Positions 1 through 64,000 of a DNA stretch of 64,000 nucleotides are shown here, one piece after another. This DNA comes from Zootoca vivipara (lineage: Eukaryota). The stretch spans positions 80,848,001-80,912,000 of the forward strand of contig NC_083278.1 in the NCBI RefSeq assembly GCF_963506605.1, given 5' to 3'. The position numbers and the translations under genes are program-made. Each line of letters starts with the position of its first letter. The stretch's first letter is position 1. The notes beneath the pieces are model-generated. The model was not told where the DNA came from. It saw only the letters and a program-made list of their open reading frames with translations, and searched no databases.

Positions 1-2987
1 TAAACTTTAAAAGCAGCTCCTACAGAAATACCATTTAATTCTTACCTGTTTCTAGCTGAGATAGGAAGGTAAAAGGTAACAGCCAAAACACATCAGTTTG
101 TGAAAATCTTGGTTTTTACGGGACAAAATGCTGCCATTCTTTTCCCCCTCATCTGATTTTCTGAAAAGTGACAAATTAAGATAGTTACACAATGATGCAC
201 CACCTCTCAGGTCATAGTGACTTAGTTGCTCTTCCAAGCAGAATGTGCTTAGCACATCTTAGTGCATAAGATAAAGTAGATTTGGGGAGAGTGGGCTGGC
301 TTTATACATGCCTCTAACATATCAGTCATTATTTCTTTTCCCACCCCCACCATTGTGGCATTTTGCCATGCATGGAGTTGCACGTGTGAAGTGCTAGCAT
401 ATTAACGTTTCTGTATTCCATCTCTGCATAAAACTGTAAAGCATATTTGACATTATTCTGAAGGTGGCTGCCTTGCTTGCGTGTAGGGCTTTCCTGGGAA
501 AGCTTCCCTGATTGACCAACATTCCAGTTTCCCGTGTTGGAAACCCTACCCATGAATAAGGCAGCCAGACTAAGGCTGGGTGGGAAATGTGTGTCAGGTA
601 TTATTCACCATCAAGAAGGCCAGGCTTATCTTGTGCTTGGCCCCTTGGCCCTTTGAAACTGGGTGCTTGGAGAGGTATTTATATGTTTCACATGAAACAT
701 GAAATCTAGGCCAGGGAAGAAAAATATTTTTAAAATGCTTAATTAAAACAAAACTTAAGTCAGAACCAAAGATATATTAAAAAGTGTATTTCCACATTAC
801 TTTTTCTTTAATGAACATACATGCTTCATTTTGTACTGAGGGCAAAGCTCCAAGTAACAGACATGTCCAGAAAGAAATACAGTATGTTGTTTTTTAAGTA
901 CTTAAATGAATGGGACATTTATTTTGTTTCTCTTTCTAAATCTTCTTAATTTATGTTCGTCTTCTGAAAGAGAAATCAAACAGCCTGATCTGGATTTCTG
1001 AACTGAATAAATTGAAAGAGACAAAATCCTTGGGTTGTTAGCTTATGCTTTTATCATAAATTATATTAACTAGATTTATATTCCAGTCCTCCAGGGTTTA
1101 AAATAATTGTCATGTTATGGTAGCAGTCAAGGGCATGAACATCGTGATGGCAATAGTCAAAACTTCTTTCTTTAATCAGTATAATATAAATAAATGAGAT
1201 TTTCCCTTATTCATTTTCGTTAGTTGCATTTTAGTTTGCCGCATTCTCCAGAATTAACAAATCCTTAAATGCTATGCTGGTTCCCAATAAAAATGTAGAT
1301 TTGTACATCTCTTGATAATTAGCTATGAATTAAAACAAAGCATGTCACAAAGCATTCATTGTTATGTGAAGAGCTACTTCCCCTTGTCTGGGACATTATG
1401 ATCCTCCATCTGGCCTGAACTCCCATCACCTCATAAAAATCTGCTCTTATTTATCAATATGTGCACAAAATATTAATTTCACTTGGAAAGTCTTTTTTTT
1501 TATTCTCCTAAAAGAAAAGCAATGATGTCTAAGATCAGATGTTCCAACCCAGCTAGGGGCCGCAAACACACACAGAGAGAGCACCTTATCCAATCCAATC
1601 CAACAGTCAGGGATTCACATTCTTAGCTGGTTTTTTTTGTTATTTTAAAATTGCTACTGATGAACTGTTTTGGTAGGTAAGCAAAAGTTAGATACAATCT
1701 TCAACTCTTTCCATGACGAGCAGCTGGTTACGGCAGTCTGTTTCTGTTACCTGGCCACTATGAGCACACTTTCTGGGCTACTGGGTATAGGGCCAGGGCC
1801 CCCAATAGAACTCCAAACAACCCCTAAGATTCCTCAGTGCACAATGAAAGGAATGAATGCACCCACAGCCAAGGTTCAAGATGACTCTCAAAGCAACACT
1901 GGCAGTAAGCTAAGCCAATCAGACGCAACCTCTGGTATTGCAGGGCCAGTGAAACCAACAACAGGGCATGTTGAGAAGGCTTGCTGCTCCGGTATTCTCA
2001 TTGACCCCACAACCCTAAAGCTGGTACCTGAATGGTAGAACTCACTGCTACTTTCGCCCTGGCTCTAGCAATATTTAAAATTAAAATGCTAGGCAGCTGA
2101 AGCCTCACCGGAGCTTGCTAGGACAGCAATTTGCAGAGAGTGTGGGCCAGCAGACTTGCCAACTTGCCTGCCTGCCTGCCTGCAAGACAGGGAAGGAGGG
2201 AGAGCAAAAAGTGTGGTTGCTGTCACTCTTCATTAGCTTTGAGGTAACACTTGCAACATTAAAATGTTAGCTTGGACATTCCTTAGGGTGCCAATCTATC
2301 CTGTATGTAACAGCTACATGAAACCGCTGAGCGGGGTCATCCAAAGTTTTAGAGTGCGTTGTCAGAAATATGCTGACAACACGCAGCTCTACTTCTCCTT
2401 TACATCTGCCGGTGTGGCAGTAGATGTGCTGGACCTTTGTCTTGCCTTGGAAATCGACTGGATGAGAGCCAAAAAACTGAAGCTCAATGCAGATAAGACT
2501 GAGGGACTGTTAGTGGGTGGTTTCCTAGACCAGATGGATGGGAGGTTGCCTGTTCTTGATGGGGTTACACTCCCTCTGAAGGAGCAGGTATGTAGCTTGG
2601 GGGGACTTCTGGATCCATTGCTAACATTTGAGGCTCAGGTGGCCTCAGTGGTGGGGAGTGCCTTCCATCAGCTTTGGCTGGCGACCCAGCTGCACCACAT
2701 CTGGGCAGGGATAGTCTAATTTCTGTCGTCTATGCTCTGACAACCTCTGAGTTAGATTACTGCAACACGTTATATGTGGGGCTGCCTCTGAAGACAGTTC
2801 AAGAAACTTCAGGTTGTACAGAATTCAGCCGCCAAGTTGCTCACTGGGGCAAGATGGTTTGAGCATATAATGCCAATCCTGGTCCAACTGCGCTGGCTAC
2901 CAATTAGTTTCCAATTCAAAGTGCTGGTTTTGACCTATAAAGCCTTAATCAGCTCAGGATTGCACCTCAAGGACTACTTCTCCTCAT

Positions 2988-3089
2988 GTGTGTATCTGAA
3001 GAAGTGTGCATGCACACGAAAGCTCATACCAATAACAAACTTAGTTGGTCTCTAAGGTGCTACTGGAAGGATTTATTTTTTATATACTT
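2988..3089 (+). mobile_element. Short Penelope-like element terminal fragment nested in L2
   Basis: CTGAAGAAG..CGAAAGCTCA..AATAA..TTGGTCTCTAAGGTGCTAC layout of reptile PLE termini; flanked by a 13-bp near-perfect direct repeat TACTTCTCC(T/C)CAT (2975, 3090). Copy at 41134..41235. Confidence 0.75.
2992..3029 (+). ncRNA. Minimal type I hammerhead ribozyme-like motif
   Basis: GTAT-CTGAAGA-A-GTGTGC/AT/GCACAC-GAAA-GC-TC-ATAC: core, palindromic stem II, AGCT remnant helix III, stem I GTAT/ATAC. Confidence 0.6.
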
Positions 3090-4359
3090 TACTTCTCCCC
3101 ATATGAACAGACCCAGACCCATCTTTGTGGGCCTCCTCCATGGGAGGGCTAAAAGAAACAGGGCTTTTTGCAGTGGTTCCCTGCTTGTAAAATGCTCTCC
3201 ACAGGGCGGCTCACCTGGAGCCGTCATTACATATCTTTAGGCACCAGGAGAAAACATTTCTTTATAACCAGACCTTTGGCTAATTAAACAATCCATGGCC
3301 TTTTAAATATGTTTGTGGGAAGGAGGTTATTGCCTTGTTGTTTTTAGTATATATTTTGTGTTCTCATTTTGTATTTTTATATTATGCACCACCCTGTGAA
3401 CTTTGGATGAAGGGCAGGATACAAATATAATAATAACAACAGCCACAACAACAACACCTCTTTCTCCGGGGTAGAGTCTATCTTGGAAGGATTGATATTG
3501 CTATCTTTGTAAGATGGATGGTGAAACTCAGTTGTTCACTTATCTCAGGGGTGAGACACCTGTGGCTCTCCAGAAGTTGGTTGGACTCCCAGCCAAAATA
3601 AGCAATGGTCAGGCAACTTCGGGAGGAGAATATATTTTCCATACCTGCTCCCAGAGGGGTTCACCAATGAGTTTCATCTTAGCTTCCCCTTCGAAACAGA
3701 TGCATTTCCCAAAGGTTTTATGATGTGCTGAATTCTAGCTGGCTATACAACCACTTGTAAAAATGGCTAAAGGGAGCTCTTTCCCACAAACATGTCTCTG
3801 TCTTGCGTTGCTGCTGCAGCAGCTCTGCTACACAGGGATTTATTTGCTACATTAAAGAAAAGAGGTACATCCAAATCTCAAAGCAACGGATACAGTGGGT
3901 GAGGAGAAGGTGCACTTGGCCGGGCAGACTCATTAAGCAGTGATGCGGTCACCTCATGTTTTTAGGAGCTAGTAGGCAGGCTTCTGGGACGAGCTTGCTA
4001 GGGAAATAGAAAATGAGATAGGAGAACTGAGAGCATGAGGGCATTGTGGAAAAAGTGGTGCGTTAGTGGCAAGGAAATAAAGCATGGATGAGCAGCTAGG
4101 TAAGCACTGGGAAGTCGGAGGTCACCTTGACCAGCCCCCCCCCCCCAAACATGGCAATACCTGTTGCTCAAATGGGTTTGCCTTATGTTATGAAGAGCTG
4201 CTGTTTGAGAAAGACAAGCCAAAGTCTTTGGGGCATTAATTAAATTGCTCTTTTGTATTGGTTGAAGCAGCCTGAAGAGCTTGCCATGAGCTTAGGGAAG
4301 AGGGAGAAGAAGAAAAAGCTTGCTTAAATCTACTTCAAGTTTGGAAGGACACAGGATTG

Positions 4360-4360
<1 letters not shown>

Positions 4361-4404
<44 letters not shown>
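4361..4404. repeat. (CA)22 microsatellite
   Basis: Read directly; same length at 42507..42550. Confidence 0.95.
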
Positions 4405-4406
<2 letters not shown>

Positions 4407-4964
4407 ATACACCTTCTGCTTCTCATACCACTCCCTCAATTAGGTTGTGAAGCATCTCTTCATTTTAAGACATCCTTCACGTATCTTATATTAAAATAGG
4501 TTATTTCTTGAATTAATTAAAAGGGGAAAGTGGGGTGAATTTATAAAGAACAGAGCACATTTAAGTGGCCAACTACATCCAAGCACCTTTTATCCTTACA
4601 GTAAAGCAATTAATCACCATAAACTCATTTTGTCTAAAAGCAGTAGCAATTGATTGTTCCGTTTAAATCACTTTATTGTCCAGTCTGATGTCAGATCACC
4701 TAAATAGACATGCTTATAAATTCCCTGTATGGGAACATTGTATGTTTTGAAGGTTAGTTAGGATGGGAATGTTTTGTGCCAGTTGCTGGCAAGAGCTACA
4801 TCTTTAATTTCTGCAAAAATTATACATCCAAGGTTTATCAAGATGAGTGGCACACATATACGGTAAGAGTCTGAACGGGTGCAGTCACAACCTAAACCAC
4901 AACCTGAATGGGTGAAGTCCACAACCTGGAACGAGATGCACTTAGGATATGTCTTTAATAATAA

Positions 4965-5790
4965 CTAGCTGTACCCAGCCACGTGTTGCTGTGGCTCAGT
5001 CAGGGCCCCTGTTTCCCAGGACAGGCGTATGAGGTAACAACAGACCTCTCTATGTTGTCCCCGGTGGGTGATGTCATCTTCCCCCCCATGTGACATCACC
5101 CTCCACCCCAACCCCCCTCTCCCCCTCCCATACCATATGCATATTTGGGGGAGGGTTGCCCGCTTCCACCGCCGGATCCCGGTGGGTCAGGGGGCAGGCA
5201 AACCAGGTGGAGTTCCATATCAAAGGTGGAAATGGGAAGGGCGGGTGGGAGAGAGAAGGGGAGGCAGTGGCGGCGAAGGGACAGGATCTGGCCCCTGGTC
5301 TCCCAGAAGGAGTTGCCTACCATATGGACATTTGGGAGAGGCCCTGGTCGCTTCCCCCGGAGGATCCCAACGGGCGAGGGGGCAGGCAACCCAACTGCAG
5401 TTCCTTATCGAAGGCGGACATGCCGGGGGGGGGTGAGGCGGTGGTGGCGAAGGGGCAGGATCCGGCCCCCAGTCTCCCAGAAGGACCCGCTGCCCACCCG
5501 CTCCCAGTACCCTTTGCACGTTTGCGCCGGAAGGACACCACTGCGTACCCCAAGGTTTTCCTGGGAGTAAGAAATTTACTATAACTTGTGTTGCTTTGAC
5601 GTCCAACAGATGGCACTATTTTCTCACAAAAACATGTTTTTACTTGTCACAGGTGTGACATCTTTATAATCTAATTATATACAAACACTCCCGTATTTGA
5701 ATGCAATGTTGTGTCAAAATTTCAAAGCAATAAGTCAAGAACTTTTGGAGATTTTTGATTATGTACAAATGGACATTTACATTTTATAGA
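4965..5790 (-). mobile_element. Non-autonomous Helitron
   Basis: On the minus strand: 5' A|TC, 3' CTAG|T, subterminal hairpin AGCCAC..GTGGCT (4977-4996), no TSD. Copy at 43111..43936. Confidence 0.75.
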
Positions 5791-5793
5791 TAA

Positions 5794-6830
5794 CTACCGG
5801 TAGCTGGCCCTGCCACATGTTGCTGTGGAATTGTTTGTTAAATGGCGGGTCAGAGTCCCCCTTCAGATTCCCCAGACCGTCAGAGTCCCCCCTGTGTTGT
5901 TTAGATAGGGGCATACCTGTGTCTCCCCACACTCTGTAGTGACCCATCCCAGGGAAGGTCTTAGTTATCCCTGTCACCTATTGAAAGACCCCCCCCATCC
6001 CAATCAGGGAAGGACTTACCTATCCCTGACCCCTATTTGGCCCCCCCACCGATTGAGGGTAATACGGAGGGGGTGGGGGGGTTGGTGGGTGGTGTTGTAG
6101 AGTGAGGGTAGTATGTAGGTGGTTTGTGGGTCCTGGGCGAGCGGTGTTGTAGAGTCAGGGTAATATGGAGGTGGTTAGGGGTGTCGATGTGGGATTTCTG
6201 TGTGTGTTGGGATGTGGGGGTGGATTGGGGAAGGTGGAAGCTACACAGCGGCTTAGGTCTGTGGTGGTGGGGCGAGGTAGGCCTGAGGCGTCGGAATTGG
6301 AGGGGTGGTCGGGGAGGTGGCCTGGTCCCTGGGGGTGGTAGGATCGGCGGCGGAGGGTCCCGGGAGATGTCGGGATTGGCGGGGGCAGAACCTGTGGGGT
6401 AGGTGGAGGCTACAGAGCGGCTTAGGTCTGAGGTGGTGGGGCGAGGTAGGCCTGAGGCGTCGGAATTGGAGGGGTGGTCGGGGAGGTGGCCTGGTCCCTG
6501 GGGGTGGTAGGATCGGCGGCGGAGGGTCCCGGGAGATGTCGGGATTGGCGGGGGCAGAACCCGTGGGGTAGGTGGAGGCTACAGAGCGGCTTAGGTCTGA
6601 GGTGGTGGGGTGAGGTAGGCCTGAGGCATCGGGATTGGAGGGGTGGTCGGGGAGGCGGCCTGGTCCCTGGGGGTGGTAGGATCAGCGGCAGAGGGTCCCG
6701 GGAGACGGCAGGATCGGCAGGGGCGGAATCCGTGGGGTGGGGTGTGTGTGTGGAGTGGGCTTGGTCAGGGCGGGAAGGGGTCAGTGGTATGTGATCTCCT
6801 GTGCGACCGTGGGTCCCTGGTGAACGGTTA
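5794..6830 (-). mobile_element. Second related non-autonomous Helitron, adjacent to the first (far end unclear)
   Basis: Begins with the same terminus/hairpin (GCTGGCCCTGCCAC..TTGCTGTGG) and shares CAGAGTCCCCCTTCAGA with the 35526 element. Copy at 43940..44976. Confidence 0.6.
6232..6738. repeat. G-rich minisatellite, 3 x 169 bp
   Basis: Units start at 6232, 6401 and 6570. Copy at 44378..44884. Confidence 0.92.
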
Positions 6831-7344
6831 ATGAAGAGGGTTAATGCTCTAGAGTTCAGTCACACCTGGTGGCACTTTTGGATGGCCTCAAGATGTGTCT
6901 GCAAAAAGCAGATAAATCTTCACTCTTGCCTAATGTTCCACTGGGCTACTTAATAGTACTGTATTGCTGAGACTGTCAGTAAACTTTTATTCTGTGATCC
7001 TAAAAAAACAAATAAGCCTTTGCAATCAGAAGTTGCAGCAGTCCTGTACTTTGTGAAATGTTTTTCTTTCTTCTTCTTTGATTAACAATTACATCTGCAA
7101 GCTTTTGTTCACATGAAGCCCCATCACTATTTACTACAGCAGTAGAAAGCTGGCAAATTATTTTAAAGTAAATAAACACAGCTGTAGGAAACATTTCCCT
7201 AGTTTCTTCTACATTCTACAAGCTGGAACTATTTTTTATTCACTCCCCCTCTCCGAATCTCGTTTTAAACATTTTTCTGTCAAATGCACTGAAGTTCAGC
7301 CAGGGAAAAACATAAAACCAGTCTGGAGGAAAAATTGTATAAAT

Positions 7345-7770
7345 TTGCATCTGCAGAGAAAGACTGCAGACAAGCTGGAAAGGATTCAGGAGAGTGTCAC
7401 AAGAGGAACAGGTCTCCAAGGCAAGTTGTGTCAAGACAAGCTGAAGGAACTGGGTCTGTTTACCCTGGAGAAAAGAAGATTAAAGGAAGCATATGCTGGC
7501 AGGTTTCACATATCTAAAGGGATATTTAAAAAGAAGAGAGAAGGAATTGGTACAAATTGCTAATTGCAGCCACTCAGGATAGGACAAAAAGCAAAAAACC
7601 TACAAAAATTAAACTACAGGAAGACAGGTTAAGCATCAAGAGAAAAACATCATTTCTGTAAGCAGTTCAGCAAAGAAGTCAACTACTTAAGCAAATCATG
7701 GGGTCACCTTTCTAGAGATTTCAGTGAAAAAGCTGAACTGGCAACTATTGGTGATGTTCAGACGTATTAG
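7345..7770 (+). mobile_element. Degenerate CR1 LINE 3' fragment
   Basis: DKLERIQ...LKELGLFTLEKRRLK is the CR1 ORF2 C-terminal motif. Copy at 45491..45916. Confidence 0.8.
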
Positions 7771-8929
7771 GTGGAATTCAATGAACAAACATTCCCATCT
7801 GTCCAGCTTGCCAGAGAGAACGATTCCCCCCTCCACTCATTTACTAGTTCTGGGGTTCTCCCGATCCTAGCAAGCCAATTTGAGGGGTACACAGGGAGGA
7901 AAGCTGCATTGCACAAGCAGAAATCCTTCCCCAGGTCTTCCACTGACAGAATCTGGCCCGGAACACTGGTGGTGGTGTTCTGCATGGTCTACTATCAAAG
8001 TCACTCATTCAGTTATTCAGATGTTCCCCATTTTGAAATTTGCAGGTGTAAGAATCCCAAAGTACAGTTCTGTCGCATTGCCTCTTATGGGCCATTCTCC
8101 CTTACTATTCAGTTTCTCTACCGGCATATAGGTGCCTGGATGATTTTTTTCTGAAAGGCAGGGCAGTAAATAATCTAAATAAACATATGTAACTCACATG
8201 AGGCCAGGTTGGCCAGTAGACTGGGTCTCTGGAAAAAAATGTATTCCAGGTTTACTCCTTCATTGGTTCTCAAGTGGGTAAGACCTGATGTACACCTATA
8301 GGTAGACATGGCATCCAGATAATGTCTTTCCATTCATTGCTGGAACCCTTCTTCCTCTGGCTCCTTTTACCTCCTCCAGTCCTTAATGAATAGCAATGCT
8401 GCTGCAATCATCTTCACAGCCTCCTGACTGCGCTTTCTAGGTTAACAACACTGAACTACACTTTGGGGTTATCATACACTGCCTTCCCCCTTCCTTCAGA
8501 AAAAAAATGTTTAACAACACCTGGTTACTTTGCAGGACTCGTGTAAGTACCTACAGAGTCTCAACCACATTCCTGCAGTATGGGTCATAGCTGCCAAGTT
8601 TTCCCTTTTCTCGCGAGGAAGCCTATTCAGCATAAGAGAAAATCCCTTTAAAAAAGGGATAACTTGGCAGCTATGGTATGGGTACAATGGTGGACTTTTA
8701 ACCTGCACTGGCATTTTTTAAATGTAATTTTTAAAATGTTTACAAAATCAGAAGAAAATCACACAGAGAGAAAGAATAGGTTAGAAAGATAATGGAGAAA
8801 GCGGATAGAGGAAAGTTTTTCTCCCTGTCTCATAATACTAGAACTAGATGGAGCGACGCCCCTAAGAAAAAAGGTTGCAACATTTAGGACTTTAAAGTTT
8901 AGAACAAAGGTCGCTGATAGGCAACATGA

Positions 8930-9280
8930 CAGAAGTTTCAGGACAGATGAAAAGCAAGGACTTCTTCATGCAGCACACAGTTAAACTAAGGAACTCTCTC
9001 GCACAAGAGGCCACCAACTTAGATGGCTTTAAAAGACGACTGGACAAATTCATGGAGGAGAAAGCTATCAATGGCTGCTGGTCATGATGGCTATACTCTG
9101 CCTCCACAACTGAAGGCAGTAATGCGTCTGAATACCAGCTGCTGGAGACCACTAGAGGGGAGAGTGCTCTTTGGCTTGAATCTTGCTTGAGGGTTTTCCA
9201 CAGGCATCTAGTTGGCCACTCTGAGAACAGATGCTGGACTATAAGGGCCACTGGCCCGATCCAGCAGGCTCTTATGTCCC
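8930..9280 (+). mobile_element. CR1 3' end fragment
   Basis: GATGGCTTTAAAAGA..GACAAATTCATGGAGGA..GGCCCGATCCAGCAGGCTCTTATGT, typical of squamate CR1 3' ends. Copy at 47076..47426. Confidence 0.75.
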
Positions 9281-10858
9281 TACATTCTTCTCTGCTTTCC
9301 TAAATGCCAGTCATTGCTATGACTTCACTAGCTAGAGACACTGAAATATGGGCACAGCCTTATTCTCACTAGGTAAGGACACCACTGTTCTACTGGGAGA
9401 TGTAACTAAAAGTCTTCCTCCCAAATTTAGGTAGAGAGAAGAGGTGTTTGAAATCTGAAGCTGGCTGGCAAGAAGCAGCCTTGAGGTGTAGTTACATTTG
9501 GGGGACTTAATGCCTGCTTTCTTTCCACTTTCTCTACCAATAAATGGTGTTTGTGTGTAACAAAATGTTACAATAATCTAGTAGTTTCTCCTCAGAAAGG
9601 TAAATATGAAAAACTTTCTCTGATATTAGAACTGCTCTGGAAAGCATCCTTGATTTTTTTAGCAACTTTCTGATGAATAGGTTTTTTAAGAGGAGCTTCT
9701 GAAAAGTAGGAGAGTTTTAGATGAAGTCATGGCAATATAGTTTTTTTTTTCAAGGGCATATACTTTACTAATCTATTTCTCCACATTAAGTGGGAGGGGA
9801 GGGAAACACTGCAGTTATTAGCTGAAGGAGAAATAACATTAGCTTTATTTAAAGTTCAATCTAATTTTACCTCATTTTGTTCTCAAACCCATGAAGATTA
9901 CAGATGTTTGGAATTCACTCACGCCCAAAGAAATTATGCAATCTATTTGTGTAAGTATCTAAGGATTAATATTTGTAGGCACTGATCCTTTTTGCGTGAG
10001 TCAAGCTAGTACAGTCGAGAGAAATGGCCAATCTCTTTTTATTTGCTAGTGAAATGTAAGTATAATTAAAGACGGAAGGTTCCAGGAGGTGGACATCTTG
10101 CTCAAACAACTTTCAAACACCCTACCACAGCTTAGAAGTTTTGATAATACTCAGCACAGGTTTTTTTTGACATTGTATTAACTGCCAAGCAGCAAGGCAT
10201 TGCAAGAGCAAGCCCACTGCAAGTTCATTTCCTTTGCTTGTTATTGCCCTTCCCAAGGAGAGGCAGGAAAGACAAAAGCATATCTTCATGATGCAAGAAA
10301 ACTAGACTGAAGAAAATACAGCCTTCCATGGGAGTCAAATAATAGTATTGTTCTTGTGATACGACTCTGGCCCCCTCCTCTATGGCTTCTCTGGTTGCTT
10401 TACAGTGAGCATCAAAGGAAAGAAGAGGGATGCCAAGCAAACTCCCCAGGAGGGCTTTTTCATAGGTCTTCCCTCTTGACCAGGCTACAATGAAGGCAGC
10501 CTCTGAGGGCTATCTTCAAGTGCTATTTGGTAAAGGAACAGAAGAGGATGGTCAAATGAGTATCACACTTGTGATGCAGAAAACATCTACAGCATAAAAA
10601 GCTGGCACAAGACGAGTGGGGAGAGCTCCATGGCCATAGAACCACGATACAGTGCTCCCTTGTGCACTACACCTGACTGACCTAGTGAGTGAGCAAACCA
10701 GGAGAACCTTCAAAACAGATCTTAAGAGTGCAGGCTAGTAAAAAAGCTTGAACTCAATCAATTTGGGTTTTACACTTTGAACTAGTTCTGGAAACACGCC
10801 AATAATCTCACCTTCTCTCACCCCACACACTTAGGATGTTGTAACCTAGATTTGTATT

Positions 10859-10860
<2 letters not shown>

Positions 10861-10905
<45 letters not shown>

Positions 10906-10909
10906 GAGA
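10861..10909. repeat. (TG)n(AG)n compound microsatellite
   Basis: Read directly; same interruption (GC) in copy B near 49007..49055. Confidence 0.9.
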
Positions 10910-11249
10910 AGGAACAGTCGAGATAGGGACAGAATTCTGGATTCTGTACGCGCAGGAAAGTGTCTTCACATAAAGCTTTCTGTCTCTAGAGATCTACTGT
11001 GTTGCATCAGATCTCTCTGAATATCTGATGTGGCTGTCTATTGGAGCGCTTAAGCTCTGCATTCACTTATGCTCAACCTGTACATTGGTAAATAAATTCA
11101 AATTTTACAAAAGGCCATAAACTGCCAGTGATCTCTTTGCCAATGAAACCAAACCGGGGCAAGTACTCTACTCATGTAACTTCTCACCAGGAAGAGAAGA
11201 AGAGCAAACCTAACAGTATGAAGCAAGCCATATGGCAGTTCACTGGGAG

Positions 11250-11470
11250 TGCACACAAGAAGAGCAGTGGTGACTCAAAATTAAAGGCCTATCTAGTCCA
11301 TAACCCCCTTTCTCACAGTGGCCAACCAGAGGCCTATGCTAAGCCCACAAACAGGACTTCAGCATGACAGCCTTCTCCTGCTGTTGTTCCCCCGTGTTTG
11401 ATATCAGAGGCAGTGTGTCTCTGGTCTTGGAAGTAGCATTTGGCCATCACTGGAAGCTTCATCCTCCATG
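11250..11470 (-). mobile_element. Old CR1 3' end fragment
   Basis: Reverse-complement similarity to 9060-9280. Confidence 0.55.
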
Positions 11471-14411
11471 AAGTTGAACTTGAAGAAATTCCACACATTC
11501 CTGTTGGAGTTTTCCCCGTTCATTCCTCTTTGCTGCCTTCAACAAGGAGGAATTAATGGTACAGAAATGTTATGTGCTTTGGAATGTGGAGCCAATCCAG
11601 TTTTATGAATTTGTGCTAGTGAAATGGATTGTGAAAGCTATTTATTTAGGAAGAGAGCCCTCGCCCCTCTGTCAAGAATCCAAGCCCTTGGCAGGATCAT
11701 TTCCTGGAGATGAAATGGCTCCTTTCCAGATTGTGCCTTGGCAGAGATTTGGGCTGTGCTTGGCCCTATGAGATTCCTCCTTACAGGGCATTATTTAATC
11801 AGTGACTATAATGATAATGTAATTATTGTACTTAATGCCTCATATTTTATACTGATCATTTTCACAGATCATTGGTAACAGTTTTATAGAGCTTTACATA
11901 TTTGTTTTTACAAGCTGTTACGCAAAATAGGCCTCTGGAATTACAGACCTTTGGATAAGCACCCAAAGAATTATGTAATAGACATTGGTTTTGATCTAGG
12001 AATCCTCACATTCAGTAGCATGGAATCTGAATTTCAAGCATACGGGATTTTCGGTAGTTAGAAGGAAGGTTCAAACAATTATGTACTCTTGCACATGGGC
12101 AGCTGTGCTCATTAGCATGCATGCCCTGTGGATGCCCAGGACGGAGGTGAGAAATGTTACTTTAGCAGTCACCAATCTTTGGAATTTTGAAAGCACCAAT
12201 CACTCTGATTGCTTTGCTCCCTCTCACTAGTTTTCACCAACCTGGTGCCCTCCAGTTATTGTTGAACTACAACCAGCCAGCCATGCTGCTGAGAGTTGTA
12301 CTCCAACAGCATGTGCAGGGCATTCCAGGTTGGCAAAGGCTGGCTTAGCATGATGTCTAGATTAGCACTTGTGGCTTGTTTCTCTCTAAAGCACAACATA
12401 AAGCCAATATACAATTGTAATATAGTCAGGTTTGTTTAAGGCAACCTCAAATTGCCCCAGGTTGAATTGGGTTGACCGGAACTGAGCTGGGACTGTCAAC
12501 AGGTGAGTGATCTGCATGGATTTCCTTCTTCACCCCCTAACTAGATTTAATTACAGTTTAAAACCTAGGATTGGGGACACAAAGAGACACACACACAGGC
12601 AAACTGAATGATTCATATTTGCATTTTACATGTAACTTAAGCACACAATCCTAAGAATGTCTATTCGGAAGTAAGCCTTACTTACTCCCTTGTAAAGGTG
12701 AGAGAAAACTGAAGATGGATAAATGACCATATCCAGAGCCCCTTCAGGAACATCACAATAGGATGGATTGGATGGTGGTGCAGAATTTCCCCTTTTCTCT
12801 TCCTGGGTTAAAACTACGTTGCTGCCGTTGTTTCCAATACATATGTCAGTTAGAGGCTTGGTGTGTGTCCCCACCTGCTCCCAATTTTCAAGACAATATG
12901 GGAGGAATACTATGGTTCCATCCTGGTACACTGAATCAATGCCCTATTTAAAACTGGTTCAGAAGATTGTGAATGCAGATGGCGGGGCAAGGAAAGCTAC
13001 AGCACTGATGTCATGATTTATGGCAATCATTTCAACAATTTCAGATAGCAATAAAGCAGAAATAGTATATATGCAATGAATAAATATACAGCCTTTTTGA
13101 TAGCAGATCTTAGCTTTCAGTGCAGCAAGGGAACACACACTTTGGAATACTGGAACACTCTGTTGTTAAAGTAAACAAGGGACACATTTAGAACTAAGTT
13201 CATTTGTCAAGTTGACAGGGCTTGGAAGCTCCCTGCATGCAAAATGAAGGAGCATCTGGCTATCAAGAATATTTAAGTTCTTGCCTAGTTATCTCTCTTA
13301 TTCTTTCATCTCCTAAAATGAGTGAAAGGTGTTAAGAAGCATCACTGCAGAAAACAGAAACAGGTCCTCCGAACTCTCCTGAGGAGTTCATAGTTTTAGA
13401 GGCAAGGCAATGAAAATCAAACACCCTAACGCAGAAGATTAGGTTTGGTACCAGCGATAGGCAAAAGCTTACCCTTGTTCCAAGGAATGCTGGATAAGTG
13501 CCTGGAACCCCTGGAATATCACACTGCTTGGTGATTGGGGTGGTGTGCAACAATATTATAATTTCCTGGGCCATCAGTTTCTTACTCCCTGGACTTCCAT
13601 GATAGCTAGTTGGAGAAGGAAACCAGAGCTGTTTTTAATTTTAACTGTGCTCATTGTTAAATCACTTTGAGAGGTTTCCTAGGAAGCAATTAATAAATGG
13701 AAATAAATACATGAATAAATCTGCAGGTGCTTTGACCAGCTAATGTCAAGCCTTGGGGGTTAGTAATGGTAAGTCAGGAAATGACCTGTCTTCCTACTTT
13801 CTTCCTCAGGTAGCAGGCTAGCCATCTAATCTATACATACTTTGTGGGTCTCCTCCTATCTACTGTTTGAGCAGTAGCCCCTATACTGATAGCTTCCTGC
13901 AAATTTAGCTGATCATCCAACTCTGAGGTGTCTCCCCTTTGCTTTTATCTTCTTTTTTTTTACTAAACCTAATGAGGCTTTGACAAGTTAAGTGTCTCTG
14001 AAGAACTGATATAGATCTCCTTCCTGGCTCTGTGACCTGCACCTTACGATACATATGAGCTACTGAGACATATTGTTACTATTGGTCAACTATTCTTTGA
14101 AAAAAACACCGTATTACAGTATTTACATTAATTTAAAATAGTTTTGCTGCGAAGTATCACCATTTTTACTCCAAAACAAGTCCCCCTCTTCAGTAATACC
14201 TCTGTCATAATAAGTGGGTTTGGAATCACAGGCTTAGTTCTGTTTAGAAATAGAATGATGCTGCTGTTAGGGGCACAGTTGGAGACAAAATTAAGTACTG
14301 TAGTGTGGCTGGGCCAGTAGTCTGACTTAGTACAGAAGTAGCTAGGGTGTGATGTGCTTAGTTTCACAGAAGTCAAACCTATGTATTATGGAGAAAGATT
14401 TGGATGGGACC

Positions 14412-14856
14412 TAGGGATGGGATCGATTTGGCAATTTTGGTTTCCTCTCTGTTTCTCACTTTTCCCCATCTTCAGTTCAGTTCCCCACATTTCCACATCA
14501 GTTTGTGAATTCTTTTAAAAGAAATTTATCATGAAAATTCATCTGTATTTTAGTGCAAATTTCTCCTAATACACAAATTTGTATGCAATTTTTGCCAACG
14601 TACCAATTTTTGAAAAACATATATAATGTACATTGTGTCTATATATAATTTGCTAATATCTGCAAATTTTATGTACCCCGGTATATACATTTTTGTACAC
14701 ATTACTTGACTGGAGAACTATGTTTCAAAATTCAGAGAAGTGTAAATTTCAAAGGATGATTGGCTGTGTTTTGGTTTGATTATTTATTTGGAAAGTGTGC
14801 ATTTGGTAGGTTCACCTTTAAATGTAAACTGAGTTTAATTTCTTCCCCCATTCCTG
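14412..14856. mobile_element. Degenerate non-autonomous DNA transposon (hAT-like)
   Basis: Imperfect inverted ends TAGGGATGGG / CCCATTCCTG around an AT-rich interior. Confidence 0.4.
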
Positions 14857-16299
14857 GCAGCACCTCTTTTCTACCACATCAGAGCGATACAGCTCTAGAT
14901 GCCACTGTTTTCCATTTAAAGTGAGAAATTGTTTTTGCAGCAAGAAACGCACACTCTCTTCTCATTTCCATTGCTTAGTATTTTCACAAGTAATATATTA
15001 ACAACCTGCAAATGAACAAATGAAACGAACAAATGGTGTTAAGAGTACAATCTGTCCATCTCACGGATGACAGAAAGTCATGACCTTTGCTGCCCTGTAA
15101 GATTCTGTTCAAATATAGAAGCATGTCAAAAAAATCACTGCATTCTAAAATTGGCTATTATATATTTTAAAAAAGAAATAATAGTGCACAATTTGTCCAA
15201 GAATGCAGTACACGATTGCCTCTTGGACAAAACACCAATAGCAATTAACATTAATAAAGAGTCATAGAGCTCAATGTTAAAACAGCAAGCAATCCCAGCC
15301 AAGTTGTAATCATGTCTAATAGCAGAAAGGACATTCAGCTCTCCTCATTTGCCAAAGACCTTGACAACCTTTATGAAGGACTGTCTTGGAAAAGAGACGG
15401 TGACCTCCTTTGTGTTCAAGATTTTTTCTTTCCCCGCCCCCAATGAATATATGGCTCATTAGTCAATGTTGTAAGACAGCCAACCTTGAGATACACTCAT
15501 TTAATATGGAGTCAAAACTGTCAACAGAAGGAGGCCCTTGACATCTTCCTGCCCTCCTTTGGTCCATCAAAAAGGGGAAATAAAGATTTAGATTGATTGA
15601 TGGGGTTGGCTGAATGTCAATAAAGCTGGCTTCCTGCCAGTGATTATAATTTGTAGCCCTCATTCCTCAAATAACTTGTGTTTCAGACAAGAAGTTGGCA
15701 GGAGACACAGGTCCTGATCCAAGGAGAACAAACCATATACACTAAAGCAGGCTTTCTTTGTCTATAGCTTGAAATTCAAGGTTGGGGCTTCACAAAACAG
15801 AAAAAGGTCACATTGCCAGGCGTGCTTTTGCATGAAATCTCTGGATTGCCAGAGAATGACAGTCCATCAAGAACTTGCTCTTCAGCCAAAAGTTTTGAAA
15901 TTCTCTGTGAAAGAGCTGCTAAATAACTAAAGACTGAAGATAAATAACAAGCGGTTTTAAGACAAAATTCATGATCCTAAAGGAAATAATCGATGTACCA
16001 ATTTGAGCTGTCTTGTGCTTGTGCTTATGTAGCCAAAACCGGAGCACTGATGCACAAAAGTACTAGAAGACTCAAGGTAATGCTGAGGTACACACAAGTA
16101 CAGGGGTGAAAATGTACAGTGCAAGGGTGAAAATTAAAATGGGAACTCCAAAATAATTCCATGCATAATTCCAAGGCATGAGAGATTGGAGAGCGAGGGA
16201 ATGACAACTGGGTGGGAAGGGGAAATAGAATAAAGAGGTTGGATATATGATCAATACACACACACACCCTGGCAATCAGAGATAGCTACTCATTCTCAG

Positions 16300-16828
16300 G
16301 CAACTGGAACGTCTTTTTAAAGCAGTCAGCAAGCCTTCTGCTATAGCATTCCATAGGCTCTAAATCAATGCAGAGTACTATCAATAACTGTACTTAAACC
16401 ACAGATCAGCAATCCTGGATCACATCTTTGAACCTTGGTTATCACCTGTGTTTATCTGAGGGAGACAGTTACCTTCAAGCATATTATGACTGGTGGACCT
16501 TACTATATCAAACAAAACATCACTTGCAGGTCCTGCAATGTAATTTACATTGCTGAGTGGAAATGTCTATGGTGTCATGTTCAGTATGTGCGTAAAACAA
16601 CAACTAATCTACACACGTATTTTAGGAAGCACAAATCTACAGTCTTAATGAAAAATTGGAACAATCAATTGCAAATCAGTTCAATTCAGATGACCACAAC
16701 TGAGCCGTCTCTGTAACAGAGATGCCACCTGATACAAAACCACTGGAAGTAACTGAAAACTTGTGGAGACCTAGACTTGATACCTTACTACCATATGGCC
16801 TAAACCCTGGGAACAGAACCAAAGATGC
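16300..16828 (+). mobile_element. Penelope-like element GIY-YIG endonuclease remnant
   Basis: YYIKQNITCRSCNVIY..C..C..QYVRKTTTNL..F.KHKS followed by ENLW..RLDTLLPYGLN, the PLE GIY-YIG C-terminal signature; frameshifted. Copy at 54446..54974. Confidence 0.85.
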
Positions 16829-16832
16829 CCAT

Positions 16833-17648
16833 TGTTGGAGATTCATTCCCCGTGTCTGCAGTCATGGGATTGTTGTCTATCACATGACGGTGTATGTTGC
16901 GACACATTTGGACATTCCAAGATGGTGACAGGCTATCTAGGATGCCGGAGACGTTCGGAGGGCTGGACTTTGCTCTCTCCGACCCCCACATGAAGTGGGA
17001 GGCACTGGTTCCTGTTCTGGCGGGAGGACTCTCCAGAACGGAAGGAAGAGAAGGGGAGTGACTGTGACATCATCCCAACCATCAATGCAACCAGCAGGTG
17101 GCACTGCTGAGGTTGAAACAGTGGAAATTTTGTCATGTGAGAAGTTTGGACTGAGTCCAAATGTCAGGAACATTTGCAGCATTTCCAACAGGCAACATGA
17201 AGCAAGGCCAGGGATGCGGAGCTGCAGTGCAGAGATGGTGCCCAGCTGTTCCAGTGCTGAGGTGCAAGAATCTTTTGTGCAAGATTCTGAGGTGATGGCA
17301 CACCTTTGTGGAAGATGGAACTGATTCACCACATGTACACTACAGAAGGAACTGCTCTACCAGTCGAGTGGAGACTCCTTGGAGGTGCATAACACCTGGA
17401 CCGTGGAACTGAAAAGCTGTAACATTGTGGTGTCTAGTGTGTTTTTCATTCCAGATCGAGTTGCTTAGTTCTGTTACGCATGCTCTGCAGATCCGTAAGT
17501 GTGCTGATGTTTCTTGGCATCAGTCGCTGTGGTGTTCGGGCTGAAGAAAGCTTTTGAAGCTCCCGAACGATCGACCAGGAGGGAGGAAACATGCCAGTTG
17601 GGCATGTGTCTCTGCCAGGGTCCTACTCGTGTGTAGGAGATCTTAACA
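16833..17648. mobile_element. Solo LTR (Gypsy/ERV-like), 816 bp
   Basis: TGTTGGAGAT...ATCTTAACA inverted termini and a perfect 4-bp TSD CCAT (16829, 17649). Copy at 54979..55794. Confidence 0.8.
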
Positions 17649-18282
17649 CCATGTCCATGTAAGATAGCTTCGGTTGCAAACACACAGATGTACAAATCAT
17701 TATGATTTATTTTATTTATAAATCATTTCCTTTGAAGCATCTCAAAGTGATGACCCAATACATTAAAAATATATAGAAAAGAATGCATACAGAAAAAATA
17801 ATTACAAGAATAAAACAGTTTAAAAATACACATATTTTTAAAAAGTTCAAATTCAATAGAGATACAGATTGGAGTAAAAACCTCCACTTGTAAAGGTTAT
17901 TGAAAGAGGAAAGTCTTCAACAGGCAAATGCATATGTGAGCTATCAAGGGGCTCCAGCAGATGTAAGGGGGGGTACTAAAACATGGAACCAGCACTAAGT
18001 ATAGGTTAGGTATCTTTTAAAAGTACATTGAACGGTAAGTACTCTTGATTGTACTTGAATGACTACCTATTTTGATTTTAAATTTATCCCTTAAATTAGA
18101 ATCTCATTATTTCCTTCTCTTTAGGAAAGCCAGAGGCCACACTATTATTTTTTAGAGCAGGAAACCCATACATGCTCCAATGAAATAGTATTCATTTGGG
18201 CATTTCATTTAATTGCAAATGGTTTAATTAGAATATTCCATTACTTATCTTATTAGTATTCATGTAGACTGATTCCCTATTA

Positions 18283-19592
18283 CAGTGTTTTTCAACCTTT
18301 TTTGGGCAAAGGCACACTTGTTCCATGAAAAAAATCACGAGGCACACCACCATTAAAAAAGTTAAAAAATTTGAGAAACGCTGGCCTAGGGGAGGGGAAT
18401 GTCTGTGCCACTAGCTGTGCGGAGCCTCCATTTACAGCAGCAGTCTATCCCCAATAATTTAGGTGCCAGGGGTTAAACAAGTGGAGACAAGGCATTTTCA
18501 TAAGAACCTAATGAGAGCCCGCTGGAGCAGGCCAGTGGCCCACCTAGTCCAGCATCCTGCCCTCACAATGGCCATCCAGAGGCCCCATTGGGAAACCCAC
18601 AAGCAGGATTCAGGCACAAGACTACTTTTCCCCTCCTGTAGTTTCTGGCACCTGGCATCCAGAAACACTGCTGCTTCCAAATGTGGCAGGGCAGAGGAGA
18701 GCCCTCAGCAGGTCACCCTCTCCTCCACGAAACCCACCGATGTTGGTGGTCATCACTGCCTCCTGTGGGAGGGAGTTCCTAAGTTTAACAATGTGCTGCA
18801 GTTAGGAAGTCCGTCCTTTTACCTTCACTTCCAGTGCCAGGACCTCTGACCTGCTCTGCGTGCCCTTCTCACGTGCACTGCAAGGTTTGCTCCCTTAAGG
18901 GAGAGGATCTAGGGGAGAAAGGGGGTGCTTCCCTCCTGCACCCCCACCCTAGCCCCCCACCATCCCTTGTCTCTCCTCCTCTGCACCTTTCCAACACCCT
19001 CCACCCACCCAAGGTCCCTTTATTATTGAACCTGGTGGTCATCTGCTCACCCTACTGCTCAGCCATTCTGCCCCCTCCAGCGAGGAAGATGAGTCCATTA
19101 CTGACCTCCCCTTCCGCCCGCCCCCACTAGCGTTATTAAGCCTCTCTAGGAATTGGATTCTTTGGATTTAACCATTATAGATCCACTTGAAATTCCCTTT
19201 TCCCCCACCCCCACAAGTGGTGCCTCCCGGGCCGAATTTCAGGGCAAGAAATTAACTTTACCTTTTCACGCAGCTTGCTACATTTGTACGTAAGTGAAGA
19301 AAGAATGCACATATCGAGTCAGCAAGAGGAGTGAGAGCGAGACAAACAGCAGCAGCAGCACCCGCCGGCCGCCTCTCACGTCCGAGGCCGTGGTGGTGGC
19401 TGTTGAGAGCTGCGCTCGCCCCGCGTCGTGACCCGGACGGCTTCCTTTCTGGCGGGTCAGCGCTCCCTAATGGCGGCTGCCAGGCACGTGACAAGGCAGC
19501 ATATTGCCCTTCTCGTCGTCGCACGTCGCGTCACACCAGCCAGCGTCTTGCGGCACACTAGTGTGCCGCGGAACAGCGGTTGAGAAACGCTG
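18283..19592. mobile_element. Non-autonomous hAT element, 1310 bp, composite
   Basis: TIRs CAGTGTTTTTCAACC / GGTTGAGAAACGCTG; perfect 8-bp TSD CCCTATTA (18275, 19593). Copy at 56429..57738. Confidence 0.88.
18499..18810 (-). mobile_element. CR1 3' end fragment inside the hAT element
   Basis: Reverse complement of the CR1 tail seen at 8930-9280. Confidence 0.7.
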
Positions 19593-19707
19593 CCCTATTA
19601 TGTTGTTTATAAAAGCCTTATAAGCTACGTTTTGCACATAAACAGTCACTATGTTGTGCTTGGATGATATGCTTGTGACACATATTCCAAAAAGTTATTT
19701 TTCATAT

Positions 19708-20055
19708 AGGTAAAGGGATCCCTGACCATTAGGTCCAGTCGTGACCGACTCTAGGGTTGCGCGCTCATCTCGCATTATTGGCCGAGGGAGCCGGCGTATA
19801 GCTTCCAGATCATGTGGCCAGCATGACAAAGCCGCTTCTGGCAAACCAGAGCAGCACATGGAAACGCCGTTTACCTTCCCGCTATAGCGGTTCCTATTTA
19901 TCTACTTGCATTTTGACGTGCTTTCGAACTGCTAGGTTGGCAGGAGCTGGGACCAAGCAACGGGAGCTCACCCCGTCACAGGGATTCGAACCGCCGACCT
20001 TCTGATCAGCAAGCCCTAGGCTCAGTGGTTTAACCCACAGCGCCACCTGGGTCCC
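19708..20055 (-). mobile_element. Sauria SINE
   Basis: Minus strand starts GGGACCCAGGTGGCGCTGTGGGTTAAACC and ends in an ACCTTT-type tail. Copy at 57854..58201. Confidence 0.92.
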
Positions 20056-20666
20056 TATTTCTCCCTCCCCATATAAATCCTACAAAAGTTGGATTATCAC
20101 CACCTACTTCCAAAGGGGTTGTCTGTTCAGCAGCAGAAGAAAAATTCTAGAGATGCTTGTGAAATACATTCACTGGTGTGGCAGTATGATGTTAATGACT
20201 GGATACTATGAACTGCTTAGAAAACAGAAATGCAGGAGTGGTCCCAATGGTATTTCAATGGTTCAGCAGAGTATTTTGATGTTGCTGTACCAGTATCAGA
20301 CACCAGATGGGACCTCTGCCACATTAAATATCAATGAGTGAAAAGGGAGGTGGTAGAGGAGTAGTGGCACACAGGTGGGGTGGAGCTGCCCTTCTAACAC
20401 TAGCCCCATTGATGCTTAGCAGGACGGGTCTGAATGGTAGTAAAGCTGGGGCTGCGACGGTGCCAGTGAGAACACAAGATTGGCGGTGATCCTACTGATG
20501 CAATCACATGACCATGATCTCGCCACTGTTCTGTTATTATTATTATTATAATTAATTAAATTTATATACCGCTCTATAACTTCAGGTCTCAGGGCGGTTC
20601 AACCGTTCCAACCATGTCCAAGTAAACAGCTGTCACACCAGTGTCATGAGGTTGTCTATGCCTCAC

Positions 20667-20714
<48 letters not shown>

Positions 20715-22007
20715 GAGAGGAGTGGGGACACCACACTTACGGAAAAACTCTTGAAACAACTGCAACAATTATGTGGTGCAACACTCACTGTGATAATTAG
20801 GGTAGACATGTTACGGTGCCATTAATACACCATCCTATTTTCTCAACACCAGAATAAGGTTGATCTCCAGGTATAGCGTAAATGGCTCTGAACTCTTAGA
20901 ACAGGCTGAAAAATAATTTTAGAAATAAACAGAACGTGTTCGTCAGTACCAACTTTTCCCATGAGCAGCAGTAGAACTGCTGTGATGTGCACTTTTATTT
21001 CCCCATGTATTTTAGATTTTTGTTTCAATTCTGTTGGGTTGCTAATTTAGTTATTTCATGAATTATTTGTTTTAGCTTGCTATTGTTATATATATATTTG
21101 TATGAAAGCCACTCTAATAATGCCTGTTTAAGTATACTATTTTAATTAATTAATTAATCAATCAATCAATCTTTCTAGTCCTTGTGGCTGCAATAAGGAG
21201 TTTGGGTGGTGGAAGAGGAAATGCAGGAAGAGAAGACCCTAGAATTTGAAACAATACATTATAATCTGGTTGACTTTCCAGTAAGGTATTTACATGTACA
21301 GTATTGCTCTCCTAAGCCTTGTCCATATCAATGTTCTTGGCTGTCACATCCTGCTCCTCTACTGTCCACTCTGCTCTGTTCTGAGGCTTTGATGTGTCTA
21401 CAATGAAAAAAAGGGAACTGCACAGGGCTGCCCCAATCATGAGAGGTAATGATGAGACCACTTAGATAGCCCGGTGTGTGTGTGTGTGTGGCAAATTGGC
21501 ACATGCCTTGGCCCTTCATTCACATCACTATCGGCCACCAATGCTGCTGATGCTGCCAGTGCCATAACCCACTGACCTGGTGAGGCAAGAAGTGCCCTTT
21601 CCACCTCTTCCTGCTTTACTCTGAGGAGGGACTCACCTGGCCCTTCCTCAGAGCAAAGCAATAAAGAGGTGGTGTAGGGAGTACTGGATAAACCATTTGT
21701 GCCACTGCTAATGTGGTGGTGGCCAAAAAAAAAAAGTCAGCAAGAAGGAATGGTTGGCAGGGTAGAAGATGACAGTGGTGCCACAAGGAGAACTGGAGAG
21801 AAGCAGAGCCACTAACCACCCCCAGCCACACAATGCTTGCACTGCCCCCCCATGACAATCTGGGAAAGCAATGGACTTTCCATTCCGTGGCTCTGGAGCT
21901 GCTACCAAAAAGAAAAGCAGCAACCCAACAGAATTACACACACACTTAAGTTCACTGATTGCAAAAAGGATCGGCATCTTTTGATTGGATTGTGGACAGT
22001 CAGTGTA

Positions 22008-22331
22008 CAGGTGAAACCCGAAAAATTAGAATATCGTCGAAAAGTTCATTTATTTCAGTAATTCAACTTAAAAGGTGAAACTAATATAGGAGAAACTTAT
22101 GACATGCAAAGTGAGATATGTCAAGCCTTTATTTACTGTACTGTATTGTAATTGTGATGATTATGGCATACAGCTGAAGAAAACCCCACATTCACAATCT
22201 CAGAAAATTATAGTGTTTAGCTACTCAATCCATAACACCTGCAAAGGGTCCCTGAGCCTTTAAATGCTTCAGTAGGAATCACAATCATGGGAAAGTTTTC
22301 GACAATATTCTAATTTTTCGAGTTTCACCGA
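22008..22331. mobile_element. Tc1/mariner-derived MITE
   Basis: Inverted ends CAGGTGAAACCCGAAAAATTAGAATAT / ATATTCTAATTTTTCGAGTTTCACC, TA flanks. Copy at 60154..60477. Confidence 0.8.
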
Positions 22332-23019
22332 TATATGAGAGGGGTGTGCTTCACACTAGGCAATGATATCCTGCCTCTTTCTCTTTGCAAAGTGTCCATC
22401 CTTAGGAAGGGAAAGTGCCAAAGTTGCCTTATGCAGACGCCAAGAGCAAAACACTTGCCTCACCTGAACATATATATTTTAATTGATACATACATATGTA
22501 TGTATACACACACACACACACAACTTTAAAAGGACAAAATGGTGCCTCCCACTCTCTTTCCCCATATAGAAGCCAACTGGAGTAGCAGTTTAATTTTAAG
22601 TTAGCACTGGGGAGAGGACACTTTATCCTGCCTTGAAGGAAGGCAGTCGGACTTAAAGAAGGAACCCACCTGCTGCTTAGCGCTCCAAATGCCTGCCTGC
22701 TGCTCCTCCTCAGCACCTCCTGCCCGAGAAACCACTTTGCCCAGGCCAATGGTAGGGCCGACTCTGCCTATGCCCTCTTTGCTCCCCTCTACACTGGTAG
22801 GCAGACACAGATATTATTGTAGGTAGGGCTTTCTTTTCAGTGGGAACTCACGGGAGCTCAGTTCCAGGACCTCTCAGGTGGGAGCCATTGCCATTCTAAG
22901 AGAACAGGTGTTCATGGTGAGTTCTGGCACCTCCTTTTCTAGGGGAAAAAAAGCACTGATTGTAGACACCTTGAACTCATACGCCTTTTAATGAGAAAAA
23001 CTAATGCACCTACAACCCG

Positions 23020-24000
23020 TACCGCCTTGTTTGCAAGGCTTCGTATATAATAATCGGGTTTAGGGCTCAGGTCGCACTGAATATTTCCCGCCGGCGCCAG
23101 CCGCACGGCACGAGCCGCAAGCGGTGCCTCGAGTTGCCGCGCCAACATCCCTCGTGCGCGTCTACACACTACTTGGGAGTCGCCCCACGCAACCGAAACG
23201 TGCCAGCTCGAGCCGCACAGGGATCCGCGTTCCTTGCCACATGCGGCATGCGCGCGCAATTCCCGGCCCGGGAATAGGTTTTCCGCCAGCACCTGACGCC
23301 GAACAGCGTCGTTGCGCATGCGTTGCTGCCCTCTCTCCCACCGACCGACCCGCCCACCTCTCCCAGGTTGCTTAGCGCGACTGGCATGGCGGCTCCCTAA
23401 GGCCGCTTAGTGCACATGGGTTAGACTCGCCACGCGTCAAAAAAAAAAAAGGGAAAGGAAAGGAAGCGGCTTCTCCTCCGTCTCGTCTGTGCAGCAGGAG
23501 CGCGCGGCTGCCTCCGAGAAAATGCGGGCGTTGGAGCGTGTGTTGCTGAGGGGCTTCCCCAGCGCAGCGGAGTCACCGCGGTGGAAGCAGAACGAGGCGG
23601 CTTCGGCTGCAGGTAAGGCTTCGGCGAGGCAGAGCCAGCCTTCGTCGCTTATCCTCAGGCGCCCGTTGCCTCTCGCCCTGGCAACGGGATGTGAGCCGTG
23701 CCAAAGCTCATGGTAGGGCAGAGGGAGGAAGGGGAGGCGGCGCTTCATCTGCCGGCAGGGCCCCCTTTCCTTCGTCCTGCCTCCCCTTCCCCTGGTACCT
23801 ACTTGAGTGGGGAGTGGGAACAGGGGGCGGCGTGTCCGCGTATGTCTCCCAAAGGGAGTAGTCGCTGGGGTTATTTATTTGCGGGGTTGCTGCTGCTGCA
23901 ACCCTGGCAGTCGTTGGAGGTGCCAAGGGTATAGTGCTGGAGGCAATTGTCAGTGATGCCTGCTTGTGTTCCGGGATGGATAGGAGACAAGGAGTCATGG
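23020..24000 (+). promoter_or_regulatory. TTC27 CpG-island promoter, copy A
   Basis: Sharp CpG enrichment around exon 1; NRF1-like TGCGCATGCG at 23313; YY1-like ATGGCGGC at 23386. Confidence 0.85.
23522..23612 (+). CDS. TTC27: TTC27 (tetratricopeptide repeat domain 27) coding exon 1, copy A
   Basis: MRALERVLLRGFPSAAESPRWKQNEAASAA resembles the human TTC27 N-terminus as recalled ([24 protein letters not shown]). Donor CAG|GTAAGG, phase 1; lies in a CpG island. Confidence 0.9.
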
Positions 24001-25673
24001 GGGCGTGGAGAGGCAGTGAGTCTGACCCCCAACAATCAGTGGATCTCATTGTCACTTTTTCTCCTCTCCCCCGAAAAATAAAATGGGGGTTTACTTGAGC
24101 TTCAGTAGTGGGTACGAATGTCGCTCGTTATGATAAAGACTGCCCCTGGGATGCTGGGGCACGACGTTGCTTCGTAAATGATTGAACTGCCAAGTTTTTT
24201 GCTAACCTTTATTATAACTTAAGTATGTCATGCTATTTCGTGCTTACTGTCTGACTGTTACAGATAGGCTCCGAGAAGTCGCAAAAGCCTTTAGTGATCC
24301 TCCTCTCGGTACTGTTGTTGCCACAGAGACTATTTCCAGTTCAGAATTTTCCTGATCATGGAATGCAGTAGCCACGTATTAACAGTGCAATATTTTGTAA
24401 ACCTCCTCATGAGATGCGCCAGCATGACAAGTTGCTGTTAACTGGTGTTTTGAGCAGTGCTGTTTTTCTAGAAAAAAAATGCCAGAACCCACCATGAGCA
24501 CCTCTATCATTCTCTAGAATGGCAATGGCGCTCACTTGAGAGGTGCCAGACAGATATTCCTTAACTTTGGTTATGCTATTAGAGGTCTGTAAAGGTGACA
24601 GTAGATATCAGGTTGGATTTCTAACATAGAGGCCCAGTGTGGATTATCATTCAAGGTTTCAGAAACCTTGGTTTATGAGCGTTTGGCCCAAGCACTCTTT
24701 CCCTGCCTCTTCCCTTCTCCCTTTGCACACTGGCTTCTGTGTGAAATCCAGTTCTGTAGCTACTCTCCTAAACTACAGTTCCCTGCTGCATCCAAGCTGG
24801 GAAACTTTGCACAGGAGCCAACTCCTAAGGGCCAAGGTCCCTTTGCCCCTCCCAAAATAAAATATTTGAGGGGGCCAGGGGTCCCCAAAGTTGATGAACA
24901 TTGCCATTCAAATGGTGCGAGTGCACAGTGTATTGTGATCAATTATGTGAGTAGGGCTTACCTACCCCCTTCCAAATATTGTATTCAAGTTGGCACCCTT
25001 GGGCCCAAGTACATTGCCTTAGAGCACAGTGACCCCCCCTTTTGGGCTATGGCACTCCCTCTTAACTAAGATTCATTTGTCACCCATATATTTAGATGTC
25101 AACATAAGACATATTTATTTTTTCCAGGGTTTTGGTAGCTAGCTGCATGTTTTAACAGAGAGGGTTTTTTTGTCCACTACTTTGTGTCTTAAAGGTTGTT
25201 CCTAATCTGTCAATGTTTTAAATGACTGTTCTATGATGCTTTGTGTGTGTGTTGTTAGCCACCCCGGGGTCTTCAGGGAAGGACAACATATAGTAACGAT
25301 AGTTAGATATAATACACGTTGCTATCTGAAAGAGGGTCTTGTAGGACCATCAAGTATAGAATCTAAAATTACCTAGCTGCACCACTGCTTGCAAAGAATG
25401 TGTGAGGGTTAAGAGCAGCTGAACAGCTGGTTCTTGTTTACAAATTTCAATCTCTTTAAAATCTTTGTTGTAAGCACACCATAAGAGTCCAGTATGAATG
25501 TTGTTTTAATTTAGTAAATGTCAATGGGTATTTTTCTAAAGCAACCCAAAGTCTTTTCCTCTGATATGAGATGTCTTAGAATACAACACTATAATTGTAT
25601 AGGATTAAGTCTCTTTTAAGTAAGGTACGATTGCCCCGAGTATACATTAAATAAAATGTATGTTTTATTTTAG

Positions 25674-25900
25674 AGAGTGGGTCCTTGTTGCAGTTGCTGT
25701 TGGAAGGGAATTATGAGGCCATTTTACTAAGTAAAGCAGTCCAGGATATTTTCAGAGCACCTGAAGTAGCAGAAGAGGATACCATTGCCAGCTACTTAGA
25801 AAAGCAGATTCAAGATTATCTGGACTGTTCTTCTGTAGATACGGATCACAATGCAGACATATTTGTATATATGTACATATTATGTAGTACTTATTTGTAA
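25674..25900 (+). pseudogene. TTC27: TTC27 exon 2, copy A, truncated at the junction (25847) and reading into BIRC6 intron to a TAA at 25898-25900
   Basis: Acceptor TTTTAG|AG; [27 protein letters not shown]...[19 protein letters not shown], then non-homologous [17 protein letters not shown]. The native donor is missing. Confidence 0.88.
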
Positions 25901-27218
25901 TAGGTACAACAATGCACATTATCTTAGCTTTCTGGTGGCTGCAGGTATGTAAACTGCCTTACCATGCAAATTGTCCAGTTTCAGACATTAACCTAATAGA
26001 AATAAACAGACCAAGTGCATACAAATTGCAGTTCAGGGATGTGGATTGTGCCACATGATCATACGTTTTCAGAAAGCCCCCTGCCTTCATTTACCAGTTC
26101 TAATCATTGCTAATTAAAGTTCATTGTTAATATGAGGATTTTGGAAGCAGCTGTTTTTAGCCATTGGTAAGTCGGTGCTAGTGCAAGTTTAACCCTGTTG
26201 AAAGGCAAAAAGAATTCACACCACTGCAGAAAAAGAAGTACACTATCTTGTGTTCTGCTCCAAATTGCTTTTTAGTTATGAGAGTCAGTGTGTACACGTA
26301 CACTGCCACAGAGGTAAATCAGAATAAGCATCTCTGTTTTATTTCAGATAAAATAGAGATTTAAACCAGTAATAAATTTATTGATTAAAATCAATAGCTT
26401 GTTTACCAAATTGATTATCAAATATGTGTTAAATGCAGAAACACTATCTGAAGCCATTCCATGCTTTTGTTTAAATGGAATTTTAAAAATAATTTGTTGA
26501 ACAGTTTAGGTAATTTGATTTAATGTCACAAACACGCACACAAATAACAGTTAAAATATATAAACTGAGGTACAGCTTGCCTTTACCTTTACAACATGTG
26601 TAAAAGTACAACTTTGGGACACTGTTGTATTTGTTAAATATAACTGATCATAATGGGGAACTTACTGCACAAATATCAGTCTGCCCAATGAAATTAGTAT
26701 TACTTACTATAGCAAGAAAGCCTGTAAATACTATACCAAAGAGCCAATACGTACAATAAGTACGCTAACAGAAGATTTCTTTATTCATTTGTGGATATGT
26801 TTGCCCTTAAGAAGAGAACAAGAATCGTCTGGTAATTTTTGAATGTTGAAATTGATTATTTTCAAAAGTATTGTTCTTATTAGATAATTTTGCTGATATT
26901 TTATATCTCTGTGTTGGATGCATATTTGGATTTCTGATCTAGTTTGGGCAAAATGCCAAATTTTAATCTAGCTCACATTAATCTGCAGTTATAAATCACC
27001 CCTTTGGTATTCAAGTGAAGATACCATTTATTCATGATAAATATTGATTTTTATTAAAATTGGCAGAAGCCAATTGGGTTTGCAGTTAAGGGAATTTCTA
27101 CTTTTGCAAAAAGTAACCCATTTGATCCCACAACCTCAAGATGTCCCAAGAGACATTACCTAGAGGCATCTTTGCTTACGTGCATACTAAGCACATTATT
27201 TCAGTCTGTTCAGATATA

Positions 27219-27938
27219 CCGTATTTTTTGCTCCATAGGACACACTTTCCCCCTCCTAAACAGGAAGGGAAAATCCCTGTGCGTCCTATGGAGCGAAGTC
27301 ACCGCACGGCAGCAGCGGCGGTAGGGCAAGCGGGGAGAAAGCCCTTTCTCCGCACTCGCCCATCTGCCCCCGCCCGCCTCCTCCGCTGGCAAGAGCAAGC
27401 ATTGGGGTGGTGCGCCTCTCCCAATGCCTGCTCTTGCAAGAGGCAGGCGGCAGCAACGCGGAGGGACAAGGACAACCGGCGAGAAAGCCCTTTCTCCCCT
27501 CTTGTCCTGCAGCTGCTGCCTGCCCCTCCGCCCCTGCTCTGTGAAGCATCTGCCGCTGCCGCTTGCAAAAACCTGCTTTTACGAGCGGGGGGGGGGAGAG
27601 ATGTTTGACACAGAGCAGGGAAGGAGGGGGGGCAGCAGCTGTTCCTTCCCTGCTCCGTAAAGCATCGCTACAGGGCTTCCCCTTTCTCCCCCCTTTTTGC
27701 CGGTGTAGGCAGGAGCGGGGGAGGCAGGAGAAGCCCGACAGCATCGCTACCAGGCTGCCCCTTCCTCCCCCGTCGCTGGAGTGGTCCCTCTGCCGCAGCT
27801 GCCTCCTCCGCTCCCCCTCCAGCGCCCCCCTTCCCAGCCTTTTAGAGGAGGAAAACCAGGGGGAAAATTATTCCTGGTTTTGCTCCTCTAAAAACAAGGT
27901 GTGTCCTATAAGTGCGTCCTTTGGAGTGAAAAATACAG
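27219..27938. mobile_element. Tc1/pogo-type non-autonomous element with GC-rich interior
   Basis: TA|CCGTATTTTTTGCTCCATAGGAC ... GTCCTTTGGAGTGAAAAATACAG|TA imperfect TIRs. Confidence 0.8.
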
Positions 27939-28028
27939 TATACGGCTTTTCCCACAAAACGTGGCAAAGAAATGAGGACATTCTCCAGGTATATTATAAT
28001 GATACAACAGAACACAATCGGTCTAAAC

Positions 28029-28282
28029 CAGGGGTCAGCAAACTTTTTCAACCGGGGGCCGGTCCACTGTCCCTCAGAACTTGTGGGGGGCTGGACTATA
28101 TTTTGAAGGGGGGGGGAAATGAACAAATTCCTATGCCCCACCACTAACCCAGAGATGCATTTTAAATAAAAGGACACATTCTACTCATGTAAAAACATGC
28201 TGATTTCCGGACCGTCCGCAGGTCGGATATAGAAGGCGATTGGTCCGCATCCGGCCCCCGGGCCTTAGTTTGGGAACCCCTG
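28029..28282. mobile_element. hAT (Charlie-like) MITE
   Basis: CAGGGGT...ACCCCTG ends; perfect 8-bp TSD GTCTAAAC. Confidence 0.9.
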
Positions 28283-28486
28283 GTCTAAACAGTTGTTACT
28301 TTTGCATCATATAGTTGGCCATTTCTGGTATCTAAATATGGTGTTTTAGCTTACAGATTCATGCAGCAGCAGAATAATACAGCCAAAGCTTGGTCGTTTG
28401 TTAGCAGAGGGTGCACAATTAAAATGGTGTTACTGTTCAGTAATTTGTACCACTATCTTTTTAACTTTCAATCTGCCTTTTTACAG

Positions 28487-28621
28487 GTTATACACAAACA
28501 CTTCTACTTGAAGAGAGTAGAAATCATGGCTCAGTGTGAGGAGTGGATAGCAGATATACAACAGTACAGCAGTGATAAACGGGTAGGCAGGACTATGTCT
28601 CATCACGCTGCTGCTCTAAAG
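28487..28621 (+). CDS. BIRC6: BIRC6 (BRUCE/Apollon) penultimate coding exon (orphaned duplicate)
   Basis: VIHKHFYLKRVEIMAQCEEWIADIQQYSSDKRVGRTMSHHAAALK matches the vertebrate BIRC6 C-terminal region. Acceptor TTTTTACAG|, donor AAG|GTAAGG, 135 nt, phase 0/0. Confidence 0.95.
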
Positions 28622-29675
28622 GTAAGGTTCACAGATGAGATTACTGCCCATGATTCAGTAAAACCTTTTTGATGCCTGACTACTAACTTCAGTCATAAAA
28701 GCTGTTTAAAACATTCACTGCACACCCTCTAAAGACTTTACACACACACACACACACACACACAAAATGCGTCCACATTTTTCTTGTTCCTCCCACCACT
28801 GTATGCCTTTCTTGTAATTAGAACATACTGGAATGCATCAACTAACTTGCTTCCATTTTTATTTAAAGCCGTTTTTTCCCTGTGCTAACTTTGCAGTTCT
28901 AGAAACAGGAACTGTGACAAAAATGAGTTCATCTGCGTCAGGGGAGAGTGGCAGCTCTGTGTCCCCTCCATCTTGCCTCCATTAATAAGGCACATTCCTA
29001 CCAACAGCAGCCAGTGGGGAGGAGCAGGGATGTGGAAGCTCACAAATCAGTGTCATGTCATACATTTTGCCTTACTAAGTGTTAAGAGAGTGTTAGAAAG
29101 GGTTAGAGACGCAGCTGTGGGGCCTGCTACTTTCCACAACAGGTTGGCCAAAACACAAACTATGAGCTTTCATTGTTGGTCTGGTTATATTTTCTATAGT
29201 AATATTTGCTTTTTGAAGTTAGTCCTCCAACTAGTCTGTCCACCAAAGCCATTTTTAAATAAAACATTGTTGCACTTGCAAATCCTTGCCTATAGCACGA
29301 GGAATCTATGGTCTGCAGAGGTTGTTGGACTCCAACTACCATCAGCCCCAGGCAGCATGGGCAAAGCTCAAAGGTGATGGAAATTGTTGTCTAACAATAT
29401 CTGTAGGGCCATTGGAGCCCCATCCCCCTGCATAGCCTTATGCGATCTTGGCATGTGGATGGAACAAACATGGGCAACGACAAAGCCTTAATCCACACAC
29501 ACATGCATGTTCATCACTTTGATGTCTGCAAGTGTGAATGTCAGCTTTCCATTCATCAAGGTATATGGCATGCAATAGCTTCACTAAGACGTACCCTAAT
29601 TCATTTTCTGTGTGGTTTAAATACAAAAGGCAAGGTTTTTAGAAAACCCATTGCAGGCACACCTATACGCTACAG

Positions 29676-29811
29676 CAGGCATCCCCAAACTACGGCCCTC
29701 CAGATGTTTTGGCCTACAACTCCCATGATCCCTAGCTAACAGGACCAGTGGTCGGGGAAGATGGAAATTGTAGTCCAAAACATCTGGAGGGCCGAAGTTT
29801 GGGGATGTCTG
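29676..29811. mobile_element. Palindromic hAT MITE, 136 bp
   Basis: Long inverted arms; TSD CGCTACAG/CGCTAGAG (one mismatch). Confidence 0.88.
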
Positions 29812-30054
29812 CGCTAGAGTCTATAACCCTGTTCAAGCATTATTAGAACTGGGCTTAAATAGCTCATATGGTGCTGTTGTGCCTACGTGGTGAACCCACC
29901 CCAACATTCCCACCCACGAGTTTGTTGCATTGACCCAGAAGGTCTAAGGGTAGGTCTAAACGTTCAAAGTGGGTTCTACTGAAATCCCCTGTGCTGCTTT
30001 CAGAACTGGTTCTTGTTTTATGATGTGAGCACAAAGACCTGCTGCACAGAGTTA

Positions 30055-30391
30055 AAGGGTAAAGGGACCCCTGACCATTAGGTCCAGTCATGACTGACTC
30101 TGGGGTTGCGGCACTCATCTCACGTTATTGGCCGAGGGAGCCAGCATACAGCTTCCAGGTCATGTGGCCAGCATGACAGCCGCTTCTGGAGAACCAGAGC
30201 AGCACACGGAAACGCCATTTACCTTCCTGCTATTTCCCTATTTATCTACTTGCACTTTGATGTGCTTTCAAACTGCAGGAGCTGGGACTGAGCAACGGGA
30301 GCTCACCCTGTTATGGGGATTCGAACTGCCGACCTTCTGATCGGCAAGCCCTAGGCTCTGTGGTTTAACCCACAGCGCCACCCGCATCCCC
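30055..30391 (-). mobile_element. Sauria SINE in the last BIRC6 intron
   Basis: Family sequence plus a perfect 14-bp TSD GCTGCACAGAGTTA. Confidence 0.93.
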
Positions 30392-30598
30392 GCTGCACAG
30401 AGTTACTCTTAATAATCTTCCTGCAGCTTCCATTAGTAGTAGAGAATAGCAAAAATACCAACTACTGTCACCACATGAAGACTCCAAAGCTTTTATTGCA
30501 GCAGTTTCTCATTTTGTCTGTAAAAGTATTGCAGTATGGCTGCACCTAAATTGCTGTGAGTCAGCCCCTTTCCTCACTATGAATTTGTATGTGCACAG

Positions 30599-30778
30599 CG
30601 TCACACAGCTCAACTGCGGGAAGAGCTTCAGAAACTCCCCTGTCCCGAAGGCCTGGACCCAGATGCTGATGATTCAGCCGAGAAATGCAGTGCCATGACA
30701 AGTGCTGAGGATGCTCTGTTGCACGAGCAAGTCAAACCGAGCAGCAGTAAAGACCTCCCAAGTGACTTCAAATTATGA
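30599..30778 (+). CDS. BIRC6: BIRC6 last coding exon (orphaned duplicate)
   Basis: Not in the ORF track; translated by hand after acceptor CACAG|: RHTAQLREELQKLPCPEGLDPDADDSAEKCSAMTSAEDALLHEQVKPSSSKDLPSDFKL-TGA, matching the BIRC6 C-terminus. Confidence 0.95.
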   Translation, partial: RHTAQLREELQKLPCPEGLDPDADDSAEKCSAMTSAEDALLHEQVKPSSSKDLPSDFKL

Positions 30779-31635
30779 GCTGCGTTGACATGGACTTGAT
30801 AGACACACGAGGCTTTGAAGCACAAGCCAAATATGTCAATATTTGTATCTAAGAAGCTAATTATGTAATAGGTAATGAAACTATACTATGCCCTTCAGGA
30901 TATACAGATTAATTCAAGATGATCTTTTATTTACCTGTACAAGAGTGTAAACTTTTTTGTGCTTTTATTTCCAATTGTGAGAACCACTGATTGGTATGTT
31001 TAAAAAGTTATGTATACAAGAATGGATAAATCACTGCTATATAAGGGAAGCTACCTTAGGAAAGAATGTTTACTGAATGTTTATATTTTTTTTTTTTACT
31101 TGTAGAGTGAGGGCGGTTGTAACAAAGAATATATATTGGTCATTCTTACAGCTACTATTTAAAGTCGGACAGTTTTCACTGAATTTGATAGATTTTACGT
31201 TTGGCCATATCTCCATTCTCATATTTGATTTCTAAAAAGAACCTCCTGTATACTTCAATAAAGGTCAAATGGACATGCTCCCTCTTATGATTTACTGGTA
31301 CCTTTTTTAAAATAATCTGCCATTCATTATAGTTGGAGACTTGCACTTGTATGACTGAATTTACTACAGTCAACATATTTAATTTTATGCTTAACTAATT
31401 CTAAAAATGCAGATGAAATAAATGCACATGGTTTTACCTCAGCCAAAATGTGGACTGCTGGATTCATCTTTCATAACTCTTTATTAACAGCTGGATGACT
31501 TCTGCTCAAGAAGAGCAAAAGGATGTTATGACAATGAATTCATTAAGTAATTTATATGAGGAAACCCCAGTGGAAGTTGTTACCTTCTGGTCCTTCCTAA
31601 TGACTAACACCCATTAAAACATAATAGTCTAGTTC
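30779..31635 (+). other. BIRC6: BIRC6 3' UTR (end approximate)
   Basis: AT-rich, repeat-free sequence after the stop; the start (GAAGCACAAGCCAAATATGTCAATATTTGTAT...) resembles the mammalian BIRC6 3' UTR as recalled. Confidence 0.75.
31257..31618 (+). terminator. Candidate BIRC6 polyadenylation signals
   Basis: AATAAA at 31257 and 31417, ATTAAA at 31613. Confidence 0.55.
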
Positions 31636-33692
31636 TGGAACATTTGTGTGAGTTACATATTATGTTTCCAGAGCTATCTGTCAATTTTTAAGCAGTTTGC
31701 TGGCAGACACAATATTGCATACTGAATAATTTTGAAGGTTTCTTATCTAGTTCAAAGGATCAGGCCAGGTGTGTTGTGGCTTCAAGATAAAAGCAGCAAC
31801 CAAAGAGTCTCTAATTTTCAGTAGTATCTCTTCCTGTGGCACTTAAGGCCACAAGAACAATGTTGATCAATCATTGCTTATCACGGCCATGCTGGCTTGG
31901 GCTAACTGGACCTCATCAACTTCTGGAGGGCCACCAGTTCTCTAGCCCTGTGTCATATACTCTCTGAACACTTGGGAAACAGCAGCTGGCAAAGCACCTT
32001 AGCCCTAGTGATGAAGCACTGAGGTAAACTTTTATGCACATGGGTGTGTTAAACACACATGCAAGCAGAAGGTAGGTGCTACTCATTTTTTAATTAATCA
32101 TCAATTGAAACTGAAATAAGGACACAGCAAAGGACATTGTGTATGTCAGGAGCTAAATTGCAAGCAGGGTGGGGTGTGGAATCCTATGCTGTTAAAGACC
32201 TGAAACTTAGAGGAGGTAATTCTGTAGAAACTTACAGTTCACGCTGCTCTCCTTTATCAGGGAAGCCTTGAGTGGCTGGCTGCAGTTAACCTAGACAGAA
32301 ATGGGACAGAAAGTAATATACAATTATACACTGATGAAGACCACAGTTCAGACCTAGCAAGTGGGAAAGTCAGCTTATAAACAACCGTAGGGTTAGCTTT
32401 TTCCATGTCACTGTAAATTCAGCTTAGGTTTTAAGTTCAAGTAAGTGTATGGAGTTTCAAGAAGTGAGGCAAAGAGTGGTGATGTGTGAAGGCATTACTA
32501 ACAAAAGTTAACAAGTAATTTCATCCATCTACAGTTGGATTGAAAAGGGAAAATGCTGATATTCTAACAAAAATATGTTACCCTAAGATCATCTGCTATA
32601 TCCAAACATGGGAAAGTCGCCAATATAATTCCAATTTTTAAAAGGCAATCCTGGCAGTAGAAGGCCTTTTCCATGCAAATTGGTGGGAAACATTATTTAA
32701 GATAAATTAATAAACATTTAGAAGAACAAGTATTACTGAAGAAGAGCCAGCATGGCTTCTACCAATGCATACTCCATCTGTATAACCTTTTGAGAGAGTC
32801 TTAAAAAGCATGTGCTAGGGGTGAGTCTGTAGACACTGCCTACTTAGACTTCAACACAGCTTTCAGTGAAGATCCTCTCCAAAAGTATCTGGGTAATGTC
32901 CCATCATCCCTAACCCCTGGCCATGGGCTAATGGGAACTGGAACCCACTGAGACCCATATTTGACAAGCTCAAGATAAGATGGCAGCCCATCAAGGATCA
33001 CAAATGACAGCCTATTAAGGATCAATAATGAATTTAAGAATAAATGGACAGAAGAAATAGAGTAAGACTAAATGGACTGTTCTCACAATTATATAAAAAG
33101 TGGAGTCCCCAAAGATCTGTAATGACACGTCTGCTTTTTAACTTGTTCATAAATGACCTAGAATTATGAGTGAACAGTGTGGAGGCCAAGTTTGCTGATG
33201 ACATCAAATTATTCAGGTTACTAAAAACAAAAAAAGCATAATGAATAACTCCAAAATGTTCTCTCCAAACTGAGTTAAAAAAAACAAATGTCTGTTGATA
33301 TGAATAAAAATGGTGTACATTGGGGCAAAAAATCCAAACTTCACATTTATACTGATGGATTCTAAGCTAGCACTAGCTATACAGGAAGGAAATATTGAAT
33401 TCTGATGGATAGCTCAATGAAAATGGTGACCCAGTGTACAACAGCAGTGGAGGGCGTAGATTCATTAGTAAAAGATATTTAAAAACTCTGCCAATATCAT
33501 AATGCCCATTTGGAATGCCACTTAGAATTCTAGCCACTGCATCTGAAAAGGGGTATTGTAGAACTGGGTAAAGTGCAGAAAAGGGGAAATCAAAATGATC
33601 GTGAGAATTATATGACAAGGTTACAGTGTTTGGGGATTTTAGTTTAGGGGAACGACACGCTATAGATTTATAAAATTGTGCATGATATAGAG

Positions 33693-34028
33693 CAGGGACA
33701 TCCAGCTCCCAAGAGACTGTGATCTACTCACAGAATAAAAAACTGGCAGTGATCTACCCCTTTTTGCGGGGGGGGGGGCAGGTCTCAAAGTTGTTGAGCT
33801 TTTTAAAGGGAGGAAAAGGGAAAGTTGCTAACTTTAAAAGATCGCTGAGGAAACAATCAGCCATCGGCCTCACAGCGAAAATACCGTCCTCCGTTTCAGC
33901 AATCATGCAAAAATGGAGGAGGGGGCGGGGATGGATGCTATTATGCCACCGCAAAGGAAAAGGAGCCAATGATCAACCGCGATCAACCAGAACCTCCCAG
34001 GGATCGATGGACTGGTTGGACATCCCTG
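33693..34028. mobile_element. hAT MITE nested in CR1
   Basis: CAGGGA...TCCCTG ends; TSD ATATAGAG/ATATACAG. Confidence 0.75.
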
Positions 34029-34255
34029 ATATACAGAAAGTACATAGAAGTGTTTCTGCCTCTCGTAATACTAGAACTTGGGATCATCCAATGAAGCTGA
34101 ATGGTAGTATATTCAAGACAGACAACAGGAAAAAGCCAAGTACTTCACAAAGCATATACAGAATTCACTTTTACAAGATGTAGTGATGGCCACCTACCCA
34201 GAAATATTTAAAAGATTAGACACTTCCTAGAGAATAAGGCTATCAATTGCTACTA

Positions 34256-34618
34256 AAGGTAAAGGTACCCCTGACCATTAGGTCCAGTCGCAGGCGACGA
34301 CTGGGGTTGCGGCTCTCATATCGCTCTGTAGGCAGAGGGAACCGACGTTTGTCCGCAGACAGCTTCCAGGTCATGTAGCCAGCATGACTAAGCTGCTTCT
34401 GACGAACCAGAACAGCACACAGAAACGCCGTTTAGCTTCCCATCGGAGCGGTACCTATTTATCTACTTGCATTGGCGTGCTTTAAAACTGCTAGGTTGGC
34501 AGGAGCAGGGACCGAGCAACGGGAGCTCACCCCGTTACTGGGATTTGAACCACCGACAAGGTCGGCAAGCCCTAGCTAGGCTCAGTGGTTTAACCCACAG
34601 CGCCACCCACATCACCCA
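34256..34618 (-). mobile_element. Sauria SINE nested in CR1
   Basis: Family sequence plus a 16-bp TSD CTATCAATTGCTACTA. Confidence 0.92.
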
Positions 34619-35525
34619 CTATCAATTGCTACTAGTAATGTTCTATCTCCAGGATCAGGGGAAACATGCCTCTTAATAGCCTCTGGGAAACAACCAGAAG
34701 ATTGGTGGTTCAAGCCCACCCAAGGATAGTAGTGGGCAGGACAGGGGGTGGACTAGATGACTCTTGGGGGTACCATCCAACTCTACCATTCTATGAATAG
34801 CAGGACAGAGCTACTGTGCTCATGTCTTGCTTATTTGCTTTCCACGGGCATCTGATTGGCTGCTGTGGGGAAACAGGATGCAGGACTAGATCCAAGTTTG
34901 GTTTGATCCAGCAGGGATCTTTTCTTAATGTTTCTAGGGGGCAGGGACAGACAGAGGCTTTTATCACTACTGTAATTGTTAGAGCTAACTGTGTAAGTGT
35001 GGTTGCTAAAGGTACTGCAACATGTAAAAGCTTGTTCAAGCAGTGTTGTGTAAAATGTTGGTTTTTAAAACATCCTCCTACAGCCCCCCCCACAGCCATC
35101 ATTCATTGTTCACTGAAGCCAAAAACGTGATACCATACATTTCAAATGCATGTTAGTAATTGTCTAGGAATTTTCATGACGTAATCGGAAATTGGGACAA
35201 AGGATACTTGCCAAGTATTTTAATTATTAAAAGTTAATACAGGGGATATGTCACTAAATACTCATGGTTTTATGGATGCTAGAAGTGAAGTAGTCTCAGC
35301 TAAAGGAATGTGGAGAGATGCAGCACAGTGGTTTTGACTGACGTACAGTAATTTGCTTAGTACACTTTTTTTCTTCTATGGAGGCATGTTTCTCCACATA
35401 GTTTGCAAAGGCCTTTAGTAGGACACCCTAAGTAGAATTGGCAAGACAAGCTCTAGATTTTAGGCAATAACTACCCTGACAGGGATAATATAGGCATGTC
35501 CCTCTGCCAAGCTTTTATGAAGTAA

Positions 35526-36470
35526 CTAGCTGGCCCTGCCACGCGTTGCTGTGGCTCAGTCTGTTAAATGGAGACTCAGAGTCCCCCTTCAGACTCCCCT
35601 CACCTTCAGAGTCCCCCTGTTTTACGTGTGTTCTATTTACGCAGGCGCATCCCTGTGACTCCCCCCACCCTGTGCTGATCCATGACGTATCCCGCCCCCT
35701 CTTCCCCCCCCCCGGCTTATCCCTGTGATTACCCTGTCCTGACCCATGACATATCACGCCCCCTCTTCCCCCCACCCCCGGTTCATCCCTGTGACTGGTC
35801 CCACCGTGTCCTGACCTATCCTGTCCCCTCCTCCCCCCAACTCCCACCCAGGCGAGTCAGTACCTCCATTCAGCCTAGTCTGTAAAGGCTTCAGCCTAGT
35901 ATGTAAACGGGAGCCAAGGTGCTGTTGAGAGGGAAGGTTTTATAGGTGCAGTACCAGTATAGCCGCTGCTAGAGGGCACTGGTTTGCAACCTGGTTCTTT
36001 TCCCAGAATGCATTTTCGTCTGAGTGGTGTGTTTTGAGACACGGGGTTTTCGGGGTTTTACCAGGCACAGGTGTGACTTCTGTATTTGAAAATGGTACGG
36101 GTTTACTCTCATGTTCGCATGCGGCATTGTGTCAAAATTTGAATGCAATCAGTCAAGCGGTTTTGGTGAAACGTGGATACTAACCGACATGGCCAGTTTA
36201 CATCTATATACAGTGGTACCTCTACTTACGAATTTAATGTGTTCCGAACGCACATTTGTAAGTCGAAAAAATTTAAATCCTATAGGAATGCATTGGGAGA
36301 AAAAATTCGTAAGTTGAAGCAACCCTATCTAAAAATTCGTAAGTAGAAAAAATCCTATCTAAACCGCATCCAAGATGGTGGACGGAGCTCCATTCATAAG
36401 TAGAAACATTTGTAAGTAGAGTTATTCGTAAGTAGAGGTACCACTGTATATATTATATATAGAATATAGA
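35526..36470 (-). mobile_element. Non-autonomous Helitron (same group as 4965 and 5794)
   Basis: A|CTAG plus hairpin GCCAC..GTGGC at left, ATAGA|T at right; shares CACAGGTGTGAC and TTGTGTCAAAATTT blocks with 4965..5790. Confidence 0.75.
36211..36446. mobile_element. Tigger/pogo-like MITE nested in the Helitron
   Basis: Perfect 23-bp TIR CAGTGGTACCTCTACTTACGAAT, TA TSD. Confidence 0.9.
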
Positions 36471-37277
36471 TAAGGGTGCAAGTCCCTCTGAGATGCATGT
36501 TCATCGTGTCTCGATTGGGTTAGCACAAAATCCACCCGTATGTTCAAGCCATCACACAAACTCTCTCAGTAACCTTAAATTACAACCCGTAAAGGCTGCC
36601 TCTATTAACCACAAATTGCAATTGAGGGGATGTAGATGTGGTTTGGCTTAAGACGCCCTACAGATTTCATGGGAAAGGCAGAATTTGAACCTGAGTTCTG
36701 CTTCACTGCACAATCTCTTAGGTCAAACTTCACACTTCATTGTGTGGCAGCAGTCATATCAGGAAAATAAAAAGGCTTGGGGGAGGGGGTGGTTTTCAAG
36801 GGACTGCAACATGCAAGGAGAAGAAGTTTATTTGTTCCCTCCCTAGCTGTGGTCCTAAAAAATAAAAATGCCATGCATTGCAGTTAGCCCTTGAAAAGAG
36901 TGCCCATTGCACTAATGAGAACTTTTCCCCTAAGGCTAAAACTGCAGCCTGTGGGGGGGGGGGGATTTTTGTCAGTACTGTGGCTGGGAAGGTTTAAAAC
37001 TCCTCTCTATGTGCACTGTAGCCACGATTAAAATGCTCACCTGCATCTAGAAGGGGATTCTCTCCCCCACTCCAAACCCTGCTGTGTATGCTAGCCACAC
37101 AATGTGGTTTTTTGCCTGTGGCTTCTCTGTTATAGTGAGCTAAGGAATGCATTTTTTAAATTTTAATTTTACAAGATCTTCGCATCCCTATAATTAGCTG
37201 ACTAAACGGGGATGCTATGAGAGATGAGAGCAGCAATAATTGTACTACAGGTCTTAAGAACTGCAGGTACCAGAATA

Positions 37278-37694
37278 CAGTGGAACCTCGGTTTATGAAC
37301 ACCTCGGTTTATGAATTTTCGGTTTATGAACGCCGCGGACCCATCTGGAACGGATTAATTCACTTTCCATTACTTTTAATGGGAAAGTTCGCTTCAGTTT
37401 ATGAACGCTTCAGTTTATGAACAGACTTCCGGAACCAATTACACCCATGTTTCAGTTTATGAACGCTTCAGTTTAAGTACTTCACGGACCCGTCTGGAAC
37501 GGATTAATCCACTTTCCATTACTTTCAATGGAAAAGTTCGCTTCAGTTTATGAACGGTTACTCCGTGGACCGTCTGGAACGGATTCATTCACTTTCCATT
37601 ACTTTCAATGGGAAAGTTCGCTTCAGTTTATGAACGCTTCAGTTTACGAACAGACTTCCGGAACCAATTGTGTTCATAAACCGAGGTACCACTG
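37278..37694. mobile_element. Tigger/pogo-like MITE with internal repeats
   Basis: TIR CAGTGG(A/T)ACCTCGGTTTATGAACAC, TA TSD; three internal ~70-bp repeats. Confidence 0.9.
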
Positions 37695-40445
37695 TAACTG
37701 CATTCAACCAAGCCCTGAACTTTTCACCCTGCAAACTCTAGCAGACACTGCCACTCAAGTCAATCTCTTAAACATGGTAATTGAACTGTTAAATTATTAC
37801 ATAGTCATGTCTAGATGGGCTATTGCCCATTACAAATTAATCATATCTGGTGTAGAAGATGGGATCTGGCTAGGTTTACATGATTAATTTATCATACACA
37901 TATTCTTATGGCCACATCCAGCACTCTTAATTCCAATTTGCTAGTTGTAGCCATTTCTGATTATTTAAACCCAACTGCTCACAAACGCACAAAATGCCTA
38001 TTAGCCTACAGTTTTAATTTGCCATCCTTCCTTTTCTTTCTACCATGGCTTTCATTCGCGCAGCTTTTTAGATTCATTTAGCATCGCAATATCTCAACTG
38101 CGGTGACATGTCATCGCTTCAAGATGTAAGTTTGAGAGAAAAGTTCTAAACTTTAAAAGCAGCTCCTACAGAAATACCATTTAATTCTTACCTGTTTCTA
38201 GCTGAGATAGGAAGGTAAAAGGTAACAGCCAAAACACATCAGTTTGTGAAAATCTTGGTTTTTACGGGACAAAATGCTGCCATTCTTTTCCCCCTCATCT
38301 GATTTTCTGAAAAGTGACAAATTAAGATAGTTACACAATGATGCACCACCTCTCAGGTCATAGTGACTTAGTTGCTCTTCCAAGCAGAATGTGCTTAGCA
38401 CATCTTAGTGCATAAGATAAAGTAGATTTGGGGAGAGTGGGCTGGCTTTATACATGCCTCTAACATATCAGTCATTATTTCTTTTCCCACCCCCACCATT
38501 GTGGCATTTTGCCATGCATGGAGTTGCACGTGTGAAGTGCTAGCATATTAACGTTTCTGTATTCCATCTCTGCATAAAACTGTAAAGCATATTTGACATT
38601 ATTCTGAAGGTGGCTGCCTTGCTTGCGTGTAGGGCTTTCCTGGGAAAGCTTCCCTGATTGACCAACATTCCAGTTTCCCGTGTTGGAAACCCTACCCATG
38701 AATAAGGCAGCCAGACTAAGGCTGGGTGGGAAATGTGTGTCAGGTATTATTCACCATCAAGAAGGCCAGGCTTATCTTGTGCTTGGCCCCTTGGCCCTTT
38801 GAAACTGGGTGCTTGGAGAGGTATTTATATGTTTCACATGAAACATGAAATCTAGGCCAGGGAAGAAAAATATTTTTAAAATGCTTAATTAAAACAAAAC
38901 TTAAGTCAGAACCAAAGATATATTAAAAAGTGTATTTCCACATTACTTTTTCTTTAATGAACATACATGCTTCATTTTGTACTGAGGGCAAAGCTCCAAG
39001 TAACAGACATGTCCAGAAAGAAATACAGTATGTTGTTTTTTAAGTACTTAAATGAATGGGACATTTATTTTGTTTCTCTTTCTAAATCTTCTTAATTTAT
39101 GTTCGTCTTCTGAAAGAGAAATCAAACAGCCTGATCTGGATTTCTGAACTGAATAAATTGAAAGAGACAAAATCCTTGGGTTGTTAGCTTATGCTTTTAT
39201 CATAAATTATATTAACTAGATTTATATTCCAGTCCTCCAGGGTTTAAAATAATTGTCATGTTATGGTAGCAGTCAAGGGCATGAACATCGTGATGGCAAT
39301 AGTCAAAACTTCTTTCTTTAATCAGTATAATATAAATAAATGAGATTTTCCCTTATTCATTTTCGTTAGTTGCATTTTAGTTTGCCGCATTCTCCAGAAT
39401 TAACAAATCCTTAAATGCTATGCTGGTTCCCAATAAAAATGTAGATTTGTACATCTCTTGATAATTAGCTATGAATTAAAACAAAGCATGTCACAAAGCA
39501 TTCATTGTTATGTGAAGAGCTACTTCCCCTTGTCTGGGACATTATGATCCTCCATCTGGCCTGAACTCCCATCACCTCATAAAAATCTGCTCTTATTTAT
39601 CAATATGTGCACAAAATATTAATTTCACTTGGAAAGTCTTTTTTTTTATTCTCCTAAAAGAAAAGCAATGATGTCTAAGATCAGATGTTCCAACCCAGCT
39701 AGGGGCCGCAAACACACACAGAGAGAGCACCTTATCCAATCCAATCCAACAGTCAGGGATTCACATTCTTAGCTGGTTTTTTTTGTTATTTTAAAATTGC
39801 TACTGATGAACTGTTTTGGTAGGTAAGCAAAAGTTAGATACAATCTTCAACTCTTTCCATGACGAGCAGCTGGTTACGGCAGTCTGTTTCTGTTACCTGG
39901 CCACTATGAGCACACTTTCTGGGCTACTGGGTATAGGGCCAGGGCCCCCAATAGAACTCCAAACAACCCCTAAGATTCCTCAGTGCACAATGAAAGGAAT
40001 GAATGCACCCACAGCCAAGGTTCAAGATGACTCTCAAAGCAACACTGGCAGTAAGCTAAGCCAATCAGACGCAACCTCTGGTATTGCAGGGCCAGTGAAA
40101 CCAACAACAGGGCATGTTGAGAAGGCTTGCTGCTCCGGTATTCTCATTGACCCCACAACCCTAAAGCTGGTACCTGAATGGTAGAACTCACTGCTACTTT
40201 CGCCCTGGCTCTAGCAATATTTAAAATTAAAATGCTAGGCAGCTGAAGCCTCACCGGAGCTTGCTAGGACAGCAATTTGCAGAGAGTGTGGGCCAGCAGA
40301 CTTGCCAACTTGCCTGCCTGCCTGCCTGCAAGACAGGGAAGGAGGGAGAGCAAAAAGTGTGGTTGCTGTCACTCTTCATTAGCTTTGAGGTAACACTTGC
40401 AACATTAAAATGTTAGCTTGGACATTCCTTAGGGTGCCAATCTAT

Positions 40446-41586
40446 CCTGTATGTAACAGCTACATGAAACCGCTGAGCGGGGTCATCCAAAGTTTTAGAG
40501 TGCGTTGTCAGAAATATGCTGACAACACGCAGCTCTACTTCTCCTTTACATCTGCCGGTGTGGCAGTAGATGTGCTGGACCTTTGTCTTGCCTTGGAAAT
40601 CGACTGGATGAGAGCCAAAAAACTGAAGCTCAATGCAGATAAGACTGAGGGACTGTTAGTGGGTGGTTTCCTAGACCAGATGGATGGGAGGTTGCCTGTT
40701 CTTGATGGGGTTACACTCCCTCTGAAGGAGCAGGTATGTAGCTTGGGGGGACTTCTGGATCCATTGCTAACATTTGAGGCTCAGGTGGCCTCAGTGGTGG
40801 GGAGTGCCTTCCATCAGCTTTGGCTGGCGACCCAGCTGCACCACATCTGGGCAGGGATAGTCTAATTTCTGTCGTCTATGCTCTGACAACCTCTGAGTTA
40901 GATTACTGCAACACGTTATATGTGGGGCTGCCTCTGAAGACAGTTCAAGAAACTTCAGGTTGTACAGAATTCAGCCGCCAAGTTGCTCACTGGGGCAAGA
41001 TGGTTTGAGCATATAATGCCAATCCTGGTCCAACTGCGCTGGCTACCAATTAGTTTCCAATTCAAAGTGCTGGTTTTGACCTATAAAGCCTTAATCAGCT
41101 CAGGATTGCACCTCAAGGACTACTTCTCCTCATGTGTGTATCTGAAGAAGTGTGCATGCACACGAAAGCTCATACCAATAACAAACTTAGTTGGTCTCTA
41201 AGGTGCTACTGGAAGGATTTATTTTTTATATACTTTACTTCTCCCCATATGAACAGACCCAGACCCATCTTTGTGGGCCTCCTCCATGGGAGGGCTAAAA
41301 GAAACAGGGCTTTTTGCAGTGGTTCCCTGCTTGTAAAATGCTCTCCACAGGGCGGCTCACCTGGAGCCGTCATTACATATCTTTAGGCACCAGGAGAAAA
41401 CATTTCTTTATAACCAGACCTTTGGCTAATTAAACAATCCATGGCCTTTTAAATATGTTTGTGGGAAGGAGGTTATTGCCTTGTTGTTTTTAGTATATAT
41501 TTTGTGTTCTCATTTTGTATTTTTATATTATGCACCACCCTGTGAACTTTGGATGAAGGGCAGGATACAAATATAATAATAACAAC
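40446..41586 (+). mobile_element. L2 LINE fragment, copy B
   Basis: Duplicate of 2300..3440. Confidence 0.9.
41138..41175 (+). ncRNA. Minimal hammerhead-like motif, copy B
   Basis: Duplicate of 2992..3029. Confidence 0.6.
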
Positions 41587-42505
41587 AGCCACAACAACAA
41601 CACCTCTTTCTCCGGGGTAGAGTCTATCTTGGAAGGATTGATATTGCTATCTTTGTAAGATGGATGGTGAAACTCAGTTGTTCACTTATCTCAGGGGTGA
41701 GACACCTGTGGCTCTCCAGAAGTTGGTTGGACTCCCAGCCAAAATAAGCAATGGTCAGGCAACTTCGGGAGGAGAATATATTTTCCATACCTGCTCCCAG
41801 AGGGGTTCACCAATGAGTTTCATCTTAGCTTCCCCTTCGAAACAGATGCATTTCCCAAAGGTTTTATGATGTGCTGAATTCTAGCTGGCTATACAACCAC
41901 TTGTAAAAATGGCTAAAGGGAGCTCTTTCCCACAAACATGTCTCTGTCTTGCGTTGCTGCTGCAGCAGCTCTGCTACACAGGGATTTATTTGCTACATTA
42001 AAGAAAAGAGGTACATCCAAATCTCAAAGCAACGGATACAGTGGGTGAGGAGAAGGTGCACTTGGCCGGGCAGACTCATTAAGCAGTGATGCGGTCACCT
42101 CATGTTTTTAGGAGCTAGTAGGCAGGCTTCTGGGACGAGCTTGCTAGGGAAATAGAAAATGAGATAGGAGAACTGAGAGCATGAGGGCATTGTGGAAAAA
42201 GTGGTGCGTTAGTGGCAAGGAAATAAAGCATGGATGAGCAGCTAGGTAAGCACTGGGAAGTCGGAGGTCACCTTGACCAGCCCCCCCCCCCCAAACATGG
42301 CAATACCTGTTGCTCAAATGGGTTTGCCTTATGTTATGAAGAGCTGCTGTTTGAGAAAGACAAGCCAAAGTCTTTGGGGCATTAATTAAATTGCTCTTTT
42401 GTATTGGTTGAAGCAGCCTGAAGAGCTTGCCATGAGCTTAGGGAAGAGGGAGAAGAAGAAAAAGCTTGCTTAAATCTACTTCAAGTTTGGAAGGACACAG
42501 GATTG

Positions 42506-42552
<47 letters not shown>

Positions 42553-45500
42553 ATACACCTTCTGCTTCTCATACCACTCCCTCAATTAGGTTGTGAAGCA
42601 TCTCTTCATTTTAAGACATCCTTCACGTATCTTATATTAAAATAGGTTATTTCTTGAATTAATTAAAAGGGGAAAGTGGGGTGAATTTATAAAGAACAGA
42701 GCACATTTAAGTGGCCAACTACATCCAAGCACCTTTTATCCTTACAGTAAAGCAATTAATCACCATAAACTCATTTTGTCTAAAAGCAGTAGCAATTGAT
42801 TGTTCCGTTTAAATCACTTTATTGTCCAGTCTGATGTCAGATCACCTAAATAGACATGCTTATAAATTCCCTGTATGGGAACATTGTATGTTTTGAAGGT
42901 TAGTTAGGATGGGAATGTTTTGTGCCAGTTGCTGGCAAGAGCTACATCTTTAATTTCTGCAAAAATTATACATCCAAGGTTTATCAAGATGAGTGGCACA
43001 CATATACGGTAAGAGTCTGAACGGGTGCAGTCACAACCTAAACCACAACCTGAATGGGTGAAGTCCACAACCTGGAACGAGATGCACTTAGGATATGTCT
43101 TTAATAATAACTAGCTGTACCCAGCCACGTGTTGCTGTGGCTCAGTCAGGGCCCCTGTTTCCCAGGACAGGCGTATGAGGTAACAACAGACCTCTCTATG
43201 TTGTCCCCGGTGGGTGATGTCATCTTCCCCCCCATGTGACATCACCCTCCACCCCAACCCCCCTCTCCCCCTCCCATACCATATGCATATTTGGGGGAGG
43301 GTTGCCCGCTTCCACCGCCGGATCCCGGTGGGTCAGGGGGCAGGCAAACCAGGTGGAGTTCCATATCAAAGGTGGAAATGGGAAGGGCGGGTGGGAGAGA
43401 GAAGGGGAGGCAGTGGCGGCGAAGGGACAGGATCTGGCCCCTGGTCTCCCAGAAGGAGTTGCCTACCATATGGACATTTGGGAGAGGCCCTGGTCGCTTC
43501 CCCCGGAGGATCCCAACGGGCGAGGGGGCAGGCAACCCAACTGCAGTTCCTTATCGAAGGCGGACATGCCGGGGGGGGGTGAGGCGGTGGTGGCGAAGGG
43601 GCAGGATCCGGCCCCCAGTCTCCCAGAAGGACCCGCTGCCCACCCGCTCCCAGTACCCTTTGCACGTTTGCGCCGGAAGGACACCACTGCGTACCCCAAG
43701 GTTTTCCTGGGAGTAAGAAATTTACTATAACTTGTGTTGCTTTGACGTCCAACAGATGGCACTATTTTCTCACAAAAACATGTTTTTACTTGTCACAGGT
43801 GTGACATCTTTATAATCTAATTATATACAAACACTCCCGTATTTGAATGCAATGTTGTGTCAAAATTTCAAAGCAATAAGTCAAGAACTTTTGGAGATTT
43901 TTGATTATGTACAAATGGACATTTACATTTTATAGATAACTACCGGTAGCTGGCCCTGCCACATGTTGCTGTGGAATTGTTTGTTAAATGGCGGGTCAGA
44001 GTCCCCCTTCAGATTCCCCAGACCGTCAGAGTCCCCCCTGTGTTGTTTAGATAGGGGCATACCTGTGTCTCCCCACACTCTGTAGTGACCCATCCCAGGG
44101 AAGGTCTTAGTTATCCCTGTCACCTATTGAAAGACCCCCCCCATCCCAATCAGGGAAGGACTTACCTATCCCTGACCCCTATTTGGCCCCCCCACCGATT
44201 GAGGGTAATACGGAGGGGGTGGGGGGGTTGGTGGGTGGTGTTGTAGAGTGAGGGTAGTATGTAGGTGGTTTGTGGGTCCTGGGCGAGCGGTGTTGTAGAG
44301 TCAGGGTAATATGGAGGTGGTTAGGGGTGTCGATGTGGGATTTCTGTGTGTGTTGGGATGTGGGGGTGGATTGGGGAAGGTGGAAGCTACACAGCGGCTT
44401 AGGTCTGTGGTGGTGGGGCGAGGTAGGCCTGAGGCGTCGGAATTGGAGGGGTGGTCGGGGAGGTGGCCTGGTCCCTGGGGGTGGTAGGATCGGCGGCGGA
44501 GGGTCCCGGGAGATGTCGGGATTGGCGGGGGCAGAACCTGTGGGGTAGGTGGAGGCTACAGAGCGGCTTAGGTCTGAGGTGGTGGGGCGAGGTAGGCCTG
44601 AGGCGTCGGAATTGGAGGGGTGGTCGGGGAGGTGGCCTGGTCCCTGGGGGTGGTAGGATCGGCGGCGGAGGGTCCCGGGAGATGTCGGGATTGGCGGGGG
44701 CAGAACCCGTGGGGTAGGTGGAGGCTACAGAGCGGCTTAGGTCTGAGGTGGTGGGGTGAGGTAGGCCTGAGGCATCGGGATTGGAGGGGTGGTCGGGGAG
44801 GCGGCCTGGTCCCTGGGGGTGGTAGGATCAGCGGCAGAGGGTCCCGGGAGACGGCAGGATCGGCAGGGGCGGAATCCGTGGGGTGGGGTGTGTGTGTGGA
44901 GTGGGCTTGGTCAGGGCGGGAAGGGGTCAGTGGTATGTGATCTCCTGTGCGACCGTGGGTCCCTGGTGAACGGTTAATGAAGAGGGTTAATGCTCTAGAG
45001 TTCAGTCACACCTGGTGGCACTTTTGGATGGCCTCAAGATGTGTCTGCAAAAAGCAGATAAATCTTCACTCTTGCCTAATGTTCCACTGGGCTACTTAAT
45101 AGTACTGTATTGCTGAGACTGTCAGTAAACTTTTATTCTGTGATCCTAAAAAAACAAATAAGCCTTTGCAATCAGAAGTTGCAGCAGTCCTGTACTTTGT
45201 GAAATGTTTTTCTTTCTTCTTCTTTGATTAACAATTACATCTGCAAGCTTTTGTTCACATGAAGCCCCATCACTATTTACTACAGCAGTAGAAAGCTGGC
45301 AAATTATTTTAAAGTAAATAAACACAGCTGTAGGAAACATTTCCCTAGTTTCTTCTACATTCTACAAGCTGGAACTATTTTTTATTCACTCCCCCTCTCC
45401 GAATCTCGTTTTAAACATTTTTCTGTCAAATGCACTGAAGTTCAGCCAGGGAAAAACATAAAACCAGTCTGGAGGAAAAATTGTATAAATTTGCATCTGC

Positions 45501-48500
45501 AGAGAAAGACTGCAGACAAGCTGGAAAGGATTCAGGAGAGTGTCACAAGAGGAACAGGTCTCCAAGGCAAGTTGTGTCAAGACAAGCTGAAGGAACTGGG
45601 TCTGTTTACCCTGGAGAAAAGAAGATTAAAGGAAGCATATGCTGGCAGGTTTCACATATCTAAAGGGATATTTAAAAAGAAGAGAGAAGGAATTGGTACA
45701 AATTGCTAATTGCAGCCACTCAGGATAGGACAAAAAGCAAAAAACCTACAAAAATTAAACTACAGGAAGACAGGTTAAGCATCAAGAGAAAAACATCATT
45801 TCTGTAAGCAGTTCAGCAAAGAAGTCAACTACTTAAGCAAATCATGGGGTCACCTTTCTAGAGATTTCAGTGAAAAAGCTGAACTGGCAACTATTGGTGA
45901 TGTTCAGACGTATTAGGTGGAATTCAATGAACAAACATTCCCATCTGTCCAGCTTGCCAGAGAGAACGATTCCCCCCTCCACTCATTTACTAGTTCTGGG
46001 GTTCTCCCGATCCTAGCAAGCCAATTTGAGGGGTACACAGGGAGGAAAGCTGCATTGCACAAGCAGAAATCCTTCCCCAGGTCTTCCACTGACAGAATCT
46101 GGCCCGGAACACTGGTGGTGGTGTTCTGCATGGTCTACTATCAAAGTCACTCATTCAGTTATTCAGATGTTCCCCATTTTGAAATTTGCAGGTGTAAGAA
46201 TCCCAAAGTACAGTTCTGTCGCATTGCCTCTTATGGGCCATTCTCCCTTACTATTCAGTTTCTCTACCGGCATATAGGTGCCTGGATGATTTTTTTCTGA
46301 AAGGCAGGGCAGTAAATAATCTAAATAAACATATGTAACTCACATGAGGCCAGGTTGGCCAGTAGACTGGGTCTCTGGAAAAAAATGTATTCCAGGTTTA
46401 CTCCTTCATTGGTTCTCAAGTGGGTAAGACCTGATGTACACCTATAGGTAGACATGGCATCCAGATAATGTCTTTCCATTCATTGCTGGAACCCTTCTTC
46501 CTCTGGCTCCTTTTACCTCCTCCAGTCCTTAATGAATAGCAATGCTGCTGCAATCATCTTCACAGCCTCCTGACTGCGCTTTCTAGGTTAACAACACTGA
46601 ACTACACTTTGGGGTTATCATACACTGCCTTCCCCCTTCCTTCAGAAAAAAAATGTTTAACAACACCTGGTTACTTTGCAGGACTCGTGTAAGTACCTAC
46701 AGAGTCTCAACCACATTCCTGCAGTATGGGTCATAGCTGCCAAGTTTTCCCTTTTCTCGCGAGGAAGCCTATTCAGCATAAGAGAAAATCCCTTTAAAAA
46801 AGGGATAACTTGGCAGCTATGGTATGGGTACAATGGTGGACTTTTAACCTGCACTGGCATTTTTTAAATGTAATTTTTAAAATGTTTACAAAATCAGAAG
46901 AAAATCACACAGAGAGAAAGAATAGGTTAGAAAGATAATGGAGAAAGCGGATAGAGGAAAGTTTTTCTCCCTGTCTCATAATACTAGAACTAGATGGAGC
47001 GACGCCCCTAAGAAAAAAGGTTGCAACATTTAGGACTTTAAAGTTTAGAACAAAGGTCGCTGATAGGCAACATGACAGAAGTTTCAGGACAGATGAAAAG
47101 CAAGGACTTCTTCATGCAGCACACAGTTAAACTAAGGAACTCTCTCGCACAAGAGGCCACCAACTTAGATGGCTTTAAAAGACGACTGGACAAATTCATG
47201 GAGGAGAAAGCTATCAATGGCTGCTGGTCATGATGGCTATACTCTGCCTCCACAACTGAAGGCAGTAATGCGTCTGAATACCAGCTGCTGGAGACCACTA
47301 GAGGGGAGAGTGCTCTTTGGCTTGAATCTTGCTTGAGGGTTTTCCACAGGCATCTAGTTGGCCACTCTGAGAACAGATGCTGGACTATAAGGGCCACTGG
47401 CCCGATCCAGCAGGCTCTTATGTCCCTACATTCTTCTCTGCTTTCCTAAATGCCAGTCATTGCTATGACTTCACTAGCTAGAGACACTGAAATATGGGCA
47501 CAGCCTTATTCTCACTAGGTAAGGACACCACTGTTCTACTGGGAGATGTAACTAAAAGTCTTCCTCCCAAATTTAGGTAGAGAGAAGAGGTGTTTGAAAT
47601 CTGAAGCTGGCTGGCAAGAAGCAGCCTTGAGGTGTAGTTACATTTGGGGGACTTAATGCCTGCTTTCTTTCCACTTTCTCTACCAATAAATGGTGTTTGT
47701 GTGTAACAAAATGTTACAATAATCTAGTAGTTTCTCCTCAGAAAGGTAAATATGAAAAACTTTCTCTGATATTAGAACTGCTCTGGAAAGCATCCTTGAT
47801 TTTTTTAGCAACTTTCTGATGAATAGGTTTTTTAAGAGGAGCTTCTGAAAAGTAGGAGAGTTTTAGATGAAGTCATGGCAATATAGTTTTTTTTTTCAAG
47901 GGCATATACTTTACTAATCTATTTCTCCACATTAAGTGGGAGGGGAGGGAAACACTGCAGTTATTAGCTGAAGGAGAAATAACATTAGCTTTATTTAAAG
48001 TTCAATCTAATTTTACCTCATTTTGTTCTCAAACCCATGAAGATTACAGATGTTTGGAATTCACTCACGCCCAAAGAAATTATGCAATCTATTTGTGTAA
48101 GTATCTAAGGATTAATATTTGTAGGCACTGATCCTTTTTGCGTGAGTCAAGCTAGTACAGTCGAGAGAAATGGCCAATCTCTTTTTATTTGCTAGTGAAA
48201 TGTAAGTATAATTAAAGACGGAAGGTTCCAGGAGGTGGACATCTTGCTCAAACAACTTTCAAACACCCTACCACAGCTTAGAAGTTTTGATAATACTCAG
48301 CACAGGTTTTTTTTGACATTGTATTAACTGCCAAGCAGCAAGGCATTGCAAGAGCAAGCCCACTGCAAGTTCATTTCCTTTGCTTGTTATTGCCCTTCCC
48401 AAGGAGAGGCAGGAAAGACAAAAGCATATCTTCATGATGCAAGAAAACTAGACTGAAGAAAATACAGCCTTCCATGGGAGTCAAATAATAGTATTGTTCT

Positions 48501-49004
48501 TGTGATACGACTCTGGCCCCCTCCTCTATGGCTTCTCTGGTTGCTTTACAGTGAGCATCAAAGGAAAGAAGAGGGATGCCAAGCAAACTCCCCAGGAGGG
48601 CTTTTTCATAGGTCTTCCCTCTTGACCAGGCTACAATGAAGGCAGCCTCTGAGGGCTATCTTCAAGTGCTATTTGGTAAAGGAACAGAAGAGGATGGTCA
48701 AATGAGTATCACACTTGTGATGCAGAAAACATCTACAGCATAAAAAGCTGGCACAAGACGAGTGGGGAGAGCTCCATGGCCATAGAACCACGATACAGTG
48801 CTCCCTTGTGCACTACACCTGACTGACCTAGTGAGTGAGCAAACCAGGAGAACCTTCAAAACAGATCTTAAGAGTGCAGGCTAGTAAAAAAGCTTGAACT
48901 CAATCAATTTGGGTTTTACACTTTGAACTAGTTCTGGAAACACGCCAATAATCTCACCTTCTCTCACCCCACACACTTAGGATGTTGTAACCTAGATTTG
49001 TATT

Positions 49005-49051
<47 letters not shown>

Positions 49052-52000
49052 GAGAAGGAACAGTCGAGATAGGGACAGAATTCTGGATTCTGTACGCGCA
49101 GGAAAGTGTCTTCACATAAAGCTTTCTGTCTCTAGAGATCTACTGTGTTGCATCAGATCTCTCTGAATATCTGATGTGGCTGTCTATTGGAGCGCTTAAG
49201 CTCTGCATTCACTTATGCTCAACCTGTACATTGGTAAATAAATTCAAATTTTACAAAAGGCCATAAACTGCCAGTGATCTCTTTGCCAATGAAACCAAAC
49301 CGGGGCAAGTACTCTACTCATGTAACTTCTCACCAGGAAGAGAAGAAGAGCAAACCTAACAGTATGAAGCAAGCCATATGGCAGTTCACTGGGAGTGCAC
49401 ACAAGAAGAGCAGTGGTGACTCAAAATTAAAGGCCTATCTAGTCCATAACCCCCTTTCTCACAGTGGCCAACCAGAGGCCTATGCTAAGCCCACAAACAG
49501 GACTTCAGCATGACAGCCTTCTCCTGCTGTTGTTCCCCCGTGTTTGATATCAGAGGCAGTGTGTCTCTGGTCTTGGAAGTAGCATTTGGCCATCACTGGA
49601 AGCTTCATCCTCCATGAAGTTGAACTTGAAGAAATTCCACACATTCCTGTTGGAGTTTTCCCCGTTCATTCCTCTTTGCTGCCTTCAACAAGGAGGAATT
49701 AATGGTACAGAAATGTTATGTGCTTTGGAATGTGGAGCCAATCCAGTTTTATGAATTTGTGCTAGTGAAATGGATTGTGAAAGCTATTTATTTAGGAAGA
49801 GAGCCCTCGCCCCTCTGTCAAGAATCCAAGCCCTTGGCAGGATCATTTCCTGGAGATGAAATGGCTCCTTTCCAGATTGTGCCTTGGCAGAGATTTGGGC
49901 TGTGCTTGGCCCTATGAGATTCCTCCTTACAGGGCATTATTTAATCAGTGACTATAATGATAATGTAATTATTGTACTTAATGCCTCATATTTTATACTG
50001 ATCATTTTCACAGATCATTGGTAACAGTTTTATAGAGCTTTACATATTTGTTTTTACAAGCTGTTACGCAAAATAGGCCTCTGGAATTACAGACCTTTGG
50101 ATAAGCACCCAAAGAATTATGTAATAGACATTGGTTTTGATCTAGGAATCCTCACATTCAGTAGCATGGAATCTGAATTTCAAGCATACGGGATTTTCGG
50201 TAGTTAGAAGGAAGGTTCAAACAATTATGTACTCTTGCACATGGGCAGCTGTGCTCATTAGCATGCATGCCCTGTGGATGCCCAGGACGGAGGTGAGAAA
50301 TGTTACTTTAGCAGTCACCAATCTTTGGAATTTTGAAAGCACCAATCACTCTGATTGCTTTGCTCCCTCTCACTAGTTTTCACCAACCTGGTGCCCTCCA
50401 GTTATTGTTGAACTACAACCAGCCAGCCATGCTGCTGAGAGTTGTACTCCAACAGCATGTGCAGGGCATTCCAGGTTGGCAAAGGCTGGCTTAGCATGAT
50501 GTCTAGATTAGCACTTGTGGCTTGTTTCTCTCTAAAGCACAACATAAAGCCAATATACAATTGTAATATAGTCAGGTTTGTTTAAGGCAACCTCAAATTG
50601 CCCCAGGTTGAATTGGGTTGACCGGAACTGAGCTGGGACTGTCAACAGGTGAGTGATCTGCATGGATTTCCTTCTTCACCCCCTAACTAGATTTAATTAC
50701 AGTTTAAAACCTAGGATTGGGGACACAAAGAGACACACACACAGGCAAACTGAATGATTCATATTTGCATTTTACATGTAACTTAAGCACACAATCCTAA
50801 GAATGTCTATTCGGAAGTAAGCCTTACTTACTCCCTTGTAAAGGTGAGAGAAAACTGAAGATGGATAAATGACCATATCCAGAGCCCCTTCAGGAACATC
50901 ACAATAGGATGGATTGGATGGTGGTGCAGAATTTCCCCTTTTCTCTTCCTGGGTTAAAACTACGTTGCTGCCGTTGTTTCCAATACATATGTCAGTTAGA
51001 GGCTTGGTGTGTGTCCCCACCTGCTCCCAATTTTCAAGACAATATGGGAGGAATACTATGGTTCCATCCTGGTACACTGAATCAATGCCCTATTTAAAAC
51101 TGGTTCAGAAGATTGTGAATGCAGATGGCGGGGCAAGGAAAGCTACAGCACTGATGTCATGATTTATGGCAATCATTTCAACAATTTCAGATAGCAATAA
51201 AGCAGAAATAGTATATATGCAATGAATAAATATACAGCCTTTTTGATAGCAGATCTTAGCTTTCAGTGCAGCAAGGGAACACACACTTTGGAATACTGGA
51301 ACACTCTGTTGTTAAAGTAAACAAGGGACACATTTAGAACTAAGTTCATTTGTCAAGTTGACAGGGCTTGGAAGCTCCCTGCATGCAAAATGAAGGAGCA
51401 TCTGGCTATCAAGAATATTTAAGTTCTTGCCTAGTTATCTCTCTTATTCTTTCATCTCCTAAAATGAGTGAAAGGTGTTAAGAAGCATCACTGCAGAAAA
51501 CAGAAACAGGTCCTCCGAACTCTCCTGAGGAGTTCATAGTTTTAGAGGCAAGGCAATGAAAATCAAACACCCTAACGCAGAAGATTAGGTTTGGTACCAG
51601 CGATAGGCAAAAGCTTACCCTTGTTCCAAGGAATGCTGGATAAGTGCCTGGAACCCCTGGAATATCACACTGCTTGGTGATTGGGGTGGTGTGCAACAAT
51701 ATTATAATTTCCTGGGCCATCAGTTTCTTACTCCCTGGACTTCCATGATAGCTAGTTGGAGAAGGAAACCAGAGCTGTTTTTAATTTTAACTGTGCTCAT
51801 TGTTAAATCACTTTGAGAGGTTTCCTAGGAAGCAATTAATAAATGGAAATAAATACATGAATAAATCTGCAGGTGCTTTGACCAGCTAATGTCAAGCCTT
51901 GGGGGTTAGTAATGGTAAGTCAGGAAATGACCTGTCTTCCTACTTTCTTCCTCAGGTAGCAGGCTAGCCATCTAATCTATACATACTTTGTGGGTCTCCT

Positions 52001-55000
52001 CCTATCTACTGTTTGAGCAGTAGCCCCTATACTGATAGCTTCCTGCAAATTTAGCTGATCATCCAACTCTGAGGTGTCTCCCCTTTGCTTTTATCTTCTT
52101 TTTTTTTACTAAACCTAATGAGGCTTTGACAAGTTAAGTGTCTCTGAAGAACTGATATAGATCTCCTTCCTGGCTCTGTGACCTGCACCTTACGATACAT
52201 ATGAGCTACTGAGACATATTGTTACTATTGGTCAACTATTCTTTGAAAAAAACACCGTATTACAGTATTTACATTAATTTAAAATAGTTTTGCTGCGAAG
52301 TATCACCATTTTTACTCCAAAACAAGTCCCCCTCTTCAGTAATACCTCTGTCATAATAAGTGGGTTTGGAATCACAGGCTTAGTTCTGTTTAGAAATAGA
52401 ATGATGCTGCTGTTAGGGGCACAGTTGGAGACAAAATTAAGTACTGTAGTGTGGCTGGGCCAGTAGTCTGACTTAGTACAGAAGTAGCTAGGGTGTGATG
52501 TGCTTAGTTTCACAGAAGTCAAACCTATGTATTATGGAGAAAGATTTGGATGGGACCTAGGGATGGGATCGATTTGGCAATTTTGGTTTCCTCTCTGTTT
52601 CTCACTTTTCCCCATCTTCAGTTCAGTTCCCCACATTTCCACATCAGTTTGTGAATTCTTTTAAAAGAAATTTATCATGAAAATTCATCTGTATTTTAGT
52701 GCAAATTTCTCCTAATACACAAATTTGTATGCAATTTTTGCCAACGTACCAATTTTTGAAAAACATATATAATGTACATTGTGTCTATATATAATTTGCT
52801 AATATCTGCAAATTTTATGTACCCCGGTATATACATTTTTGTACACATTACTTGACTGGAGAACTATGTTTCAAAATTCAGAGAAGTGTAAATTTCAAAG
52901 GATGATTGGCTGTGTTTTGGTTTGATTATTTATTTGGAAAGTGTGCATTTGGTAGGTTCACCTTTAAATGTAAACTGAGTTTAATTTCTTCCCCCATTCC
53001 TGGCAGCACCTCTTTTCTACCACATCAGAGCGATACAGCTCTAGATGCCACTGTTTTCCATTTAAAGTGAGAAATTGTTTTTGCAGCAAGAAACGCACAC
53101 TCTCTTCTCATTTCCATTGCTTAGTATTTTCACAAGTAATATATTAACAACCTGCAAATGAACAAATGAAACGAACAAATGGTGTTAAGAGTACAATCTG
53201 TCCATCTCACGGATGACAGAAAGTCATGACCTTTGCTGCCCTGTAAGATTCTGTTCAAATATAGAAGCATGTCAAAAAAATCACTGCATTCTAAAATTGG
53301 CTATTATATATTTTAAAAAAGAAATAATAGTGCACAATTTGTCCAAGAATGCAGTACACGATTGCCTCTTGGACAAAACACCAATAGCAATTAACATTAA
53401 TAAAGAGTCATAGAGCTCAATGTTAAAACAGCAAGCAATCCCAGCCAAGTTGTAATCATGTCTAATAGCAGAAAGGACATTCAGCTCTCCTCATTTGCCA
53501 AAGACCTTGACAACCTTTATGAAGGACTGTCTTGGAAAAGAGACGGTGACCTCCTTTGTGTTCAAGATTTTTTCTTTCCCCGCCCCCAATGAATATATGG
53601 CTCATTAGTCAATGTTGTAAGACAGCCAACCTTGAGATACACTCATTTAATATGGAGTCAAAACTGTCAACAGAAGGAGGCCCTTGACATCTTCCTGCCC
53701 TCCTTTGGTCCATCAAAAAGGGGAAATAAAGATTTAGATTGATTGATGGGGTTGGCTGAATGTCAATAAAGCTGGCTTCCTGCCAGTGATTATAATTTGT
53801 AGCCCTCATTCCTCAAATAACTTGTGTTTCAGACAAGAAGTTGGCAGGAGACACAGGTCCTGATCCAAGGAGAACAAACCATATACACTAAAGCAGGCTT
53901 TCTTTGTCTATAGCTTGAAATTCAAGGTTGGGGCTTCACAAAACAGAAAAAGGTCACATTGCCAGGCGTGCTTTTGCATGAAATCTCTGGATTGCCAGAG
54001 AATGACAGTCCATCAAGAACTTGCTCTTCAGCCAAAAGTTTTGAAATTCTCTGTGAAAGAGCTGCTAAATAACTAAAGACTGAAGATAAATAACAAGCGG
54101 TTTTAAGACAAAATTCATGATCCTAAAGGAAATAATCGATGTACCAATTTGAGCTGTCTTGTGCTTGTGCTTATGTAGCCAAAACCGGAGCACTGATGCA
54201 CAAAAGTACTAGAAGACTCAAGGTAATGCTGAGGTACACACAAGTACAGGGGTGAAAATGTACAGTGCAAGGGTGAAAATTAAAATGGGAACTCCAAAAT
54301 AATTCCATGCATAATTCCAAGGCATGAGAGATTGGAGAGCGAGGGAATGACAACTGGGTGGGAAGGGGAAATAGAATAAAGAGGTTGGATATATGATCAA
54401 TACACACACACACCCTGGCAATCAGAGATAGCTACTCATTCTCAGGCAACTGGAACGTCTTTTTAAAGCAGTCAGCAAGCCTTCTGCTATAGCATTCCAT
54501 AGGCTCTAAATCAATGCAGAGTACTATCAATAACTGTACTTAAACCACAGATCAGCAATCCTGGATCACATCTTTGAACCTTGGTTATCACCTGTGTTTA
54601 TCTGAGGGAGACAGTTACCTTCAAGCATATTATGACTGGTGGACCTTACTATATCAAACAAAACATCACTTGCAGGTCCTGCAATGTAATTTACATTGCT
54701 GAGTGGAAATGTCTATGGTGTCATGTTCAGTATGTGCGTAAAACAACAACTAATCTACACACGTATTTTAGGAAGCACAAATCTACAGTCTTAATGAAAA
54801 ATTGGAACAATCAATTGCAAATCAGTTCAATTCAGATGACCACAACTGAGCCGTCTCTGTAACAGAGATGCCACCTGATACAAAACCACTGGAAGTAACT
54901 GAAAACTTGTGGAGACCTAGACTTGATACCTTACTACCATATGGCCTAAACCCTGGGAACAGAACCAAAGATGCCCATTGTTGGAGATTCATTCCCCGTG

Positions 55001-58000
55001 TCTGCAGTCATGGGATTGTTGTCTATCACATGACGGTGTATGTTGCGACACATTTGGACATTCCAAGATGGTGACAGGCTATCTAGGATGCCGGAGACGT
55101 TCGGAGGGCTGGACTTTGCTCTCTCCGACCCCCACATGAAGTGGGAGGCACTGGTTCCTGTTCTGGCGGGAGGACTCTCCAGAACGGAAGGAAGAGAAGG
55201 GGAGTGACTGTGACATCATCCCAACCATCAATGCAACCAGCAGGTGGCACTGCTGAGGTTGAAACAGTGGAAATTTTGTCATGTGAGAAGTTTGGACTGA
55301 GTCCAAATGTCAGGAACATTTGCAGCATTTCCAACAGGCAACATGAAGCAAGGCCAGGGATGCGGAGCTGCAGTGCAGAGATGGTGCCCAGCTGTTCCAG
55401 TGCTGAGGTGCAAGAATCTTTTGTGCAAGATTCTGAGGTGATGGCACACCTTTGTGGAAGATGGAACTGATTCACCACATGTACACTACAGAAGGAACTG
55501 CTCTACCAGTCGAGTGGAGACTCCTTGGAGGTGCATAACACCTGGACCGTGGAACTGAAAAGCTGTAACATTGTGGTGTCTAGTGTGTTTTTCATTCCAG
55601 ATCGAGTTGCTTAGTTCTGTTACGCATGCTCTGCAGATCCGTAAGTGTGCTGATGTTTCTTGGCATCAGTCGCTGTGGTGTTCGGGCTGAAGAAAGCTTT
55701 TGAAGCTCCCGAACGATCGACCAGGAGGGAGGAAACATGCCAGTTGGGCATGTGTCTCTGCCAGGGTCCTACTCGTGTGTAGGAGATCTTAACACCATGT
55801 CCATGTAAGATAGCTTCGGTTGCAAACACACAGATGTACAAATCATTATGATTTATTTTATTTATAAATCATTTCCTTTGAAGCATCTCAAAGTGATGAC
55901 CCAATACATTAAAAATATATAGAAAAGAATGCATACAGAAAAAATAATTACAAGAATAAAACAGTTTAAAAATACACATATTTTTAAAAAGTTCAAATTC
56001 AATAGAGATACAGATTGGAGTAAAAACCTCCACTTGTAAAGGTTATTGAAAGAGGAAAGTCTTCAACAGGCAAATGCATATGTGAGCTATCAAGGGGCTC
56101 CAGCAGATGTAAGGGGGGGTACTAAAACATGGAACCAGCACTAAGTATAGGTTAGGTATCTTTTAAAAGTACATTGAACGGTAAGTACTCTTGATTGTAC
56201 TTGAATGACTACCTATTTTGATTTTAAATTTATCCCTTAAATTAGAATCTCATTATTTCCTTCTCTTTAGGAAAGCCAGAGGCCACACTATTATTTTTTA
56301 GAGCAGGAAACCCATACATGCTCCAATGAAATAGTATTCATTTGGGCATTTCATTTAATTGCAAATGGTTTAATTAGAATATTCCATTACTTATCTTATT
56401 AGTATTCATGTAGACTGATTCCCTATTACAGTGTTTTTCAACCTTTTTTGGGCAAAGGCACACTTGTTCCATGAAAAAAATCACGAGGCACACCACCATT
56501 AAAAAAGTTAAAAAATTTGAGAAACGCTGGCCTAGGGGAGGGGAATGTCTGTGCCACTAGCTGTGCGGAGCCTCCATTTACAGCAGCAGTCTATCCCCAA
56601 TAATTTAGGTGCCAGGGGTTAAACAAGTGGAGACAAGGCATTTTCATAAGAACCTAATGAGAGCCCGCTGGAGCAGGCCAGTGGCCCACCTAGTCCAGCA
56701 TCCTGCCCTCACAATGGCCATCCAGAGGCCCCATTGGGAAACCCACAAGCAGGATTCAGGCACAAGACTACTTTTCCCCTCCTGTAGTTTCTGGCACCTG
56801 GCATCCAGAAACACTGCTGCTTCCAAATGTGGCAGGGCAGAGGAGAGCCCTCAGCAGGTCACCCTCTCCTCCACGAAACCCACCGATGTTGGTGGTCATC
56901 ACTGCCTCCTGTGGGAGGGAGTTCCTAAGTTTAACAATGTGCTGCAGTTAGGAAGTCCGTCCTTTTACCTTCACTTCCAGTGCCAGGACCTCTGACCTGC
57001 TCTGCGTGCCCTTCTCACGTGCACTGCAAGGTTTGCTCCCTTAAGGGAGAGGATCTAGGGGAGAAAGGGGGTGCTTCCCTCCTGCACCCCCACCCTAGCC
57101 CCCCACCATCCCTTGTCTCTCCTCCTCTGCACCTTTCCAACACCCTCCACCCACCCAAGGTCCCTTTATTATTGAACCTGGTGGTCATCTGCTCACCCTA
57201 CTGCTCAGCCATTCTGCCCCCTCCAGCGAGGAAGATGAGTCCATTACTGACCTCCCCTTCCGCCCGCCCCCACTAGCGTTATTAAGCCTCTCTAGGAATT
57301 GGATTCTTTGGATTTAACCATTATAGATCCACTTGAAATTCCCTTTTCCCCCACCCCCACAAGTGGTGCCTCCCGGGCCGAATTTCAGGGCAAGAAATTA
57401 ACTTTACCTTTTCACGCAGCTTGCTACATTTGTACGTAAGTGAAGAAAGAATGCACATATCGAGTCAGCAAGAGGAGTGAGAGCGAGACAAACAGCAGCA
57501 GCAGCACCCGCCGGCCGCCTCTCACGTCCGAGGCCGTGGTGGTGGCTGTTGAGAGCTGCGCTCGCCCCGCGTCGTGACCCGGACGGCTTCCTTTCTGGCG
57601 GGTCAGCGCTCCCTAATGGCGGCTGCCAGGCACGTGACAAGGCAGCATATTGCCCTTCTCGTCGTCGCACGTCGCGTCACACCAGCCAGCGTCTTGCGGC
57701 ACACTAGTGTGCCGCGGAACAGCGGTTGAGAAACGCTGCCCTATTATGTTGTTTATAAAAGCCTTATAAGCTACGTTTTGCACATAAACAGTCACTATGT
57801 TGTGCTTGGATGATATGCTTGTGACACATATTCCAAAAAGTTATTTTTCATATAGGTAAAGGGATCCCTGACCATTAGGTCCAGTCGTGACCGACTCTAG
57901 GGTTGCGCGCTCATCTCGCATTATTGGCCGAGGGAGCCGGCGTATAGCTTCCAGATCATGTGGCCAGCATGACAAAGCCGCTTCTGGCAAACCAGAGCAG

Positions 58001-58812
58001 CACATGGAAACGCCGTTTACCTTCCCGCTATAGCGGTTCCTATTTATCTACTTGCATTTTGACGTGCTTTCGAACTGCTAGGTTGGCAGGAGCTGGGACC
58101 AAGCAACGGGAGCTCACCCCGTCACAGGGATTCGAACCGCCGACCTTCTGATCAGCAAGCCCTAGGCTCAGTGGTTTAACCCACAGCGCCACCTGGGTCC
58201 CTATTTCTCCCTCCCCATATAAATCCTACAAAAGTTGGATTATCACCACCTACTTCCAAAGGGGTTGTCTGTTCAGCAGCAGAAGAAAAATTCTAGAGAT
58301 GCTTGTGAAATACATTCACTGGTGTGGCAGTATGATGTTAATGACTGGATACTATGAACTGCTTAGAAAACAGAAATGCAGGAGTGGTCCCAATGGTATT
58401 TCAATGGTTCAGCAGAGTATTTTGATGTTGCTGTACCAGTATCAGACACCAGATGGGACCTCTGCCACATTAAATATCAATGAGTGAAAAGGGAGGTGGT
58501 AGAGGAGTAGTGGCACACAGGTGGGGTGGAGCTGCCCTTCTAACACTAGCCCCATTGATGCTTAGCAGGACGGGTCTGAATGGTAGTAAAGCTGGGGCTG
58601 CGACGGTGCCAGTGAGAACACAAGATTGGCGGTGATCCTACTGATGCAATCACATGACCATGATCTCGCCACTGTTCTGTTATTATTATTATTATAATTA
58701 ATTAAATTTATATACCGCTCTATAACTTCAGGTCTCAGGGCGGTTCAACCGTTCCAACCATGTCCAAGTAAACAGCTGTCACACCAGTGTCATGAGGTTG
58801 TCTATGCCTCAC

Positions 58813-58860
<48 letters not shown>

Positions 58861-61165
58861 GAGAGGAGTGGGGACACCACACTTACGGAAAAACTCTTGA
58901 AACAACTGCAACAATTATGTGGTGCAACACTCACTGTGATAATTAGGGTAGACATGTTACGGTGCCATTAATACACCATCCTATTTTCTCAACACCAGAA
59001 TAAGGTTGATCTCCAGGTATAGCGTAAATGGCTCTGAACTCTTAGAACAGGCTGAAAAATAATTTTAGAAATAAACAGAACGTGTTCGTCAGTACCAACT
59101 TTTCCCATGAGCAGCAGTAGAACTGCTGTGATGTGCACTTTTATTTCCCCATGTATTTTAGATTTTTGTTTCAATTCTGTTGGGTTGCTAATTTAGTTAT
59201 TTCATGAATTATTTGTTTTAGCTTGCTATTGTTATATATATATTTGTATGAAAGCCACTCTAATAATGCCTGTTTAAGTATACTATTTTAATTAATTAAT
59301 TAATCAATCAATCAATCTTTCTAGTCCTTGTGGCTGCAATAAGGAGTTTGGGTGGTGGAAGAGGAAATGCAGGAAGAGAAGACCCTAGAATTTGAAACAA
59401 TACATTATAATCTGGTTGACTTTCCAGTAAGGTATTTACATGTACAGTATTGCTCTCCTAAGCCTTGTCCATATCAATGTTCTTGGCTGTCACATCCTGC
59501 TCCTCTACTGTCCACTCTGCTCTGTTCTGAGGCTTTGATGTGTCTACAATGAAAAAAAGGGAACTGCACAGGGCTGCCCCAATCATGAGAGGTAATGATG
59601 AGACCACTTAGATAGCCCGGTGTGTGTGTGTGTGTGGCAAATTGGCACATGCCTTGGCCCTTCATTCACATCACTATCGGCCACCAATGCTGCTGATGCT
59701 GCCAGTGCCATAACCCACTGACCTGGTGAGGCAAGAAGTGCCCTTTCCACCTCTTCCTGCTTTACTCTGAGGAGGGACTCACCTGGCCCTTCCTCAGAGC
59801 AAAGCAATAAAGAGGTGGTGTAGGGAGTACTGGATAAACCATTTGTGCCACTGCTAATGTGGTGGTGGCCAAAAAAAAAAAGTCAGCAAGAAGGAATGGT
59901 TGGCAGGGTAGAAGATGACAGTGGTGCCACAAGGAGAACTGGAGAGAAGCAGAGCCACTAACCACCCCCAGCCACACAATGCTTGCACTGCCCCCCCATG
60001 ACAATCTGGGAAAGCAATGGACTTTCCATTCCGTGGCTCTGGAGCTGCTACCAAAAAGAAAAGCAGCAACCCAACAGAATTACACACACACTTAAGTTCA
60101 CTGATTGCAAAAAGGATCGGCATCTTTTGATTGGATTGTGGACAGTCAGTGTACAGGTGAAACCCGAAAAATTAGAATATCGTCGAAAAGTTCATTTATT
60201 TCAGTAATTCAACTTAAAAGGTGAAACTAATATAGGAGAAACTTATGACATGCAAAGTGAGATATGTCAAGCCTTTATTTACTGTACTGTATTGTAATTG
60301 TGATGATTATGGCATACAGCTGAAGAAAACCCCACATTCACAATCTCAGAAAATTATAGTGTTTAGCTACTCAATCCATAACACCTGCAAAGGGTCCCTG
60401 AGCCTTTAAATGCTTCAGTAGGAATCACAATCATGGGAAAGTTTTCGACAATATTCTAATTTTTCGAGTTTCACCGATATATGAGAGGGGTGTGCTTCAC
60501 ACTAGGCAATGATATCCTGCCTCTTTCTCTTTGCAAAGTGTCCATCCTTAGGAAGGGAAAGTGCCAAAGTTGCCTTATGCAGACGCCAAGAGCAAAACAC
60601 TTGCCTCACCTGAACATATATATTTTAATTGATACATACATATGTATGTATACACACACACACACACAACTTTAAAAGGACAAAATGGTGCCTCCCACTC
60701 TCTTTCCCCATATAGAAGCCAACTGGAGTAGCAGTTTAATTTTAAGTTAGCACTGGGGAGAGGACACTTTATCCTGCCTTGAAGGAAGGCAGTCGGACTT
60801 AAAGAAGGAACCCACCTGCTGCTTAGCGCTCCAAATGCCTGCCTGCTGCTCCTCCTCAGCACCTCCTGCCCGAGAAACCACTTTGCCCAGGCCAATGGTA
60901 GGGCCGACTCTGCCTATGCCCTCTTTGCTCCCCTCTACACTGGTAGGCAGACACAGATATTATTGTAGGTAGGGCTTTCTTTTCAGTGGGAACTCACGGG
61001 AGCTCAGTTCCAGGACCTCTCAGGTGGGAGCCATTGCCATTCTAAGAGAACAGGTGTTCATGGTGAGTTCTGGCACCTCCTTTTCTAGGGGAAAAAAAGC
61101 ACTGATTGTAGACACCTTGAACTCATACGCCTTTTAATGAGAAAAACTAATGCACCTACAACCCG

Positions 61166-62146
61166 TACCGCCTTGTTTGCAAGGCTTCGTATATAATAAT
61201 CGGGTTTAGGGCTCAGGTCGCACTGAATATTTCCCGCCGGCGCCAGCCGCACGGCACGAGCCGCAAGCGGTGCCTCGAGTTGCCGCGCCAACATCCCTCG
61301 TGCGCGTCTACACACTACTTGGGAGTCGCCCCACGCAACCGAAACGTGCCAGCTCGAGCCGCACAGGGATCCGCGTTCCTTGCCACATGCGGCATGCGCG
61401 CGCAATTCCCGGCCCGGGAATAGGTTTTCCGCCAGCACCTGACGCCGAACAGCGTCGTTGCGCATGCGTTGCTGCCCTCTCTCCCACCGACCGACCCGCC
61501 CACCTCTCCCAGGTTGCTTAGCGCGACTGGCATGGCGGCTCCCTAAGGCCGCTTAGTGCACATGGGTTAGACTCGCCACGCGTCAAAAAAAAAAAAGGGA
61601 AAGGAAAGGAAGCGGCTTCTCCTCCGTCTCGTCTGTGCAGCAGGAGCGCGCGGCTGCCTCCGAGAAAATGCGGGCGTTGGAGCGTGTGTTGCTGAGGGGC
61701 TTCCCCAGCGCAGCGGAGTCACCGCGGTGGAAGCAGAACGAGGCGGCTTCGGCTGCAGGTAAGGCTTCGGCGAGGCAGAGCCAGCCTTCGTCGCTTATCC
61801 TCAGGCGCCCGTTGCCTCTCGCCCTGGCAACGGGATGTGAGCCGTGCCAAAGCTCATGGTAGGGCAGAGGGAGGAAGGGGAGGCGGCGCTTCATCTGCCG
61901 GCAGGGCCCCCTTTCCTTCGTCCTGCCTCCCCTTCCCCTGGTACCTACTTGAGTGGGGAGTGGGAACAGGGGGCGGCGTGTCCGCGTATGTCTCCCAAAG
62001 GGAGTAGTCGCTGGGGTTATTTATTTGCGGGGTTGCTGCTGCTGCAACCCTGGCAGTCGTTGGAGGTGCCAAGGGTATAGTGCTGGAGGCAATTGTCAGT
62101 GATGCCTGCTTGTGTTCCGGGATGGATAGGAGACAAGGAGTCATGG
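61166..62146 (+). promoter_or_regulatory. TTC27 CpG-island promoter, copy B
   Basis: Identical to copy A. Confidence 0.85.
61668..61758 (+). CDS. TTC27: TTC27 coding exon 1, copy B (presumed intact gene)
   Basis: Identical to 23522..23612. Confidence 0.9.
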
Positions 62147-63819
62147 GGGCGTGGAGAGGCAGTGAGTCTGACCCCCAACAATCAGTGGATCTCATTGTCA
62201 CTTTTTCTCCTCTCCCCCGAAAAATAAAATGGGGGTTTACTTGAGCTTCAGTAGTGGGTACGAATGTCGCTCGTTATGATAAAGACTGCCCCTGGGATGC
62301 TGGGGCACGACGTTGCTTCGTAAATGATTGAACTGCCAAGTTTTTTGCTAACCTTTATTATAACTTAAGTATGTCATGCTATTTCGTGCTTACTGTCTGA
62401 CTGTTACAGATAGGCTCCGAGAAGTCGCAAAAGCCTTTAGTGATCCTCCTCTCGGTACTGTTGTTGCCACAGAGACTATTTCCAGTTCAGAATTTTCCTG
62501 ATCATGGAATGCAGTAGCCACGTATTAACAGTGCAATATTTTGTAAACCTCCTCATGAGATGCGCCAGCATGACAAGTTGCTGTTAACTGGTGTTTTGAG
62601 CAGTGCTGTTTTTCTAGAAAAAAAATGCCAGAACCCACCATGAGCACCTCTATCATTCTCTAGAATGGCAATGGCGCTCACTTGAGAGGTGCCAGACAGA
62701 TATTCCTTAACTTTGGTTATGCTATTAGAGGTCTGTAAAGGTGACAGTAGATATCAGGTTGGATTTCTAACATAGAGGCCCAGTGTGGATTATCATTCAA
62801 GGTTTCAGAAACCTTGGTTTATGAGCGTTTGGCCCAAGCACTCTTTCCCTGCCTCTTCCCTTCTCCCTTTGCACACTGGCTTCTGTGTGAAATCCAGTTC
62901 TGTAGCTACTCTCCTAAACTACAGTTCCCTGCTGCATCCAAGCTGGGAAACTTTGCACAGGAGCCAACTCCTAAGGGCCAAGGTCCCTTTGCCCCTCCCA
63001 AAATAAAATATTTGAGGGGGCCAGGGGTCCCCAAAGTTGATGAACATTGCCATTCAAATGGTGCGAGTGCACAGTGTATTGTGATCAATTATGTGAGTAG
63101 GGCTTACCTACCCCCTTCCAAATATTGTATTCAAGTTGGCACCCTTGGGCCCAAGTACATTGCCTTAGAGCACAGTGACCCCCCCTTTTGGGCTATGGCA
63201 CTCCCTCTTAACTAAGATTCATTTGTCACCCATATATTTAGATGTCAACATAAGACATATTTATTTTTTCCAGGGTTTTGGTAGCTAGCTGCATGTTTTA
63301 ACAGAGAGGGTTTTTTTGTCCACTACTTTGTGTCTTAAAGGTTGTTCCTAATCTGTCAATGTTTTAAATGACTGTTCTATGATGCTTTGTGTGTGTGTTG
63401 TTAGCCACCCCGGGGTCTTCAGGGAAGGACAACATATAGTAACGATAGTTAGATATAATACACGTTGCTATCTGAAAGAGGGTCTTGTAGGACCATCAAG
63501 TATAGAATCTAAAATTACCTAGCTGCACCACTGCTTGCAAAGAATGTGTGAGGGTTAAGAGCAGCTGAACAGCTGGTTCTTGTTTACAAATTTCAATCTC
63601 TTTAAAATCTTTGTTGTAAGCACACCATAAGAGTCCAGTATGAATGTTGTTTTAATTTAGTAAATGTCAATGGGTATTTTTCTAAAGCAACCCAAAGTCT
63701 TTTCCTCTGATATGAGATGTCTTAGAATACAACACTATAATTGTATAGGATTAAGTCTCTTTTAAGTAAGGTACGATTGCCCCGAGTATACATTAAATAA
63801 AATGTATGTTTTATTTTAG

Positions 63820-64000
63820 AGAGTGGGTCCTTGTTGCAGTTGCTGTTGGAAGGGAATTATGAGGCCATTTTACTAAGTAAAGCAGTCCAGGATATTTTCA
63901 GAGCACCTGAAGTAGCAGAAGAGGATACCATTGCCAGCTACTTAGAAAAGCAGATTCAAGATTATCTGGACTGTTCTTCTGTAGATACGGATCCTATGGA
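63820..64000 (+). CDS. TTC27: TTC27 coding exon 2, copy B (runs off the window end)
   Basis: Same acceptor and frame; continues ...VDTD-P-M-GA(x), compatible with human ...DLDTTER near the end of exon 2. Confidence 0.92.

What the first reader, a model, noticed from the sequence alone, without database searches (positions are those of the whole stretch)
1..63993. Apparently perfect 38,146-bp tandem duplication spanning the BIRC6 3' end and TTC27 5' end
Seen: 25.8 kb recur at a constant offset with no net indel. The (CA)22 tract and the other simple repeats I compared are unchanged. Gene order reads TTC27(5') - BIRC6(3') - TTC27(5'), whereas the established vertebrate order is BIRC6 then TTC27. 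Inference: a very young tandem duplication that leaves one intact BIRC6 upstream and one intact TTC27 downstream, or a false duplication. I compared by eye and via the ORF track, so isolated SNPs could be missed.
Basis: partly seen in the sequence, partly recalled or inferred. Interest (0 to 1): 0.9.

Follow-up and report, generated by a model that had tools for sequence, protein, structure and literature searches.

The report
Young 38-kb BIRC6–TTC27 tandem duplication
The perfect repeat is real in the sequence, and indirect read evidence suggests a very recent 38-kb tandem duplication carried by some animals of the species and not others, rather than an assembly error; it leaves both genes intact, so it is an ordinary copy-number variant.

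Summary
Window 1-25847 equals 38147-63993 with 0 mismatches at offset 38,146, and there is no N.

The unit carries:
- the last two coding exons of BIRC6, matching human residues 4754-4857;
- about 31 kb of intergenic DNA;
- the TTC27 CpG promoter, exon 1 and all but about the last 12 nt of exon 2.

Contigs from four public runs of the same species were laid on the junction. In two samples (X15, X18), whole contigs end exactly at 25847 and others start exactly at 25847. That is the de Bruijn signature of a branch out of the right breakpoint and into the left one. In the other two (X17, X1), one contig runs through 25847 from a different, native left flank. The junction therefore seems to exist in reads and to be polymorphic. 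No listed record bridges it with 31 or more letters on each side, so this support is indirect.

The breakpoints share one base. The right one lies in a unique exon, so this is non-homologous repair rather than NAHR. The GATC occurs on one side only.

No in-frame TTC27-BIRC6 fusion arises by normal splicing.

Real young CNV about 0.75, artefact about 0.15. Interest is low to moderate.

The parts
1..25847 (+). Distal 25,847 bases of duplication copy 1. Copy 1 starts about 12,299 bases left of the window.
   Evidence: Identical to 38147-63993 with 0 mismatches.
25846..25848 (.). Duplication junction, right breakpoint joined to left breakpoint: ...TACGGATC|ACAATGCAG... The C at 25847 is a 1-base microhomology, so the join can be placed at 25846/25847 or at 25847/25848.
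   Evidence: Searches give the sequence. In one search, X15 and X18 contigs end and start exactly at 25847. X17 and X1 contigs reach 25847 from another left flank and match the stretch from 25847 on, not from 25844.
25848..63993 (+). Complete second copy of the 38,146-bp unit.
   Evidence: Period 38,146. The unit ends where identity to 25848 onwards stops (63994).
23000..23800 (+). TTC27 CpG-island promoter, copy 1. The same island in copy 2 lies at 61146-61946.
   Evidence: GC 0.59-0.67 and CpG observed/expected 1.08-1.33 over 23001-23600, falling to 0.64 at 23601-23800.
23522..23612 (+). TTC27 exon 1 coding part, copy 1. ATG at 23522, 30 codons plus 1 base, donor GT at 23613.
25674..25847 (+). 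TTC27 exon 2, copy 1, cut by the junction about 12 nt before its normal end, so its donor site is lost. Read-through adds 17 codons and then a stop at 25898-25900.
   Evidence: The exon-2 piece hits proteins named TTC27. The relative P0001 continues ...DTDPMER.
28487..28621 (+). BIRC6 penultimate coding exon, extra copy. 45 aa, phase 0 to 0.
   Evidence: 100% identical to human BIRC6 residues 4754-4798 of chain 8atu_A, E 1.8e-24. AG/GT splice sites present.
30599..30778 (+). BIRC6 last coding exon with its TGA stop, extra copy.
   Evidence: Aligns to human BIRC6 4799-4857, the C-terminus, E 7.4e-24..
61668..61758 (+). TTC27 exon 1 coding part, copy 2, belonging to the presumably intact TTC27.
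   Evidence: Offset 38,146 from 23522-23612.
63820..64000 (+). TTC27 exon 2, copy 2, running on natively past the breakpoint (GGATC|CTATGGA = ..D P M E).
   Evidence: The continuation matches ...DTDPMER of relative P0001.

Best explanation
This is a real, very young, head-to-tail tandem duplication of a 38,146-bp segment, and it is polymorphic in the species. The left breakpoint lies in the BIRC6 intron before the penultimate coding exon. The right breakpoint lies in TTC27 exon 2, about 12 nt before that exon's donor site. The two ends were joined with one base of microhomology and no flanking homology. That points to end-joining or replication template switching (inferred), not unequal crossing-over between repeats.

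The expected result is: complete BIRC6; then a TTC27 promoter, exon 1 and truncated exon 2; then the junction; then an orphan copy of the last two BIRC6 exons with the 3' UTR and intergenic DNA; then complete TTC27. The dosage of complete genes is unchanged.

The middle TTC27-promoter unit can only give a truncated or out-of-frame product. Exon 1 ends in phase 1 and the BIRC6 exon starts in phase 0. Reading through exon 2 reaches a stop after 17 codons.

Shown here: the identity, the gene content, the splice phases, and the contig breaks at the breakpoints. Inferred: that a junction contig exists, the repair mechanism, and the intactness of the outer gene copies.
For:: 25,847 bp identical at offset 38,146, with no N.

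One search, table 8, runs X15 and X18. X15 record 12 (960 nt, whole contig) and X18 record 28 (488 nt, whole contig) end exactly at 25847. X15 record 13 (1399 nt) and X18 record 29 (1281 nt) begin exactly at 25847. Elsewhere, neighbouring contigs overlap by 24-30 bases, as expected for k = 31 (for example records 27 and 28). The 1-base overlap here therefore implies a short intermediate junction unitig between an out-branch at the right breakpoint and an in-branch at the left one.

One search, runs X17 and X1. X17 record 19 (3517 nt) and X1 record 5 (2749 nt) pass 25847 unbroken, coming from 2118 and 1354 letters that are unlike the stretch. That is the native allele without a junction.

One search, table 2. 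In bin 25853-26019 there is extra depth of +4.0 in X15 and +7.6 in X18, about 24 bases' worth of overlapping unitigs. X17 and X1 show exactly 0 extra depth there. X17 and X1 also have no contig laid just left of 25847 (X17 25018-25846, X1 25626-25846). This is expected if their contig continues into the native right flank, which the tool appears to leave out in all four runs.

X15, X17 and X18 show no letter differences from the window. X1 shows 16 substitutions and 4 indels in 5 kb. Haplotypes in this species therefore can differ by about 0.4%, yet the two copies differ by 0.

together with the exon location: there is no repeat homology at the breakpoints.
Against: - No listed record bridges 25847/25848. 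A 59-base junction unitig could not meet the tool's criterion of 31 letters on each side anyway.
- 33,686 pieces were not shown.
- The contigs give no copy number, and the window holds no single-copy flank for a depth comparison.
- It is not known which sample the assembly came from, or whether S11 and S13 are unrelated animals.
- A perfect 38-kb repeat is longer than most accurate long reads, so the copy number in the assembly is itself uncertain.
- The right breakpoint abuts GATC (GGATCC natively). Chance gives this only about 2% of the time.
Confidence: 0.75

Rival explanations
1. False (homotype) duplication made by the assembler or by curation. One 38-kb segment was laid down twice, for example through an untrimmed contig overlap or a loop traversed once too often. 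The animal would have a single copy.
For: Zero differences over 25.8 kb, including three long dinucleotide microsatellites, is what a re-used consensus would give. False duplications are common in vertebrate assemblies (PMC9516828). Depth could not be tested. No bridging record was listed.
Against: There is no gap or N between the copies, whereas gaps are a main hallmark in PMC9516828. An artefact junction would not exist in reads. Yet in X15 and X18, contigs built from reads break at exactly the two breakpoint bases, and in X17 and X1 they do not.
Confidence: 0.15
2. There is a real extra copy, but the arrangement differs from the one assembled. It could be three or more tandem copies, a dispersed insertion of the segment elsewhere, or a heterozygous event placed in a collapsed consensus.
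For: The branch signature shows only that the right breakpoint has a second continuation and the left breakpoint has a second predecessor. It does not by itself prove that the two are joined to each other, and it does not give the number of copies. A rough depth reckoning gives a junction share of about 0.2 in X18 and about 0.45 in X15 (table 2).
Against: The assembly itself reads the right breakpoint directly into the left one. A dispersed copy would need the assembler to invent exactly that join.
Confidence: 0.07
3. Restriction and ligation chimera. Two GATC-ended fragments (BAC or cosmid partial digest, or a 3C-type ligation) were joined in vitro and carried into the assembly.
For: The junction reads GGATC|A and the native site is GGATCC. 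The unit is of cosmid or fosmid insert size.
Against: The native left flank in X17 and X1 matches the junction only from base 25847 (one C), not from 25844. The left partner therefore has no GATC. A fill-in ligation would give GATCGATC, which is absent. A single chimeric molecule would not produce graph branches in two whole-genome runs.
Confidence: 0.02

Closest known systems
Young polymorphic tandem segmental duplications (copy-number variants) formed by non-homologous end joining or by microhomology-mediated template switching (FoSTeS/MMBIR). This comparison rests on my own knowledge of the literature.
   Same: Head-to-tail copies, a single novel junction, 1-bp microhomology, no repeat homology at the breakpoints, breakpoints inside two neighbouring genes, and apparent presence in some individuals and absence in others.
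   Different: The two copies are letter-perfect even at long microsatellites, so the event is unusually recent, or the assembly consensus has made them alike. The mechanism is inferred from the junction sequence only.
False duplications in vertebrate genome assemblies (Ko et al. 2022, Genome Biol 23:205, PMC9516828)
   Same: Two near-identical neighbouring copies on one scaffold create an apparent partial gene gain. A zero-difference pair would fall in their 'homotype' class.
   Different: There is no gap between the copies and no haplotype-specific differences, and read-derived contigs of two samples branch at exactly the breakpoints. Depth and read-pair discordance, their other criteria, could not be tested here.
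Human 2p22.3 copy-number variants covering BIRC6 and TTC27, listed in CNV surveys (for example PMC4074351 and PMC3606459; seen in the hit list only, not read)
   Same: The same pair of neighbouring genes lies in a duplicated interval.
   Different: Those are large, rare events in patients of another species. Nothing links them to this event.

Membership tests
Real tandem duplication (CNV) | Two head-to-tail copies at a constant offset, with one novel junction | tested here: met
   offset 38,146, 0 mismatches over 25,847 bp. Junction at 25847/25848.
Real tandem duplication (CNV) | The junction is present in sequencing reads independent of the assembly | tested here: inconclusive
   whole contigs of X15 and X18 end and start exactly at 25847, with extra depth in the next bin. 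X17 and X1 run through from the native flank. No listed record bridges the junction with 31 or more letters on each side.
Real tandem duplication (CNV) | About double read depth over the unit relative to single-copy flanks | not testable with these tools
   Only contigs were laid, and contig depth is not copy number.
False duplication (criteria of PMC9516828) | A gap, or a depth gap, between the duplicated pair | tested here: not met
   No N anywhere in the window.
False duplication (criteria of PMC9516828) | Heterotype class: haplotype-specific differences between the copies | tested here: not met
   0 differences in 25,847 bp, although another animal (X1) differs from the window by about 0.4%.
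False duplication (criteria of PMC9516828) | Half or very low read depth, and discordant read pairs | not testable with these tools
   No raw reads were laid. Contigs carry no pair information.
NAHR-mediated duplication | Homologous repeats at both breakpoints | tested here: not met
   The right breakpoint lies in the unique TTC27 exon 2. The native left flank is unlike the sequence left of the junction. No homology was found between the 1 kb either side of the junction.
Restriction-ligation chimera | The same restriction site at both joined ends | tested here: not met
   GATC is found only on the right-breakpoint side. The native left flank matches from 25847 only.
In-frame chimeric (fusion) gene | Compatible splice phases between the 5' partner and the 3' partner | tested here: not met
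   TTC27 exon 1 ends in phase 1 and the BIRC6 penultimate exon starts in phase 0. Exon 2 has lost its donor, and read-through stops at 25898-25900.

The most novel reading that the evidence does not exclude
The duplication is a gene birth caught in the act. The extra TTC27 promoter would drive a new transcript that uses a weak cryptic phase-0 donor just past the junction (GT at 25865-25866, TTT|GTATAT). That donor would splice in frame onto the last two BIRC6 exons. The product would be a small protein of about 200 aa, made of the TTC27 N-terminus plus the BIRC6 C-terminal tail, and it would segregate in the population.
Probability: 0.07. Interest if true: 0.45.

Novelty: new member of a known kind. 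Interest (0 to 1): 0.25.

Why it matters
The main consequence is for annotation and for use of this reference. Gene finders may report a partial extra BIRC6, a truncated extra TTC27 or a chimeric model here, and read mappers will give zero mapping quality across 76 kb. If the variant is real and segregating, it is a clean, datable example of a non-homologous tandem duplication with both breakpoints inside genes. It could serve as a population marker and as a small case study of how promoter-plus-exon fragments get placed next to foreign 3' exons. It does not change the dosage of either complete gene, so a phenotype is not expected.

Tried and rejected
1. GATC / BamHI ligation-artefact idea. 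Rejected because the native left flank shares only one base with the junction.

2. NAHR. Rejected; the right breakpoint is exonic.

3. Looking for the junction-crossing ORF, or native versions of the exon-2 ORF, in the 5.8-billion-protein collection, so as to trace other contigs. Only relatives at 88% identity or less were found and none from this species, so this route gave nothing.

4. ESM Atlas search for the TTC27 exon piece. No usable hit.

5. Pfam on the TTC27 exon pieces and on intergenic ORFs. Only a weak, sub-threshold RVT_1 hit at 2264-2719.

6. Rfam and tRNA scans of the unit. Nothing found.

7. Literature search for a known BIRC6-TTC27 duplication. Only human, buffalo and pig CNV or circRNA lists came up, nothing on this event.

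8. Depth test. Not possible, because the laid stretch lies wholly inside the unit and only contigs were available.

9. Earlier scan notes searched for other false duplications in this genome. None were recorded.

Spliced models were searched exon by exon only. Contigs that contain the native right flank seem to have been left out silently.
Full report
**Observation**

A direct comparison of the window with itself at offset 38,146 gives 0 mismatches and 0 indels over bases 1-25847 versus 38147-63993. The match ends at 25848 versus 63994, and the window has no N. Tandem Repeats Finder lists the same (CA)22.5, (GA)20 and (AG)20 tracts and the same 169-bp x3 array in both copies. A script confirms they are letter-identical.

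One limit applies. Only the distal 25,847 bases of the 38,146-base unit are seen twice. The first 12,299 bases of copy 1 lie left of the window.

**Gene content (all on the + strand)**

- BIRC6 penultimate coding exon, 28487-28621. It has an AG acceptor and a GT donor and encodes 45 aa. These are 100% identical to human BIRC6 residues 4754-4798 of chain 8atu_A (E 1.8e-24).
- BIRC6 last coding exon, 30599-30778. It encodes 59 aa followed by TGA and aligns to residues 4799-4857, the C-terminus. No earlier BIRC6 exon is visible between 25848 and 28486. The left breakpoint therefore lies in the intron before the penultimate coding exon.
- TTC27 promoter and exon 1. A CpG island lies at about 23.0-23.8 kb. 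The exon 1 coding part is 23522-23612, which is 30 codons plus one base, with the donor at 23613.
- TTC27 exon 2. It starts at 25674. Its translation finds proteins that their sources name tetratricopeptide repeat protein 27, from Apaloderma, Castor and Polyodon, aligned at their N-termini.
- Native end of exon 2. The closest relative's ORF continues ...DTDPMER and then ends. Copy 2 in the window continues GGATC|CTATGGA, which reads D P M E. The right breakpoint therefore lies about 12 nt before the normal end of exon 2, and the junction copy has lost that exon's donor.

**The junction**

The junction reads ...GTAGATACGGATC|ACAATGCAGAC. No homology links the kilobase on either side of it, and the right breakpoint is in a unique coding exon. 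Unequal crossing-over between repeats is therefore excluded.

**Read evidence**

The run search found the stretch in several samples of one species, called organism A. Logan contigs of four runs from four samples and two studies were laid on 23348-28347.

- X15 (sample S11) and X18 (sample S13). A whole contig ends exactly at 25847 (records 12 and 28) and another whole contig starts exactly at 25847 (records 13 and 29).
- What that pattern means. Elsewhere in the same table, adjacent contigs overlap by 24-30 bases, as expected for a k = 31 graph (for example records 27 and 28). A 1-base overlap means the two contigs are not direct neighbours. An out-branch sits at the right breakpoint and an in-branch at the left one, with a short unitig of about 59 bases between them. 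That is the expectation when both the junction and the native flanks are present in the reads.
- X17 (sample S12) and X1 (sample S1). A single long contig (record 19, 3517 nt; record 5, 2749 nt) reaches 25847 from 2118 or 1354 letters that are unlike the stretch, and it continues unbroken to the right. That is the native left flank with no branch.
- Depth table. Bin 25853-26019 has extra depth in X15 (+4.0) and X18 (+7.6), about 24 bases' worth of overlapping unitigs. It has exactly none in X17 and X1.
- Hole in X17 and X1. Neither has a contig laid just left of 25847: the hole runs from 25018 in X17 and from 25626 in X1, up to 25846. This fits if their contig continues into the native right flank. 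That flank seems to be left out in all four runs, since the tool warns that some records are filtered silently.

The support has limits. No listed record bridges the junction. 33,686 pieces were not shown. The support is specific but indirect. Depth as copy number could not be used.

**What the same table rules out**

- The native left flank matches the junction from base 25847 only, a single C. The left partner therefore has no GATC.
- X1 differs from the window at 16 substitutions and 4 indels in 5 kb. Two haplotypes laid side by side could be expected to differ, yet the copies differ by 0. X15, X17 and X18 carry the window's haplotype, so this argument is weak for that population.

**Comparison with false duplications**

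Ko et al. (PMC9516828) list four criteria:
- half or very low depth;
- gaps between the pair;
- discordant read pairs;
- single-copy k-mers for the heterotype class.

Gaps and haplotype differences were tested here and are absent. Depth and read pairs could not be tested.

**Age**

With no difference in 25,847 bp, the 95% upper bound is about 5,800 generations at a mutation rate of 1e-8 and about 58,000 at 1e-9. Identical long microsatellites point to the low end, which is an inference from their generally high mutation rates. Consensus polishing could also have made the copies alike.

**Consequences**

The geometry predicts one complete BIRC6 ending in copy 1, left of the window, and one complete TTC27 starting in copy 2.

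- Exon 1 ends in phase 1 and the BIRC6 exon begins in phase 0, so direct splicing is out of frame, with a stop after about 18 codons.
- Reading through exon 2 meets a stop at 25898-25900.
- Only a weak cryptic phase-0 donor at 25865-25866 could give an in-frame product. That product would lack most of the UBC core and every other BIRC6 domain.
- No RNA run was found to hold the stretch.

**Verdict**

| Reading | Probability |
|---|---|
| Real, very young, polymorphic tandem duplication made by non-homologous joining | about 0.75 |
| Assembly artefact | about 0.15 |
| Real extra copy in another arrangement or copy number | about 0.07 |
| Restriction-ligation chimera | about 0.02 |

It is a new instance of a well-known kind of variant. 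It matters mainly for annotation and read mapping in this reference.

Noticed in passing
window 28024-28347 (same element at 66170+ would lie outside the window): An extremely abundant interspersed repeat lies just upstream of the BIRC6 penultimate exon. Summed contig word depth is 0.3-2.5 million there, against about 25-60 for unique sequence in the same runs (table 2). Many variant joints and loose ends occur at 28101-28287.
   Followed up: no
window 6226-6738 and 44372-44884: A G-rich 169-bp tandem repeat of 3.0 copies at 94% identity. GC skew in that 2-kb bin is +0.28, with long open frames on both strands.
   Followed up: no
window 30053-30391, 34254-34617, 57851-58193 (= 19705-20047): Three copies of an interspersed repeat of about 340 bp (SINE-like), 77-86% identical and all in the same orientation. 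ARAGORN finds no tRNA-like head.
   Followed up: partly
window 27141-27860: A GC-rich stretch that is open in several frames on both strands. It is moderately repeated in the genome, with contig depth of about 650-1,860 (800-4,600 in X15 and X1) in bins 27189-27355 and 27690-27856. It lies in the BIRC6 intron between the junction and the penultimate exon.
   Followed up: no
window 37285-37670: A cluster of 16-bp and roughly 110-bp direct repeats whose translation reads ...FASVYER..., at 87-94% identity between units.
   Followed up: no
window 2264-2719: A decayed reverse-transcriptase fragment of a LINE. The Pfam RVT_1 hit is weak (E 0.0013) and below the gathering score.
   Followed up: partly
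window 23469-24544: In run X18 the contig over the TTC27 promoter and exon 1 has depth 109, against 55-62 for its neighbours. The other three runs show no such doubling (table 8). This is unexplained.
   Followed up: no
window 63989-63994 (native) and 25843-25847: The right breakpoint falls inside a BamHI site (GGATCC) of the intact copy, so the junction reads GGATC|A. This is probably coincidence, with a chance of about 2%, because the left partner has no GATC.
   Followed up: yes
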